A model generated the notes under the pieces. The model ran no database searches. It was not told where the DNA came from and saw nothing but the letters and a program-made list of their open reading frames with translations. From a virus (lineage: Duplodnaviria > Caudoviricetes), in IMG/VR virus record IMGVR_UViG_3300048881_000698, positions 96,001-160,000 of that record: 64,000 nt of DNA; one strand, 5' to 3'. The first letter of the stretch is position 1, and every line of letters begins with the position of its first letter. The position numbers and the translations under genes are program-made. Of this stretch, positions 1-64,000 are shown piece after piece.

Positions 1-885
1 GCCTGGAGAATATCTTAATACTTCGCCATTAAATTGCCCATCGCTTAACAGGCTTTCAAATGCAGTTGTCTGATAATCGTTTACTACAGTGAGGCCACCT
101 CTTGCGGTGTCGGTGCCAATTCCGACTCCATTATTCCCACCATCAACAAACAGCATATGAGTGTTGCCATCTGATTCAACACGAAAATCACAATCGATGC
201 TGTCATCATTAACAATTACCTCACAAGGCTGTGCCGCAGATGTAGCGCTTCCAGCGTGATTTGTCCCAGCGTCTTTACGCTCGCCTCCAATTGAGAAAAG
301 GTTTTTCAGACCGGCAGTACCTGCAGTTCCGCCGGCCATGACGTTCATTACGATCTTACCACTTTCATCAGTGTGTGTGACGTCGGAAATAGTACCTACA
401 ATGCTGCCAAACGTTGTAAACTGGTAAGTGTCAGAACCTACCGCAGCTGCGTCGGCTGAATCGTGTCCGCCAAACACAATTGAACCCAAGGTATCTTCAT
501 CAGCGTTTGCTGTTGCCCAAGTTCCGTTCTTGGTATTCTTGAGCTGCAGCGAAAGTCCTGAAGCATTATTACCCTCATCTACAATTGCAAAATAACCACC
601 ATTAATCCCCTGGTCGGAGAAGAAATTAAACCCCATACCTTCGCTGTAAACACTGGCTTGAAATTCTCCATAAGAGTTATATGTTATCCTAGAGTCTTCG
701 CCAGTGCCCCATTGAATAAACTGGCCTTTATCTAGGATCATAGACCCGGCAGCGGGATCATCGGCGCTGCCGCCAGTTAACTTTCCGCTTTTGATACCAG
801 CGTAAAGAGCAATTTTTGCTACGAGTTTTTGTTCAGTCCACTCCCCTATTGTTCCAGGGCGATGGGTATGATACCGCGATCCCAT
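1..885 (-). CDS. Tail-fibre-like virion protein (partial, runs off window start)
   Basis: Not in the ORF track. My translation from ATG at 885 reads MGSRYHTHRPGTIGEW... and stays open to position 1. It contains DFRVESDGNTHMLFVDGGNNGVGIGT, a repeat typical of phage tail fibres, and has GAGG upstream. Confidence 0.7.
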   Translation of the reverse strand, partial: MGSRYHTHRPGTIGEWTEQKLVAKIALYAGIKSGKLTGGSADDPAAGSMILDKGQFIQWGTGEDSRITYNSYGEFQASVYSEGMGFNFFSDQGINGGYFAIVDEGNNASGLSLQLKNTKNGTWATANADEDTLGSIVFGGHDSADAAAVGSDTYQFTTFGSIVGTISDVTHTDESGKIVMNVMAGGTAGTAGLKNLFSIGGERKDAGTNHAGSATSAAQPCEVIVNDDSIDCDFRVESDGNTHMLFVDGGNNGVGIGTDTARGGLTVVNDYQTTAFESLLSDGQFNGEVLRYSPG

Positions 886-897
886 ATGTTTTGAACC

Positions 898-1329
898 TCA
901 CTGATTAACGGCGTACGCTATGCCTACAGTAATTAGAACTCCAGTTAAGATACCGCCTGTGAGCCACCAGTGAGAATATTCATTAGGTTGTTTTAAAACA
1001 ATATTTTGTAATTTATTGATTTCGTCGTCTTTTATCTCGACCATAGAATCGTATTTGATCTTAAAAGCATCTAAACTTATTTGCAAATTAGCTAAACTCA
1101 AATTACATTCAGCATCTAATCGCTCTTCTAGTACACGGAGGTTCAATTTATGTTGTTCAATCAGAAATTCTCTTTGTGCGATAGTTTCTGCTATAGCTGT
1201 TGGGTTATACAACACACCTGAGAAAGGGGCTACGTCTCCTTCGTTCAAAGGAGAGATTTTTGGAAGTTCATCTGCAAATAAAGTAAACGGAAAAAGTACT
1301 AAAAGTAATATTGCAATAATCTTGTTCAT
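898..1329 (-). CDS. Membrane protein: N-terminal signal peptide, coiled coil, C-terminal TM helix (possible spanin-like lysis protein)
   Basis: MNKIIAILLLVLFPFTLFA signal and C-terminal WWLTGGILTGVLITVGIAYA; 4-bp overlap with the upstream gene. Confidence 0.5.
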   Translation of the reverse strand: MNKIIAILLLVLFPFTLFADELPKISPLNEGDVAPFSGVLYNPTAIAETIAQREFLIEQHKLNLRVLEERLDAECNLSLANLQISLDAFKIKYDSMVEIKDDEINKLQNIVLKQPNEYSHWWLTGGILTGVLITVGIAYAVNQ

Positions 1330-1733
1330 TTCAGTATCTCAAACCCAAAAGCTTCTTTAACTAACTCTGCTAGCTTTTCCGGATCTTCACCGTGTTCTTT
1401 GACAATCTCTTTAACTTTTCTTTTTTTAGCAAGAGTCAACTTCTTGTTTTCTTCTTTAAGTTTCTCTTCAATAATCTTAATAGTTTCTTGATACTTTTTT
1501 AAGTTCTCATCTCTTTTTCTTATTTCTTCAGAGTGAGTACTGTTGAGTACATCAACTTCAGATTTGTGGGCTTCTTTGGCTGCGGTCAGAGCATCTAAAG
1601 CATTTTGTGCATTCTTACTAAAGAGCATGTACATTATTACGGTATATACTAATAACGCAATAATTTTCCAATTGTGTTTACACCAAAGCCAAACTTTTTG
1701 AGTCGAGTGTTTTACAACTAGCCAACTTATCAT
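1326..1733 (-). CDS. Single-TM coiled-coil protein, putative i-spanin (Rz-like)
   Basis: N-terminal TM (IIALLVYTVIMYMLF) followed by a charged coiled coil; lies directly downstream of a holin-like gene. Confidence 0.45.
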   Translation of the reverse strand: MISWLVVKHSTQKVWLWCKHNWKIIALLVYTVIMYMLFSKNAQNALDALTAAKEAHKSEVDVLNSTHSEEIRKRDENLKKYQETIKIIEEKLKEENKKLTLAKKRKVKEIVKEHGEDPEKLAELVKEAFGFEILK

Positions 1734-1927
1734 TGATTGCCATGTTTCCAGGCCGTGGCCATGTCAACAAGTGCTTGAGTTCCAATGTACGCTAGTGTAA
1801 CCGCAACCCAATTATCACTGGTGACTGAACCATGAATAGCCAGTCCTGTAGCAGTGACCCAAGCCAAAAATTTACGACTTATGAATCTCTCTACATGTTT
1901 GTCAGCAAAAGCTTTTAATCTAGCCAT
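1730..1927 (-). CDS. Putative holin (two TM helices)
   Basis: 65 aa with an SRKFL motif then two hydrophobic segments; GGAGA RBS. Confidence 0.55.
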   Translation of the reverse strand: MARLKAFADKHVERFISRKFLAWVTATGLAIHGSVTSDNWVAVTLAYIGTQALVDMATAWKHGNQ

Positions 1928-1958
1928 TATTATCTCCTTTATTTCTCACGTGATATAT

Positions 1959-2168
1959 CTAGTAACCTTCTAAAAATAATTCATATTCTTCTAGGCTTTC
2001 ACCAAGTTTTTCTAAGACGTATTCTTTTTCGTTATATGAAGCGAACGCATCCTTATAAGTATCTCTAACTTGAGCTGCTACTTCTGCGATTCGTTCTAAT
2101 TTTGCAGCCTTCTTTACAAGTTCTTCTAGTGGTAGTTCACTAGTGGTAATTCTCTCAGCTGTTTGCAT
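1959..2168 (-). CDS. Hypothetical protein
   Basis: 69-aa ORF with AGGAGA RBS, co-oriented in the operon. Confidence 0.7.
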   Translation of the reverse strand: MQTAERITTSELPLEELVKKAAKLERIAEVAAQVRDTYKDAFASYNEKEYVLEKLGESLEEYELFLEGY

Positions 2169-2182
2169 GTATATTTTCTCCT

Positions 2183-5100
2183 TTAATAATTAACATAAGC
2201 AAAGTTGCCCTTCTTCTCGATCTCAATTGTCATATCTGCACAATCTTTTAGAGTGTCCAAATGGGAAATGAGAAGAACAGTTTTAAAATATGATTTGACC
2301 ATATCTAATATTCGTATGAAACCTTCCATATTTTCTTCGTCTAAAGCCGTTGCTGGTTCATCTAATATAAATAGATCTGGTTTCGGTAAACTTGATACAT
2401 TCAACAGTGCCAAACGAATTGCCATTGCGGCAATTGTTTTTTCTGAGCCTGAACCTAGTTCAATTGGTCTTGCATCAAATTTGGGGTGTTTGATAAAGAT
2501 TTCGAGTTTTTTATCTTCTGCTTCGAAGAAAACTTCAAAGTCGACGATGTTCGCCAACACTTTAGCTATCTCCACGTTGATAATCGGGAGGCGCTTTTTG
2601 ATGATGTCATATGCAATTCCGTTGGAATGTGTACACCTCATAAACAAGTCGTAAGCTGCGAATTCCTCGCGGAGAAGTCGAAGCTCTTGTTTACCATTTT
2701 CAAGATTTGTCAGCATCTGCTCAACTGAACCATGTTCTTTCGAAAGATCGATAAGGCAGTCTTGACATACTAACAAATTGTCTTTTTCTTTTGCCATAGC
2801 TCTCAAGAAATTATCTTTTTCAAAGTTTAGTGCTTCCAGGTTTTCAATCGCTAACTTATTCTTGTTATATTCTGCCACTTTTTCATTCATTTGTTCAACT
2901 TCTTTTTTGAATCCAACAATCTTTGTTTTATTTTTCTGAATTTCTAACTCATAAGAAGAAATTTCAGTATTTAAATAACTTTGTTTTTCTAGAAGCTTGT
3001 TATACTTTTCAATGTGTTCTTCGATCTTCTCCGGATCGATCTCTTGAATTTCAGCAGATGTTTTTGTTTCTGCATTCTTCAATTTAGTAATATCTTGCTT
3101 TACCTCGTCAAGTTGCCCTAAAGCCTCGTAAGCATCTTTGATAAATTTACAATGAGAGTATTCCTCACCGCAAGGAACTTCTTCTAAAAGTGCAGTTTTT
3201 CCTTCTTTAACCTTAAGTTTAGTTTCATACAGTTTGATATCGTTGGTGATCAGATTTAGTTGATTTTGTTTCTCGACAACAACAGATTTATTATTTTTAA
3301 TCTCTTCGATATCAAAACCGTCATTCAAAAAACTCTCAATTTTACGCAAAAGTTCATTATCAATTTTAATATTTTCAAAGAATTTTTTATTTTTTTCAGT
3401 CAATAAGTCTTTTTGTTTTTGATTCTCTTCTAAAGACTTTTCTACTTTATTTATATCAATCATTTCAACTGGAATAGTGTTTATTCTTTCTTTGACGTCA
3501 TCAACTTGCTTTTGATAGGTGTCTACTCTTTCCACCATGTCTTTGCAAATGTTTTCCTGTTTTTCAATTTCATTTTCAACATTAACGAGCTTTTCATTTA
3601 CTTCTTCAATTTGTTCATCAAACTCTGTGCCTTCCAATCTTTTAAGAGCACCTCTCAAATCGGTCGCATCTTCTTTTGCTAATTTAAATTTACGTTCAAA
3701 CATCTCTAAGTCAAGAAATTTGGCAAGAATTTCTTTTCTTCTTGTCGAGCCTTCACTGATAAACATAAGAGAGCCAAGTTGAGAAGCCATTGAAGTGAAA
3801 AGAAAATCATCCATTGTCCCAAACATCTTCCTTATGCTTCTATCGGTATCATTTCTTGATAACCCGTTCAAACTAATGTTTTCTCCAACAACTTCATCGT
3901 ACCTTGAGAATTCTATATCTGTTTTGGCTTCAACTGTTGTATTGCCGTGAAGTTTCTTTTCATACTTTTCTGAGGTTCTTTCGATTTCATAAATATTGTG
4001 ATCGACTGAAATCTTTGCCTTTGCTCGGCAATCGTCTTTCGTCTGATTAATCAAATGAAGATTCTTTCGGTTATTTTTAGAAGTGGAATTGTAAATTGCA
4101 TATAGCAAACTGTCAATAATGCTTGATTTTCCGGAAAAGTTCTTCCCAAATATGCCTACAACTCCGTTTAGTTTACCAAAATCGATCTTGTTTTTCTCAC
4201 CATAATTGAACAAATTATCCCATTCAATACTTTTGAGTGTCCAATTGATATTTCTTGCCACTTCTTCATCCTCTTCAACGACAGAGCTATATTTCTTGTT
4301 AAGCTCTAAAACTTTTTCCAGTACTTCATCGCTTGGATCGTAGTCCTTAAGGTAATCCTCAATAAGTCTTTTTTGTACTACCAAATCTCGCAGATTTTCT
4401 TGGAAAATATTTTTGATAGAATCGGCAATGTCAATTCTATCTCCATATGCCCTATTCAAAAATGTCACACTTTCTGGTTTGAACTTACTTTTTGCTACAT
4501 CGACCGCTTTCTTCAGAACATCTAATGAAAGATTGTTATTAGAAACTAAACGGAGGCGCGATCCATTTGGTACCTTTACCTTGTTCGGTATCCTTCCTTT
4601 TGGTGTAAGTTCGACTGTAACAAACGGCTTTGGGTTAACAAAGGCAACGTGTTCGACGTCCCAGTCATCGCGATCTCGAATATCCCAAATCAACAAACCT
4701 TTATCATTTGTCTCTCCTTGATTTTGCTGAATCGTGCTGCCTGGATAACGAATTCGACCTTCATGATCTAGTGCCTGATTTGTTTTGTGGATATCTCCAA
4801 GAAAGGCAAAATCATATTCTTCAAAAATTGATATATCGTTCTCGCCATGCTCCATTGTCCAGCCAAGATCAGTTTTAACTCCAGAAATAGAGCCATGATA
4901 AAGAGCAATGTTAATTTTGCTTTTATCGCTTGAATCAACCCAATTATCTTCGTCAAAAACCGAAAGCACGTTCAAGGTAAACTTGTCATTCAGTACAACC
5001 TCACCAGAAGCCTTCAGGAGGCACAGATTTGGGTGTTCTAGGGCCTCAACGATAGGAGTGATGGCATCCTGCCTACTCGAGTTTCTCAGGTTCCCATCGT

Positions 5101-5344
5101 GGTTTCCTGGGATTACATAAGTGGGAGCAATATCCGCTAAACTCTTAAGAAAATTGGACGCCATCTCGAAATACTCAGGACTCAATTGAGTCTTTGTATG
5201 GGCTAGATCTCCACAATGAATAATGCAGTCTACTTTCTCTTCTCGCAACTTGTCGTATATCTGGTCAAAAATTATACGATATTCATAATGATATTTTAAA
5301 TTACGGATATGCGTATCCGCAATGTGCGCAAACCTCAAATTCAC
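2183..5344 (-). CDS. Fused Mre11/SbcD-type nuclease and Rad50/SbcC-type ATPase (T4 gp47+gp46-like)
   Basis: Metallophosphoesterase motifs ADTH, GDLAH, GNHD and GDIH; Walker A GKNFSGKSS; long coiled coil; Walker B FILDE; ISH H-loop. The true start may be the TTG at 5338. Confidence 0.93.
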   Translation of the reverse strand: MNLRFAHIADTHIRNLKYHYEYRIIFDQIYDKLREEKVDCIIHCGDLAHTKTQLSPEYFEMASNFLKSLADIAPTYVIPGNHDGNLRNSSRQDAITPIVEALEHPNLCLLKASGEVVLNDKFTLNVLSVFDEDNWVDSSDKSKINIALYHGSISGVKTDLGWTMEHGENDISIFEEYDFAFLGDIHKTNQALDHEGRIRYPGSTIQQNQGETNDKGLLIWDIRDRDDWDVEHVAFVNPKPFVTVELTPKGRIPNKVKVPNGSRLRLVSNNNLSLDVLKKAVDVAKSKFKPESVTFLNRAYGDRIDIADSIKNIFQENLRDLVVQKRLIEDYLKDYDPSDEVLEKVLELNKKYSSVVEEDEEVARNINWTLKSIEWDNLFNYGEKNKIDFGKLNGVVGIFGKNFSGKSSIIDSLLYAIYNSTSKNNRKNLHLINQTKDDCRAKAKISVDHNIYEIERTSEKYEKKLHGNTTVEAKTDIEFSRYDEVVGENISLNGLSRNDTDRSIRKMFGTMDDFLFTSMASQLGSLMFISEGSTRRKEILAKFLDLEMFERKFKLAKEDATDLRGALKRLEGTEFDEQIEEVNEKLVNVENEIEKQENICKDMVERVDTYQKQVDDVKERINTIPVEMIDINKVEKSLEENQKQKDLLTEKNKKFFENIKIDNELLRKIESFLNDGFDIEEIKNNKSVVVEKQNQLNLITNDIKLYETKLKVKEGKTALLEEVPCGEEYSHCKFIKDAYEALGQLDEVKQDITKLKNAETKTSAEIQEIDPEKIEEHIEKYNKLLEKQSYLNTEISSYELEIQKNKTKIVGFKKEVEQMNEKVAEYNKNKLAIENLEALNFEKDNFLRAMAKEKDNLLVCQDCLIDLSKEHGSVEQMLTNLENGKQELRLLREEFAAYDLFMRCTHSNGIAYDIIKKRLPIINVEIAKVLANIVDFEVFFEAEDKKLEIFIKHPKFDARPIELGSGSEKTIAAMAIRLALLNVSSLPKPDLFILDEPATALDEENMEGFIRILDMVKSYFKTVLLISHLDTLKDCADMTIEIEKKGNFAYVNY

Positions 5345-5358
5345 CCTCTATTGTTATA

Positions 5359-5387
5359 ACGATAACACACGTTTATGACTTTGTCAA
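5359..5387 (-). promoter_or_regulatory. Sigma70-type promoter upstream of the Mre11-Rad50 fusion
   Basis: Minus strand reads TTGACA-N17-TATCGT with an extended -10 TG. Confidence 0.65.
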
Positions 5388-5653
5388 GATCTTTTTTCTA
5401 CAAAACACTCTGCCACAACTTGAAATGCATCTTGCCATTGGGATTTTACAATCTCTAATCTATCAAATATTTCATTTGCTAAAATCATTTCAGGTCCATC
5501 AATTATATAAATTTTATTAGTAGTTTCATCATAATATTGTGCGTGCAGATCGACGAAATGTTCTAGTTTTATTTCAGCAAGTCTTTGTTCATAGTTTTCA
5601 TCAACTTCATCTTGAATTAAAGTCTCCAGTTCTGCTTCGGAATATATTGGCAT
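5384..5653 (-). CDS. Hypothetical acidic protein
   Basis: 89-aa ORF immediately after the primase stop, with GGAG upstream. Confidence 0.7.
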   Translation of the reverse strand: MPIYSEAELETLIQDEVDENYEQRLAEIKLEHFVDLHAQYYDETTNKIYIIDGPEMILANEIFDRLEIVKSQWQDAFQVVAECFVEKRS

Positions 5654-5655
5654 CT

Positions 5656-6585
5656 TTAAAGCTCCATCATTTTATAAAGTAAATAGTCGTCATTTTTAAT
5701 ATTAATTGCTTCTTGTTTTCTCAAATTAAACTCTTCTTTAGTCATGGCGCCGACATCATCAAAGCCAGATGTATCCACTTTAAAGACTTCTACTCCGTAT
5801 GACAATAATTTAAAAATAATTTTCTTACTTTTTTCTTCGGCATCTTTGTCTAACGCAATAAAAATTGAAGAATCGTTTTTAACAATTTCTTGAAAAAGTT
5901 TCGATTCTTCGCGAAGCGTTGAACCTAAAAGAGGTACTGAATTAGGTCCAGCTTTTATTGCGTCAAATGCCCCTTCAACCAATATTACATCCGAATCCCA
6001 ATCAATATATAAGTGATTAAAAACAATATCCTTAGATAAAGATGGGTTCAAATATTTTCTCCAGTCACTATTATAAGTCCTCGATACAAAATAGTTGATA
6101 TACCCTTCCTCGTCAAAAGAAGGAATGATAACTCTCTCAGCATACAAACCACGAACACAATAACCTATTTTCCATCGAATTATATCTTCTTGATTGATCC
6201 CTCTGTTCTCTAAATAATTTCTAGCCTTTTTAGAACAAAGTGTTGTCTCTTTTCCTGTCAAAGTTAGAAATTCCTTCGGAAGAGCAACCCTTTGTCTATA
6301 TTCTGGTGTGTATCGACGTTCAAAAATATCGTCAAATTTAGAAATATCTTCTTTATCACCATGTTTGTCCCATTCTTGCAGATGTTTAAACGTTCCAAAT
6401 CTCTTAATAAGCCTTCTAACACTTTTTCCATATACATCACAGACCCAACACTTGTAAGCACTTTTCTCTAAATTGATTGACAGCTTTCTCTTGTGATGTT
6501 TACAATATGGGCAATAAAACAGAAGTTCTTCGCTTGATGCGTGAAAATTGCCCAGAACTTCTTTTAAGATTTTTCTTTTATCCAT
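5656..6585 (-). CDS. DnaG-type DNA primase
   Basis: N-terminal Zn finger CPYC...CWVC, YLENRGI, KYLN, and TOPRIM motifs VEGAFD and DKD. Confidence 0.92.
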   Translation of the reverse strand: MDKRKILKEVLGNFHASSEELLFYCPYCKHHKRKLSINLEKSAYKCWVCDVYGKSVRRLIKRFGTFKHLQEWDKHGDKEDISKFDDIFERRYTPEYRQRVALPKEFLTLTGKETTLCSKKARNYLENRGINQEDIIRWKIGYCVRGLYAERVIIPSFDEEGYINYFVSRTYNSDWRKYLNPSLSKDIVFNHLYIDWDSDVILVEGAFDAIKAGPNSVPLLGSTLREESKLFQEIVKNDSSIFIALDKDAEEKSKKIIFKLLSYGVEVFKVDTSGFDDVGAMTKEEFNLRKQEAINIKNDDYLLYKMMEL

Positions 6586-7091
6586 CCTGCTTTTGCAATT
6601 ACGTAAGAATCGGATTTATCATATGTTCCAGCTTTTGGGTTTCCGAATTTAGTATATTCTATCACAAAACTAGGTTCGTTGTCAAGAACATATTTCAAGA
6701 CAACCTCTTTTGCGTTTTCTCCCCTCGGCACTTTTATCCCACAAGCCTTTCTGCTCGTAAAAGCTGCAATATACTCTGGCATTTTCTTATATTGATCGTA
6801 GCAAATATAAGAAACTATACCATTAAACTGTACCAACATCGACAAGATTTTTGCTGAAGAGAATCCCGGTCTAAATGCCTGTAATGTCTTTTCAATATAA
6901 ATCTTGTCCGGTTTTCCATAGGTATTGAACAATTGATCGATTTTGTTTTTGACTCCATCAATTTTTGAGAACAAATCGGGGAAAGTTTTTTTATTCCTCA
7001 AATCCCAAGATTCATTATAAATCATTTTTCCATTGGAGTCTAGTATTGTTGCACCACTTATAGATGTGGACAAATCTAATCCTAGTATCAT
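6564..7091 (-). CDS. RuvC-like Holliday junction resolvase
   Basis: RNase H-fold pattern ILGLDLSTSISG...IYIEK...KEVV...DKSDSYVIA. Confidence 0.85.
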   Translation of the reverse strand: MILGLDLSTSISGATILDSNGKMIYNESWDLRNKKTFPDLFSKIDGVKNKIDQLFNTYGKPDKIYIEKTLQAFRPGFSSAKILSMLVQFNGIVSYICYDQYKKMPEYIAAFTSRKACGIKVPRGENAKEVVLKYVLDNEPSFVIEYTKFGNPKAGTYDKSDSYVIAKAGWIKEKS

Positions 7092-7103
7092 TTTAATATG
7101 ATA

Positions 7104-9080
7104 TCAAATATCGAGCTTTAATTTAAATGTCAGGTCTCGATCTTCAGTCTTTTTTACAGGTGTGGCCAATTTTGCAATTGCAATTAAATTTTTATTTTCG
7201 TCGTATACACCAATTTTAGAAATGTAAGTTTGTTTTCTAAAACTTGCAGTATGGTTTGCATAAGAGCTGCTAACTATATTTTTGATGACCATCTTGTCAT
7301 ATTCTACATAAGATTGCGAAACATTAAAAACTGGCCAGTTTGACCCAGAAAATTTGCTATTGTCAACATACCCTGGACTTCCGCCAGTAAAAGCCTCGAC
7401 GCCATGGGCGCCCGCGGGCGTGGTGTTGTTAACTATCAACCTATCGCCACTCACCAGCGTGCCAGCAATTGCCTTATTTCCGACGGTGCCGGCAGTTTTC
7501 ATTTTTAAAGTTATAACGATGGGAGACTCGGCGTCATTGTTTTCAACGTCAGATACATACATGTCGATGTTGCCGGCATCGGCTGCTAAATCTAGAGCAA
7601 TTTTTAGGGCCTCGGCGAAATCGACAGCATTGCTAGCTTGCGTACCAGCAACGATGGTTGAACTGGTATTCTCGAATTCGGTGACTGTAATTGTATGTGT
7701 CGTACCATCAGAATTGGTTAATATTAATGTTAAATCTTCCAGGCTGGCACCACCGCCGTCGGTGGTCATCAGCGTAGCAGTAGCATGTGCTAGCGGCTTT
7801 GTTGCGTTTGATTCAATATAAGTGGGGTTATTAGAGTGATTAAGCTCTGCTATTGGAGCATGAGCTAACATGGTAACAACAGGAACACGATTCACTCCTT
7901 CAAACGCAAGAGAGAAACTTGATGACGGCAAATGAAAGGTATCAAGCGATCCTGTCGCAAATTTGCCATATCCACTGTGATCTTTCCCACCAGCGTCTGA
8001 ATTGGCGTGGCGCAGAGGAGCTGATCTTTCAATTCCTGTGCCAAAATAAACCCATCTAGGATTATCAGCTGATGGCGTGGTCGGCGATAATGGAACCTTT
8101 GTTTTATAAAACTCTGTGTGCGGTGACCTAGGATAAGCAGGTTCGTTAGTGCCGGGCAGGCTAGGTATTTTTGGGTCAGTCGTGTTTGTATCTGTTCTGT
8201 TTGTTAAGTCCCAACTTCCGGTTAACAAGATAAATCCTTCTTTATAAAGAACTGTGCCGGCAACACTGCCAGTCTGAGATCCGGTTACCTCGATCAGCTC
8301 TCCATTTTTATATTTGTCCATGCACTGTCCGATAAGCGTGCCAGATACATAAAATCTAAGATCTACACTGCCCTTTCTAATAGATGAACCATAAAAAATA
8401 GAAGGAATACTAATAAGGTTAAGTTCTGCTATGTTAAGGTCCCGTTCCGGATCTGACATTTTATAGGTATGTCCAGGGCGGTCGCGGTCACGCTGACTGC
8501 CGGTAAATGTATAATGCTTGCTCAAAGGTATATACTCATTTAAAACATTTCTAAGAGCGTCAATATGTGAATATTTAACAGGTACATTTTCAAGACCTGC
8601 ATACTCTTTTTGATGATCTGAAAATCTATCCTGACCTTCACTATAATATTCTCTTTGAATACTAGCTGACATCGGATAAGAAAAACTAGCTGTTAAAATA
8701 TCACCATATTGTAATGCATTAAACGTATCAGTAGTCACTGTTTTGAAAGTGTGGAGGCCGCCCGCTTTAGTTATAAATGGGTGAATAATAGTTTTTTTGT
8801 AGCCGGCGTCTTCATTCGCGGCGATGGATTGCGCATAGTCCCAAGTATGTGAAGGTCTATCCCTATCAACGTTCATTTCATATAAGCTTATGTAACCACT
8901 AGGAACGCTTGGTACATCTGAGTTTTGATTGTCTTCGGCCCAAATATTTCCTTTGGAGCCGCGTCGCGTTGGCATGTTATTATAAAAAATGCTAGCGCTA
9001 TAAATAAAAAAAACAGATTTAGGATTAGTCTCTATTTGGTTGTAAAAAATATCATCTTTGGAAAATCGATAATATGGCAT
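7104..9080 (-). CDS. Virion structural protein with a tail-collar/DUF3751-like C-terminus; carries an inserted ATAT...FTGG module
   Basis: C-terminus YISKIGVYDENKNLIAIAKLATPVKK...KLDI; paralogous to 9107..10267. Confidence 0.65.
   Translation of the reverse strand: MPYYRFSKDDIFYNQIETNPKSVFFIYSASIFYNNMPTRRGSKGNIWAEDNQNSDVPSVPSGYISLYEMNVDRDRPSHTWDYAQSIAANEDAGYKKTIIHPFITKAGGLHTFKTVTTDTFNALQYGDILTASFSYPMSASIQREYYSEGQDRFSDHQKEYAGLENVPVKYSHIDALRNVLNEYIPLSKHYTFTGSQRDRDRPGHTYKMSDPERDLNIAELNLISIPSIFYGSSIRKGSVDLRFYVSGTLIGQCMDKYKNGELIEVTGSQTGSVAGTVLYKEGFILLTGSWDLTNRTDTNTTDPKIPSLPGTNEPAYPRSPHTEFYKTKVPLSPTTPSADNPRWVYFGTGIERSAPLRHANSDAGGKDHSGYGKFATGSLDTFHLPSSSFSLAFEGVNRVPVVTMLAHAPIAELNHSNNPTYIESNATKPLAHATATLMTTDGGGASLEDLTLILTNSDGTTHTITVTEFENTSSTIVAGTQASNAVDFAEALKIALDLAADAGNIDMYVSDVENNDAESPIVITLKMKTAGTVGNKAIAGTLVSGDRLIVNNTTPAGAHGVEAFTGGSPGYVDNSKFSGSNWPVFNVSQSYVEYDKMVIKNIVSSSYANHTASFRKQTYISKIGVYDENKNLIAIAKLATPVKKTEDRDLTFKLKLDI
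7380..7784 (-). repeat. Inserted domain module type D (single copy), ATATLMTT...EAFTGG
   Basis: GC-richer in-frame segment absent from paralog 9107..10267; shares termini and the ITL..TAG..GN..I motif with the repeated modules A-C. Confidence 0.65.
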
Positions 9081-9106
9081 TCTTGCATTTCCTACTAATC
9101 CTTATC

Positions 9107-10267
9107 CTAAAAATCTAATCTTACTGTGATAGATAAATCATTATCTGGTGTTTTTTTCAGAGGTTCAGACAGTTTAGAGACCGCTAATAGTTCACCAGCA
9201 GCAGAATATAAACCAACTGTTGTTAAGTAAGATACTGGATTGTCAGCTGTTGAAGTCTTTACTCTAATCGTGCTGCCAGTTAAATATGTCGGATTTGAAC
9301 TATAATTGTATTCATTAGAATTTGCTCGACAAAAATATTTTGTAGAATGTAATTCCACTGTATTGTTAAAATCTATACTCTTAAGTCTATGTCTGAGTTG
9401 ATTAGCCATAGTTTTAATAGTCGAACCGGTCATGAGGGCTCTAATTGAAGTAGAATTTGTTCCGTCCGCATCTCCAACTCCTAATGAGCCAGAAAGAAGA
9501 TTATGTTTATTCTCAGACGGAGATTGCGTAACGCCTCCGGAAGGATACATTAGACAACTAGCAGTAATAACCGCAATGCCTGCCTGATAAAATAATAGGC
9601 CGGCCGCGTTCTTATTACTAGACCCAGATAGGACAGCATATTCACCAGCTGGAGAATCTGTATAATATAAATCTGTTTGCCCTGAAGCAGGAGCTTGTCT
9701 CTTAATCGTTTCGACATCATTAAATCTATCATGATTAAGAAATTTAACCATAGAAGCCGAAGGGGAACCAAGACCAAGCTTCAAAGTAAAAGAGCCTTTT
9801 TTGATTTCGTCTTTCATTAACAAGCGAGAAAAATTAATGAAAAACGCTTCACGAATGGTCTGTCCGGACGGGAGTTTAAACTCTTTAATCGAGCCTGTCT
9901 CATCGTGTCCCATCAATATTTGTGCCATTTCATTATAAATATTAATTTTTTTTGCCTGCTGTACTGGCGTAGGATTTACCAATGACCCCACTCCTGTTAA
10001 AGAATCCGAAGCTGAAAAAGGGGAATTTGCTGAATATCCAAATGTGATATCAAAAAGATGATTCGCAGAAGAGCTTAAGTATGGATAATCATAAATCGAT
10101 TGGAACATGCCATGTGAATAATCTCGAATATTTGTTTGCAAACTTGCATGTGCTGCGTTTGTATATGTACCAGAAACAACAGAGCCTGTAATTGGTATTG
10201 CTTCGTGAAGCAACGTCCTTGTGGTTCTTTTGTCATTGGGTTCGAATATCTTAAGTTGTGTTGCCAT
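9107..10267 (-). CDS. Virion structural protein, paralog of 7104..9080
   Basis: Shared motifs KGS(F/V)xL, G..(F/L)Y..G, SxNPTY and GLY...ELLAVSKLSEPLKK...RLDF. Confidence 0.65.
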   Translation of the reverse strand: MATQLKIFEPNDKRTTRTLLHEAIPITGSVVSGTYTNAAHASLQTNIRDYSHGMFQSIYDYPYLSSSANHLFDITFGYSANSPFSASDSLTGVGSLVNPTPVQQAKKINIYNEMAQILMGHDETGSIKEFKLPSGQTIREAFFINFSRLLMKDEIKKGSFTLKLGLGSPSASMVKFLNHDRFNDVETIKRQAPASGQTDLYYTDSPAGEYAVLSGSSNKNAAGLLFYQAGIAVITASCLMYPSGGVTQSPSENKHNLLSGSLGVGDADGTNSTSIRALMTGSTIKTMANQLRHRLKSIDFNNTVELHSTKYFCRANSNEYNYSSNPTYLTGSTIRVKTSTADNPVSYLTTVGLYSAAGELLAVSKLSEPLKKTPDNDLSITVRLDF

Positions 10268-10282
10268 GTTTTTTACCTTATT

Positions 10283-11284
10283 TTATCTTGTTGCAGCTAG
10301 TTTTACAAATCTTACTGGAAAATCTATTTTATATCCCGTTGTAATCCCGCGCACCCTTACCACTGTATCGATGTAGTGAACTACTGCGTCTCCTGTACTG
10401 TCCGTCCATGTTGCGTTCAAAACACCTATTTTTTCGAAAAGATCGGGACTGGTTCGAAGCAGTTCGCTAGAAGCGAACCTCAGCATTATATAGGTACCTC
10501 TAGGTCCTTTGATTACCTGGTCAGACCCTAGGTCGGTATCGATTGCAGATTTATTACCATTTTCATGTACGCCAGTGCCGCTAACAAGCTTATATAAAGC
10601 GATTTGGTCGTCATCAACAAAACTTAATGGAGCCTGTTGGGTGCCCACTCCGTCATCACACCACCAAACAGTTCCTAAGCGATTGTCCATTTCAACTGTA
10701 TATTCAGTTTCTTTAAGATCTGTGGATAAATTTTGAGAAGACGGTGTTGGTGAGTTGGTATTTAGTCCTTGATCAATTCGAATCCTAGGTTGAGCGGCGG
10801 CGCCTGGAGATATACCTTTCATCATGCCTATATTATTTTGAAATAACCCCTTAACAGTACCTGTGCTAAAAGGATTTGCTGTCTCTTCATCTACGGCGAC
10901 GACAAACTTGCCGCGCGCTTGAGGGTTGTTGCCGGTGCCGGCCGAATTTCTTTGCCATTCAGGTCTGGTTTCATTCAGCATTATAATAGGGAGGTGTATA
11001 TGAGCTGGTGTATTATATGTAACTAATCTAGATTTGAGATTTGCAGTATTGTCCGTAAAAGCTTCTAAGATTGGTGTCTGAAGGATATCTAAATCATAAT
11101 ATGCAGATCCGCTGGGGTGGGCGCCGCTGGGGTGATTTGAATTTCTATAAAGAGCATAATTGATTTCATCGTCCCCAAACGCATAATGTGTAACTGCAAA
11201 GGCACCTTGTGCTAGTCGCATTCTACCAGTGTCAGTTAACACTGCATCAAGAATTATATCTCCGCTATTATCTAAAAAAGCCAT
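10283..11284 (-). CDS. Virion structural protein with a tail-collar/DUF3751-like N-terminus
   Basis: MAFLDNSGDIILDAVLTDTGRMRLAQG...THYAFGDDEINY; ATG at 11284 is preceded by GGAGG. Confidence 0.65.
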   Translation of the reverse strand: MAFLDNSGDIILDAVLTDTGRMRLAQGAFAVTHYAFGDDEINYALYRNSNHPSGAHPSGSAYYDLDILQTPILEAFTDNTANLKSRLVTYNTPAHIHLPIIMLNETRPEWQRNSAGTGNNPQARGKFVVAVDEETANPFSTGTVKGLFQNNIGMMKGISPGAAAQPRIRIDQGLNTNSPTPSSQNLSTDLKETEYTVEMDNRLGTVWWCDDGVGTQQAPLSFVDDDQIALYKLVSGTGVHENGNKSAIDTDLGSDQVIKGPRGTYIMLRFASSELLRTSPDLFEKIGVLNATWTDSTGDAVVHYIDTVVRVRGITTGYKIDFPVRFVKLAATR

Positions 11285-11304
11285 TATCAACCTCCATTTA
11301 ATTA

Positions 11305-11351
11305 TAACTAGTTTTTATTTATTTTTTAACATCCTTGCCGGTATAAATAGT
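11305..11351 (-). promoter_or_regulatory. Two copies of a candidate late-promoter motif (ACTATTTA at 11344-11351, ACTAGTTA at 11305-11312)
   Basis: Intergenic; the same motif recurs upstream of other genes. Confidence 0.5.
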
Positions 11352-11377
11352 TCATTTCATTATAAAATTCATTTTTA

Positions 11378-14300
11378 TTATTTATGCTGTGTGTTGTTAA
11401 AATTAATATTAAAATCAATTTTCTTTCCCGTTTGTTTTGATATTAATCTAACTTTAAAAATTTTCCGATCATCGAAGATCGATTCTTCAGCAAGGCTCAA
11501 ACTATAGTTGCCGGCTTTATTTCCAGACCCGGGAGCTTTGTTGATCATTGTTTGTTCTAAAGTTGGAATGACACTAAAGTATCTTCTCACGCTTTTCATA
11601 TTTGTTCTTGCAGGCATTTCAGGTCTATACACTTCTACCAATAAATAAACGGCGCCGCCATCGTCCACCAACTGGATTTCATACATGGAGGACGGGTTGG
11701 AAATGTTTTCATGTATATCCTTTGCTCTAAATGTGTAATAATATTTTTTATTTGGCCTTACATTTTCTAAAAAAGTAGTAGAGGGCGCGCCATTCGTAAG
11801 CACTTTCTTATAAACAGAATTATTTTTAAAACTATCATATGATACTGGTGGGTAGTATTGAAACGTTTGGTTAACAAGTATCTCTGATTCGGTTTCAGGC
11901 GGATTAATTCTAAAAATCTCATAGTACGCAGGCGGATCGTCTGCTTCGTAAGTAAGTATCGGAGGTACTGTATCAACCCCTTGAGCAATCAATTGTTTCT
12001 CAATGGCTTGTTCATCTTCCGGTAGTAGTGCTATTGGTGTTGCCTCAACTTTTCCAGTTCCGGCATCGAAACTAAACAAAAATCTGTCATTGATCCCCAT
12101 ATAAGGTGTAAGGCGCACAATAGGAGGCAGAGGTGGCGAGTCAACCATGACAGTATTAATTTCGCCATAAGGCACTTCAATTATTTTAACAGACGGGCGA
12201 GATATAACATTAAACTCCAAATGTGCCTCAGAATTGGCTGTCGGCCCCCATCCTGTAACTTCTTGTCTAACCCCAGATAAGACTGTTACCTTTTGCCCCG
12301 GGGTGGAAGGGCCAAAATAATGATATCTGTCTCCGGCCATGGCGTTGGAGAAGGGGCTGGGTATGATGTTGCTTTCTTGAATAGCATTGGTATAAGTCTG
12401 CAAAAAACGAATAAAATCGTTGGTAACTGACCAAGAGTCATGGCTCAGGAATGGAAATTCAACTTCGCTTACATCGAGGCCACCCGACTCAAAAAACGGT
12501 TTGGCCCATGGGAATGGATCCCAAGCGCTGGTAAAACCTTCCCAGAGGGGGTAGCCAAGGTGGGGATCTACAAACTTTTGATGATCGGGCCAATGAATAA
12601 GTACACTAGGTTGGACACTATAGCCCGCGGGCATGTTCCATTTGCCATCAGGGTGATATGTGGTATTAATGTGATTTGGGTCCAGAACCGTGTCTTTATA
12701 CCTTGCATACTCTTCCGGCGTTATATAAACGTGTAAGTTGGTTTTCACTTCTCTCTCGATAGGTTGATATTCATAGTCTGAGCCAAAAACAGCAGTTATT
12801 GCATGGAGTTTGTATGTTATTTTCCTGCCGTACCCGACTTGTGTATCGACAAGTTTAATCTCATTTATATCTGGCTTGTTAATATAGTAAAAGCTTTGTA
12901 GCGGCGCAGTGGATTGCGAATCCCATTTAGAAACTCTCCAAAAAAGTACTTCAGTGCATGCCATTTTGCCTGATAAAATCTCCGGGTAAGATCTGGTTTT
13001 TTTCTCAACTAATTGTGCGAACTTTTTCTTAATAGTTTCCATGGAAGCTTGTAGGGCTTGCACAGTGGCAGCAGGGGGGACTGTGTTATTAAGATCTTCA
13101 TATTCAATCGATGTAGCCGCAAATAAATTAGGATCCTCACTATTTGAAACTATGAGTGCAGATGGAACACTATTATTATCTTTTAAATACCAGTATCCTT
13201 TAGTTTTGTCGGAGATGGCATAAGAGTACCCAATCGAGTCCGGATCTAATTTTTCCATGAAAGTGTAAAAATCGTATTCCTTAAGATTTTTTTTGCCAAG
13301 ACCTGCTTTTACGCTGGCGATGGTGCCGGTTGGGCCACTCTTAGTTGGGATTACGGATGTGGGAACCATGTAAGAATCTTCCCCATCCATAAATAATTTT
13401 AAAAATGCGTACCATAAGGGCATGGCGCCGACTTTCCACGAGTCTCCCCAGAGCGGTGGCGCCTCGAGTAAGAGTTGGAGCAGGCTATTCACATCTCCAC
13501 CGTAACCTTCAAGTGGTTCGACCCAGGATGGGGGCGGAATGGGTGTAAAATTTAGATGCATTTGCATGGGAAAAAATTCTTTCTGGCGTTGATATAACCA
13601 TGCCCAAAACTCACCTTTTTTTGGGAAAAGAATTTGATTTTTATACATGCCCAGCTTATTCTGGAAGATGGAAAATGTACCCTTGTTCTTAAGTCTTTTC
13701 ACTGCATTTGTCCAAGCGGTAAAGTAATTTTCAGTGTCTTGCTCGCCGATCTTAGTTCCCGCCTTAAGGCCCGGGGCTTTGGCGGCGTCTTCCGCGGATA
13801 GTAGTATATCTTCAAATGCTTTTATTTCATCATATAAGGTTATAAAATTGCGACGTTGATCCTTCAATTCATCAGTTTGCACTTTCCAGGATTTCATGTA
13901 TTCTGGAACAGCTTTCATGGAAAATTTTGGATCATTATCTTTGCCCATCATTTCATATGTTATTAATTCAAGGTGCGGGAAGAGATAGGAATGCTGCCAG
14001 GCAACGCTGATTTCATCTTCATATTCTTTATTATAGAAGTTATATTCAGGCTTTACATCATAAACCAAAGCATTTGTTTGGGGCGCATCAAGATATTCTT
14101 TATTGGAATATGGCATTGGGAATAAAAAGACATGATCTTCTTTGTATTTACTTATAGGATTTGTATTATCTCTTACAATTCTATTTTGAATTGTTTGTAG
14201 AACCTCAGCATTTTCGTCGGCTGTCCGGTTGGCATTAAAGACCGTTAAACGCACCCTATGCACAATATAAGGACGTGGATCCTCCGATTGGTATCCGGAG

Positions 14301-14887
14301 AAGAGGTTCAGGGCGACCAATTCGGAGCACGTAGACCCGACGGCACCGCCTTGGCAAAGTTGTACCGTTTTGTAGTGTAGATGTTGGGGCACGCCAAATA
14401 TTTCCTTTTGTGGAAGAAATAGTGCATCTGCAAGGTGGTTTCCCTCGTAGCCGCCCCACGTGCTCCAGTGGTCCGCCCACATGTTTGTCTGGCTGGACAT
14501 ATATCTAATGTAGTCAGAGCCCTGCGACGACTCGAGTGTATTGACCCAATATTGACCTAATATATATCTAATAGGATCCATGAAAACGCTGTAGGTGGAA
14601 GGAAATGGAGGATTTCCAGGATTCTCAGATTTCCATGTAGGTGTATCATATTTTAAAGATTCTCCCCAGGACTTTAAATGTTCCCATCCTTCAGAATTAT
14701 TAGGAATAAATAAACCGCCGCCGCCGAGAGCATATGCCCAGTTGTTTGCAACCATAATATTGCCGTTGCCAACATTATTATAGGTGCACGCCGGCGACGG
14801 GTGAGTGTGATCATGAGGAATCCAATCTTCGATAATCGGAATATTATTTGCCCACCATATAATTATTGGGTCATGTTGACCTGCCAT
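11378..14887 (-). CDS. Large putative virion protein with a C-terminal FN3-like domain
   Basis: 1169 aa in the structural module; YYEIFR...PNKKYYYTFRAKDIHENISNPS is an FN3-like signature. Confidence 0.6.
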   Translation of the reverse strand: MAGQHDPIIIWWANNIPIIEDWIPHDHTHPSPACTYNNVGNGNIMVANNWAYALGGGGLFIPNNSEGWEHLKSWGESLKYDTPTWKSENPGNPPFPSTYSVFMDPIRYILGQYWVNTLESSQGSDYIRYMSSQTNMWADHWSTWGGYEGNHLADALFLPQKEIFGVPQHLHYKTVQLCQGGAVGSTCSELVALNLFSGYQSEDPRPYIVHRVRLTVFNANRTADENAEVLQTIQNRIVRDNTNPISKYKEDHVFLFPMPYSNKEYLDAPQTNALVYDVKPEYNFYNKEYEDEISVAWQHSYLFPHLELITYEMMGKDNDPKFSMKAVPEYMKSWKVQTDELKDQRRNFITLYDEIKAFEDILLSAEDAAKAPGLKAGTKIGEQDTENYFTAWTNAVKRLKNKGTFSIFQNKLGMYKNQILFPKKGEFWAWLYQRQKEFFPMQMHLNFTPIPPPSWVEPLEGYGGDVNSLLQLLLEAPPLWGDSWKVGAMPLWYAFLKLFMDGEDSYMVPTSVIPTKSGPTGTIASVKAGLGKKNLKEYDFYTFMEKLDPDSIGYSYAISDKTKGYWYLKDNNSVPSALIVSNSEDPNLFAATSIEYEDLNNTVPPAATVQALQASMETIKKKFAQLVEKKTRSYPEILSGKMACTEVLFWRVSKWDSQSTAPLQSFYYINKPDINEIKLVDTQVGYGRKITYKLHAITAVFGSDYEYQPIEREVKTNLHVYITPEEYARYKDTVLDPNHINTTYHPDGKWNMPAGYSVQPSVLIHWPDHQKFVDPHLGYPLWEGFTSAWDPFPWAKPFFESGGLDVSEVEFPFLSHDSWSVTNDFIRFLQTYTNAIQESNIIPSPFSNAMAGDRYHYFGPSTPGQKVTVLSGVRQEVTGWGPTANSEAHLEFNVISRPSVKIIEVPYGEINTVMVDSPPLPPIVRLTPYMGINDRFLFSFDAGTGKVEATPIALLPEDEQAIEKQLIAQGVDTVPPILTYEADDPPAYYEIFRINPPETESEILVNQTFQYYPPVSYDSFKNNSVYKKVLTNGAPSTTFLENVRPNKKYYYTFRAKDIHENISNPSSMYEIQLVDDGGAVYLLVEVYRPEMPARTNMKSVRRYFSVIPTLEQTMINKAPGSGNKAGNYSLSLAEESIFDDRKIFKVRLISKQTGKKIDFNINFNNTQHK

Positions 14888-17800
14888 CAGTAATCCCCCT
14901 CTGTCACTCTATAGTTTGTTATTGCATTGTCTGGAGGGGGTGGAGCGTCGGCCGAAGTTTCAGAAGCCCGAAAAGGAGGAGTCGGGGCTTGAGCAGCGCC
15001 TGCCTCGTCGGCCGTAGCAGGAGATTCTTGTTTAGCAGGGGTGCCTTGAGGAGGTAATTTTACTCTTTCTTTATTAGGTGGGGCGGTCCCATCTGCAGAA
15101 TGTTTGCCGGCATATTCTTTTGATGTGTCAATGTTAGCAGGGTTAACTCCGTCAGCTCCAGAATATCTGGATCGTGATTGATCGAGAGAACGCTGCAACT
15201 GCGGTGGTTCTGATATTGCTCCAGATCTTGCTCCCCCTTCCAACAAAAAATATTCATTATAAATTGGAGTTCTCATTTCTTGAGTATTCGAAATGCCAGA
15301 ATAATTTCTAGCATATTTGACAAGTGACACAATTCGCATTTCGCCGGTTGGAATTGAATTTAAATCTGACTGAGTGAGTCTTTTTAAATTTGGCGCGTTC
15401 ACAGAATTGTTTTCGAAACCTGTCAACATCTGAACTTCTACAAGATTCATAAAATTTTCATAATACCATGCCTGGTGCATTCTTGAACTTTCCCCTAATC
15501 GACAAAAATCAAGATTTAAAGCAACTTGAGCAACTTCTCTATTAGTTGCAATTGAAGTTAAAGCTTTTAGGTGGTTGGGCAATTCTTGAAAAGTTTGTCT
15601 TGTTCTGAATTTTGTTAATATATTGTATTTATTGTTATAATTGAATATAGTCTGGCTAAGCAGTTTTTCAAACCATTCGGCATTGTTCTCAGACATAAGC
15701 ATGCTTAATAACATAAATAATGAAGAGGTATTTGTTGCCGTACGGACTGTGTTGATCCAGGAGTTCTCCCATTCGGAAAACTCCGACGGAGTTGGAGGCG
15801 TATCACCTTTGCCTTCAGGTTCAAGCGAAGCCAACAGCTCCGGGTGGCCGAGCCGGTGCTCTACACTATCCATATGGGTATCGTAGGACAAGAAGTCGGA
15901 ATCTTCCATGGACCAACTGTGGTCAGAATCTTCCATTCTAAGGCCAAATCCACAGTTCGAAGTTGCGTACAATTCAGAAAGCATGTCGTGGAGATTGTCA
16001 CTATGTTTGACGGCTTCGGACATGCCGGGTGCTATATTTTCACTTAAGATCTTAACAAAGTTGATATTATATTTTTCAATGTCGTAGAAGCCTGGATTTG
16101 TCGGATCAAAAGAAAAATACTCATCACCCATTTTCAATGTCAAGGGGGATAAGTATGTAGTTTTAGCGTTCGTCAAATTAGCAGATACCTTCGTCCCTCT
16201 AGGACTCAGAGGTGTTACGCTACGGCCGGCAATGTCTACAGGACCAGTGATGCCTACAAGATCGCCTTCAGTGCCTTGAAGGTGGATATGAGGGCTCCTA
16301 GAAGAACTGGCGCATTCCGAATGAATTGGAACCTCTTCTATTCCTGCTTTAAATATTTTATTATGTTGATTTCGGATAAGAGCCTCGTAATCTTGTGTAG
16401 AAATACTAGAAAGGCCTGTTGGCGAAAGAGGCTCACCAATAGGCAAATATCCATACCCATTGCCTCTAGAATGTTCTGGATCATATTCATTATCGAATAT
16501 GTATGATAACATAGTATAGTTAAGATTTACAACGCTAGAAGAGGTACCGGTACGAGTCTCAGTGGCTGCAGCTGAATTTTTACTTCTGTTGGGCTGCGCT
16601 ATCATTCTTTGCAGACCAGCTAGAACCTTTGTCATAATCTGCCTTACTTTGTAAATGTTTTCTTTGGTGCCCCATTGCGGGTGGACAAGGCGCAATATTC
16701 TTTCTGCGTAATCGTAAACACTTATTGATCTTGTAGAAATCTGTGAATATATGTGTACAAAAGCAGAAATTATTGCAAAAAGTTTATCGGGGGTGAAACC
16801 GCGGGTAGCAGCATATGATAGAAAATCGCTAGAAAAAGTAGAAGTGTCGGCATTCCAGTAGGGTTTCCTTGTTCGAGCATTAACTGCCCTCGCAGCAGTC
16901 ATATAATTATCAAATATTCCCAATAGGCGTGGGATGGCTATAGTTACCCGCTGCAGAAAAGCCGTAGTTAAGTCTTCAACTTGCAGTGACGCGGCATATT
17001 CATACTTTCCAGAAAGTGAATTAACCTTCACGTCTGTCCCTGTAAAGAATCTTAAACTTTCATTAGACTGAAATATTTTTATTTCTTTTAAAGAACCTAT
17101 TACATCCCCCACGACCCCTTCTCGGTCAGGTTCTCTAAGAAATTGTTCAGATAACTCATAATTTGGCACGGCGTCGCCGGCGTTTGTTTCTTCCTCATTT
17201 TTAATCCGAGCAATTTTTTTGGGGCGGAATTCGCTTCGTTGATTGGGGTTTGAAGAAACTCTTCTTCTAATCACTGATATTTCTCTTATCCTGGCCAATT
17301 GGTTAAGCCCTATGATCCTTGAATTATCTAACAATCCAGGATAACGTACGACTTTACTTATTATTTCATGAAAATTGATTGCAAACGCAAATCGATTAGT
17401 TTGTCTTAAGTCATCCACTCTTGTAAGGGCGAGACCACTAAAAATACCCGCGGGTTGACGGATACGCGCGCGGTGTTTATTTTCGCCAAAATCAATTATT
17501 TCTGCAATAAAATCATTAAGAAATGTAGTATCTTGAATGGTTATATTGGGAACGGTGACGATGTTTAATGGTTCTCCGTCCCCGTATGGCGTCTCTGCTC
17601 CGGAAGCGTCAGGCAAATAACTTGGAGTTTCTGTGAAAACTTCTCCGTTTTGTTTATAGAAGACCACACCATTGGCAACGGTGGTACCATTCTCAATCAC
17701 TGCTTCTATAGTAGGGGTACCCCAGCTGGTGTCAGCGGCTTGTTCAGCCGTGGCGCATGGAAAAAATATATAGCTAAGGTGGTTTAGGGTCTCTTGTTCA

Positions 17801-18192
17801 TATTCAAACGGCTGAGTTAAACTATTCCAACATATTTCTAACGGGCCCGATGAGTTTGTTTCGTTCATCTGCAGGACTTTGGCTTTATACTCAGCGTGTT
17901 GCTTAGTTTTTATGTAGTAACTGCGATGTGTAATAAACTCCCTGTTTGTCTTGGAGTATATTATATCTTGAAGCGTGGACGTTAAAATATTCTTAGGTAG
18001 TTTTTTAAGTTGTTCTGCTATATCTTGACTAGTACATTGTACGACATGCACTGTGTACGGTGAGATCCAGTGCATGCCTGCAACTTGTGGATTGTCTATT
18101 ACAGCACAAAAATTGATATCAACTGATACCATAGTATCATTAAGACCGCTATCAAGTGTTATCCTTTTAACTTTTATTGAAGGTATCGTCAT
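14887..18192 (-). CDS. Large putative virion protein, function unknown
   Basis: Likely start is MTIPSIKVKRITL at 18192, a TAATG overlap with the upstream stop; Pro/Ala-rich C-terminal tail. Confidence 0.6.
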   Translation of the reverse strand: MTIPSIKVKRITLDSGLNDTMVSVDINFCAVIDNPQVAGMHWISPYTVHVVQCTSQDIAEQLKKLPKNILTSTLQDIIYSKTNREFITHRSYYIKTKQHAEYKAKVLQMNETNSSGPLEICWNSLTQPFEYEQETLNHLSYIFFPCATAEQAADTSWGTPTIEAVIENGTTVANGVVFYKQNGEVFTETPSYLPDASGAETPYGDGEPLNIVTVPNITIQDTTFLNDFIAEIIDFGENKHRARIRQPAGIFSGLALTRVDDLRQTNRFAFAINFHEIISKVVRYPGLLDNSRIIGLNQLARIREISVIRRRVSSNPNQRSEFRPKKIARIKNEEETNAGDAVPNYELSEQFLREPDREGVVGDVIGSLKEIKIFQSNESLRFFTGTDVKVNSLSGKYEYAASLQVEDLTTAFLQRVTIAIPRLLGIFDNYMTAARAVNARTRKPYWNADTSTFSSDFLSYAATRGFTPDKLFAIISAFVHIYSQISTRSISVYDYAERILRLVHPQWGTKENIYKVRQIMTKVLAGLQRMIAQPNRSKNSAAATETRTGTSSSVVNLNYTMLSYIFDNEYDPEHSRGNGYGYLPIGEPLSPTGLSSISTQDYEALIRNQHNKIFKAGIEEVPIHSECASSSRSPHIHLQGTEGDLVGITGPVDIAGRSVTPLSPRGTKVSANLTNAKTTYLSPLTLKMGDEYFSFDPTNPGFYDIEKYNINFVKILSENIAPGMSEAVKHSDNLHDMLSELYATSNCGFGLRMEDSDHSWSMEDSDFLSYDTHMDSVEHRLGHPELLASLEPEGKGDTPPTPSEFSEWENSWINTVRTATNTSSLFMLLSMLMSENNAEWFEKLLSQTIFNYNNKYNILTKFRTRQTFQELPNHLKALTSIATNREVAQVALNLDFCRLGESSRMHQAWYYENFMNLVEVQMLTGFENNSVNAPNLKRLTQSDLNSIPTGEMRIVSLVKYARNYSGISNTQEMRTPIYNEYFLLEGGARSGAISEPPQLQRSLDQSRSRYSGADGVNPANIDTSKEYAGKHSADGTAPPNKERVKLPPQGTPAKQESPATADEAGAAQAPTPPFRASETSADAPPPPDNAITNYRVTEGDY

Positions 18193-19232
18193 TAACAAGG
18201 TTCTCCGATATCTTCTAGCTTCTTCTTGTATAAGTCTCTTGTACTGTCTGCGTCTGGGCAATCTATTATTCGTACCCCATCAGCTATGAGATTTTTCTTA
18301 TTAACTTCTGTAAGGTTTGCTGCACAAAAATATCTTGATGGTATATCTTCGTCTGCATTTATATCAAAATAGTATTCAACATGATTAGGTGTTGTTTCGA
18401 AGTCTATTTCTGGATCGTAAAAATACAATTGTTGTTGTATCTTTATTTCTCGCCCATTTGAATCTTCTTCTTTTCTGATTATGAAAACTTCAACATCAAA
18501 ATTCTCTTTCCAAAAATCAGCATTATGTTCCAAAACTTCTAAAAGCAGAAAATCTGGTTTTGTCTGTATGACGTTTTTCGGATTTGGTTCACTGTCTTCC
18601 TCTCTATCCAAAATAATACCTAATTCTCTTGGTTCTTCTTCCTCCAATATTAAATTCTTTAAATTGTCAGGTATATAATTTTTGATCAATTCCCCGCTTT
18701 CGTTGGTTTTAGTTAAGTAAGTTTTATAATCAACAACAGAAGACAACTGCGGGACTTGAAAATGCGCTAAACCAGAGCCGGACACATACCCAATAGAACT
18801 TGAGACATTTCCATAAAAATAGTTTACTTCCCATGATGGAGCGTAATTAGAGGCCAAAGAAGATTGCCCTAAAGGTGCGCCTATTGCATATTCGTTTTGT
18901 ACTTGTGGGTAAAGCTCAAACGTTCCCGGGCCGAATAAATTTATTGGATTTCCGTCTTCATCTACTGCGCCCTCGGCTGGTGTCGACTTAGATATGTTTT
19001 CTTCTATTCCAGCAAAAACATATTGTGTATGTGGTCTTGGTGTTTTATTTTTGATTCTACCCTCAGTCGCATTTTGAATTTCGTTAAAACCAGCGTAACC
19101 CGAATCATACAGAACATCATCATCAAAAAAAGCGTAAAAAGTTGGTTTCAGCTTGTTGCGCGCTAGTAAACTTTTACCATATTGGGTTAATTCAATATCG
19201 ATAACTTCTTCTTTTGTGTCAAAAAAGGTCAT
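18192..19232 (-). CDS. Virion structural protein; N-terminus related to 10283..11284
   Basis: VIDIELTQYGKSLLA...FYAFFDDDVLY parallels ILDAVLTDTGRMRLA...HYAFGDDEINY. Confidence 0.6.
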   Translation of the reverse strand: MTFFDTKEEVIDIELTQYGKSLLARNKLKPTFYAFFDDDVLYDSGYAGFNEIQNATEGRIKNKTPRPHTQYVFAGIEENISKSTPAEGAVDEDGNPINLFGPGTFELYPQVQNEYAIGAPLGQSSLASNYAPSWEVNYFYGNVSSSIGYVSGSGLAHFQVPQLSSVVDYKTYLTKTNESGELIKNYIPDNLKNLILEEEEPRELGIILDREEDSEPNPKNVIQTKPDFLLLEVLEHNADFWKENFDVEVFIIRKEEDSNGREIKIQQQLYFYDPEIDFETTPNHVEYYFDINADEDIPSRYFCAANLTEVNKKNLIADGVRIIDCPDADSTRDLYKKKLEDIGEPC

Positions 19233-22200
19233 TGGGGATATCCTCCGCCGTTACTACCAGGGACACCAGGGCCGAATGGCGAGGCGCCGAATTCCGGGAG
19301 ATTGATGAGGGGGGTTTGCCCGGGGAGGGAATCTGATGTTGGTAAGGTAGGCTGTTGTGGCATATTAAAAAGTTCTCCGTCTCCCGTAAGTGCTATGGGT
19401 TTACTCTTCAAAGATAATGATTTTGCAGGATCAAATTCAAATTCAGCTTTAATATCAGCCAATTCAACTAACGAAAAGAAATCATAAGGCCAATTATAAT
19501 TATAATCTGGTTTCTTTTTTGAACCGCCAAGTTTAAACTCAAACGCAAAACGACTATCATCCTCTGAATCGGCGGTTACATTATAATAACTCATCTCAGC
19601 TCTTTTCTTGATTTTAAATACCATCCATTGGATATCTTTTGGTATTTTAAATCCTCCAAAAAACTCGTTTGAATCTAGATTGTGACCAACTACCACTTCT
19701 TGTTCTATTGCACTTCTTGCTATTTTGGGCATTAAATTTTGCCAAATATGGGACAGATCTTCTTTATCAAGTTCATGAGTAAATTCAAACACATAAATTA
19801 CAAACGGATTTATCGTTGAATTTTGTCTCATAAAATCCATATGCGGCGGTAAATAATAATTTTTAAGCTTAGCAACCATTTCTTTAATAGATTTACCAGG
19901 AAGCAACATATCTTTGCCAAGTTCTTGTTTTTTTGTTCCCATAGCTATGTCAAAAAGTACTTTATCAATAGTAAAAAAGTGTCTTTTGCTATTTTTTATG
20001 ACAAAAGGTACCGCAACAATGGCTTCAGAAATTAGCTTTTTATCAGCTAATTCGCCAATTCTTTCCTTCTCTGGTTTAAATCCACAAACTTTAAGCAATG
20101 AACGCGTGGCTGTCCCGGGGACGATGCCGCCGGCGTTAACAGAATCTGTTATTGCGGCCTCATCAAGCTTATCTGGAAAGCTCTCCCTCAGTGAAAGCCA
20201 AAGACCAGAATTAACAGAAGGAATTTCACCATAACCTCCCCACATCGCCCTTGTCCCGATTGAAGCTGTGATTCCATTCACCCATTGATCAGTAGTTAAC
20301 AAGCCCTGATCTGCTCTTTGCTCGACTAAGCTTTTAGCACTACTGCCTGAAAAATTCAAAGTCGGACATTCAAACTTAGGGCTAATCGTCCATACATCAA
20401 ATGCTGGATCTCCGGTGTCAGTTGCTTTAGTGGGTTTAAAACTCTCACCCCCACCATTTGAATCGGTTTCATATTCTATAGTTTTCAATCTAGTTTTACC
20501 AAACAAATTCATAGATGAAGAAAGTCTCATGCGATAGCGGCCGGCGGGGTAAAGATCTCTTTGTGCCGCATCCAAAAGTTTAGAAATGTACCGGCCGGAG
20601 CCGCACAAGCGACCATTATTGGCATTGGAGTTTCCTCCAAAAAGTTTACCAGAGCTAAGCTGATCTGTATCAACTATATTGCTGCCAACAGTCTGTATGA
20701 ATTCGATTTCATTTCCATGTTCGTTGGTATACCAGGCAGATATACTGATTTTAGGAGACGTGCCAGTAAGAGCAGTTATGCCAAGAATACCCCAATCCTC
20801 ACCAGACGTAACTCCGGCGCCATATTTCGCTACGGACGAATCATCGGTACCATTTATTGCTAAAATTAAACGGTCTCGTGGTTCAGTACCACTGCCTGCG
20901 CCATGGTACCAAATCTCGTTGGTGTCAGGAGTCCCAGAAGTGGTATTTTTCATAATAACTGTGACGGTGGTGCCCGTTCCGCCGGCTTTCATCGGAACGT
21001 TGACTGTAAATGCGTCCGCGTAGGCGGCGCTGCTTACGTCGAGGACATCGATTGCTGAAGGATATAAGCCTACTACAGGAATACCTGGTTTATTTTCGAG
21101 ATCATCTGTTGAGTGGCCGCTTCCGGTGAAAGTGGTCTCCACCATGGCACTAGCTACAATTTCATCAAGAGAGAAAGTTCTTACTTCACCTGGTGACATA
21201 ATGCTAGCAGAATGTGGAGAAAATGTAATTCTAGCAATTGCGTCTTGGTAAAAATGTGGGGGAGTGAATGGCGCAAAAGCAGGATCGCTGAAGTTTGCAG
21301 AGGCATCATATTTCGCGGAGGTTCCATCATTATTTCCATCAGGGAAAAAACGTGCGCGAGAATTAGACGTCGAATCAGGTGTCACTTGACATGGAGGGCC
21401 ATAAAGACAGCCTCTAATGTCCCATAGTATGGGCTTATTATCTGCTTGTAGCATCTGAATTCTTCTTGGCCCCTCTGACATGACAAAGTCATGAGTTTGT
21501 TTGAGGACAACATCCATATAATATATTGAACCGGATTCCATAGCCTTGAATTTACTTTGTGGGGCTGAAGCAAACGTTTTAAAGCTTTCATCCTTTAGGA
21601 AAAATCTCGGAATTTCCCCCAAAAAGTTTTGCATAGCTAGTGCATATTTATGATCATTTATACCGTGATAATCCCACCATGGGCCTCTTGGGATCGAACC
21701 AGACCTGTTCCACGCATAGAACATTGTTTTTGCCCCATCAGATTGAGACAAAGGAAGATGCCTATGGGGTTCAACTAATGCCTCGAAGGGCATTCTCCAA
21801 TTAAATAATTTTCCGTCTGCAGCAGTACCGGACAAATAGCTAGCATTGTACCCTGGGTATCCGGCAGCGGCAGGTTGGGTGCCAAGGTGAGAAGATGTTA
21901 CCATGGGCCAGTCAACAGCTACGCCACTTTTAACTGTGTTATACAAGATACCAGGAGCAAAAAATGGCTGCATCATTGCTGCTATTTGTCCACCATGGGA
22001 CGTCCCTGTTGTTCCGTGCGGAGTGTCTGCGGTTGAAAGAAGTGCGGCGTGAGAACCACTGATATAAGGAGCGAAAGAGCTAGAAAACATACTTCCAAGT
22101 TGTACGCTTCTAAGAACAGGATAAAATCCTTGATATGGGAGAAGCTTCTTAATCCCATGACATTTCAAAGTTATTTTTGTGAGTCCAGTGAGATTTTCAT

Positions 22201-25200
22201 GATCATCAGAGATCTTTCCGTAATATTTCATAAAATCAGAATGAGAATACACTTTGAAAAAATCATCTTTATAATCACTTTTTTCAGAATCAGCACTAGC
22301 AGATAATTCTGGATATGCACCCTCTAAAGTTAAAAACTTATTGTTAACAACAAACCCATTATCAATATAATAGCTCATGTTTTCAGAGATTCTAAATTCT
22401 GGTATGATTGTGTGATCTTTTGCCATGCATCTAATTTCTTGAGCATAATCTTCATATGAATTATACCATGGTTTAATTCCTGAAAGTTCATCTGTTCTAT
22501 AAAAATCATGAAGTGCTGCGTCCCATGGTCTGTACCAAACAAGCCTAGTGCTTAAGGTATAATATTGACTACTAAGACCTCCCGGATAACAGTATTGTTG
22601 CGAAGCTGTGGCCGCGGCGACCATCGGTGTGGCGGTGGTACCTAATCGAAAACCCTCAATAGAAGCATAAATCGATGGCGCATGTAATGCCATGAGTTCT
22701 CCTGCAAGATATGTGGCTTCATTAAACTTTTCTTTACCATTAAGACGAGGACTGGAGCCTCCATCCAAGGGCCAAATACTAAGAGATGGTAACATATAAG
22801 CAAAAGTAGAATCATGATCAGGAGTGCCCTCGCCTGCATGAGGCCAAGTGCCGCCCGGGGCTGGAGAGGAGCGCATATCCTGAATAAAGCCTAGTGAATT
22901 TGTTACTGATTGTTGTGATCCGCCGCGGCGAGCCGTTGGGGCATCTTTCCAGAAAGTTCTTTGAAACCCAATTTTTTTATTTGTCCAAATTCCCTTTTCG
23001 CGTTGCGAAGAAGAAACTTCCGTATAATCTCCGCGTTGGCGTGTTTTAGCTAAATACGTAAATTTTTCTTTTGGGTATATTTTTTCTCTATAAGTTAATT
23101 TAATTAATCCTGTTTCTTTATTTTTAATTGATTTGGTTAATTTATCATATACTACTTTGTTCTTGCCAGGTTTAACTATCTGTAGGTTTTCATTTAATTT
23201 TTCATAAGGTGTATAACTTAAAAGATTTCCATAAGAATGCTTAAGTACCATAGTGTTAACTTGGCCATTTTCATCAACACCAGCAACTGTGTGAACCATG
23301 GGCAAATATCTATTTGTTATTGGGGGGGAAATATAAGATTTTATAGCCGTTTTAAACATTGCTTTATTAAGCCTGTTCTTATCTTTTTCGGGATTAGACC
23401 AAAAAGAATTCACATAATAAGACTTATTTCTATTATCAGCATCCTTGTCTGCTTGGGTATATTTTATTTCTTCATATTCAATATATTGTATAATATTCTT
23501 ACTTCTGTTGTATCTCGCAACTGGATGGTCTCCTGCTCTAACCTGTTTCCAAGATGGGTACCCATATGGGCCTTGACGATGTAAAATGAGTGCGTTTAAA
23601 ATGGTTCCTTCGCCACCTGAGTCTGCGGTGGTGTTCGAATAAACCGGATAAATAGCCCAGCCATGGCTCGGGCTGTCGACAGTGGATTTTGCAACTGAAT
23701 TTAGATAATTAACATCACTAAAATTAGGATCATACCAGGAAACTTCCATGGAAGGGAATCCCAAAGTATTGATGCTGGCCGTATCATAATTGCGACCATC
23801 GGCTCCAAAAGAAGATGTGATGGGTTCATATATATTTAAATTCATTCCAGCAAAATCTACTGGTATCCTTTGAACAAAAGTCGATCCACCAACAGATCCT
23901 TCTCTTTCACCAGTTTGGTACCATGGTTGAGACCAATAACGTAAGTCGGAGTCGGCGCTGACAAAACTGCAAACCTCACTTCTACTAATAAACGTGAGAG
24001 CTTCGACATATGGAGTAGCTACGCTTCCTAAGTTAAGAGAAGCTTTAACTTTTCCATCGTAACCTAGTCTAGTTGATTGAACTCCTAACGGATCTCGCCT
24101 CAAAAAAGCAGAAGCTGTAATCCACGCATACTGTAAATCATTTCTTGGGATTGAATGCCGAACGTAAGCGTTATCATAAGTAGAGGCGGTGACAACAGTA
24201 TATGAAGCGCCATCATTTGTCGACGTTAACTCTAATCTTTTAAGCCGATTCCGATGAACTTTATGATATGCAGCTTTGGTCTGATAGTCATGCTCTCGCG
24301 CGCCTTTGCCGCCTCCGGTAAAGCTTACTACGGTCATGCCAGGTCCTGCTTCGGAGCCGCCCAGAGTAATATCCGTATTGCCAGCTGTTCCACCGGTGTT
24401 CTGCGTTATGGTTACAGTGGCGGAACTGTCGTTGGTTGCAGTGAGATCATCGTGGAGATTGAGAACGGTGGCTATGTGTCCGGCTTGAGTGATGTTATTA
24501 GCTGATCCGCCACTCGCAGTGTCGCCGGCAGAGAAAGTCCCGAGCAATGATTCACCGGTGGTATCAGACATGTCGTTGGTGTCTGCGTGAGCGGTGATTG
24601 TCACTGTATCTCCAGCAGTTGTGACAATTGATATGGTATCCTCGGCGTCGGGGTCAGCGAGTATTTGACCAGCGTCTGTAATCGTTATTGTTGCAGTGGC
24701 GGATGGAGAGTGAAGAGGAGAAATACCAAATTTTCCTGAATGTCTTGCAAGAAGAACATTCAAGCCAGCAAAGTCTTCCCCAACATGATTTGAAGTAGTT
24801 ACATGCTGTACAACGTGTACAGGAATATTCATTCTGTAATCATTTATTTTAAGCTTTTCTTTGCCGCCAGTAAGCTTATTGTCAGTAAGTTGATCTGTAT
24901 CAACTATATTGCTGCCAACAGTCTGTATGACTTCAATGTCGTTTCCATCGGCGGTGGCGGTAGAAGCAATAAGGGTAATCGGGTTCGTAGCCGTGCCTAC
25001 GGCGGCTGTTAAACCTTTGATACCGACGCCAACGACATTAGCGTCTGTAAGCGTGTCAGCTCCATTTCCATATTTCGCTACGGACGAATCGTCAGTACCA
25101 TTTATTGCTAAAATTAAACGGTCTCGTGGTTCAGTACTACTGCCTGCGCCATGGTACCAAATCTCGTTAGCGTCAGGAGTCCCAGAAGTGGTATTTTTCA

Positions 25201-28200
25201 TAATAACCGTGACGGTAGTGCCCGTTCCGCTGGCATCAGAAGGAACATTGACTGTAAATGCGTCCGCGTAGCCGGCGCTGCTTACGTCGAGGACATCTAT
25301 TGCTGTGGCTTTTTCGCCATCTGCCCTAGAAGTCACAGGTGTGTTTCCAAATGGAGTTGTTGCTCCGCGCCACTCACGGACACTAGATGCTACAGTCCCG
25401 CTACTGTTAAGCTGAAAATGGTAGCGCCATGGCAAAGCATTGTAAGCGCTATATTCTTCTGCTGCAGGGTCTAGATATCCCCTAGTCATTGTGGTAAAAT
25501 CTCCAGGTGAAGAAAACCGGTTAACAATCAAAAATTCATCTTTTGGCCGTACTGGAAGAGAAAAATCAATATTGATTCCATCAGTTTGTGTTCCTTCCAA
25601 CCGCAAAGATGGGTTCTCAGAAGCTGACTGTGCTGTAGTGTAATTTTCTCGAAGCCATTTATTATTATAAGTTCTGCCTGACGTTTGAAGGAAATCATAG
25701 TTGTGCTGATAGTTTCCTATTTGATTACCAGTAGTTGTTGCCCCTTCTATAGAACCGGTTGAAAGCCTAACATATTTGGTACTTACTGGCCTTTTTGTGT
25801 CCTCGCTTATAAACACTCTAGGCAAGGCCATATCTATAGTTCCGTTTAAATTTGAATCTGGTGGATATATTTTCACATCTTTGTGGACCACGCCGCCTGC
25901 AAAATTTACTACGGTCATGCCAGGTCCTGCTTCGGAGCCGCCCAGAGTAATATCCGTATTACCGGCTGGGCCGGCAGTTTTCTGCGTTATGGTTACAGTG
26001 GCGGAGCTGTCGTTGGTCGCAGTGAGGTCATCGTGGAGATTGAGAACGGTGGCTATGTGTCCGGCTTGAGTGATGTTATTAGCTGATCCGCCACTCGCAG
26101 TATCGCCAGCAGAGAAAGTTCCGAGCAATGATTCACCAGTGGTATCAGACATGGCGTTGGTGTCTGCGTGAGCGGTGATTGTCACTGTATCTCCAGCAGT
26201 TGTGACAACCGATATGGTATCCTCGGCGCCGGGGTCAGCGAGTACTTGACCAGCGTCTGTAATCGTTATTGTTGCAGTGGCGGATACAAACGGCCTTAAG
26301 TCACTGGCTTGTGTGTCAGCCTCAAACCTAAACTTTTCAGGTCTATCTCTAATGGTATCGAATTCGCCTGTAGATTTTGGTTGTATGTTCAAATCAACTT
26401 TTCTATGGATGGAACCGCCTGACCACTTTTGCGTTGTGTGGCCCTGTAAAGATGTGTTAAGGACTGTAGGTCCAAAATCTTTATGTAAATTACCAAAGTT
26501 GATGTCTGAGTCTCCTGTACCATGCTGATATATACTAACGATAGTGGGGAGGGTACCCTTCGCGCTTCCATAATCAGATGATTTATCGGCGTTGTTTTCT
26601 ATTTCAAACAAAAGTCTAGTCTTGTGTCCCGATCTGAGAATATTGTAGGATGGATCAAACTGGGGGCGGGCACGATCATATGGCCTGTCCTCTTCGGCAA
26701 GATGAGAAGTGCCGGCTTTAATAGTTATGTATTTTTGTATACTAGGGGGATTTATTGTACCATCTGGTCTAAGGCTTTGGGGAAATTCTCTTATCGTATG
26801 TTCTGCCGAATTATCCCCTGATCTTAATGAGGTCGCAACTCTTGCTCTAAATCTATATTGACTTTGTCCTCTTGGAGTGGGAAACTGAGAGTTTAAACGT
26901 CTTATTCCTGTATTTGTGTGAACCGGTTTTGTTGAATTAAATATTCTTCGTCTAGACTCATCAACTGCAGCGTCTCCAGAAGACTGTTCTTCTATCTCGT
27001 CTGCACCCAACGTTCTCCACCACGCGCGACTATTCGCTTGTGTTTTGGAGCTTCCCTGCATTGCTGGCGCAAATTTATTCTTTTCATCTTCTTCACGGGG
27101 CGCTGAATTTCCTCGTTCACCTTTCGCGGCAGCTTCGGCCCAAGCCGAATTGCCCTCAATGCGGCCTTCAGGTTGGGCAGACGCCAAAAGACCCATATTC
27201 CTATCTTCAATCGTGGGATATTTATTAGCATATTTATTTCTTTCTAAAATATGACTCTCGACGACTGTCCTTAACTTATTTGAAAAAGCTGCTGATGCAG
27301 GAAAAAGCTGTTCAAGTATATCATTAACAGCCTCGTCAATCCATTTATAATATTCAATATATTTGTCTAAATCTGGAGTATTCCTAACTTTTTGGAAAAA
27401 CATATGTCTTATTTTCGCCATCCTCTTGTAAGAAAGACGATATCGATTTTGCGGCTCTCCGATCAAGTTATTGAAATCTTTAATTGTTGCAAAGAAATTC
27501 AACATTTCTTCAGAAACGGTGCGATACATACTTTTTTCTGCAGCAAAGTAAAAACTTTCTGGCCTTGTATCACTTTCAAAATGAATATCATCGCTACTAA
27601 GCACTTTAATCATGTCAGAGCTGTTAAGGTGCTCGGGTAAAAGTTGTCTTGCAGTACTTATGTATTCTATGTCCGCAACATCTGTGTTTGATATTGGAAA
27701 GTCATAGCCCAAGCCAGTGTGGCGATACCCAGTAATAGCTCCAATCGGACCAAAATCGTTTTGTTTTCTTACAGCACTTCCATCGGAAGTAGTAAAATGT
27801 ATAGACCCGGAAGAGAAGTCGGAGACCTTAAATTCACCACTTGAATCTGAGCCCGTCACTTGATTAAAGTCCCAATGAAGAGCAAGAGTGTCCATTTGTG
27901 GTATGAATCCAAGTGAACTTGTAAGAACTAAACCGCCTGCTGAATCGGCCGGGAAATCCTCAGCTACATACGCAGCTTCAAAAAGATGAGCACTTTCATA
28001 TGGGTGCTCTGTTCCAAAATTTAACACGTCTCTCGCATGTGCATCGATAACATTGTTTGGAAGATAATCCATCCACACTCTTGCTGAGCCTACTTTGATG
28101 TCAGAAGTTTGCAACACTGTTCCGGAAAAGTCAGTCCTATGAGCCCCAACAAAAATTCTTTTTGATTTGTTAAGAAAGGCATCGCCAGCAACTTTTGTCA

Positions 28201-31200
28201 AAGAAGCTGTTAACAAAAAACTATTTTGTTTTATATCGGCTGCCGTATTGACGCCATAAAACTCAACATTGTAAGACGGCTGAACCGCGGGAGCTGTTGG
28301 AGAAGTTTCTAAGTAACTTCCGCTGATTCCTGGCGACCATGGATAATTTTCAGGCCTAATCTTTATCGCAAAATCCCATTTTTCGTTGTCATAGACATTA
28401 TAAAACAAAGAACTAGATAATTCTGGCATAAAGCCGCCGGCAGAACCGGTTAAAATAAACTTAACGTTGGTAGAGTCTTCTTTATCTCTAGCTGCGAAAA
28501 TCTGAAAATTTGCTAGATTGTCTTTTGACCACCCAAGATTTTGCGCGGGATAAGTACCGCCAAAGCTTGTCGCTGTAATTCCTCCGTTGATTGTTAATGC
28601 GTCGGCATCGCCGGCCTCAACGGCGGGGATTGTTGTATTTGCCGCGGGAGAGCCAGCAGCGACGCTCATTTGTGAGACTGTTATCGTATCGTTTGTGTTG
28701 GTGACAGTGCTGATTGTTGTAGTTAGTTTACCTGCGTGCCCATTAGCAGACTCAATAGCCTCTTTGAATTGTGCTGTATATGCGCTAATTGTACTGTAAC
28801 CTGCCAATTGAATGTGAGTATAGCCATAACCAGTGCCACCTGTGCTTTGTGGCCCAGCTCTATAAATTGCATACTCGACAGACGTGCCATCAGCTGATAC
28901 AAGCGTAAATCGCATTGAACCATCGTTCCCATAATCAGTTATTGTGTCCGACAGCAGTTTCATTGATGCAGTTGAATCTTGTATCGCTCTTTTTGCCGAA
29001 TGCACGCCTCCAATTGAAGATGATAAGCCTGGATAAGGATAGGCAAATTTAGAAAATGTACTTTTTGTTTTTGGGAACAAAGTCCCATATTCAAAAGTTA
29101 TTCCTACTCCTCGCTCTTTAAATGGTGTGACCACATCAACTGCGGTATCATCAGTGCCGCCAGACTCTTCATATGAACCAGCTGACCCAGATATATAAGA
29201 TATTGAATTTGTTATATCTTCATCCTGAAACTGAAATACGCATGCACTATTTCTAGACGGATGATTAAAATCTATGTATTTCTTCTTTGTATCTGTATAT
29301 CTTACCTTTTCTTCAAATTTATAACTAACGTTGTTGCCATAAATATTCAAGTTGATTAGTTCGTCATCTACACCAAAACACCTAACAAGATTTCGAAAAG
29401 ATTTTTCAGTACCCTTTGTTTTGGCAATATATGATAAATTATTATAAATGTTTTGATAAATTAGATTCTTGACTTTGTGTAAAGAATTTTCAAATAGGAC
29501 TTTTTCACCTCGATCCAAAAATTCCTCAAACACACTTGAGTTGACAAATAGATCAGGAGTTACAATACCAACATTTTCTAACAATCGGTTGCTAAAGGGT
29601 ATCGGTTCATGGCTGCCACTAGTATAAATTGGTTCTTTAATGTTTGGCAACTCTTTTATCTGTACTGCTAATGTGTCAAAATAGCTTGCCATAATTTGAG
29701 TTAATTTAACAAGCTCTGAGCCATTTTTATCATCTTCAGAAGTTATCCATTCCGGGAGACTTCTATAAATCGCACCATTATTTGTATAATCATGTTCTCG
29801 TCCGACGCCAGTTTTTTCTTCTAAGAGTGCTTTAACTTTGGGATGAGATGGATATATAATTGGATCTTTAAATTCCGTTACAGAAGCACTTGATTCTACG
29901 ATAGCAGAGCCAGTATTTCTGGAATTTGAAGTATACCCTTTCCAATAACCATTCGAGAGCCTTCCGGAATAATCTAAAACTCTTTCATCGGCAGAGGTTT
30001 TTCCAGTAATGCCTTCATTAAATTTAAAATAAACTCCTAAATCAGTATTTGCATCATCAACATTTGCGCCGCCGCCGACTTGACTACGATAAAATCTACC
30101 AATTTCTTCTGCATTTCTTCTCGCTTTCCAATATCTGAACTCGTCAATTGAACCTGAAAGTTTTCCATAACCAGCAGGTTCGGCGCCGGTGATCGTTCTG
30201 AACGCACCGAGCATACCCAGCATAGATCCAGAATTTGAACATTGCGCAGGAATAACCTCATTTATGATCCCAGTGCCGCCAGTAAATCTTGTCTCCCCAA
30301 CGTCCTCATTTATTGTTAACGCATCTTCATCGGCTCCTGTAATGGCAGGGATTGCTGTGTTTCCGTCCCGGCCTTTTGTAACTTGTGTAATCGTAATCGT
30401 ATCGTTTGTGTTGGTGACAGTACTGATTGTTGCAGTTAGTTTGCCTGCGTGCCCATTAGCAGACTCAATAGCCTCTTTGAATTGTGCTGTATATGCGCTA
30501 ATTGTACTGTAACCTGCCAATTGAATGTGAGTATAGCCATAACCAGTGCCGCCGGTGCTTTGTGGTCCAGCTCTATAAATTGCATACTCGACAGACGTAC
30601 CATCAGCTGATACAAGTGTGAACCGCATAGAGCCGTCGGTTCCGTAAGCGACGCTTTCATCGTTCTTAAGCGTCATTGTTGCTGTAGCTGCATCGTTAAT
30701 TGATTGTTTCTCTCTGAATGACCCATCAAAATATAGCTCTGTTTCCATCGCGGTTCCACTGTTCTTCAATGTTAAAGCATAATGATGCCACTTATTATCA
30801 ATCATCTCTGAATTTGTAAGAGATGTGTAGAGGGCGGAGCCTGTCACAGAACCTGATTGGTAAAATAAGAAAAGCGGGGTTGCTGTGTCAGAGGTATCTG
30901 CCGTCAAAAGGTCCACGACTAATCTACCGTAATGTTTATCGGCGGATGGGCTGCCGTTCCACAGGTCGAATATGCACTCTTCTGCGGTTTCATTTTCGTC
31001 ATCTGCTAAAGCTTCTTTTTTCATCCAAAATTCAACTGTTAAGCCATGACTAGCACTATATTGTAAATTAGATTGTCTATGTTTAGTCTTATCATAAACA
31101 TTTGCTCCATAAGAGCCGGAATATCTGTGCTTGATATCAGGAAATATTTTTTTAATATCTTTGTTATTAGGATCCTTATGTGGGCCGCCTTCGAAAGAAA

Positions 31201-31645
31201 TATATTCAATGTCGGCTGCAATGGGCAGACCAATATATCCTGCGCCCGCATCTATGCCAGCCCCATCTTTGGTTCCCCAACCTCCGGGTGAAAAAACAGC
31301 ATATCCATTTGTTCGTGGATACTCCTTCTCAAAAAGATATAAATCTAAGTAAGAGGAGCTATTTTCCCATGCTACTTTTTCATAAAGTGAGCCATCATAA
31401 GGATAAGTTTTCCAAATTCTTGTAATGGATTGCTCATAATATTCTTCAGCAGAACCAAATCTTGCAAAATTTTCCGGCTTAGTAAAGTCTATTTTTGGAA
31501 AAACTCTATCTTTCTTTTTTATACGTTCTTCAAGGTAGCGCTTAGATTCTGCCTGTTTACCAACTTCATCCGTACTTGAAATAGGCAAAACTTTTTTGGC
31601 TTTTGTGTCTTGAAAAAGTTCTTTAATTTTGTGATTTTTGCCCAT
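19229..31645 (-). CDS. Giant (4138 aa) virion/baseplate-associated protein with LamG/concanavalin-A-like domains and six inserted modules
   Basis: LamG motifs LTVEFWMK, DNKWHHYALT, LYFDG and GSIDEFRYW; AKTKGTEKSFRNLVRCFG resembles baseplate wedge/tail proteins; located next to baseplate genes. Confidence 0.75.
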   Translation of the reverse strand: MGKNHKIKELFQDTKAKKVLPISSTDEVGKQAESKRYLEERIKKKDRVFPKIDFTKPENFARFGSAEEYYEQSITRIWKTYPYDGSLYEKVAWENSSSYLDLYLFEKEYPRTNGYAVFSPGGWGTKDGAGIDAGAGYIGLPIAADIEYISFEGGPHKDPNNKDIKKIFPDIKHRYSGSYGANVYDKTKHRQSNLQYSASHGLTVEFWMKKEALADDENETAEECIFDLWNGSPSADKHYGRLVVDLLTADTSDTATPLFLFYQSGSVTGSALYTSLTNSEMIDNKWHHYALTLKNSGTAMETELYFDGSFREKQSINDAATATMTLKNDESVAYGTDGSMRFTLVSADGTSVEYAIYRAGPQSTGGTGYGYTHIQLAGYSTISAYTAQFKEAIESANGHAGKLTATISTVTNTNDTITITQVTKGRDGNTAIPAITGADEDALTINEDVGETRFTGGTGIINEVIPAQCSNSGSMLGMLGAFRTITGAEPAGYGKLSGSIDEFRYWKARRNAEEIGRFYRSQVGGGANVDDANTDLGVYFKFNEGITGKTSADERVLDYSGRLSNGYWKGYTSNSRNTGSAIVESSASVTEFKDPIIYPSHPKVKALLEEKTGVGREHDYTNNGAIYRSLPEWITSEDDKNGSELVKLTQIMASYFDTLAVQIKELPNIKEPIYTSGSHEPIPFSNRLLENVGIVTPDLFVNSSVFEEFLDRGEKVLFENSLHKVKNLIYQNIYNNLSYIAKTKGTEKSFRNLVRCFGVDDELINLNIYGNNVSYKFEEKVRYTDTKKKYIDFNHPSRNSACVFQFQDEDITNSISYISGSAGSYEESGGTDDTAVDVVTPFKERGVGITFEYGTLFPKTKSTFSKFAYPYPGLSSSIGGVHSAKRAIQDSTASMKLLSDTITDYGNDGSMRFTLVSADGTSVEYAIYRAGPQSTGGTGYGYTHIQLAGYSTISAYTAQFKEAIESANGHAGKLTTTISTVTNTNDTITVSQMSVAAGSPAANTTIPAVEAGDADALTINGGITATSFGGTYPAQNLGWSKDNLANFQIFAARDKEDSTNVKFILTGSAGGFMPELSSSLFYNVYDNEKWDFAIKIRPENYPWSPGISGSYLETSPTAPAVQPSYNVEFYGVNTAADIKQNSFLLTASLTKVAGDAFLNKSKRIFVGAHRTDFSGTVLQTSDIKVGSARVWMDYLPNNVIDAHARDVLNFGTEHPYESAHLFEAAYVAEDFPADSAGGLVLTSSLGFIPQMDTLALHWDFNQVTGSDSSGEFKVSDFSSGSIHFTTSDGSAVRKQNDFGPIGAITGYRHTGLGYDFPISNTDVADIEYISTARQLLPEHLNSSDMIKVLSSDDIHFESDTRPESFYFAAEKSMYRTVSEEMLNFFATIKDFNNLIGEPQNRYRLSYKRMAKIRHMFFQKVRNTPDLDKYIEYYKWIDEAVNDILEQLFPASAAFSNKLRTVVESHILERNKYANKYPTIEDRNMGLLASAQPEGRIEGNSAWAEAAAKGERGNSAPREEDEKNKFAPAMQGSSKTQANSRAWWRTLGADEIEEQSSGDAAVDESRRRIFNSTKPVHTNTGIRRLNSQFPTPRGQSQYRFRARVATSLRSGDNSAEHTIREFPQSLRPDGTINPPSIQKYITIKAGTSHLAEEDRPYDRARPQFDPSYNILRSGHKTRLLFEIENNADKSSDYGSAKGTLPTIVSIYQHGTGDSDINFGNLHKDFGPTVLNTSLQGHTTQKWSGGSIHRKVDLNIQPKSTGEFDTIRDRPEKFRFEADTQASDLRPFVSATATITITDAGQVLADPGAEDTISVVTTAGDTVTITAHADTNAMSDTTGESLLGTFSAGDTASGGSANNITQAGHIATVLNLHDDLTATNDSSATVTITQKTAGPAGNTDITLGGSEAGPGMTVVNFAGGVVHKDVKIYPPDSNLNGTIDMALPRVFISEDTKRPVSTKYVRLSTGSIEGATTTGNQIGNYQHNYDFLQTSGRTYNNKWLRENYTTAQSASENPSLRLEGTQTDGINIDFSLPVRPKDEFLIVNRFSSPGDFTTMTRGYLDPAAEEYSAYNALPWRYHFQLNSSGTVASSVREWRGATTPFGNTPVTSRADGEKATAIDVLDVSSAGYADAFTVNVPSDASGTGTTVTVIMKNTTSGTPDANEIWYHGAGSSTEPRDRLILAINGTDDSSVAKYGNGADTLTDANVVGVGIKGLTAAVGTATNPITLIASTATADGNDIEVIQTVGSNIVDTDQLTDNKLTGGKEKLKINDYRMNIPVHVVQHVTTSNHVGEDFAGLNVLLARHSGKFGISPLHSPSATATITITDAGQILADPDAEDTISIVTTAGDTVTITAHADTNDMSDTTGESLLGTFSAGDTASGGSANNITQAGHIATVLNLHDDLTATNDSSATVTITQNTGGTAGNTDITLGGSEAGPGMTVVSFTGGGKGAREHDYQTKAAYHKVHRNRLKRLELTSTNDGASYTVVTASTYDNAYVRHSIPRNDLQYAWITASAFLRRDPLGVQSTRLGYDGKVKASLNLGSVATPYVEALTFISRSEVCSFVSADSDLRYWSQPWYQTGEREGSVGGSTFVQRIPVDFAGMNLNIYEPITSSFGADGRNYDTASINTLGFPSMEVSWYDPNFSDVNYLNSVAKSTVDSPSHGWAIYPVYSNTTADSGGEGTILNALILHRQGPYGYPSWKQVRAGDHPVARYNRSKNIIQYIEYEEIKYTQADKDADNRNKSYYVNSFWSNPEKDKNRLNKAMFKTAIKSYISPPITNRYLPMVHTVAGVDENGQVNTMVLKHSYGNLLSYTPYEKLNENLQIVKPGKNKVVYDKLTKSIKNKETGLIKLTYREKIYPKEKFTYLAKTRQRGDYTEVSSSQREKGIWTNKKIGFQRTFWKDAPTARRGGSQQSVTNSLGFIQDMRSSPAPGGTWPHAGEGTPDHDSTFAYMLPSLSIWPLDGGSSPRLNGKEKFNEATYLAGELMALHAPSIYASIEGFRLGTTATPMVAAATASQQYCYPGGLSSQYYTLSTRLVWYRPWDAALHDFYRTDELSGIKPWYNSYEDYAQEIRCMAKDHTIIPEFRISENMSYYIDNGFVVNNKFLTLEGAYPELSASADSEKSDYKDDFFKVYSHSDFMKYYGKISDDHENLTGLTKITLKCHGIKKLLPYQGFYPVLRSVQLGSMFSSSFAPYISGSHAALLSTADTPHGTTGTSHGGQIAAMMQPFFAPGILYNTVKSGVAVDWPMVTSSHLGTQPAAAGYPGYNASYLSGTAADGKLFNWRMPFEALVEPHRHLPLSQSDGAKTMFYAWNRSGSIPRGPWWDYHGINDHKYALAMQNFLGEIPRFFLKDESFKTFASAPQSKFKAMESGSIYYMDVVLKQTHDFVMSEGPRRIQMLQADNKPILWDIRGCLYGPPCQVTPDSTSNSRARFFPDGNNDGTSAKYDASANFSDPAFAPFTPPHFYQDAIARITFSPHSASIMSPGEVRTFSLDEIVASAMVETTFTGSGHSTDDLENKPGIPVVGLYPSAIDVLDVSSAAYADAFTVNVPMKAGGTGTTVTVIMKNTTSGTPDTNEIWYHGAGSGTEPRDRLILAINGTDDSSVAKYGAGVTSGEDWGILGITALTGTSPKISISAWYTNEHGNEIEFIQTVGSNIVDTDQLSSGKLFGGNSNANNGRLCGSGRYISKLLDAAQRDLYPAGRYRMRLSSSMNLFGKTRLKTIEYETDSNGGGESFKPTKATDTGDPAFDVWTISPKFECPTLNFSGSSAKSLVEQRADQGLLTTDQWVNGITASIGTRAMWGGYGEIPSVNSGLWLSLRESFPDKLDEAAITDSVNAGGIVPGTATRSLLKVCGFKPEKERIGELADKKLISEAIVAVPFVIKNSKRHFFTIDKVLFDIAMGTKKQELGKDMLLPGKSIKEMVAKLKNYYLPPHMDFMRQNSTINPFVIYVFEFTHELDKEDLSHIWQNLMPKIARSAIEQEVVVGHNLDSNEFFGGFKIPKDIQWMVFKIKKRAEMSYYNVTADSEDDSRFAFEFKLGGSKKKPDYNYNWPYDFFSLVELADIKAEFEFDPAKSLSLKSKPIALTGDGELFNMPQQPTLPTSDSLPGQTPLINLPEFGASPFGPGVPGSNGGGYPQ
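20633..21058 (-). repeat. Inserted module type C, copy 2 (SAIDVLDVSSA...KLFGG)
   Basis: Long near-identical DNA tracts shared with 24863..25309. Confidence 0.92.
24311..24703 (-). repeat. Inserted module type B, copy 2 (SATATITITDAGQ...SFTGG)
   Basis: 393 bp with about 25 mismatches against 25892..26284 by manual alignment. Confidence 0.95.
24863..25309 (-). repeat. Inserted module type C, copy 1 (ATAIDVLDVSSA...KLTGG)
   Basis: Repeat of 20633..21058 with a divergent internal segment. Confidence 0.92.
25892..26284 (-). repeat. Inserted module type B, copy 1 (SATATITITDAGQ...NFAGG)
   Basis: 393-bp direct repeat of 24311..24703. Confidence 0.95.
28556..28975 (-). repeat. Inserted module type A, copy 2 (...YGNDGSMRFTLVS...SFGG)
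   Basis: Repeat of 30275..30688 and 32809..33222. Confidence 0.95.
30275..30688 (-). repeat. Inserted module type A, copy 1 (ATATMTLK...RFTGG), inside the LamG domain
   Basis: 107-bp perfect match between 30444-30550 and 28731-28837. Confidence 0.95.
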
Positions 31646-31647
31646 TT

Positions 31648-33651
31648 TTACTCAACTCGAAATTTAAATTCTTCAATTTGTTCTGACCAATCGTTGTTAA
31701 CGTAATACGCTAATTTAATTTTATATGCATATCCCTCCTCTAACAGCCCCATATCAAGATCAAAATAACTTCCGGAAACATCATAAGAAAATTGAGTATA
31801 TAACTCATTAGTAGAACTTCCGGTCCCATATGCTACTACATCAAGGTTGTCTATAGCTCTGATCACTTTAAAAGACCCACTTTCGATAGTTACGTTTTGC
31901 GTGGCACTAGATGCTTTGGTGTAAATGTTTGGATTCCAATTTTTCTCCCGCACAAACAATCTAAAAAGTGGTGTTTCAGTTCTAGAATACGTTGACTTTA
32001 AATTTCTTATAGTTGTTGCATACTCAGGACTAGGATTGGTATTCGAAGTAACTACATCCTTTAAATATATTGAACCAGTATGGTATTGAACATATCCAGT
32101 TTGAGTACGTTCTGCAGTGTTGCTCCACACATCATATGCCTCAGTTAGTGAAGATCTAGACCCAGTTAAAGCAAAAGAGGCAGAATAAATTCCAGTAGAA
32201 ACATGGCCGCCTGTAACATATGTTGGGTACCCGACCTGGGAATCGATAGAAGCCGTAACTCCCCCTCCTTGAGGCAGTCTTATTGAAGAAGTGGAAGGTG
32301 AATTATTTCCCACATTGCCAGAATATATCATGACATAAATTGCGCCCGTGCCGACATCAGGGATATTTTGAAGTTTTCCTCTAACATAATTATAAAAATA
32401 AATTGTATTCAGATTATCTACCTGAGGCGCTAGCGAACTACTGTAATAAAAATTATTTCTGTCATCTTTTTTCGCAGAATTCCAACGAGCCTCAATCATC
32501 GGCCGCTTATAAAAAAATTCTGATGTTCTAGAAAAGAACTTTTTTGTATAGTTGGATGATTTAGAGCCAGTGGTATTTTGATATGTAAATGAGTCATCGT
32601 CCGATCTTTCTACCCATGCTTCTAGAGAACTTGTTAAAGCAATAGCAAATCCATTATTTGCATACGTCCCAGCTAACCAATCTTCTACTTGTCTAGTCAC
32701 ATCAACTTCTAAATCTTCAGGCCCTGCATTAAAAGTTACAACCTCCGATAAGCCATATAGATCTTGCTGATTTCTTGCAACTGCTCCGGGAACGGCCCAC
32801 AAGCCATCGCCGCCTGTAAAACTTGTCGCTGTAACTCCTCCGTTGATTGTTAATGCGTCGGCATCGCCGGCCTCAACGGCGGGGATTGTTGTATTTCCAC
32901 CTGTGCCTTTCGAAACTTGCGTGATTGTTATCGTATCGTTTGTGTTGGTGACAGTGCTGATTGTTGTGGTTAGTTTGCCTGCATGCCCATTAGCAGATTC
33001 GATGGCTTCTTTGAATTGTGCCGAATATGCACTAATTGTACTGTAGCCTGCCAATTGAATGTGAGTGTAACCATAACCGGTACCACCTGTACTTTGTGGC
33101 CCAGCTCTGTAAATTGCGTATTCAACAGATGTGCCATCAGTTGATACAAGCGTAAATCGCATTGAACCATCGTTCCCATAATCAGTTATTGTATCTGTTT
33201 TAAGTGTCATTGTTGCCGTAGCTGTATCAAAGTTGCTTGTAGCGTTAACCCAATTTGCACCGGCTATATTATCTTTTGTTTCGTCTCGATAATTTTCCAT
33301 ATCAAGGCCAATCCCCTCCTCCCAATCTGCATCCAAGGGGGTCGCAACCAATTTATAATCACGTGGAACAGTGAAAGCATGTTTACAATTGAACAGGCGC
33401 AGATAAAAACTGACACTTCCACTGGCGGGGATCGTTTCAGCTGTCCGATCAACGGCTATATCCGCTGTTGGGAACTTGACTAAAATTCTTGATAATTCTG
33501 CTGAAGATGATGCAGCTTGACCGTATATAGAAAATACTTCTAATACATCAGAAGCGCCCATATTTGAGCCCGTACCTCTTGTGGTCAAATTTGACTTATA
33601 TGCATTAGTAATGGTTGTGTCAGCATTGGCTATATATCTTTTAATCCCCAC
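31648..33651 (-). CDS. Virion protein with a DNRLRE/CBM96-like N-terminal domain; carries module A copy 3
   Basis: Pattern ADTTI...SNMGASDVLEV...SRILVKF...YLRLF...WEEG...VDVTRQVEDWL...NNGF...FFSR. Confidence 0.6.
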   Translation of the reverse strand: MGIKRYIANADTTITNAYKSNLTTRGTGSNMGASDVLEVFSIYGQAASSSAELSRILVKFPTADIAVDRTAETIPASGSVSFYLRLFNCKHAFTVPRDYKLVATPLDADWEEGIGLDMENYRDETKDNIAGANWVNATSNFDTATATMTLKTDTITDYGNDGSMRFTLVSTDGTSVEYAIYRAGPQSTGGTGYGYTHIQLAGYSTISAYSAQFKEAIESANGHAGKLTTTISTVTNTNDTITITQVSKGTGGNTTIPAVEAGDADALTINGGVTATSFTGGDGLWAVPGAVARNQQDLYGLSEVVTFNAGPEDLEVDVTRQVEDWLAGTYANNGFAIALTSSLEAWVERSDDDSFTYQNTTGSKSSNYTKKFFSRTSEFFYKRPMIEARWNSAKKDDRNNFYYSSSLAPQVDNLNTIYFYNYVRGKLQNIPDVGTGAIYVMIYSGNVGNNSPSTSSIRLPQGGGVTASIDSQVGYPTYVTGGHVSTGIYSASFALTGSRSSLTEAYDVWSNTAERTQTGYVQYHTGSIYLKDVVTSNTNPSPEYATTIRNLKSTYSRTETPLFRLFVREKNWNPNIYTKASSATQNVTIESGSFKVIRAIDNLDVVAYGTGSSTNELYTQFSYDVSGSYFDLDMGLLEEGYAYKIKLAYYVNNDWSEQIEEFKFRVE
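32809..33222 (-). repeat. Inserted module type A, copy 3 (ATATMTLK...SFTGG), in a different gene from copies 1 and 2
   Basis: Near-identical flanking tracts shared with copy 2. Confidence 0.95.
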
Positions 33652-35439
33652 TTATTTTATAACTCCTTTGATATCAACAGAAGGATATTTAAATTCTACT
33701 ATATGATCTTTTGGTATGAGAAGCTGTGTTCCATCTGAAGATATATAAGAATTTATATCCAAATATGCGTCTGAATATTCAGATCCGACTTTATTAACAA
33801 TTCTAACATCAGTGGCATCAATAACTCCTCTAATGGAATTCAAAATCTTATAAATATCTGTAATAGTGATAGGTTCTCCTATTTCTCTTGGCATGCTAAA
33901 CGAGTCTCTTAAAAAACGGTTGCATGAAGAAAGAACATCATACCTGCTAATAGTGTTTTCTGCTTTTATGGCATATTCTATACCCAAGTTCAATATTTTA
34001 GCGTCTAAGATATCAATAGTATCATTTATCATTTTATAGCCGGAAAGCCATATTCTAATATTTTCTTTCAAAGAAGAACTGGAGTTTGTCAGTCTGCCGC
34101 CCTGATCTTCAGAAATAACATGTAAATTTAAATTTCTTCTAAACGAATCTTTATCTTGAGTTATCGCACATCTTTTCACAGCTCCAAACTTAGCTGGCAT
34201 TGCGTATATCAAAGATAGATAATCTTGCCTTGTAACTGCTCTATTTTGTGAAAAATAATGATTCTTTATTCTTTGTTTAAGTTCATATGTGCCTGGTAAT
34301 GTAGTATCTCCAGTGATTGGCTCTTCATTTGTACATTCTAAACTAGCTTCTACGTCGGATATTTTATCTTCATTTAGTTTAGCTGGATTTGCGAATTCAA
34401 AATTTGTTGCAACGGTGATTGATACAGCATCGGTTGAAGCATTAACATTGTCGCTGTCATTTACTCTGTAGACTATGTGTAAGGAAGTGTTCGTAGGAGA
34501 AACTCCAAATTTGTCAGTAGACATCAGCTTTGCAGGATCAAAAGAGCGGTCTGTAACGTGCGTCCTACCATGTACATCTAGAATAATGTCGGAAGGATCC
34601 GCTATTGACTGATTTGTTATTTCAGATTCCGATCCATAACCAAATTGAATATAAGTAAATGTTCTGTCGTGTTCAACAACAAATCTTCTAGGAACAATAA
34701 AGGGCTTAATCAAGCTGGGTACTTTTATTTTGTCTTCGCCTTTGTTTCTTATTGGCAAATAAATAACATTTTGTGAAAGATGTTCAACTTCATAATACTC
34801 ATGACCTTCTGAATCAGTGAGTGAAACAATCTCCGATATTTTGTTATCACCTAATTTAATTTTTTTAAATTTTTCGAAAGCTCCCACAGTTTTTATATTA
34901 GCCCTAATGGTTCCTGATATTACTCTGCCGGCAGATCTAATGGCGTAAGAAGATGGGCTTCCATATTCATTAGTGTTTGCGACAACGATATCAAGATCTT
35001 CATCAGCAAAATCTACATCTTCTATCAAAACAAACGTTGCGCCGTCGCCAGAAGCAAATTGAGATCCTTTTTTAAGAATTGGCATATATTTTGTATCAGG
35101 TGACCCAGAATTATCTGCCGGTACTGTGATAAAAAAGGATAAAACACCTTGAGAAATATTTGTTGATTTAAATTTATATCCAAATTGCTTAGCTAGTTTT
35201 ATAATATTATCATATTCCGTAGCAGTGTCCAAAAAACACTCATTCGCTTGATAATCTAAATAAAAAGATAAGATATCTCCTACATAAGCCACCATGTCAA
35301 CCATCATGGCACCAAATGAAGCTTCGCTAAAGTCTTTAAACGTTTCTGGGTAATATCTTTTAGCATACTCCAACAAGTCATTTTTGATGGAATCAAAATC
35401 TCTACTTGTATATTTTATTGCTGGTATGTTTTTTGGCAT
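33652..35439 (-). CDS. Baseplate wedge subunit (T4 gp6 / baseplate J-like)
   Basis: YTSRDFDSIK...DFSEASFG...AYVGDILSFYLDYQANECFLDTA and QNRAVTRQDY. Confidence 0.88.
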   Translation of the reverse strand: MPKNIPAIKYTSRDFDSIKNDLLEYAKRYYPETFKDFSEASFGAMMVDMVAYVGDILSFYLDYQANECFLDTATEYDNIIKLAKQFGYKFKSTNISQGVLSFFITVPADNSGSPDTKYMPILKKGSQFASGDGATFVLIEDVDFADEDLDIVVANTNEYGSPSSYAIRSAGRVISGTIRANIKTVGAFEKFKKIKLGDNKISEIVSLTDSEGHEYYEVEHLSQNVIYLPIRNKGEDKIKVPSLIKPFIVPRRFVVEHDRTFTYIQFGYGSESEITNQSIADPSDIILDVHGRTHVTDRSFDPAKLMSTDKFGVSPTNTSLHIVYRVNDSDNVNASTDAVSITVATNFEFANPAKLNEDKISDVEASLECTNEEPITGDTTLPGTYELKQRIKNHYFSQNRAVTRQDYLSLIYAMPAKFGAVKRCAITQDKDSFRRNLNLHVISEDQGGRLTNSSSSLKENIRIWLSGYKMINDTIDILDAKILNLGIEYAIKAENTISRYDVLSSCNRFLRDSFSMPREIGEPITITDIYKILNSIRGVIDATDVRIVNKVGSEYSDAYLDINSYISSDGTQLLIPKDHIVEFKYPSVDIKGVIK

Positions 35440-35455
35440 TATTAGCCTCCAAGTT

Positions 35456-35463
35456 TAATTAGT
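35456..35463 (-). promoter_or_regulatory. Candidate late-promoter motif ACTAATTA
   Basis: Intergenic, just upstream of the GGAGG RBS of the gp6-like gene. Confidence 0.5.
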
Positions 35464-35464
35464 T

Positions 35465-35851
35465 TTATTCTATGTTTATATCTAATAAATCTGATTGGTT
35501 AAGAGGTAAAATTCTATACTGAATAGTTAATCTTAGTGAATTTGGAGAAATATCTGGACCAAATTCTGGGCCAATAAAAAAAAGATCTTCTATAACTACA
35601 TGAGGTATGTAAATTTTCACTTGTTGATAAATTTTAGATATTATGTTTTCTCTAGCTTGAGGCACGTCTTGTTCAAAAAGAAGAGACGCAGCGCCAATAC
35701 CAAAAGCGGGATCCATAATTTTTTCGCCAGGATTTGTAAGAATTAGATTTTTAAAGTTTTGTTTTGTAACTTCTAAAAAAGTTTTATTTAATGCATAATG
35801 GCCGTCTTCATCACTTGTGTGTAGTGGTAATTTCACTGATATTCCTGACAT
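35465..35851 (-). CDS. Baseplate wedge subunit, gp25/GPW-like
   Basis: KQNFKNLILTNPGEKIMDPAFGIG...LFE. Confidence 0.88.
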   Translation of the reverse strand: MSGISVKLPLHTSDEDGHYALNKTFLEVTKQNFKNLILTNPGEKIMDPAFGIGAASLLFEQDVPQARENIISKIYQQVKIYIPHVVIEDLFFIGPEFGPDISPNSLRLTIQYRILPLNQSDLLDINIE

Positions 35852-35879
35852 TCATTTTTATCCTTCTGTGTGTTCTTCA

Positions 35880-38800
35880 TTAATATTTTTCATCTAAAGC
35901 GCTATTTTCATCTCCAGAAAGATTGTTTAGAGCATTTTCTGCTATAGCCAATGACGTATTTGAAGAAGCTTGAAACATTTTTTCAAATTTTTCTGGATCT
36001 GAAAATATTGATTTAAAAATCAGCATATTATAAATAGTCCCAATGGCCAACATTCTTTTTGTTGGAAATATGTATTCAAACAATAGTTTAAATTCTGGCT
36101 TTTGTCTCAATTTCATATATAGATCCTTATAGGTTGCATGCCCAAATATTGGGTCATTAGTATCGTTTTCAGCTGGATAAGCATGGCGCAAATCTAAAAA
36201 CGATACTAGTAGGGGATGAAGATTCGATATTTGGTGCATGCTCATCTCCTCCTCTATAAGAGGAAGAACAAAAATTTCCTTCTGGACTCTCAAAGTCGTA
36301 TAGCGCTGAAAAAGTCCCTGGTGTCCCGGAACATCGTAATCATATCTGTGGCTAAAGATATAGTCATCAACTGTCATTAGTCCCTCGGCGTCCTTAGGAT
36401 CTTTCGCATTAATAGCTTCCGCTAGCGAAATTGCTTCTTGCTCTCCATTGAACAGGCCAGCGCCACCTTTAGTTTTATCACCGTGATACAGTTTATTTTG
36501 TGGCAAGCTCCATACTGGATCTAGAATAAGATTCTCATTTGTATCGCCCGGGATCACATTGGTTCCTTCAAATTCTGTTAAGTGGAGAGCGCACATAGCG
36601 GCTTTAGCGTTAGAGAGATGTTTCTGATTGGCGTTGCGAACCGCTTTGTTTGCGTGGGCGCCGTACTCCTTCCACTGCCCGGAAGATAATTGTTCTTCGC
36701 CGAATGTTGTCGGTGAAAACATATTTCTTAAAATATGACGATAAGAGTGCCATTTATCCTCATTAATCGGTAGCACATATGATACTCTTAATCCAAATTT
36801 AATATCCTTGACGAAATGTTTAAAGGTGAGAGCGGTTAGTACTCGTCTTACCTCTGCTACGGTGATCTGGGAATCGCTGGTTTGAGTCGGCATTGCTCTA
36901 AGAAGATATTTTTGCAGCCTTGCAAAGGCATCGAAAGAAAGAATATTATACTCGCTAGCCGGTAAAACCAAGCCCGGGGCGAGTTCGGTGATGCGGAGAC
37001 CCTTAGAATATGGCTTTTTTCCTAGTGGTACATTGAATTTTTTTAACGAAAATCGATCAGCATATACCTTATACTTAGCCCACTCCGATGCGAGAGATGT
37101 TGTGGTTGGCTGTAGGGGTACTCCTTCGCCAACCTTGAATTCAAAATCTGGGGTGTCGCTAGCTAGTGATATTGAGATCCAGTCTATCCATTGGTCGAAA
37201 GTGTTTGCAAAGCCCTGGATTTCGTCACCATAAAGAGCACGTGTAATATTCTCTATCCCCAGCTTCAAGCTCGGGTTAGCAGCGTTTTGAGAAATGTAAA
37301 GAAGCTCGGCGCGTGTTTTAAATTTAATTTTGACATATTTTTCTAGTACAAACCCTCCGGAGCCGCGGAGTTTTTTATTTTGATCATCCCTTGAAAATCG
37401 CGGTTGGCATAACACTGTTTCTCTAACGCTAGTGTTCTTTACCTTTGGGTTTGATCCGTTGATGGTGTCTCTTCTTATCCCAACTACATCTGCCACGTCA
37501 AGGATATCCCATCGCTCCTCATCGGCTCCATAAACTCCCAAAGGAAACGCTTGCGCCGGTGGGCCAATTATTTCTCCAATGCGAGGACCCGGAACAAATG
37601 GAACTTCCATTGCCCATGCTTTTGGATGGTTATTCTGTTCGAGTTTATTCTTGACTGTGCCGACGGCATTGAATACGTTTCTCCATTGAGGCGACAAATT
37701 TTCGGGATTGGTCTGAAGAGCAAAGTGTTTTGGGTTGTCAATCTGTTCCACAGGATCGCCGACCGGTGGCTCTTTCCCATCGATTCTGTCCTTCGCGCCG
37801 TCGTTGTGTTGGCCGTCGATCCATGGATCATTATTCCAATGGTCAAGGGAGCCGACATGTGACAGGTGACCTCGAAAGAAAGGTGTGAAAGTGTGAAAAT
37901 ATAATGGACCAAAGGACGCGCCTTGACCAGGATTTTGCACAGCCAAAACATACAAATCATCAACAACAATTTTTCCATTCATTTCATCGACATGTCCGTG
38001 GCCAAAGCGACACTTTCGGCTATTTTTCCCGGGGTACGTTTCCGGGTGCCAGGAGGGATTTTCGGTATGGCCCATCTGTATAGGTGAGCTATTGGAGGTT
38101 TCTTCGCGGGTGGCGAGGGCGCCCCACGCGCCATAACTTTGAATCGGCATTGTGACTTGAAGCTTGTCGACATAAGGGCCGTCAGCAATAGCATCTGGGT
38201 GGGTTTCGGGGTGGGCCACACCAGGATATCTATCGTATATGTGTAAATATCCATGAGCTTTATGGTAATCCGCATCTGGTGAGGCGGAATAGCTTAAGTT
38301 TTCGTGACTGCCTTCATGAGGGGGGCCTAAATGAAATTCATATGTTTCATGAAAATTTAAACCATACAAAAACACTCTAGCGTTATGGTGTAATTTTTCA
38401 CCGTTTATCACAAACGTGAAATACGTAGCCGTGTGGACATCTACCTCGCTGTGTCCGCGGGTCGGAACCCTTAATCTGATAATAGGGTGTGATGCGCCTT
38501 TATTACCCAGTGGGTGGCTACTCCATGTTCCACTGTCCGGGTAAGGAGCGCTCGCGTCTGAGGCTTCGCGACCGCCTGGGGGGATCCAATCGGTGAAGCC
38601 GGCGAAGGCGCCCTCGTAGCCATATGTGCTGGAGGTACCGGAGAGCCCCTCGTAGACCCAATTTGTTCCAGGGGGAAGCGTAACTTCAGACGGCACCTCA
38701 ATCAACATTCCATCGATGCCATATCGATTATCTTTAATGACCGGTTCATAGAAACCTTTATTGGTGACGATCACTGATTCAGTCCCTTGATTGAGATGCT

Positions 38801-41800
38801 CCATTCTCGACTGCTGTTTTACAATAAAGTGTTGTTGCATAAGTGTAGAATTATTCCTTCCCCATGGATTCCATTTGGAAGAAGCATTTTGCCAAGTGGA
38901 ATCACTGCCCGGGGCGACATATGTATTGTCTTTCCATCGAAGATCTGCGTTTTTCGTAGTAATAGAATTAACAACCGCTGTTTCTACAGCCTTTAATTCC
39001 AATTCATGATTGTGAAAATCATCTGTATCAACTCCGTTCTCTAATACTATCCATTTTTCTATCGGATGTTTGTGGCCATCACCGCCCTCTTCAGGTTCCG
39101 CTATCCCATTTCCTTGTGTGTCGATCACATATTTGTGAGAATGGCTGTCGTTTGTGGTGGTGTTTCCTGCAGACTTAATCATACTCACATCTTGCGCGGA
39201 AGTTCCGGCGGCGGCGGCACGAAGAGCCATATCGATTTGTTCATCAATATCGCTTTGTCTAAGGCCAGTCGCAGCCAAAGAAACGCCAATTGGTTCCTGA
39301 AGGGCGGCCGCGGCTGCAAAAGCAAGCTTGGTAAAATATTCTTCGGGGGTTGAAGCTTGTATCGTTGAAATGCCGGCCTTACTTGTATAAAGTTGTTCTT
39401 TTACTGCGTCGTCAATTTCTGAATCTGTAAGTACTTTCAATGGAGGAGAAGAAGACGGACCTTGACTTTTTAATTTGTTTCTTAACCTTTCCTCTTCTTC
39501 TCGAGCTTTTTCAATATACAACTCATAAAAAGTGCCGCTTTTACCAACAATTTGAAGATTTTTTATCCCACTCACAAGAACGTCTTTCATAATGGGTCCG
39601 CCAAATATATCATCAATTTTAAATTTAGTAAACGCAGGGAGGCCTTTAAGAAATTGTTTTATTAATTCGACCTTCATAATACATCTAGTAGCCCCTTCAA
39701 AGATTGCTTTGCCTACATAAGTCGGTTCGGAGCCACTAGTAAAATCAGCAAGCCCCATTAAACTCGAAATTCTCTCTTTTATATCTTTTTTAAGCCCGCC
39801 AAGATCTCCTAGGCCATGTTTATTGAAATCTAAATTTTTAAATTGTCTTAAATCCGCCAGATTAAGGAACGGCGATGTTTCTATGACGCGAAGAATTCTA
39901 ATTAAAATAGATTCAAAGGCAAGATTATAAATTTGTTGGTACAAAACAGTGTCATAATTTTCCGCAATATTCATTTTTAGATTGTCAATACCATGCCAGC
40001 CGCCGACTGCAGTGGCCGGATCTGTTTTTATTATACTTTTATATACTTTCTCAATTTTCTTTTCTAAGTATATTCCCCACGCATTAACTTGTTTTGGTCT
40101 CGGAGAAGTGTCTGGGAGAGATAATTCTGATAATAGTTTTTTTATTTTTTCATCTATATCATAACCAACATGATATAGATCAACCAGCTTTAAGATCCCT
40201 GTATCTCCTTTATAATTCTTCACGCTAAAGTTGAGCCGATCATCTTTATCTTCGGCGCCGGATGTACGAGAATCAAGTAGCCTATATATCATCTCTATCG
40301 TTGAACTTTCTTCAACAGCGATCACACCGGGATCGTAAATCCATCCGGGCTGAGGTGGTACGGCAAGGTGGGCGGCGCCGGGTGTCCACGCAAGTTTGTG
40401 CACTGGAAGCACGAGCTGGTGGGGCCATTTGCTGGATGGACCTTGAAATCCTGGCACCCCTTTAGAGTTCCATATCATATCATTAACAAGCTTGGTTACT
40501 AGTTTAGAGAAAGGTTTTATTGGGTTCCCTGCTTCATCCGTAAAAGAATAATTTCCGCCCGGGCCAGTTTGCAGAAAAGCAACCGTCCTAATAAATTCTG
40601 GAATAAAATTAGACACTTCGCGGGATAACATTGTTTGAACGGAGTCAATTGACGTATCCACGGCTAAGTTATTAGATTTTCTAAGAGCTTTTGATTCAGA
40701 TATTATAGAATTCATAGCCAGCTCAGATTCTACTTCAGAATCCAGAGGGCTGGGGAGCATTGCGTTCACAGAAGTACTAATCATATCCTTTTTTATTTGT
40801 CTATCAAGTTCTAATTGTGCTTCCACCTCTGCTTCTGTCAACCCTTTAGCCAACAAGGATCTTCTTAAAGCTTCTTGTCTAGGAGTTATTCCATCTTTAC
40901 ATAAGTCATCTAACTTTAAATCTGATATGAGCGGAGACACCTCACAAGCACTCAAATCTAACATATTTTTTAAATTTCCAAAAAAAGCTAAAACTTTATA
41001 ATCAGTATAAAATATTTTATGAAATTCAGAATAATTTATTTTCATAAACTTGCGAACATGAAGTAGTAACATCGGAGCAGCGGTGCCGTTTATAAGTTCG
41101 CACAGCTCTCTAAGAGTCAACGTAGATAACAAGTGTGTTAAAAAGTCCCTTGGGTCTGTAACTAACGCAGGTTGATATCTGTTAAACAAATCTTTTAGTT
41201 CTTGTTCTTTTCCAGGTAAAGTTGGCGGGGGAGGGGCTCCAAACTCTGGTTCTTCTTCTGCATTACAATCAGCCAACATCTCCAAAAGTTTTTTAACTGG
41301 CCAACGAATCATCAAATCGAGAAGAGAATAAAGTCTTAATTCTAATTGTTTTACAAGAGGTTGTAAAATATTCCCAAAAATACTGAGCCAAGGGATATCG
41401 AACGTCGGCGGTACTTTACACTGTGGGATTGCCGGAACGGATTTTGAGTGACTGACCTCTCCGGAATCCAAATTAGCAAGAAAATCTCCCAATGCGAATA
41501 GGGCGCCCAATATTAACTCACAAATCAATCTTTTGCCGTCGGCATTGTTGATGTTCGCTTGTATAACCGCTCTATAAAAAGGATCGTTTGCTCCTTGTGC
41601 AATATATTCGGAAAGAAACTTTTGGATGTCGGCCCCCATCCTAGCGGTGTCTACAAATTCAATTCCTTCACGTTCAAAATTAAATGTCCCGTTACGCAGT
41701 TTTTTAAAAAATTCTTCAATCTTCTCTGGCGAGCCCTCTGGAGTCATCTTCTTCAAAAACCCATCACACAACGCATCAATAACATCATTTAAGGTCAAAG

Positions 41801-44207
41801 AAAAACCCAAACATTTCATTATCTCTTCTGCAAGTTGTGGCAGAGACAGTCTCGCGAGGACATATTTCATTACATCATCTTTACTATTGATTCTATCTAC
41901 GCTTCGAGGAAGTGAAGCGAATACCGCATCGCCGGCCATATCTGAATATTTTTGATTTGGTCTAGAAACAGCTGTTTTCATCGCTTTACTTCTGGTCACA
42001 TCGTTCCACCCGCTAGTTTCATCCCAGGTCAGGTTGGACTCGCCGCCCATGGGGGATTGACCAACGGAATGAAAACGATAAAAATTTAGTGCATCAGTTT
42101 CATTATCAATTGACATTCTCCTTAACGAAGGGGGATCATAAATATATTTTTTAACAAATAGAGATATTGGTTTTGAGTCCTTGGGGGCCTTCTTGTTGGG
42201 GCTACAAAATCTACTCAAAGCGCCTTTTACACCTGGTTCATTAACAACAATGTCCAAATTAGTTAGAAAATGTAATGTTCTTTTAGCCATGGCCGGATTT
42301 GATTTTACTAAATCTATAAAACCGTTCCACAAAAAAGGAGATTCTTTCTCTGATACCTTTTTTAGATGCTCAAGCGCTTCGGCGGAGCGCGTCTGAAGTT
42401 CAGCTTTGGTGGGGGCCGTCAAGAAATCTTCATCTTCCGTGCTTTTGTATTCTGGTGCGTTTTTCCAATTAGAAAGAGCAGTTTTATATTGTTTTAAAGC
42501 AGTCTGGTATTCTTTGTTTACTCGTTTAAAATATGCAACTCTTCCAAGGCCAGATTCTTTATCCCACTGGGCCGTGGTATGATATTCTTCCCATGGGTCG
42601 GCGAAATCTCCGTTGGGGTTCATGGTGAGCACGGGCCCGGGTGGGGAGGGCGTCGAAGGTGCAAGTTCTTCAAGAACGCTAGGTTTAACGGCTGCGTACC
42701 AAGAACTGTCGGGGCGGCCAAGTGCTAACCACCCTTTATCGCTAACTATTTTGGAAATCCACGAAGGCGGGATGCGCAAAATATCATTTACTTGAAGTTC
42801 AGGGTTTTTAGCTTTTGCAATGTCTTGATTCAATGCCTTATATTCTGCGTCTTCTTCAATCTCGGTTATGGTTTTACCTTGTTTTTCCAGACGCTGTTTT
42901 ATTTCGCGAAGTAAACTTTCTAGACTAGTGATAGTAGAAGAACCCAACCACCCTCTCTCTTCTCTCCATTTCTTTGGATCTAAAAATGAATTGTACTCAA
43001 CTAATTCTTGATATCTGATTTGAGCACCAGTATAAAATAAGGCGATTGACATCACAGTCTCGTGACCGTAGAGCACCAGATACTTGGAAGTGAAAGCAGC
43101 CGGAGCGGCGGCGCCGTCAATATGAGATGTTACTTCTTCGATTGTTGAAAGGAGTGCATCATATGTCTCTGAATATATGCCACCTGCAGTCTCTGCTTTT
43201 TTTGCTGTTAACGCGTCTTCATCTTCGTCCTCTGACTTTGCAGGGTTCAATTCGGGCTTGACGGGATAAAATCCAATAATAATTTTTTCTTTTTCGAGGT
43301 TAATATTGTTTAACAGTAAAAATTCTTTTATCTTTATACTAAGATCGTTTAAGCGCTCTGATTCATCTTTTAAGTTTAATGTTCCATATTCATCAGCCCT
43401 GGCCAGGGCTGGATTTGGCCAATTAGGGCGAAAAATATTCGGTCCATGAAATATTTGCGGACCATTAACAGAATCTTTAGTTTTATCTCCACTGTTTTTT
43501 GATTTTGCTGTCTTGGTTTGTAATTCAACATGCGAGCCTTCATATTCTTCTAACACTAGTGTAAGCTCGGCTAATTGTGTTCCTAGATCATCATAACTTG
43601 CAAATTCTACTTCTTTATATGTGATTGTCGTGTTGCCAGTACTCTCTAGTTTTGACTCCCGGACTGGGTGGAGTTTGGGGACAAGCTTCTCAAAAATTTC
43701 CTTTCTCATTGAAAACTTATAAAGAACAAAGCGTACGTTAGGGCGCGGAGGAAAGAACGGGCCTTCAACATCATAAGCTCTCTCTCCGATTTTGAACTGG
43801 GCTTCAGTGATAGAGGACCCAGGCGATACGAAATCATTGCCGGCGCCGGCGAGGACTGCTCGGGCATAGCTACCGAAGGTCTGAACTTCTAATGCGTCTC
43901 CAGGAGCTTCCGGAGTTGTTGCCCAAGAATCGGTAGAGGGAAACTTCTGCTGGTGTTCATATTCCGCGGGCTCCGCGTCGCCTTTCCGGATTTGTACTTG
44001 TTTGCCATGTTTTTCTAATATGCGACGATAACCCTGTTTAGCAATACTCATAGTATCTTTATATATAAGTTCAGAGCTTCTCAAATAATCGCTCAACTCA
44101 GCTGGAGTCTTCGATAAGTCATATTCGTGTTCTATCACCACTGAATATCTTCCATTTGAATCAACAAATGGTTCATTAGGTACTTTATTTGTCCAGCCAG
44201 CTGCCAT
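35880..44207 (-). CDS. Very large (2775 aa) putative virion protein with an interrupted LysM-like domain and an HxH-repeat motif
   Basis: LVLYGHETVMSIA...YQELVEYN...NPELQVNDILRIP and HSH...HKH...HNH; lies between the spike and gp25 genes. Confidence 0.6.
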   Translation of the reverse strand: MAAGWTNKVPNEPFVDSNGRYSVVIEHEYDLSKTPAELSDYLRSSELIYKDTMSIAKQGYRRILEKHGKQVQIRKGDAEPAEYEHQQKFPSTDSWATTPEAPGDALEVQTFGSYARAVLAGAGNDFVSPGSSITEAQFKIGERAYDVEGPFFPPRPNVRFVLYKFSMRKEIFEKLVPKLHPVRESKLESTGNTTITYKEVEFASYDDLGTQLAELTLVLEEYEGSHVELQTKTAKSKNSGDKTKDSVNGPQIFHGPNIFRPNWPNPALARADEYGTLNLKDESERLNDLSIKIKEFLLLNNINLEKEKIIIGFYPVKPELNPAKSEDEDEDALTAKKAETAGGIYSETYDALLSTIEEVTSHIDGAAAPAAFTSKYLVLYGHETVMSIALFYTGAQIRYQELVEYNSFLDPKKWREERGWLGSSTITSLESLLREIKQRLEKQGKTITEIEEDAEYKALNQDIAKAKNPELQVNDILRIPPSWISKIVSDKGWLALGRPDSSWYAAVKPSVLEELAPSTPSPPGPVLTMNPNGDFADPWEEYHTTAQWDKESGLGRVAYFKRVNKEYQTALKQYKTALSNWKNAPEYKSTEDEDFLTAPTKAELQTRSAEALEHLKKVSEKESPFLWNGFIDLVKSNPAMAKRTLHFLTNLDIVVNEPGVKGALSRFCSPNKKAPKDSKPISLFVKKYIYDPPSLRRMSIDNETDALNFYRFHSVGQSPMGGESNLTWDETSGWNDVTRSKAMKTAVSRPNQKYSDMAGDAVFASLPRSVDRINSKDDVMKYVLARLSLPQLAEEIMKCLGFSLTLNDVIDALCDGFLKKMTPEGSPEKIEEFFKKLRNGTFNFEREGIEFVDTARMGADIQKFLSEYIAQGANDPFYRAVIQANINNADGKRLICELILGALFALGDFLANLDSGEVSHSKSVPAIPQCKVPPTFDIPWLSIFGNILQPLVKQLELRLYSLLDLMIRWPVKKLLEMLADCNAEEEPEFGAPPPPTLPGKEQELKDLFNRYQPALVTDPRDFLTHLLSTLTLRELCELINGTAAPMLLLHVRKFMKINYSEFHKIFYTDYKVLAFFGNLKNMLDLSACEVSPLISDLKLDDLCKDGITPRQEALRRSLLAKGLTEAEVEAQLELDRQIKKDMISTSVNAMLPSPLDSEVESELAMNSIISESKALRKSNNLAVDTSIDSVQTMLSREVSNFIPEFIRTVAFLQTGPGGNYSFTDEAGNPIKPFSKLVTKLVNDMIWNSKGVPGFQGPSSKWPHQLVLPVHKLAWTPGAAHLAVPPQPGWIYDPGVIAVEESSTIEMIYRLLDSRTSGAEDKDDRLNFSVKNYKGDTGILKLVDLYHVGYDIDEKIKKLLSELSLPDTSPRPKQVNAWGIYLEKKIEKVYKSIIKTDPATAVGGWHGIDNLKMNIAENYDTVLYQQIYNLAFESILIRILRVIETSPFLNLADLRQFKNLDFNKHGLGDLGGLKKDIKERISSLMGLADFTSGSEPTYVGKAIFEGATRCIMKVELIKQFLKGLPAFTKFKIDDIFGGPIMKDVLVSGIKNLQIVGKSGTFYELYIEKAREEEERLRNKLKSQGPSSSPPLKVLTDSEIDDAVKEQLYTSKAGISTIQASTPEEYFTKLAFAAAAALQEPIGVSLAATGLRQSDIDEQIDMALRAAAAGTSAQDVSMIKSAGNTTTNDSHSHKYVIDTQGNGIAEPEEGGDGHKHPIEKWIVLENGVDTDDFHNHELELKAVETAVVNSITTKNADLRWKDNTYVAPGSDSTWQNASSKWNPWGRNNSTLMQQHFIVKQQSRMEHLNQGTESVIVTNKGFYEPVIKDNRYGIDGMLIEVPSEVTLPPGTNWVYEGLSGTSSTYGYEGAFAGFTDWIPPGGREASDASAPYPDSGTWSSHPLGNKGASHPIIRLRVPTRGHSEVDVHTATYFTFVINGEKLHHNARVFLYGLNFHETYEFHLGPPHEGSHENLSYSASPDADYHKAHGYLHIYDRYPGVAHPETHPDAIADGPYVDKLQVTMPIQSYGAWGALATREETSNSSPIQMGHTENPSWHPETYPGKNSRKCRFGHGHVDEMNGKIVVDDLYVLAVQNPGQGASFGPLYFHTFTPFFRGHLSHVGSLDHWNNDPWIDGQHNDGAKDRIDGKEPPVGDPVEQIDNPKHFALQTNPENLSPQWRNVFNAVGTVKNKLEQNNHPKAWAMEVPFVPGPRIGEIIGPPAQAFPLGVYGADEERWDILDVADVVGIRRDTINGSNPKVKNTSVRETVLCQPRFSRDDQNKKLRGSGGFVLEKYVKIKFKTRAELLYISQNAANPSLKLGIENITRALYGDEIQGFANTFDQWIDWISISLASDTPDFEFKVGEGVPLQPTTTSLASEWAKYKVYADRFSLKKFNVPLGKKPYSKGLRITELAPGLVLPASEYNILSFDAFARLQKYLLRAMPTQTSDSQITVAEVRRVLTALTFKHFVKDIKFGLRVSYVLPINEDKWHSYRHILRNMFSPTTFGEEQLSSGQWKEYGAHANKAVRNANQKHLSNAKAAMCALHLTEFEGTNVIPGDTNENLILDPVWSLPQNKLYHGDKTKGGAGLFNGEQEAISLAEAINAKDPKDAEGLMTVDDYIFSHRYDYDVPGHQGLFQRYTTLRVQKEIFVLPLIEEEMSMHQISNLHPLLVSFLDLRHAYPAENDTNDPIFGHATYKDLYMKLRQKPEFKLLFEYIFPTKRMLAIGTIYNMLIFKSIFSDPEKFEKMFQASSNTSLAIAENALNNLSGDENSALDEKY

Positions 44208-44219
44208 TTAATTTATCCT

Positions 44220-45164
44220 TTAGTTTGTAAAATTATTTTCACTATTAATGTAAAACTTGCCTAATGGGTCCAAATAGTTAAATTTGGATATAGGCTGGTT
44301 TACTTCTGAAAAAGCCAAATTTGGTTGAGTTCGTGCTGCTATATTAGTAACTATCGCAACTGAACTTACAGCTAATACCGGATCCGGTATTGAATAACCT
44401 GGGCTAACAGGCGTCGGGGGTACATCTACATGTTGATGAGCAGCAACGCTCGAAGCCAAAGCTGCTACAGAATTAGCAAGGCCGCATACTAGTCCGGTTA
44501 AATCTGCAATTTTATCATATATATCCCCCATGCATTGTACTAAATTGTCACCTTTGACTAAAGGTTGCATGTCTCTGCTATCATTGCCCGCTATCAAATC
44601 AATCCCTATTCTACTTTTTATTTCGCCGCCCTGAGAATTGATATTATCTATTCCTGTAATCAACTTAATTCCTCCATCTCTGGCCAGCATACGAAGCCCA
44701 TCTGCTTTTATGGCTATTGCAGAAGCTGGTTTTTCAAAATAATCAGGACTCCCAATAAAACCGGTCGAACAACCAAAATTTGCGTCAACATCAGTTTTTT
44801 GACTTATGTAAATTCTAGCTGCGTCGACTTTAAGATCTGGATTAACATAGGCATTTGAATTTGGCTTGGCTCCCATTCTGCCAACAACAATATCTATCGA
44901 AGCAGCTTGAGTGTCGCCTCTGCCACCATAGCCACTCATAGTATTGCCCGGGCGATCTCTTCCTAGTATTATAGAAGCATTGTTATCATTGCATATTTCT
45001 TTCTCAGATTCTGTTTTGATGAAATGTGGCACCGGTTCGAGAAGTTTGGCGCCAAAAGTGCCTTGATTTGTTGTAAGTCTATTTTCTTCTGAAGTATTTA
45101 CAAGCGACTTTCTCTCGTCCGGGCTTAAGCCTGATACGTCTCGCGCCATTTTTTTTTCTGCCAT
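44220..45164 (-). CDS. Putative baseplate central spike protein (gpV/gp138-like C-terminal region)
   Basis: Beta-strand-rich middle, then QPLVKGDNL, a helix, and the HQH metal-binding tip motif. Confidence 0.6.
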   Translation of the reverse strand: MAEKKMARDVSGLSPDERKSLVNTSEENRLTTNQGTFGAKLLEPVPHFIKTESEKEICNDNNASIILGRDRPGNTMSGYGGRGDTQAASIDIVVGRMGAKPNSNAYVNPDLKVDAARIYISQKTDVDANFGCSTGFIGSPDYFEKPASAIAIKADGLRMLARDGGIKLITGIDNINSQGGEIKSRIGIDLIAGNDSRDMQPLVKGDNLVQCMGDIYDKIADLTGLVCGLANSVAALASSVAAHQHVDVPPTPVSPGYSIPDPVLAVSSVAIVTNIAARTQPNLAFSEVNQPISKFNYLDPLGKFYINSENNFTN

Positions 45165-45185
45165 AACAATTTCCTCTATAGATAT

Positions 45186-45199
45186 TATAAATATTTATA
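45186..45199 (-). promoter_or_regulatory. Palindromic TATAAATATTTATA; candidate late promoter (contains T4-like TATAAATA and ATATTTA)
   Basis: Intergenic, about 22 bp upstream of the spike gene start. Confidence 0.45.
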
Positions 45200-45215
45200 T
45201 TCTTAAATTTTATGT

Positions 45216-46907
45216 TTAAGATACGCTATTATATCCCTCTCGAATCTGCCTCACCTGTTCTTTAAAGCTTGGATAACCATTATAGCTCTGATGCAGCTGT
45301 GAAGTTAAAATAAAAATATTTATTCCATATATTTGTGATCTGTATTCTAATATTTTCTCTTTTATTGTCTTCCAAGTTTCATGTTCATGTCCTGGTTCCG
45401 GCGGGCTTGAATTCCAGTCTCCTCCTGGAATTGTCCACGATACAGGCATAGAATTGGGAACAAGAAAAATTCCGTCCGGTGCACCATAATGTTTGCCATT
45501 AACTCTCTTAACGATTTCATTTGGGCTCGCTATTTCCAACCTAGGTTCTACCACATCAAAATAATCTAACAGCACAATTGGGCTAATACATTCTATAAAC
45601 CCACTAAACCAAATTCTAATACCAGGCACGTGTTTTCTAAGCTCATTAGAAAAGACTTTTGCAGTTAAATCATTCATGGCGAGGGCGGCGCCGGAACTTC
45701 TGGAGCCCGGGCGAGGATTTTTCTCTGAACCTACCCAACCTGGCCAACCTTGAAAAGCATCACGCTCAGCAACCCAATGATAGTTGGTGATTCCAAGAAA
45801 ATTAAGTTTTTTTGCAACGGCAATGGCCTCGGTTCTGGCCATGGCTATAGTTTCATGTTCATCTTGCGGTTTTTGCGTAAGGTTATAGACTTTTTTCCCA
45901 GAACCAAAAGCTTGTGCCCCTGAATATCCCCAACCATGTATTTCAAAATCTGATTTTCTTGCATGAGCTACCGTCAATATGTGTTCTATCTCTTCTCTAA
46001 CAGTTCTTCCGGATAATCTTTTCGTATAATCATCTGATATCACACTTCCATCTCTTGCGGCAGCTCTTCCATGTAATTTAAAACTTAAATAATTTATGCC
46101 GGCATCGACAACTTTTTTAATCCAGTCGGTTGTCCAAAAAAAAGGCAATGGGCGGCCGGCTTTCATAGCATCTTTTTGATATCTACCCTTCCATATCCAA
46201 TCTGAAGCCATATAACAACCAACAACAGGCGATTTTTCGGGGTCGAGCGGTGGGGCCATTTTTGGTTCAGGCGAGATATCAACAATATCATAAGGGTTGG
46301 GGAAAAACAATTTTCGATTTGCGGCCATATCCATCTTTTTTTTAAGCAATTCAATTGACCTTCCTATAGGGAGTGCCGCACTGGGTGCCATTAAACTGGA
46401 TGGGTTTTCAGGAAGCAAAGTTGAAGAGGCCAATCCCAAATAAATAGGATCTCTTTGGAACGCTCTATTCCCAAAATCAACATAAACTATATCAGCTGGC
46501 TTTGGTATTGGTAGAGTTCCATCCCTTCCTATGAATGTCGTATGCAGGTTTATGGCATCCCAATCCGCTTCTTCATCGTTTGGGTCGTTGTCCACCGGTA
46601 ATGATGAGGGCGTTTTTATTATATCTATTTCTGGAATTCTTGCTTTTACGAAAACAGTAGATTTTGGTGAGTCCATAAATGAAGATTCTTCTACCCACGC
46701 ATACAGAACACGTGCATGCAGTCGTTGGCCAAGATTATCAAATACCTTTGCTTTTTTGGATGTGATAATAGCATCTCTTGTAGCCGTTAAAAATGAATCA
46801 TTTATCTTGCCACGAAATTCTGAGCTTTCGACTGGGTTCAAGTCTCCCCAATCGTCGGCAGCTGCTTGTCTAGCTAACTGTCTCCCTAAATGTTCTTCAT
46901 TAGGCAT
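45216..46907 (-). CDS. gp5-like baseplate hub protein: OB-fold N-terminus plus putative TIM-barrel glycoside hydrolase domain
   Basis: VKARIPE...PKPADIVYVDF...PIYLG fits a gp5/Vgr OB fold; AGINYLSFK...IHGWGY...EA...YHWVAE is an alternating beta/alpha pattern. Confidence 0.55.
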   Translation of the reverse strand: MPNEEHLGRQLARQAAADDWGDLNPVESSEFRGKINDSFLTATRDAIITSKKAKVFDNLGQRLHARVLYAWVEESSFMDSPKSTVFVKARIPEIDIIKTPSSLPVDNDPNDEEADWDAINLHTTFIGRDGTLPIPKPADIVYVDFGNRAFQRDPIYLGLASSTLLPENPSSLMAPSAALPIGRSIELLKKKMDMAANRKLFFPNPYDIVDISPEPKMAPPLDPEKSPVVGCYMASDWIWKGRYQKDAMKAGRPLPFFWTTDWIKKVVDAGINYLSFKLHGRAAARDGSVISDDYTKRLSGRTVREEIEHILTVAHARKSDFEIHGWGYSGAQAFGSGKKVYNLTQKPQDEHETIAMARTEAIAVAKKLNFLGITNYHWVAERDAFQGWPGWVGSEKNPRPGSRSSGAALAMNDLTAKVFSNELRKHVPGIRIWFSGFIECISPIVLLDYFDVVEPRLEIASPNEIVKRVNGKHYGAPDGIFLVPNSMPVSWTIPGGDWNSSPPEPGHEHETWKTIKEKILEYRSQIYGINIFILTSQLHQSYNGYPSFKEQVRQIREGYNSVS

Positions 46908-47196
46908 CTGTTCCGTTACCTTGAATTAAATCAAATAATTCTTGTTTATCTTCACTTGTAAGATTCTCTGATTTAGATTCTCTTTTTTGCAAAAGTGCAA
47001 TAATTTTTACTAATTGTTCGTTAGACCTCTGCAGTGTTTCCACATATTTCGCGGCGACTTGACCAACTTTTTCATGACTTTTTTCGTCTGTAGCTAGAAA
47101 TCGTAAAACATCTTTGAGAAGATCTTTTGTAACCTTTCGATCCTCGTGGATGTTTTCAATAGCTTCTTGTAAATATTTTTCTAAATCTTTTTTCAT
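46900..47196 (-). CDS. Hypothetical helical phage protein
   Basis: 98-aa ORF overlapping the next gene; preceded by the candidate promoter motif. Confidence 0.75.
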   Translation of the reverse strand: MKKDLEKYLQEAIENIHEDRKVTKDLLKDVLRFLATDEKSHEKVGQVAAKYVETLQRSNEQLVKIIALLQKRESKSENLTSEDKQELFDLIQGNGTDA

Positions 47197-47223
47197 AATA
47201 AAAACCCACTCTTAATAACACAA

Positions 47224-47231
47224 TAAATAGG
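47224..47231 (-). promoter_or_regulatory. Candidate late-promoter motif CCTATTTA
   Basis: Intergenic, at the head of the structural gene run. Confidence 0.45.
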
Positions 47232-47237
47232 CTTTTA

Positions 47238-47927
47238 TTATATTTTTCCTTTATTCCAATCATCCTTAAAATTTCTATATCTGGCTCTCATCTTATTAAG
47301 ACTATTAACAACTTGTTTTGTATTTAATCCAGTTAGCTCTCTAAGATAAAGATATATGGCTTTTTTATTAAAAATTTCAATTCTATCTGAATTTGTGAGT
47401 AAAATTTTAATAGCTTCTAGAACTTTTCTTTCATTTGGTTTTAAATCCTCAGTATCCCATGATTGTATTTCTTTCCAAAGTTTGTCCCAAAATTCTTCTA
47501 ATTCTTTTATTTGTTCATAATTGTTCTCTACTGATAAATAAGTTTGTTCTAGTCTCTTGCTTAAATCGTCGAACTGTATCTCTCTCTTTTTTCGTTGGGT
47601 ATCTTTTTTGACCTTGTGAATAAACCAATTTTTTGTAATGACACTAAAATAAGAAAAGGCTTTTGAGCCTTTGTTTGGGTCATATTTATCTAAAATCGTA
47701 GTAAGCCAAATTTTACATTCTTCACGTAAAATATCAATATTTGGAAGTGTGGAAAATTTATATGTATACACAATTTTATCCACCATCTCACTAAAAGCCG
47801 GCTGAATGTATATAATATACAATTGTTCTTTGTCTTTTCTATTTACACTATTCGCATATTTGACTACGGCGTTTTCGTGCTCTTTTGTAAAGTAATATTT
47901 TCCTGCCTTATTCGACTTCTTCGGCAT
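47238..47927 (-). CDS. Phage RNA polymerase sigma factor (late-sigma-like)
   Basis: Region-2-like KYDPNKGSKAFSYFSVITKNWF and C-terminal HTH-like LRELTGLNTKQVVNSL; likely start MPKK at 47927. Confidence 0.8.
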   Translation of the reverse strand: MPKKSNKAGKYYFTKEHENAVVKYANSVNRKDKEQLYIIYIQPAFSEMVDKIVYTYKFSTLPNIDILREECKIWLTTILDKYDPNKGSKAFSYFSVITKNWFIHKVKKDTQRKKREIQFDDLSKRLEQTYLSVENNYEQIKELEEFWDKLWKEIQSWDTEDLKPNERKVLEAIKILLTNSDRIEIFNKKAIYLYLRELTGLNTKQVVNSLNKMRARYRNFKDDWNKGKI

Positions 47928-48213
47928 ATTCTTCCCCGCCTTCCGGAGCAGGAATATAAATTTTTTCAAATTCTTCCAATTCCGTTACAATTTCTTTAGA
48001 ATGGCCGATTAAATTTTTAATTATTTCGTCGCCATAATAAGTTTCCATGTTATAGATTCGTTCTAAGTGTCCGGAAAAATTACGTGCTGATTGTAATAGA
48101 TCGTCTATGTTATCAGAGACAAACAGAAGCTTAAACAAAATTTTGCGGATATACCATAAAAGAAGAACGTTCAAAGCCAAAGACAAGGATAAAAATATTG
48201 CAAGATAAATCAT
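47908..48213 (-). CDS. Membrane-anchored hypothetical protein
   Basis: N-terminal TM helix; overlaps neighbouring genes. Confidence 0.7.
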   Translation of the reverse strand: MIYLAIFLSLSLALNVLLLWYIRKILFKLLFVSDNIDDLLQSARNFSGHLERIYNMETYYGDEIIKNLIGHSKEIVTELEEFEKIYIPAPEGGEEYAEEVE

Positions 48214-48461
48214 TGTTTATATTCCTGCTTTTTTAACCTTTGCTTCTCTTTTTTAACTTCATTTTTGGTTTCTTCAATAAATTTCTTTACTTCCTGACCT
48301 TTTTTTGTCTTTTTTACTGTTTTTCTGTTAATCACTGCTGGCACTTTCTTAAGTTCTCCATCACACTCAAAAAAACTACATTTTTCTAGTTTTTCATTCA
48401 TCGAATGTCTTACTTCGAAAACCTTTTCACATTTTTTACAAATGTAAGTATATTTAGGCAT
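48210..48461 (-). CDS. FmdB-family zinc-ribbon protein
   Basis: MPKYTYICKKCEKVFE...CSFFECDGELKK; start at 48461. Confidence 0.85.
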   Translation of the reverse strand: MPKYTYICKKCEKVFEVRHSMNEKLEKCSFFECDGELKKVPAVINRKTVKKTKKGQEVKKFIEETKNEVKKEKQRLKKQEYKQ

Positions 48462-48681
48462 CTTCTTGAGTTGCTGATTCGAGCGCTTCCATGTCATCGT
48501 GTGAAAATTTGACAATTGGCGGATTCAAGACAACTAAATCTCCATCGCTGTCGACAAACTTGAAACTCTTCAACACTGGAACGATGTCGCTTTGTTCCAT
48601 TAAACTCTTTTGCAGTGCCATCATTACAGCTCCTAAAGCCTGATCTGAAAGATGCAGTTCGTTTGTTTTTGTATCACTCAT
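48454..48681 (-). CDS. Hypothetical protein
   Basis: 75-aa ORF with AGGAGA RBS. Confidence 0.7.
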   Translation of the reverse strand: MSDTKTNELHLSDQALGAVMMALQKSLMEQSDIVPVLKSFKFVDSDGDLVVLNPPIVKFSHDDMEALESATQEDA

Positions 48682-48682
48682 A

Positions 48683-49531
48683 CTAATTCTCCTTTATTAC
48701 TGCTCGTCCTTTAAGTTTTTCCCAATCTTTTTCCGGACGAATTTCTAGATTGGTTTGCCATGCAGCTTTAAGTGTGTTTAGGCTAATCCCAACACTATCA
48801 GCTAAAGCTATAAAAGCATTTAAGTCTTTTGGAAGACAACTTCCTCCAAAGCCCAATTTTCCATCTGGGCCTGGTACATGTAAATGAGAATCTGCTACAC
48901 GACCATCGGCAACAAAGCCACGTAATGCATCATCCCAGTTAACTCCTATTTCTTCGGCAAAAAGTCTCGTCTCATTAGCGAAAGAAACTTTCAAAGCAAA
49001 GAACACGTTCCCTAGATATTTTATAAATTCGGCTGTTCTGGGGTCCGTTTTTACAAAATTGCAATGATTAAACCGGTTTATATAAAGGCCAACAACTTTC
49101 TGCACCGACCTGAAGTCTCCCCCCAAAACGACCCTTGACTGATTCAAAAAATCAAATTTGGCTTTTCTCTCTGTTAAGAATTCTGGATTGTATACAAAAT
49201 TAAGAGATGGGAATTTCTCTTTTAAAAAATCAGTTGTTCCCGGGACAACAGTTGACTTCAAAACCACTACATTGTCTTTTCTTATGTTCGCATCATCAAT
49301 TTTTGTAATAACATCGTTGATGATATCTAAGTTTATTGAGCCATCCGGATTCATGGGCGTGGGCACAGACACAAAAAGTATATCGGATCTGTTTACCGTT
49401 TCTTTAAACTCATCGACGCATTTCAAAGGATCCAAATCATAAATTCTAATTTTAGCTACGGGACTGAAGCCGTAAGCCAAAGCCTGCCCAACAAAGCCAT
49501 TGCCAATAATGCCGACATTATATTTTGTCAT
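48683..49531 (-). CDS. ugd: UDP-glucose/GDP-mannose dehydrogenase family protein (short form without the C-terminal UDP-binding domain)
   Basis: GNGFVG, VPTP, KSTVVPGTT, NPEFL and GFGGSCLPKD. Confidence 0.9.
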   Translation of the reverse strand: MTKYNVGIIGNGFVGQALAYGFSPVAKIRIYDLDPLKCVDEFKETVNRSDILFVSVPTPMNPDGSINLDIINDVITKIDDANIRKDNVVVLKSTVVPGTTDFLKEKFPSLNFVYNPEFLTERKAKFDFLNQSRVVLGGDFRSVQKVVGLYINRFNHCNFVKTDPRTAEFIKYLGNVFFALKVSFANETRLFAEEIGVNWDDALRGFVADGRVADSHLHVPGPDGKLGFGGSCLPKDLNAFIALADSVGISLNTLKAAWQTNLEIRPEKDWEKLKGRAVIKEN

Positions 49532-50381
49532 TTTCTACTCCTTTGAAACACCGGTTCAGACCTTCACTTAATTTGACCTTCACTCTCCAACCTAATTCGG
49601 CCAATGGTCCTGTATCGGCCTTAGTGTATAAAACATCGCCTGGTCGTGGTGATCTATATTCAAACGATACATCCGGATGGTATTCTCTTACTATTCCTTT
49701 CAGCTCGTTTAATGATATGTTTGTTCCGGTGCCAACATCGTAATGGGCGCCGTTAAATTCATCGTCGTATTCCATGCAGAAAATGTTTGCAGCGACTGCG
49801 TCGTGAACATACAACATATCTCTTCTCTGTTCTCCGTCTCCGGTAATAAATGGAGTTTCTCCTTCGCGGATGTATTCCATCCAATTAGCGACGGCTGTTG
49901 CATAAGGGCCGTCAACAGTCTGGTCTTCCGAGTATACATTAAAGTATCTTAAGCCAACAGTATCGACGCCATAAAGATCTGCATACAATTTGCACTCCAT
50001 CTCCGTAACCAACTTCTGTAAACCATACGGACTAGTTGGCCCATCGCCATTACCAACAACTGAGGAAGAGCTTGAATATATTACACGTTTTGCTTTCACT
50101 TGTCTGGCAAAGTTTAATACAATGCTACCGGCCATAACATTATTTTGCATTGTCGATACTGGATTTTCGACACTATATGCAACTCTCGGAATGCATGCTA
50201 AGTGAAAAATATACTCCGGAGAGAAAGAGGAAAGATCTTCAAGACAGCCCGGGAGCAAGATATCATCGTCGGGTGAATCTTTCATATCGACGCCAACAAC
50301 ATCGTGTCCTTGTTTTTTTAATTCGGCGTAGAGCCGACTACCAATATATCCCTTGTGCCCGGTTACTAAACATCTAGCCAT
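49518..50381 (-). CDS. NAD-dependent nucleotide-sugar epimerase/dehydratase
   Basis: TGHKGYIGS, SSSS, YGLQK, LRYFNVY and GDGEQRRD. Confidence 0.92.
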   Translation of the reverse strand: MARCLVTGHKGYIGSRLYAELKKQGHDVVGVDMKDSPDDDILLPGCLEDLSSFSPEYIFHLACIPRVAYSVENPVSTMQNNVMAGSIVLNFARQVKAKRVIYSSSSSVVGNGDGPTSPYGLQKLVTEMECKLYADLYGVDTVGLRYFNVYSEDQTVDGPYATAVANWMEYIREGETPFITGDGEQRRDMLYVHDAVAANIFCMEYDDEFNGAHYDVGTGTNISLNELKGIVREYHPDVSFEYRSPRPGDVLYTKADTGPLAELGWRVKVKLSEGLNRCFKGVENDKI

Positions 50382-51054
50382 TATCTACCTCCGCCAATCT
50401 ATTATCGTATCTCTCTACTTCTTTTTTGTTATTGGTTCTATTATTTTCATGCATTCGATATTTGTATAAAGGCATCAACAAATTGTACAAATTATATTTT
50501 TCTTTATATCTTGTCAAAAGCTCGTGACCTTCGCGCATTTTAAATTCTTCGTTATAAAAACCTATGCTACACAAAGATTCATATGTAAACATTGTACCAC
50601 AAGCAATAGGTTCTTCTGAAGATAGATGTCTGCTTAGAATGTTTCCAGCATTGTCAACTTTAAAATAATCACAAGCAGTAGCTTGGTAACTTTGACCGTC
50701 GCCCATTACCCTAGGGCCAGAGTTCATATCAAGAAAAGTGGAAAGTATATATAAGAAATGTTTCGACACATAATCATCTGAATCTACCCTGACAAAGTAT
50801 TTTCCTAAAGAATTCTTAAGGACCATGTTTAACGATCCTGGTAGTCCGATATTCTCCGTATTATTTATTAATTTTATATTCAAATATTCTTCTAGTGGTT
50901 TGCAAACTTCTTCTAATTGTTCTTCCGGATCATCATTTACAATAATAACTTCAAATTCATCCTTTGAAATTGTTTGCTTAGACAAACTTCTAAGGCAGCG
51001 ATAAAGCCATTTTTTTTGTTTGTAACAACATATACCAACTGTTATCTTATACAT
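50374..51054 (-). CDS. Glycosyltransferase family 2
   Basis: FEVIIVNDD, NIGL and RVDSDD. Confidence 0.9.
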   Translation of the reverse strand: MYKITVGICCYKQKKWLYRCLRSLSKQTISKDEFEVIIVNDDPEEQLEEVCKPLEEYLNIKLINNTENIGLPGSLNMVLKNSLGKYFVRVDSDDYVSKHFLYILSTFLDMNSGPRVMGDGQSYQATACDYFKVDNAGNILSRHLSSEEPIACGTMFTYESLCSIGFYNEEFKMREGHELLTRYKEKYNLYNLLMPLYKYRMHENNRTNNKKEVERYDNRLAEVDNG

Positions 51055-51947
51055 CTTTTACACAATTTTAATATCGCTTCTAAAGCTTTGGATTGGCTTT
51101 CTACTGTTGCTCCTGCAACGTGTGGAGTAATCGTAACACCATCATAATCTAGATTAAAAAGCTTAGATTGATAAAGCGACCTTATATCTTGCTCGCCGGA
51201 GAGAACATCAGCCGAGTATTTAATCTCGTCATTAATGATCAAATCATAAATATAATCTTCGTTAACCACTTCGCCTCGCGAGGTATTCACCACTATTAAA
51301 CCCGTCTTGAAATTGTCTAAAGTTTCATAAGTTATTAGTTCTCTAGTCTCATCAGTTAAGTAACAGTTAATTGAAAGTATATCACAATCCTTTAAGTCAT
51401 TTAAATTATCAACTTTATTAAATATATTTCCCTCGCTTACATACGGATCGTACCAAAATGCTTCCACTCCAAAGGCTTTAGCATAATTTAAAAGTTTTTT
51501 TCCTATTCTTCCCATACCAATAATGCCTAGTTTTTTACCATATAATTCGTTGGATCTCAAAAGTTTCTCATTTTCTCGCCAACTATTTTTATTATTAACA
51601 GCTAAGTTAAATTTTCGGACGGCATTCATTATGTGAAGCCATGTAAATTCAGCAGAAGCGTGAATATTTTCCAAAGACTCTCTGTCATCCAATAAACATT
51701 TTACAGAAATATTATTTTGTGCAAGATATTCGATATCAATATGATTAATGCCTGTTGAAGGTGTGCCAACAACTTTCAAATATTTAAACTGATTCAGATA
51801 CTCGGGTCCTATAAATTCGCTTGTGCCAGGATTGACAATCACACACTCAGAATCTAGGCCGGCCAACGTGGAATCAACTTTTTGTAGCAACAACTCCAGC
51901 CCCGTATCGCAAATAAAATCCGTAGGACAATCTAATTTAACTTTCAT
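51042..51947 (-). CDS. D-isomer-specific 2-hydroxyacid dehydrogenase (SerA-like)
   Basis: STGINHID, GIIGMGRIG, NTSRGEVV, DV and TPHVAGAT. Confidence 0.9.
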   Translation of the reverse strand: MKVKLDCPTDFICDTGLELLLQKVDSTLAGLDSECVIVNPGTSEFIGPEYLNQFKYLKVVGTPSTGINHIDIEYLAQNNISVKCLLDDRESLENIHASAEFTWLHIMNAVRKFNLAVNNKNSWRENEKLLRSNELYGKKLGIIGMGRIGKKLLNYAKAFGVEAFWYDPYVSEGNIFNKVDNLNDLKDCDILSINCYLTDETRELITYETLDNFKTGLIVVNTSRGEVVNEDYIYDLIINDEIKYSADVLSGEQDIRSLYQSKLFNLDYDGVTITPHVAGATVESQSKALEAILKLCKRCIR

Positions 51948-52641
51948 TTTTTTCCCTCAAAAGTAGTTCGGCAAGTTTAAAATCTAACGCAGTGTCGATA
52001 TTAACTGACTCTAATTCGCCCATAATATACGGTCTGCAGATTTTTCCATGGCGTGAAAAATCCCTAACAATGCAATCTCTGGTCATTGCATAAATTGCGC
52101 CATTTCGAATATAACATGGCTCAAGGTCTTGCCGTCGGCTCCCCTCTCCTTCAGGGAATTCTTTACAAAAATCTGATATTTTATCACCTGATATTCGTTT
52201 CATTCTTGTTGGGTGTTTATCTTGCATTTGAGTAACCGATGTTACACTATCACAATTGCCAGTTTTAAGTTTTCTATATGCTTCTTTAATATGTTTATCA
52301 GTTCTCAAAGGAGCAACACATGGAAGCTCAACAACATAATCATATTTTATGTCATAAACTTCCTCGCACTCCAAAACTGCATGTTTTAAAGCATCGCGAG
52401 ACCATACATAATCTTGCGCGAGGGCGTCTGGTCTCATAAACGGCACCTCTGCGCCATATTGGCTAGCTATTCCGGCGATTTCTTCCGAATCGGTACTGAC
52501 TATATAATTTGTAAAAATGTCGGAATCTAATGCTGCCTCAATTGTATATGCAATCAAAGGTTTGTTATTCAACAATTTAATGTTTTTTTTAGGAACCCCT
52601 TTTGACCCGCCTCTAGCTAACGTTACACCTAATACTTTCAA
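51937..52641 (-). CDS. neuA: CMP-N-acetylneuraminate (nonulosonate) cytidylyltransferase
   Basis: ARGGSKGVPKKNI, KPLIAYTI, VSTDS, NGAIY and NIDT..D. Confidence 0.92.
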   Translation of the reverse strand: MKVLGVTLARGGSKGVPKKNIKLLNNKPLIAYTIEAALDSDIFTNYIVSTDSEEIAGIASQYGAEVPFMRPDALAQDYVWSRDALKHAVLECEEVYDIKYDYVVELPCVAPLRTDKHIKEAYRKLKTGNCDSVTSVTQMQDKHPTRMKRISGDKISDFCKEFPEGEGSRRQDLEPCYIRNGAIYAMTRDCIVRDFSRHGKICRPYIMGELESVNIDTALDFKLAELLLREKNES

Positions 52642-53299
52642 ACTGATCTCCGTATTCTCTCAATAATTTAAGTTCTTCCAAAGTCATAGAGCCAATATGA
52701 TCATTGCCATTCATGCCTTTGTTAAGAGTGAAATGTTTTTCTATTACTCTTGCTCCGTGTGCAATATTATACAATGCATAAGAAATTCCATAAGAGTGAT
52801 CACTTAACCCAACTATTTTATCACTATACTCAAAATTTTTAAAATCTAAAATACTTGTCGGATACTTGGAAATACAATTTAAGTATTTTATATTGTTGCC
52901 ATCAAACGGCATGCCGCTTCCTTCCCAAAAGCCTAAGGATATATAAACAGGTTTTTTGGTTGCAATAATTTGTTTACACAGATCTGATTCTTTTACAACT
53001 GTCCTGCTGGCTATTTTATACAGCTCGACGTTTAATTTCTCGCACCATTCTAATTTCTCTTCGTCGAACACCGACGCGAAAAAGACAATTCCATAATGTT
53101 CACAAATTTGTTTTATTTTACGAACTTCTTTAAATGTAAATTCATTTTGTCTTCGTGACTCATCACCAAAGACTCTTTCAGAATTGTAAAGCTGAAATTT
53201 TGCATAATCTGCTCCTCCGATTTTTGATTGACGAATTAATTCTTCTATTTTCCGAAAATCGCCATTATGATTAATACCTATTTCTGATATGATTTTCAT
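52613..53299 (-). CDS. neuB: N-acetylneuraminate/nonulosonate synthase (short, no SAF domain)
   Basis: EIGINHNG, AKFQ, KIAS, CISKYP, GLSDHS, IEKHFTL and DH. Confidence 0.9.
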   Translation of the reverse strand: MKIISEIGINHNGDFRKIEELIRQSKIGGADYAKFQLYNSERVFGDESRRQNEFTFKEVRKIKQICEHYGIVFFASVFDEEKLEWCEKLNVELYKIASRTVVKESDLCKQIIATKKPVYISLGFWEGSGMPFDGNNIKYLNCISKYPTSILDFKNFEYSDKIVGLSDHSYGISYALYNIAHGARVIEKHFTLNKGMNGNDHIGSMTLEELKLLREYGDQFESIRCNVS

Positions 53300-54030
53300 A
53301 TATTTCTCACAAATAAAATATTTTTCATAGAAAACAGTTTTTTATGTTTATTTTTGGCAAACTCGTTGGCGTGGGTCATTTGTATACTGTGGTTGCTTAA
53401 GAGGCCGCCTCTCTTTTTGTTCGGATCTAAATCTGTGTTGTACTTTTCAAATTTATCACAAATAGTAGAATATAGGTCCATGTATCTTGAATTTGAAAGA
53501 AACCAATAATCTATAATATGTGTTTTTTTTGTCGACGGAGAATACCTTTCATTATCATTTGAATAAAAATATTTCATGTCATAATCTTGAATATGAAGCT
53601 TTGTATCTTTCAAGACTATATCGTATCTGAGAACCATGACAGCGTCATATGTAAAATTTTCTTGCTCTTCCACTTTTTGTTTCAAGCCTATTACTTTTTT
53701 TGTCGAAGAGTACGAACTTAAAGCGCTAAATTCTAATTTTACATGCCGCGCAGTGAATCCGTCATCAATTTTCCTCTTCGTCTCAAATGGATATTGTTCT
53801 TCTATTGTGCTTTCTTTAGGCTGATATAGGGAAAGTAATTCCTCTTTCTGTCCCGAACTCCAAGAGTGTAAGAAAATGTCCACTTGATGGCCATCATCTC
53901 GGTTTGGTTGTATTATGCTTTCCATATGATATTTAAAGCCAATACTTGGGTCTAGCGCGGCGCCGATACTTGTGCTGCTTGTGTTATTTTTATAACCCAC
54001 CAGCCCTTTAAAACATAATGCTATTTTCAT
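53296..54030 (-). CDS. Hypothetical protein, possible glycosyltransferase
   Basis: KIALCFKG...DIFLHSW...YDAVMVLRYD...DYWF, a pattern I associate with viral glycan clusters. Confidence 0.5.
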   Translation of the reverse strand: MKIALCFKGLVGYKNNTSSTSIGAALDPSIGFKYHMESIIQPNRDDGHQVDIFLHSWSSGQKEELLSLYQPKESTIEEQYPFETKRKIDDGFTARHVKLEFSALSSYSSTKKVIGLKQKVEEQENFTYDAVMVLRYDIVLKDTKLHIQDYDMKYFYSNDNERYSPSTKKTHIIDYWFLSNSRYMDLYSTICDKFEKYNTDLDPNKKRGGLLSNHSIQMTHANEFAKNKHKKLFSMKNILFVRNI

Positions 54031-54042
54031 TCCTAAATTTTA

Positions 54043-54762
54043 TTATAAAACTAATTTGGCATCCAAACCATCTTGCCTAAATGATTTAGAAGTCTCAACG
54101 GAAAATTCATGTAAATTTTTTCCAATTCTATTTATTCGATCCATTGGTGCATCCGGAACTGTTATAATTTGACACCCTACGTTTACCGCATCGAAAATAT
54201 TAAGCACTCTCTGACAACCAGCCCAAAGAACTTCTATATTAGAATTTTCTGAATATAGTTCAACTGCTTGTTTAACAATAGGTTCCGGATATACACCAGT
54301 ATCTGAAATTCTTCCCGAGAAAATAGAAACGATTGTCGGCGTTTTTGTTTGCTTAAGTGACTCCCAAATTTTCTCAATTTGCTGTGTGGTGTACACTGTT
54401 GTAATATTAATTTTCATTCCTTCATTGTTAAGCTTTTTTACCAATCCAACAGAAGATTCCCCTTCTGAATTAACGACAGGAATTTTAACATATACATTTT
54501 CTGCCCAACTAGAAATTTCCCTAGCTTGAGATTCCATCTCGGAAAGATCTTTTGCAAAAACTTGAAAAGAAATTGGCTTTCCATTTGCTAATTTAATTTT
54601 TTCTAAGGCAAACTGTTTGTAATCAGTAATTCCTGCTTGCTTTAAAAAAGAAATATTGGTTGTATACCCGCGCACATGCTGATTTTTACTATATTTTTCA
54701 ATATTGTTGCCGTCGTAAAAAATCTTAATTTTCTCTAATTCGTTAATTTTTGACATCTTCAT
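54043..54762 (-). CDS. tal: Transaldolase (short TalC/FSA-like family)
   Basis: GYTTN, PISFQV, NVYVKIP (Schiff-base Lys), INIT, SIFSGRISD and LWA. Confidence 0.85.
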   Translation of the reverse strand: MKMSKINELEKIKIFYDGNNIEKYSKNQHVRGYTTNISFLKQAGITDYKQFALEKIKLANGKPISFQVFAKDLSEMESQAREISSWAENVYVKIPVVNSEGESSVGLVKKLNNEGMKINITTVYTTQQIEKIWESLKQTKTPTIVSIFSGRISDTGVYPEPIVKQAVELYSENSNIEVLWAGCQRVLNIFDAVNVGCQIITVPDAPMDRINRIGKNLHEFSVETSKSFRQDGLDAKLVL

Positions 54763-56827
54763 CTCCTATAATGTTGTGAAGCCACCTTATGGCCATTATC
54801 AACGCAAATATTCCATGCTCTCTGCTTATGGCCATTCTGAACGGAACAAATCTTATAAAATACATGCACATATAAAACACACCTTTTTTAAAAACAGATA
54901 TCCTGTCCTCATTTAGAATATCATACCATAAATCAAACAAATATTTAATGTCTTCCAATTCATAAGAAAAATATTCTTCTTTAACATTAATATACTTTTT
55001 TTTATCATTAATTTCACTTATAATATGTTCATCGTTTGACCACAGCTCATATTTACTAAGAATTGACTGACATAATTTTCCAAGATCAAGTTCAACTGCA
55101 TCAAAGTGATCAGACGCGTCCATGTCGATTAATTTGAAATCATTTTTTTCTTCACTAAAGAGTATATTTTCTAAGGTCATATCACCATGAACTGGCCTGA
55201 TATATCTAGGTTTTATTTTTTGGAGATCAACTTCTCTTAATAGTCTAGAGAGCCCAAAATATTTTTTTTCATTTATCGTTATGAACTCAGAGTTTATTAG
55301 CCATTCCATAGTTTTGTCATCCTCAGAATATTTTTTTAATTTAGGATATATTTTAATTTTCATATGATTCGCCACCCATGACATGCCTTCAACTTCTTTC
55401 TTGAATGAATAAACATTTTTGTTCATTTTGTTCAAAACTATATTTAAAGTTTTTTTCACTGTATTTGTTGGGTATTCAACCAATTTTTTGTAATTTTCCA
55501 AGTATTCCATATCATAATAAAGCTCGTAATGGTTATCTTCAACATTTATTACTTTAGGTACCGAACCTGGTAAAACAAAATCCAACCTCTGTAAATCTTG
55601 TATCTGTCTCTTCAGTTTGTCATAATGAACTTTACTATTTTGCTCCTTTTTTACAACTTTTCTTACAAATTTTTTATTTTTATAAGACACTAAATATGTC
55701 ATTGCAAATGAATTACCTTTCAATACCTCGATTACTTCGATATCATTATTTTTTATTATCTTTTCAATATCTACGCCAACAAGGCCCTCGTTTCTTTTGA
55801 GTTCAATTGCGTTCGCTTGAGTTGCAAATATTTTGGATGGCTTTCTATCATTAATTAAAAATCTAGGTCCGGAAGGTAATCCCATAATTAAACTGTCATA
55901 TCTTATATTAAGTTTATCTAAAAAAGAAACTAACTTGTCTCTAAATTTTTCATTTCTGGCCGTTGTTAAAATAATTTTATGGCCATCGTTCTTCCATTTA
56001 TTTAGTGTTTCCGCATGGTTTAATTTTTTGGTTGTGGCTACGTCGCAATCAGAATGATCTTTATGCTCGACAAGCGTTCCATCAATATCACAAAAAATAG
56101 AGCATTCTTTCCTTCTTTCCTCAACACACTTTTCAAACATATCCAAATCGCCATAAAAATATGTTTTTTTAGGTCTAGCAAATCCAAAAGATGACGCGCT
56201 GAACAGAAGATCATTTAATGCATCAGAAACATATATTTTTTCTTTAGAATATTCAAATATATTTTCTTTAAAGTATACGCATCCAATTATCCCAAAAACA
56301 CCATAATCAGACTCAACTCTCTGTTTCTCGCAAATCATTTTTGGCTGCATTTTTGCTTCGTCTATAACGACCTTAGACCAATTTTTATATTCTGATTTGT
56401 CTATGTCCCATATAGGTATAATGCAATCATAATTGCTATTTGACACAATTAAATTAAATATCGGATCTACATCAATTGAGTGGTCACAATCACAAACAAT
56501 TATTGAATTATTTTTTTCAACCTTATTTAAGCCCTTAGCTAACGTTTGGTGTGGGCCGCGGGTTTTTTCTTTTATCTTGACAACGGAAACGTTAGGGTGT
56601 TCTATTAAATTGATAATTTCCTTTTCAACGCTAAATTTTTTATCTTGTTCTTCCGTGCAAATAAATATCACTTCATCAATTAAGCGAGACCATTTTTTAA
56701 AAGGCTCATATGCAAACTCTATAAATGTTAAGTCTCCAATTTTTAAAAAGGGTTTAAACGCTTGATTAAACCTAACTCCTTCTCCAGCTATTGGAAAAAC
56801 AAGTTTAATCTTATTGTCAAGTTTCAT
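54743..56827 (-). CDS. Trifunctional nucleotidyltransferase / HAD phosphatase / aminoglycoside-phosphotransferase-like kinase
   Basis: PIAGEGVRF...KPF...DCD; FCDIDGTL...TTAR...INDR; YDMEY...HGDMTLENIL...LID...DLGKL. Confidence 0.85.
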   Translation of the reverse strand: MKLDNKIKLVFPIAGEGVRFNQAFKPFLKIGDLTFIEFAYEPFKKWSRLIDEVIFICTEEQDKKFSVEKEIINLIEHPNVSVVKIKEKTRGPHQTLAKGLNKVEKNNSIIVCDCDHSIDVDPIFNLIVSNSNYDCIIPIWDIDKSEYKNWSKVVIDEAKMQPKMICEKQRVESDYGVFGIIGCVYFKENIFEYSKEKIYVSDALNDLLFSASSFGFARPKKTYFYGDLDMFEKCVEERRKECSIFCDIDGTLVEHKDHSDCDVATTKKLNHAETLNKWKNDGHKIILTTARNEKFRDKLVSFLDKLNIRYDSLIMGLPSGPRFLINDRKPSKIFATQANAIELKRNEGLVGVDIEKIIKNNDIEVIEVLKGNSFAMTYLVSYKNKKFVRKVVKKEQNSKVHYDKLKRQIQDLQRLDFVLPGSVPKVINVEDNHYELYYDMEYLENYKKLVEYPTNTVKKTLNIVLNKMNKNVYSFKKEVEGMSWVANHMKIKIYPKLKKYSEDDKTMEWLINSEFITINEKKYFGLSRLLREVDLQKIKPRYIRPVHGDMTLENILFSEEKNDFKLIDMDASDHFDAVELDLGKLCQSILSKYELWSNDEHIISEINDKKKYINVKEEYFSYELEDIKYLFDLWYDILNEDRISVFKKGVFYMCMYFIRFVPFRMAISREHGIFALIMAIRWLHNIIGDEDVKN

Positions 56828-56839
56828 AATACACTCTAT

Positions 56840-57943
56840 TTAATTTTCTTTTTCATTTTTAAGCCACTGTTTAAGTGGTAGAATATTTTCCATTATTGGT
56901 CCAGATGGCGGAGTTCTAAGAGGGAACGATTTTAAAAGAAACTTGGGGCTTAAAATTGGTTTTTCCCTTATTGCCAGCCATTCATGAAGATGTGTTTGTA
57001 ACCATTGGGGCTGTGATATTAAAAATGACCAATTATCGTCAAAAGGAAAGTCTCTAATTTTAAGCGCGTGCTTGGATTTTACAAATGCGTATCTATTGAT
57101 ACAATAGAAAATTCCTCTTTCTTTTAAACGAGCTTGCACTAAATCAAAGTAATACTCGACAGCCTCTTCAGTCATTTCCCCCAGAGATCTTGCATTAATA
57201 ATCAAATCAAATTTTATATTTTTTAATATGTCACCCATCCAGCCAGGCACCAAAGCCACGTCAAATCTCTCGTTAACTATACGTTCTTCTAAGCTTAAGT
57301 TCGAATTTTTCGTAATATCAAAAAATTTTAAATCTGGGTTCGCCATCGATAAATATTTATTTTGAACCAAAAGTGTCTCCGGGAGATCTAACATGATGTA
57401 TCTGGCTTTCGGATATCTTTTCTTGAGTTTTTGACAAAGATTTCCATATCCTCCCCCTATTTCCAAAATCCATTCGGGTTCCCTGCTCAACTCATCGCAA
57501 GTTCTTGTTATCTGCCACGTAGCATATAAATGATACAGGTCGTCAAAGTTCAGTTTAGCTCCATTAAATTCGTAATATCTTGGTTCCCCTATATCAGGGC
57601 CAGCGTAATCTCTGACAAAATTTTCTCCTGCCATTTCAACAAGCTCTTTATATCTTCCAATGATTTCCGGTATTTCGTATTCATCATAATTTTGGGGATA
57701 TTTTTTTCGATTAGTTATAAAATCTTTTCGATCAGTACTATAGAGGCCAGTTTCTAACATACATGTCAAACCATTTCTTCTAAAGTCTTTCCACGAGCCT
57801 TCTTCTTCAATCAATTCTATAAAATCTTTATCAAAAACATCCCAGTGATCACCTGTAAGTTTGTGGCACTGTGCTTTTGAATTATCATAAAACTTCATAA
57901 TTTTCCAGAAGAATTTTAATATATTTGTATGGACATCACTCAT
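56840..57943 (-). CDS. Putative sugar O-methyltransferase
   Basis: LEIGGGYGNL, DLPETL and FDLIINARSLGEM. Confidence 0.8.
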   Translation of the reverse strand: MSDVHTNILKFFWKIMKFYDNSKAQCHKLTGDHWDVFDKDFIELIEEEGSWKDFRRNGLTCMLETGLYSTDRKDFITNRKKYPQNYDEYEIPEIIGRYKELVEMAGENFVRDYAGPDIGEPRYYEFNGAKLNFDDLYHLYATWQITRTCDELSREPEWILEIGGGYGNLCQKLKKRYPKARYIMLDLPETLLVQNKYLSMANPDLKFFDITKNSNLSLEERIVNERFDVALVPGWMGDILKNIKFDLIINARSLGEMTEEAVEYYFDLVQARLKERGIFYCINRYAFVKSKHALKIRDFPFDDNWSFLISQPQWLQTHLHEWLAIREKPILSPKFLLKSFPLRTPPSGPIMENILPLKQWLKNEKEN

Positions 57944-58011
57944 TTTAAATTCTCGTCGATATAATTTATCTCATACAAAAGTAACATAAAAATATCTTTT
58001 TTTTAAGCAAT

Positions 58012-58710
58012 TCAAACTTGAAAAACTTTCAAATTAACTGATTCTGGAATGTTTGAAGCTTTTGTAATTAAATGAAAATTAACAGTTGGAGTTCTTTTGA
58101 CTATGTCGAGAAAGTGTCCAACCATGTCTGTATTTTTCATTTTCATTTGCTGGCTTTCTAGTGGTGTTTGCCATGGCCTTCTAAACAGATAATCGCTTTG
58201 ATAAAAATCTAATCCAATTACCCATATGTTTTTCGCTTTGAGGATGGCCGCGGCATAAATTATAGCTAAAATGCCAGTGTTCGGGTGTTTGGTTCTGTAA
58301 TTCGAATCGCCCGGTTTTAAATAATATTTATCGTCAAAAAAATCATTGTATTTTAAAGTCTCTTTGGGTAAAAAGTGACATCTTAGTCCGCAATCCTCAT
58401 AATATGGTTTCACAATTGCTATGGCATCGTCGATTTTAGTTTTTGACAATTGTACATGCTTTATGTTTAACTCTTCATAATGTTTTTTCAGCAGTGGTGC
58501 GGTTGTTAATCTATTGACAAAGTGGACAATTTCTTTGCCTTTTAAGTGTGGGGCCACAGTTTCCCATTCAGAATGCTTGTTATCGATATTTCTATCAAAA
58601 TTGTTGACCATAAAACAATGCTCAAATTTGTCAGCGTAATTACATATATGTTTAACGCTTGAACCTTTTAAAATAACGCCAAAATTCTCTAAATTTTCAG
58701 GAAAGTGCAT
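58012..58710 (-). CDS. Putative sialyltransferase-like (GT29/GT42/Maf-like fold) protein
   Basis: ILKGSS...MVN and PNTGILAIIYA...IWVIGLDFY, within a NeuA/NeuB cluster. Confidence 0.55.
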   Translation of the reverse strand: MHFPENLENFGVILKGSSVKHICNYADKFEHCFMVNNFDRNIDNKHSEWETVAPHLKGKEIVHFVNRLTTAPLLKKHYEELNIKHVQLSKTKIDDAIAIVKPYYEDCGLRCHFLPKETLKYNDFFDDKYYLKPGDSNYRTKHPNTGILAIIYAAAILKAKNIWVIGLDFYQSDYLFRRPWQTPLESQQMKMKNTDMVGHFLDIVKRTPTVNFHLITKASNIPESVNLKVFQV

Positions 58711-59605
58711 TTTTTATTTTCCATTCTTCGACTTTTTTTGTTATAATCTCCTCAATAGGATCGTTTAGTTCCGGGCGCCAATCCGTAAATCTATACAATT
58801 TGATATCATTGTCTTCTAACATTTTGTAATATTTATCTGCAGAGTACTCTGATATCTTTTCTACATCATTACCGGTGCCACAAAAAATATTGATGTGTTT
58901 TACTAAATCAGATTCAATCAAATCTTCAAACAATTGATATTCTGCACCTTCTATATTGACTCTCAATATATTAAAGCTATTTTCAAAATCCGGTATGTTC
59001 TCCTTAACCCATTTTGAAAAAATTATTCCTTTTGAATATTCATATTGTAACCTAGGTATTTCTTCATGTTTTACCGAATCCATTTTGCCTTCTGAAAACC
59101 AAGAAAGAATATTTGTTTCATCTACTTCTACAAATTTGTTATCTCTTGTTGATATCGTCGGTGTTATTCCTAATGTTCTGGTCCACTTCTTAATCCAAGA
59201 ATATAGTTTTTTTAGCGAAAGATTATATACGGGTTTTTTAAAATTAGCGTCTTGAAAACAATAATTGAACATCAAGGGCATGCCAACACCTTCATTATCT
59301 GAACCTTTGGATAGCTGATCTAATTTTTTATTCTTTGATTCAAAAATAGAATGCCCAAGTGCGTTTTTCGCATAATAAAGCCTAATATATTCTTCAGTAT
59401 TAGATATTGCACCATGAATAATTTTTACGTTAGTGCCCGCGTACGCGACTCTTTCTTTGCAAAAATCATAATATAAATCACAAGCCTCAAAACCATATAT
59501 ATTCCAATTAAAATAATTTTTACCTAGAAAGGTGCACATGTCGCAAAGTTCGTTAGCGGTATGAAGGCCCAAATCAAAGTAATTTATTTTAACTTGCTCG
59601 CTCAT
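58697..59605 (-). CDS. FkbM-family methyltransferase (with internal insertion)
   Basis: FDLG...YGFEA...HGAIS...LRVNIEGAEY. Confidence 0.75.
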   Translation of the reverse strand: MSEQVKINYFDLGLHTANELCDMCTFLGKNYFNWNIYGFEACDLYYDFCKERVAYAGTNVKIIHGAISNTEEYIRLYYAKNALGHSIFESKNKKLDQLSKGSDNEGVGMPLMFNYCFQDANFKKPVYNLSLKKLYSWIKKWTRTLGITPTISTRDNKFVEVDETNILSWFSEGKMDSVKHEEIPRLQYEYSKGIIFSKWVKENIPDFENSFNILRVNIEGAEYQLFEDLIESDLVKHINIFCGTGNDVEKISEYSADKYYKMLEDNDIKLYRFTDWRPELNDPIEEIITKKVEEWKIKNALS

Positions 59606-59606
59606 T

Positions 59607-60452
59607 TCAGCTCCTTGTTATCATAAAACTTCTAACTATTTTTTTACTGTTGCCCTCTGGGTTTTCTTTACAGGCAAACTCTAAAAGATGTTCTTCGGAA
59701 ATGTCCTCATAAACACCTCTATGAAAGCCATCGGTTTCAACTGACTTGATTGGCTCATAACCAGCCTCCTTAAACAATTTAGGTTGTGGTATGGGCGTTG
59801 TAACAACGTATTTGGGCTTAAATCCAATAGCAAAATATTCCTTAAGGATCTTAGCGAAATCATTTTTCTCATTATATAGCGACGGGTGAACTTCAACCAA
59901 AATACTTATGTTGCCCGGGTTATTCTTAAAATAGCCCAAAGCACCCTTAAAGATATCTACCTCATGACCTTCAACATCCATCTTAATAAAGTTAGGGAAT
60001 TTTCTGTCTTTTAAAAATGTTTCCAATGTGTATGCTTCTACACTAACTTTATCAGTACTTCTATGTGTTCTTGCAAAACTATGTAAATTTGGGGCATCTG
60101 CTAACCAAAAATCCAATGTCCCATCCTTAGATGATATAGCTCCTTCTGTGATCTCACAAATGTCTTCAAACTCATTTGTTTCAATATTCTGTTGTAATAA
60201 TTCCAAGTTGTGCTTTCCAGGCTCAATCGCATATACAAAGCCATCTTCTCCAACATTATTCAGCATGTAGAGCGTCGTATAGCCTATATTAGCGCCTAAA
60301 TCAAGACAAACCATACCCTCCTTCACGGTCTCTTGTAATATACCCATAAAGGCCTTTTCCCTTTCGCCTACGCTGTATAAAACCTGAGATATACCATTAT
60401 CTGCTAGATCTAGATGCATCAAAAAATTACCTACATATTGTTTCACCAACAT
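59607..60452 (-). CDS. FkbM-family methyltransferase
   Basis: LDLGANIGY, AIEP and IKMDVEGHE. Confidence 0.9.
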   Translation of the reverse strand: MLVKQYVGNFLMHLDLADNGISQVLYSVGEREKAFMGILQETVKEGMVCLDLGANIGYTTLYMLNNVGEDGFVYAIEPGKHNLELLQQNIETNEFEDICEITEGAISSKDGTLDFWLADAPNLHSFARTHRSTDKVSVEAYTLETFLKDRKFPNFIKMDVEGHEVDIFKGALGYFKNNPGNISILVEVHPSLYNEKNDFAKILKEYFAIGFKPKYVVTTPIPQPKLFKEAGYEPIKSVETDGFHRGVYEDISEEHLLEFACKENPEGNSKKIVRSFMITRS

Positions 60453-61369
60453 TATTCTTCACTCTCCTTTATATCACTTAAAAAATTTGCATATCTTTCT
60501 GCCACGTTATTCATATCAATATCAGAATTATAACTGTTATTTGTAATATTGTCAAATTTTAACTTTGGAGGATGATCAACATCAGCAGGTTCAAGATCCC
60601 ATGATTCCTCCACTACTATTGTGGCGTCCGGGCCGGCAATTTCTTTTGTACCGCCTTCCGAGCAACATATTATGTGACAACCTGCTGCTCTTGCGTCTAC
60701 AACAACATTCGGGCACGCATCATATCTAGCAAGATGTATAAAGTGGCTTGCAGCTTTCATATATGAAAATAAAGAAAAAGGGCTCACTTGGCCAAGATAA
60801 AATACTCTGTCGTGTTCTATCATTTCCCATGGTTTTGGCATACCAGCCACTATAAGACAATCCTTTTTACCTGAAAATTCTAAAAAATATCTAATATTGT
60901 CAGGCATCCTTTTCCACCCGCGCCAATTCGACGCACAACACCAAACATTTTCATAATCTTCTAGTTCTTTATTATTTGCGGGCTCAGTTGTTTCTATCAT
61001 TTCTAAATCAGCACCATTGTGAATCACTTCATAATTTGGATGGTCTCCAAAATATTTAAACACTAAATTCTTACTGTACTCTGACTGAAATATCACGCCA
61101 TTTGCTTTTCTATATGTGTTCAGTATGTTTGTATTTTGCAAAGTATAATCTTTAGTTCTGTCAAAGTAGATTCCATCTAGCCTTTGTACAATAGGGATGT
61201 TTAAATTGTTAGTTTTAGCCTCGATAAACGAAAGTTGTATTTCTGGGGTTGAGACTGGAGTTGTGTAACACTGGTGGCCCTGTCTCTTGAGATATTTTGA
61301 CAGTTTAGTGCCGAAATGATTTGGGCCAGTAGGGAGACCTTTAATTACATTGTCTAAATATATAATCAC
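60452..61369 (-). CDS. Glycosyltransferase family 4 (GT-B)
   Basis: IFQSEYS, IHNG and DACPNVVVDARAAG; paralog of 61394..62416. Confidence 0.85.
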   Translation of the reverse strand: MIIYLDNVIKGLPTGPNHFGTKLSKYLKRQGHQCYTTPVSTPEIQLSFIEAKTNNLNIPIVQRLDGIYFDRTKDYTLQNTNILNTYRKANGVIFQSEYSKNLVFKYFGDHPNYEVIHNGADLEMIETTEPANNKELEDYENVWCCASNWRGWKRMPDNIRYFLEFSGKKDCLIVAGMPKPWEMIEHDRVFYLGQVSPFSLFSYMKAASHFIHLARYDACPNVVVDARAAGCHIICCSEGGTKEIAGPDATIVVEESWDLEPADVDHPPKLKFDNITNNSYNSDIDMNNVAERYANFLSDIKESEE

Positions 61370-61393
61370 CTCTTCACCACCTTAATAAACGTG

Positions 61394-62416
61394 TTAACTA
61401 CCACGAGCATTCACCTTTACATATTTAATATGCTCTATATATCTATCAACTACGTTGTTGATGCAGATATCTGATATTATATCATTTTTGATTATGTTAT
61501 CAAAACTCATTCTGGGTGGATTATCTACATCGACTGGACTGTAATCCCACGGCTCTTCCACAACCACTGTGGCATCTTTTCCAGCAACCTCTTTTGTGCC
61601 GCTGTCAGAAGAACATACTATATGACAGCCGGCGGCTCGAGCATCAACTACCACATTTGGGCACGCATCGTATCTAGACAGATGGATAAAATAATTTGAT
61701 GTTTTATAAATAGAGTGCAGGGTTGATGATCCCACTTGGCCTAGATACATTATCCTGTCATGATGCACTTCAGGCTCCGACTCATAAAGAGACATGAGAC
61801 GTCGGGAGGCGGCGCCGGCAACCAATAAACAATCTTTTTTGCCGGAAAACTCAAGAAAATATCTGATATTATCTAATAGTCTCTTAGAGCCTCTCCAATT
61901 TGAAGCACAGCACCAAATATTCTCGTATTGGTCGATGTTGTTTGTATAGTAAGGCTCTGCGTTGTTTATCAAGTCATAATCTGCGCCGTTGTTAATAATA
62001 ATATAATTTTCACATTCTCCAAAATTTTTAAAAACTAAATTTTTACTATAATTTGATTGAAAGATTACGCTGTCTGCCGCCCTATACGTTTCCAAAGTTT
62101 TGGAGTTTTCTGACATATAATCTTTTGTTTTATCAAAATATATCCCGTCCAGTCTATGAATCAAAGGTATATAAGGCAGATTTGAGGGATAATAGTCTGA
62201 TAATTTAAAGTAGCTTTTTATAAAGCTTAGTTGGGCGTCCGGAAGCCAAGGTATTTCTAAATTTTCCGCATATCGGTTATTAATAAGGTAGGCTGGGTCC
62301 ATCAAATGTGCATAAGACTGATGGCCTTTTTTCTTAAGAAATTTAGCTAATTTTACAGCAAAATAATTCGGCCCGGTGCTGGCCTCTGGATCTACATTAT
62401 CTAAAAATATATTCAT
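61394..62416 (-). CDS. Glycosyltransferase family 4 (GT-B)
   Basis: IFQSNYS, INNG and DACPNVVVDARAAG. Confidence 0.85.
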   Translation of the reverse strand: MNIFLDNVDPEASTGPNYFAVKLAKFLKKKGHQSYAHLMDPAYLINNRYAENLEIPWLPDAQLSFIKSYFKLSDYYPSNLPYIPLIHRLDGIYFDKTKDYMSENSKTLETYRAADSVIFQSNYSKNLVFKNFGECENYIIINNGADYDLINNAEPYYTNNIDQYENIWCCASNWRGSKRLLDNIRYFLEFSGKKDCLLVAGAASRRLMSLYESEPEVHHDRIMYLGQVGSSTLHSIYKTSNYFIHLSRYDACPNVVVDARAAGCHIVCSSDSGTKEVAGKDATVVVEEPWDYSPVDVDNPPRMSFDNIIKNDIISDICINNVVDRYIEHIKYVKVNARGS

Positions 62417-63186
62417 TATTCTTCTTTAACAAAGTACATCTCTCGCAGAAAACCAGGAGCAGGTGAGCCAGTTCCTAAAAAAGTCTGCGAATTCATAAAA
62501 CTAATTTCCTTTGGGGCGCACCTTACGACGTCATCTTCGCTCTCTATTTTGATAGACTCATATCTGCCGAAAGCCTGTGGAGCAAAGTCTACAAGAAAAA
62601 TACCTGACGGCATCAGCACCCTTGTTGCCTCCTTAAACATTTTCTCTAAATCAAATCCGTGATCTATCGAATTTGTGTACACAAAATTAAAATAATTATC
62701 TTCAAATTTTATATCGTGAAAATCGCCTTCAATAACCAAAGGGGGATTCGGGATCAAATCTATCCCAATTGCGTCAAATCCTATATCACGAAGTGCACTG
62801 ACCTCTTCTCCCATGCGCGCCCCAAGACAAAGGGCCCGGGGCGGATTATCGCGACATTGGTTTAAAATATTCATCCATGGAAACACTGTGTAGACTACAT
62901 TCACAATTTTTTTTCCGTTGGAGTTTTCAGTTATATAAATCTCGTCGAGTGATTTGAAACAAGGTGTGGACGCTTCCAAGTGCTCCATATCGCCGCTGGC
63001 CAAAAGGTATGTTCCGGGAGATACCCTATCTGTAAACCTACTGAATTTTTCTTTAAAGGCGCCTATGCGTAGTTTATGGATATCATCTTTCATCAATCTT
63101 TCGCGGCGGGATGGATCTGAAGTCTTCTCTTTTTGATGTTGAACATACTCTTCGTAGTTCGCATATTCTCTTCTATCTATTGACAT
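62416..63186 (-). CDS. Class I SAM-dependent methyltransferase
   Basis: LCLGARMGEE, GIDL, GDFHDIKF and RVLMPSG. Confidence 0.85.
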   Translation of the reverse strand: MSIDRREYANYEEYVQHQKEKTSDPSRRERLMKDDIHKLRIGAFKEKFSRFTDRVSPGTYLLASGDMEHLEASTPCFKSLDEIYITENSNGKKIVNVVYTVFPWMNILNQCRDNPPRALCLGARMGEEVSALRDIGFDAIGIDLIPNPPLVIEGDFHDIKFEDNYFNFVYTNSIDHGFDLEKMFKEATRVLMPSGIFLVDFAPQAFGRYESIKIESEDDVVRCAPKEISFMNSQTFLGTGSPAPGFLREMYFVKEE

Positions 63187-63805
63187 CGCTATCTCTCTTT
63201 ATGGCCACAATTACTTGACACTCTATTTGGATCGGAGTCATATAGTGTTCTTCAATCTCAAAGGTCTGAGAAATATATTTAGCAAACTCATCTTTTGTCC
63301 ATTCTCTCACATGGCATATGTTCGCAGGAGGGCCATTTTTTTTAACGTCCCAATTCATTTGCCTTTGAACTTCTTGAATAACATCACGTTCCGGAGTAGA
63401 AATTACCAAATGCTTGAAATTTATACTATTGATGAAATCAATCATTAGATCTGGTTCCAATACATGTTCAATAACATCAGAGCAGATAACCAAATCAAAT
63501 TCATCTTTAGGAGGGTTATCATAATCTGAAAGCATATAATCAAAGTAAGGGTATGTTTCTCTTAGCCACGAAAGATTGGGTTCAAGATCCAAACCAATAA
63601 AAGACTTGTCTCTAAAATACTTGACCAATTTAAAACTCGAGCCGCAACCGATATCAAGTACTTTTTTATACTTATACTCATCTAACAACTGTCTGGCTCT
63701 CTGATATACTTCATCTTGGAACTGATCACTAGATTCAATTTGTACATTTTGATTATATTCTTTTCTAGATGTATATCCCTCTTTTATACAATATTCTCCA
63801 CTCAT
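63173..63805 (-). CDS. Class I SAM-dependent methyltransferase
   Basis: VLDIGCG, FDLVICSDVIEHV, STP and HVREW. Confidence 0.88.
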   Translation of the reverse strand: MSGEYCIKEGYTSRKEYNQNVQIESSDQFQDEVYQRARQLLDEYKYKKVLDIGCGSSFKLVKYFRDKSFIGLDLEPNLSWLRETYPYFDYMLSDYDNPPKDEFDLVICSDVIEHVLEPDLMIDFINSINFKHLVISTPERDVIQEVQRQMNWDVKKNGPPANICHVREWTKDEFAKYISQTFEIEEHYMTPIQIECQVIVAIKRDSDVNR

Positions 63806-64000
63806 AGTTTCTCTAGCCGCGAATAAGGCTTCTTATTTCTAATGGCTTGTTCAATTCTAAGCTGGTCTATTCTATGTACCCTATCAACTGATAATGGGTT
63901 ATTTCTATTATAAACATACAGAGGTTCTTTTATAAATACACAATGTTCTGGACCAGACATCTCCGCCATTGGAAACATCATAACCTGATCGAAGGTATAT
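63802..64000 (-). CDS. Glycosyltransferase family 2-like protein, C-terminal fragment (partial)
   Basis: Not in the ORF track. My translation is ...DQVMMFPMAEMSG...FIKEPLYVYNRNNPL...IRNKKPYSRLEKL*, with an ATGA overlap with the next gene. Confidence 0.7.
   Translation of the reverse strand, partial: YTFDQVMMFPMAEMSGPEHCVFIKEPLYVYNRNNPLSVDRVHRIDQLRIEQAIRNKKPYSRLEKL

Follow-up and report, generated by a model that had tools for sequence, protein, structure and literature searches.

The window analysed here is a stretch of 64,000 nucleotides from an uncultured marine T4-like phage. It holds a run of virion genes and a cassette of sugar genes, and a pair of glycosyltransferase (GT) genes lies just past its end. 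For each protein we give the number of [ST]-[GA]-S tripeptides observed against the number expected by chance:

7104..9080, minus strand: 658-aa distal baseplate/fibre-like protein; 10 vs 1.8, z 6.3
9107..10267, minus strand: 386-aa baseplate-associated protein; 9 vs 1.4, z 6.6
11378..18261, minus strand: 1169-aa and 1124-aa virion-module proteins; 0 vs 1.2 and 0 vs 2.0
19229..31645, minus strand: 4138-aa giant virion protein; 32 vs 11.5, z 6.1
31648..33651, minus strand: 667-aa protein, directly downstream of the gp6-like wedge; 10 vs 2.4, z 5.1
33652..35439, minus strand: 595-aa gp6-like baseplate wedge, our internal comparator; flat, 1 vs 1.0
35880..44207, minus strand: 2775-aa protein; not enriched, 2 vs 3.5
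48683..63805, minus strand: variable sugar cassette with sugar-nucleotide, GT and methyltransferase genes
genome positions 160,555-163,895, just past the window: tandem GT pair (GT-A and GT-B) that tracks the motif

The original prediction held that the tripeptide saturates some of these virion proteins and is nearly missing from others, that it is selected at the protein level, and that it marks sites of O-glycosylation by the cluster at 48.7-64 kb. Its manual counts for the 386-, 658-, 667- and 4138-aa proteins (9, about 10, about 10 and about 30) become 9, 10, 10 and 32 on exact counting. The expectation of 1-2 that it gave for the 386-aa protein agrees with the value obtained by shuffling, and its low figures for the 595-, 1124-, 1169- and 2775-aa comparators are confirmed.

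How far does the excess depart from chance? We counted the motif exactly and compared each protein with 2000 composition-preserving shuffles. The four motif-rich proteins together contain 61 motifs where 17-18 are expected (z ~11), and their observed counts were reached in 0 of 2000 shuffles. Across the outer particle proteins the excess is three to six times chance. The highest motif density is found in the 386-aa protein, where a hydrophobic residue precedes seven sites against 0.4 expected; over all 61 sites the preceding residue is hydrophobic in 34.

An excess of this kind could be an artefact of S/T/G/A-rich patches, of internal duplication or of a repeated DNA word. The proteins are indeed rich in these residues and carry repeated cassettes: domain cassettes of the 4138-aa protein recur in the 667-aa protein and in the sheath, and the 658-aa and 386-aa proteins have a C-terminal domain of ~40 aa in common. 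The pooled z score nevertheless stays the same when shuffling is confined to 30-aa or 15-aa segments, and the motif with its residues reordered, as [GA][ST]S or [GA]S[ST], shows no enrichment; together with the global shuffles, these controls rule out composition and local patches. All six serine codons are used at the motifs and any 9-mer common to sites is present in two copies at most. Such diverse codon usage rules out a DNA-level word. Segments shared between proteins, as detected by BLAST, hold almost no sites, which rules out recent domain duplication as the source. The excess is moreover replicated in 80 relatives and in three other lineages. We therefore give an artefact next to no weight. 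The enrichment survives correction for composition, and selection at the protein level, as originally proposed, is upheld by its diverse codons, its persistence under shuffling and its dependence on residue order.

The chemistry of the motif is narrow. At the first position serine is enriched 3.5-fold and threonine 3.8-fold (D 1.2-fold, N 0.7-fold); at the second, enrichment is limited to glycine and alanine; at the third, serine (3.6-fold) exceeds threonine (1.8-fold) and D/N are not significant. An unbiased ranking of exact tripeptides puts TGS second and SGS third. The motif is a real, order-specific, hydroxyl-specific and codon-diverse signal at the protein level. Two known sequons were also counted in the motif-rich proteins: neither N-x-[ST], used in cytoplasmic N-glycosylation of the HMW1C type (z -0.5 to 0.7), nor D-[ST]-[AILVMT], used in general O-glycosylation in Bacteroidota (z -1.8 to 2.1), is enriched there.

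The main rival to glycosylation is that the motif is structural and unmodified. It would be a tight beta-turn or beta-arc favoured in this lineage, with small residues set between two inward-facing hydrophobics, combined with a signature of fibre repeats; the sugar genes would then serve DNA, the host envelope or metabolism. The ranking of tripeptides lends this some support, as T-x-T, a pattern typical of the faces of beta-sheets, is enriched as well. Asp and Asn, however, are interchangeable with Ser and Thr in turn capping, and their lack of enrichment means that turn-capping Asx is no substitute for a hydroxyl residue at the motif.

Which proteins carry the signal? Among the 56 proteins of at least 300 aa in the genome, enrichment is limited to the four flagged proteins and four others: the capsid, the sheath, one that is neck-like and one of 432 aa. 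In the same scan the tape measure, portal, terminase, gp6 wedge and enzymes show no enrichment, and the wedge homologs of immuto, Mel-JY01 and T4 are likewise flat. Judged by these assignments, the data support a signal confined to proteins that would face outward on the virion. The 1169-, 1124- and 2775-aa proteins belong to the virion module and are not enriched, an observation that we count against the glycosylation reading. The first two are probably recently exchanged modules, because they are present in just 6-7 of 80 relatives.

The sites themselves are internal to the proteins: residues 163-251 in the capsid, 198-804 in the sheath, and scattered in the baseplate proteins. In this phage each motif stands by itself, ~20 to several hundred residues from the next. 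Almost all capsid sites fall within a lineage-specific insertion (residues 120-330); four of them are near-invariant and the others appear and vanish between relatives. The 386-aa family has more than 8000 homologs, in which motif sites 27, 235, 280 and 330 are conserved columns. The structural explanation draws strength from this context: the sites occupy conserved columns at strand/loop junctions, with conserved hydrophobic flanks, in very large protein families, and single sites match a LamG-like G-x-[IL]-D-E strand and a beta-helix N-terminal T-G-S-N-S-N-D-G-T. Structure models added little. Those of the 386-aa protein and the capsid are poor overall (pLDDT 60 and 56); a fold search with the former gave no credible match, and in the latter only residues 161-280 are confident, with a fold match limited to the HK97-type C-terminal half.

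The distribution of the motif argues the other way. Twenty T4 virion proteins, beta-rich fibres and baseplate proteins included, contain 13 motifs against 21 expected and none is enriched, which rules out a generic property of T4-type virion folds. Within our phage the motif recurs across unrelated folds and shows no such recurrence in internal proteins. The enriched proteins differ in fold, as would be expected if a short motif were read by a factor acting in trans.

The genome offers candidate factors of this kind. The cassette at 48683..63805 encodes a UDP-glucose dehydrogenase, an epimerase, a GT2, a 2-hydroxyacid dehydrogenase, a CMP-sugar cytidylyltransferase and NeuB, followed by a transaldolase, an NTP-transferase/HAD fusion, five methyltransferases and two short GT1/GT4 enzymes. 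The genes for nonulosonic acid pass their cut-offs (NeuB 129.8 bits, cut-off 22.1; CTP_transf_3 72.8 bits, cut-off 22.6), although the synthase ORF is short at 228 aa. No polytopic membrane protein was found in the cassette. In the complete genome no gene for a flippase or a polymerase was found, nor one for an initiating phosphoglycosyl transferase (Bac_transf and WecA-type matches were lacking) or for a hydroxymethylase of the thymidylate-synthase type; we count this lack of genes for lipid-carrier polysaccharides and for hydroxymethylated DNA in favour of glycosylation, although a flippase, polymerase or initiating transferase of the host may still be used.

The original prediction had assigned the motif to this cassette, and that assignment is not supported: NeuB is encoded by just 4 of 12 near-complete relatives, yet the enrichment persists throughout 80 relatives of the clade (446 motifs vs 105 expected in 80 orthologs of the 386-aa protein, and 547 vs 92 in the 658-aa orthologs of 78 relatives). 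A link between the motif and NeuB is thereby ruled out. What stands of the O-glycosylation proposal is a hydroxyl-specific signal on outer proteins that co-occurs with phage GTs; the transferases concerned lie outside 48.7-64 kb.

They are the conserved tandem pair past the window end, which in both this phage and immuto heads a variable sugar cassette. GT-A (422 aa) is a GT4 enzyme, with 45.5 bits to PF00534 (Glycos_transf_1) against a curated cut-off of 26.4. GT-B (691 aa) is GT4-like, with a second C-terminal module; it scores 21.1 bits to Glycos_transf_1, under the same cut-off. Searching the GTs against Pfam and NCBIfam gave matches to GT4/GT2-type families only. The closest solved relative of GT-A is chlorovirus B736L (PDB 3OY2), matched over the full length with E 5e-11. 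B736L has no assigned acceptor and its fold also resembles T4 DNA glucosyltransferase, points that we count against the glycosylation reading. More distant group-1 GT relatives of GT-A (24-27% identity) lie inside the head module of two unrelated siphoviruses, phiPsal1 and S-CBS4, where they adjoin a GT2 and a methyltransferase; we count this placement for glycosylation.

Does the motif follow these genes across lineages? Among those compared, strong enrichment is seen only in phages with the tandem GT4-type pair: our own clade, immuto, Mel-JY01 and one further lineage, all with GT-A and GT-B adjacent. GT-A alone is ruled out as a predictor, since RM378 and LR756508, which carry it without GT-B, are flat or enriched about twofold and phiPsal1, with its homolog in the head module, is not enriched. 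The co-occurrence with particular GT genes that the original prediction envisaged thus holds for the pair. Individual sites tell a mixed story. In the 386-aa family, the T-G-S that pair-positive phages have at the well-anchored site 330 gives way to D-P-T, N-E-N or T-N-S in pair-negative ones, a replacement that we count for glycosylation. Site 235 is N-G in other lineages, which shows that the fold can do without the motif at that position. Site 214 (hydrophobic-hydrophobic-S-G-S), by contrast, is conserved in all lineages regardless of GT-B, RM378 and LR756508 included. Fibres also favour a structural role: the immuto fibre carries the motif in periodic arrays of 6, 9 or 15 residues followed by aromatics, and the tripeptide is present in ordinary fibre repeats of pair-negative phages (for example GD[LV]-SGS-ASF).

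The structural explanation is kept open by the conserved hydrophobic-flanked turns, the site kept without the pair and the tripeptide in fibre repeats. Against it stand the T4 controls, the hydroxyl specificity, the spread across folds, the use of other residues at homologous turns in pair-negative phages and the tracking of the GT pair. On balance we think it unlikely, though deserving of serious attention. The lineages are few, and a wedge-protein tree built to test whether the GT-B-negative phages are nested gave a polytomy, with a dubious match for RM378; shared ancestry may therefore explain the co-occurrence of motif and pair.

A trans-acting reader need not be a glycosyltransferase. Phosphorylation, acylation, cross-linking or an assembly chaperone docking on hydrophobic-[ST]-G-S-hydrophobic turns would equally suit the hydroxyl specificity and the distribution across folds, and chaperonin genes do occur in large phages of this group, such as those for GroEL/GroES in immuto. 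The genes that we identified as co-varying are nevertheless all for GTs, and none encodes a kinase, an acyltransferase or a dedicated chaperone. We consider such a reader improbable.

The best reading, to which we give an even chance, is that [ST]-[GA]-S is the O-glycosylation acceptor motif for a phage-made sugar coat. The analysis establishes the enrichment, how specific and conserved it is, which proteins bear it and that it accompanies the two GT genes. The action of the pair on protein, its use of the motif as acceptor and the function of any coat are our inferences. In this mechanism [LIVFYM]-[ST]-[GA]-S-[IFVA] would serve as a short acceptor motif on exposed beta-turns of outward-facing proteins: the capsid insertion domain, the outer domains of the sheath, the neck, the distal baseplate and the fibre proteins. 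Working in the cytoplasm of the infected cell, GT-A and GT-B, a soluble pair of GT-B fold, would place a first sugar on the hydroxyl group of Ser or Thr in virion proteins that are folded or still folding. Sugar donors and the enzymes that lengthen the glycan would come from the neighbouring cassette, which varies between lineages and in this phage encodes a nonulosonic acid, a sugar derived from UDP-glucuronate and O-methylation. The outcome would be a sugar coat that varies between strains.

The marine and freshwater T4-like group to which this phage belongs has thousands of metagenome homologs. The broader proposition, that these very abundant phages coat capsid, sheath, neck and baseplate with a strain-variable glycan at a beta-turn motif by means of a two-gene core, is a tentative one that we place just short of even. 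To our knowledge, few examples of protein glycosylation on phage particles are documented, and they have no known rule for the acceptor; our literature search found no description of such a motif in phages. If the coat reading is true, bacteriophage particle glycosylation would gain its first sequon-like rule. Were the motif an acceptor, glycan sites would be predictable from sequence for a very large environmental group, and the hypervariable cassettes would gain a purpose in a variable coat affecting adsorption, stability, grazing or host defence. Cultured relatives exist in Flavobacterium phage immuto and Microcystis phage Mel-JY01. Even a structural motif would strongly mark the outward-facing domains of virions in this lineage and would aid annotation of proteins without database matches.

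Several known systems resemble parts of this proposal. The AAH/TibC heptosyltransferases O-glycosylate many serines of the beta-rich AIDA-I and TibA in the cytoplasm, reportedly by recognizing a short strand-loop-strand element, not a long sequon. Their sugar is different, their acceptors are bacterial adhesins, and the phage GTs belong to another enzyme family. GtfA/GtfB consists of a GT4 enzyme and a GT-B-like partner encoded alongside, with acceptor serines in S-A-S-like contexts; the match to Gtf1 (PDB 4PQG) is weak (E 0.003), and the similarity to GtfA is at the family level only. The acceptors of GtfA/GtfB, serine-rich repeat adhesins, are long disordered repeats exported by the accessory Sec system, whereas the phage motifs are isolated turns in folded virion proteins. 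In flagellin and pilin glycosylation islands, as here, conserved transferases head a hypervariable cassette, there often making nonulosonic acids, and the acceptors are Ser/Thr near hydrophobic residues on exposed parts of a polymerising protein. We know of no strict sequon for flagellin, and unlike those islands this phage yielded no Maf-type transferase. The G-D-[LV]-S-G-S-A-S-F fibre repeats repeat the tripeptide at regular intervals, with an aromatic or hydrophobic residue after it; they differ in occurring in phages without the GT pair, with only a ~2x excess that arises by internal duplication. Ordinary fibre repeats leave the scattered conserved sites of capsid, sheath and baseplate unexplained.

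Two viral systems come closer. Chloroviruses build methylated capsid glycans with their own cytoplasmic enzymes, and these glycans are N-linked (PMC9614988); GT-A matches B736L along its length, but the linkage proposed here is O-linked. Mycobacteriophage virions are glycosylated by phage-encoded glycosyltransferases, for which a shielding role has been proposed, and in the examples described the subunits of capsid and tail tube bear the glycans on their C-terminal tails (PMC12619734). Our candidate sites, known from sequence alone, are instead internal turns spread over many proteins, and the GT genes lie ~55 kb from the structural genes, unlike the mycobacteriophage arrangement. What the two would have in common is the essential design: soluble GTs encoded by the phage, acting in the cytoplasm on a virion protein, the kind of acceptor that we propose here (PMC12619734).

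The window covers bases 96,001-160,000 of contig C1 (185,278 bp, 40.5% G+C, 100% complete by CheckV), which belongs to an uncultured T4-like phage. PHROGs profiles match a gp6-like wedge inside the window and, just upstream, a gp23-type major head protein, tail sheath, neck/adaptor-like protein, portal, terminase and tape-measure-like protein. Downstream of the wedge gene lie the genes of four proteins, of 658, 386, 4138 and 667 amino acids, without a match in Pfam or PHROGs. This is where the peripheral baseplate and fibre genes of T4-like phages lie, and in the cultured relative immuto, a Flavobacterium phage, several products of the matching module are annotated as tail fibre or tail spike. 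The 658- and 386-residue proteins have a C-terminal domain of about 40 residues in common (39% identity; window 7104-9080 and 9107-10267), recalling T4 baseplate proteins gp10, gp11 and gp12, which have a common C-terminal fold.

The original prediction was that [ST]-[GA]-S tripeptides saturate these four proteins, marking O-linked sites for glycosyltransferases encoded at 48.7-64 kb. Its manual counts (about 9 in the 386-, 10 in the 658-, 10 in the 667- and 30 in the 4138-residue protein), its sparse comparators and its expectation of 1-2 for the 386-residue protein agree with ours.

Motif counts, observed versus expected
386 aa: 9 versus 1.4
658 aa: 10 versus 1.8
667 aa: 10 versus 2.4
4138 aa: 32 versus 11.5
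595-aa wedge: 1 versus 1.0
1169 aa: 0 versus 1.2
1124 aa: 0 versus 2.0
2775 aa: 2 versus 3.5
Major head protein: 6 versus 0.9
Sheath: 8 versus 2.8
Neck/adaptor-like protein: 4 versus 0.9
432-aa protein just upstream of the window (C1:94,324-95,622), milder enrichment: 5 versus 2.0
658-aa ortholog group, 80 related viral contigs: 547 versus 92
386-aa ortholog group, same contigs: 446 versus 105
346-aa ortholog group, same contigs: 85 versus 22

Each of the four enriched proteins has z = 5 to 6.6, its count being reached in none of 2000 shuffles; pooled, they hold 61 motifs versus about 18 (z about 11). Because the pooled z is unchanged when shuffling is confined to windows of 30 or 15 residues, patches rich in S, T, G and A are not the cause, and the predicted excess over shuffled sequences stands. 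Reordered as [GA][ST]S or [GA]S[ST], the tripeptide shows no enrichment, and TGS and SGS take second and third place when all exact tripeptides are scanned without bias. The sites use all six Ser codons and no 9-mer occurs in more than two copies, so the claim that they lack a common DNA context is borne out; almost none fall within BLAST-detectable shared segments. Such segments include cassettes common to the 4138- and 667-residue proteins (window 19229-33651; 72% over 180 residues, 56% over 250) and a weaker one joining sheath residues 493-618 (gene at C1:75,207-78,665) to residues 2113-2235 of the 4138-residue protein, all nearly devoid of motif sites. T-x-T is also strongly over-represented in the four proteins (window 7104-33651; TIT 18 versus 2.8, TAT 16 versus 4.0, TVT 11 versus 2.6), which suggests threonine-lined beta-sheet faces or repeated cassettes inflating the counts.

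A whole-genome scan of proteins of at least 300 residues found enrichment in these four and in four others: the major head, sheath, neck/adaptor-like and 432-residue proteins. The tape measure (0 versus 2.4), portal, terminase, wedge and every enzyme are flat. The 432-residue protein begins with Y-Y-V-T-P-T-G-S-N-S-N-D-G-T, a signature typical of right-handed beta-helix proteins. Nearly all capsid sites lie within a lineage-specific insertion (residues 120-330), the C-terminal half (365-589) aligning with HK97-type capsid proteins including T4 gp23, and seven of the eight sheath sites fall outside the conserved C-terminal domain. By analogy with T4, the insertions bearing the motif would face outwards. 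Only 6-7 of 80 relatives have orthologs of the 1169- and 1124-residue proteins (window 11378-18261), which are probably host-range modules of recent exchange; across relatives these proteins, like the neighbouring enzymes, are flat or depleted.

What does the motif require? Enrichment at position 1 is confined to S (3.5x) and T (3.8x), against 1.2x for D and 0.7x for N. At position 2 it is confined to G (4.8x) and A (2.4x), and at position 3 S leads (3.6x) before T (1.8x), D and N being non-significant. L, V, I, F, Y and M are preferred at position -1, in line with the hydrophobic preceding residue first noticed, and I, F, V and A at +1. The consensus [LIVFYM]-[ST]-[GA]-S-[IFVA] is thus sharper than the form first proposed; with the -1 residue included, the 386-residue protein has 7 sites versus 0.4. 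Neither the N-x-[ST] sequon nor the D-[ST]-x sequon of Bacteroidota is enriched. As turn caps, Asx and Ser/Thr can usually replace each other. Here they are not equivalent, and this apparent need for a hydroxyl hints at chemistry rather than geometry alone.

Might the motif nevertheless be an unmodified structural turn or fibre repeat? We regard this as a serious rival, possible though unlikely on balance, and the same non-equivalence of Asp/Asn counts against it. Its first support is deep conservation with hydrophobic flanks. The 386-residue family has more than 8000 detectable homologs. In a 57-sequence alignment (about 50-80% identity) sites 27, 235, 280 and 330 are conserved columns whose substitutions stay within the motif's degeneracy (T/S, G/A, S/T), and homologs hold on average 6.5 motifs versus 1.4 expected. 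The capsid family has four near-invariant sites, others coming and going within the insertion. AlphaFold models are mediocre (pLDDT 60 and 56), the sole confident stretch being capsid residues 161-280 (pLDDT 70-89). There the motifs lie where strands meet loops: two strands finish at T213 and T232, the G-S that follows starting the loop, and strand 206-213 comes directly after S203-G-S. In this model, then, the motif marks tight turns.

Do those turns need the tripeptide? We aligned 386-residue homologs from phages with and without a pair of glycosyltransferases described below. At site 330, which Y-S-x-N-P-T anchors, our clade has T-G-S, as do one homolog each from immuto and phage Mel-JY01; RM378 and LR756508 have D-P-T, N-E-N or T-N-S. 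Site 235, which is N-G in the other lineages, is a turn of classic type, changed to T-A-S in our clade. Two hydrophobic residues and S-G-S make up site 214, which is kept everywhere, including RM378, and is probably intrinsic to the fold; a site conserved in such GT-B-negative phages favours the structural explanation. Judged from these alignments, the motif occupies turns, yet the fold mostly does not need it there, which weighs against that explanation.

The link to glycosyltransferases survives in altered form. The region named, 48.7-64 kb, encodes UDP-glucose dehydrogenase, an epimerase, a GT2, a CMP-sugar cytidylyltransferase, NeuB, transaldolase, an NTP-transferase/HAD fusion, five methyltransferases and two short GT1 proteins, with no polytopic membrane protein. 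It is variable, NeuB occurring in only 4 of 12 near-complete relatives; the NeuB-family ORF (window 52613-53299; 228 residues, profile match in two stretches) falls short of the usual length of sialic or pseudaminic acid synthases, and its activity is uncertain. The complete genome has no WbaP- or WecA-type initiating transferase and no thymidylate-synthase-type hydroxymethylase, which argues mildly against lipid-linked or hydroxymethyl-base acceptors, though host enzymes could still supply steps. What tracks the motif is a conserved tandem pair just beyond the window.

C1:160,555-163,895 (locus L084:555-3895; window-equivalent 64,555-67,895): GT-A, a 422-residue GT4, and GT-B, a 691-residue GT4-like protein

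The C-terminal half of GT-B resembles small viral GT1-type proteins; in relatives this module may be fused as here, stand alone as a neighbouring ORF, or be joined to a GT2 domain (about 540-560 residues). The two genes adjoin in 11 of 12 relatives, including all six with completeness of 90% or more; the twelfth is a contig of estimated 81% completeness, past whose end the pair would fall at our genome's spacing of about 55 kb. Immuto has the same order, a PD-(D/E)XK nuclease gene, GT-A and GT-B, followed by a different sugar cassette with amino-sugar aminotransferases and a PglB-like acetyltransferase. In our own genome, at C1:167,897-169,557 (L084:7897-9557), a trypsin-like peptidase gene on the opposite strand adjoins a ClpP-family protease gene, and a PIN-PhoH2-type helicase gene is close by.

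Glycosyltransferases and motif enrichment by phage
Own clade (80 relatives): GT-A, GT-B; strong
Immuto: GT-A, GT-B; strong
Mel-JY01: GT-A, GT-B; strong
Further lineage (31 contigs scored): GT-A, GT-B; 3-5x, or 4-10x with hydrophobic -1
RM378: GT-A, no GT-B; none
LR756508 (484 kb): GT-A, no GT-B; weak
Pontimonas phage phiPsal1: more distant GT1 relative of GT-A (24% identity), no GT-B; none
Synechococcus phage S-CBS4: more distant GT1 relative of GT-A (27% identity), no GT-B; one fibre protein only, about 2x
S-RIM8: neither; one fibre protein only
T4: neither; none

The only GT-B homologs among 50,697 deposited phage records are those of immuto and Mel-JY01, which are also the two strongly enriched deposited phages; in G013, the only complete genome of the further lineage, the two genes lie side by side. 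Strong enrichment thus accompanies particular glycosyltransferases, as proposed, but the pair rather than the cassette with NeuB. Nor are the listed phages that lack the pair equally enriched. For LR756508, whose capsid protein shares 51% identity with ours (the immuto and Mel-JY01 proteins being equally close), weak or no enrichment was predicted ahead of the count; its post-wedge proteins show about 2x (6 versus 2.6 with hydrophobic -1), and a whole-record scan found no GT-B. None of 20 T4 virion proteins is enriched, fibres included (13 versus 21 expected), so the motif is not a general property of these folds, a further point against a structural origin.

That origin draws support from periodic arrays and from the small number of lineage contrasts, which cannot be called phylogenetically independent since the wedge-protein tree does not resolve whether GT-B-negative phages nest among positives. 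Most immuto post-wedge proteins are enriched, and its 1053-residue 'tail spike' has 53 motifs versus 12, set in 6/9/15-residue periodic arrays and followed by aromatics. The modest excess (about 2x) in one fibre protein each of cyanophage S-RIM8 and siphovirus S-CBS4 is due to units repeated within the protein, for example G-D-[LV]-S-G-S-A-S-F. A structural fibre repeat with this tripeptide therefore exists in its own right.

We favour a trans-acting enzyme that recognises the motif, O-glycosylation being the simplest case, and hold this with evenly balanced confidence. The motif is short, specific for hydroxyl residues and repeated across outward-facing proteins of one phage that are otherwise unrelated. 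The internal proteins of this phage lack it, as does T4, and it tracks a soluble transferase pair heading a variable sugar cassette. Another modification, or a chaperone motif, is improbable.

Our literature search turned up no published account of such a motif in phages. Among solved structures, the nearest relative of GT-A is chlorovirus B736L (full-length match, E 5e-11), whose fold is also similar to that of T4 DNA glucosyltransferase; the match is a lead and gives no support for a protein acceptor. In the unrelated siphoviruses phiPsal1 (L089:5764-9981) and S-CBS4 (L090:7300-12282), a GT-A-related group-1 glycosyltransferase lies within the head-morphogenesis module with a GT2 and a SAM methyltransferase, likely a capsid-glycosylation trio; no [ST]-[GA]-S enrichment is tied to it. 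Virion glycosylation has a documented precedent in mycobacteriophages, where, as PMC12619734 summarises, capsid and tail-tube proteins carry the glycans on their C-terminal tails.
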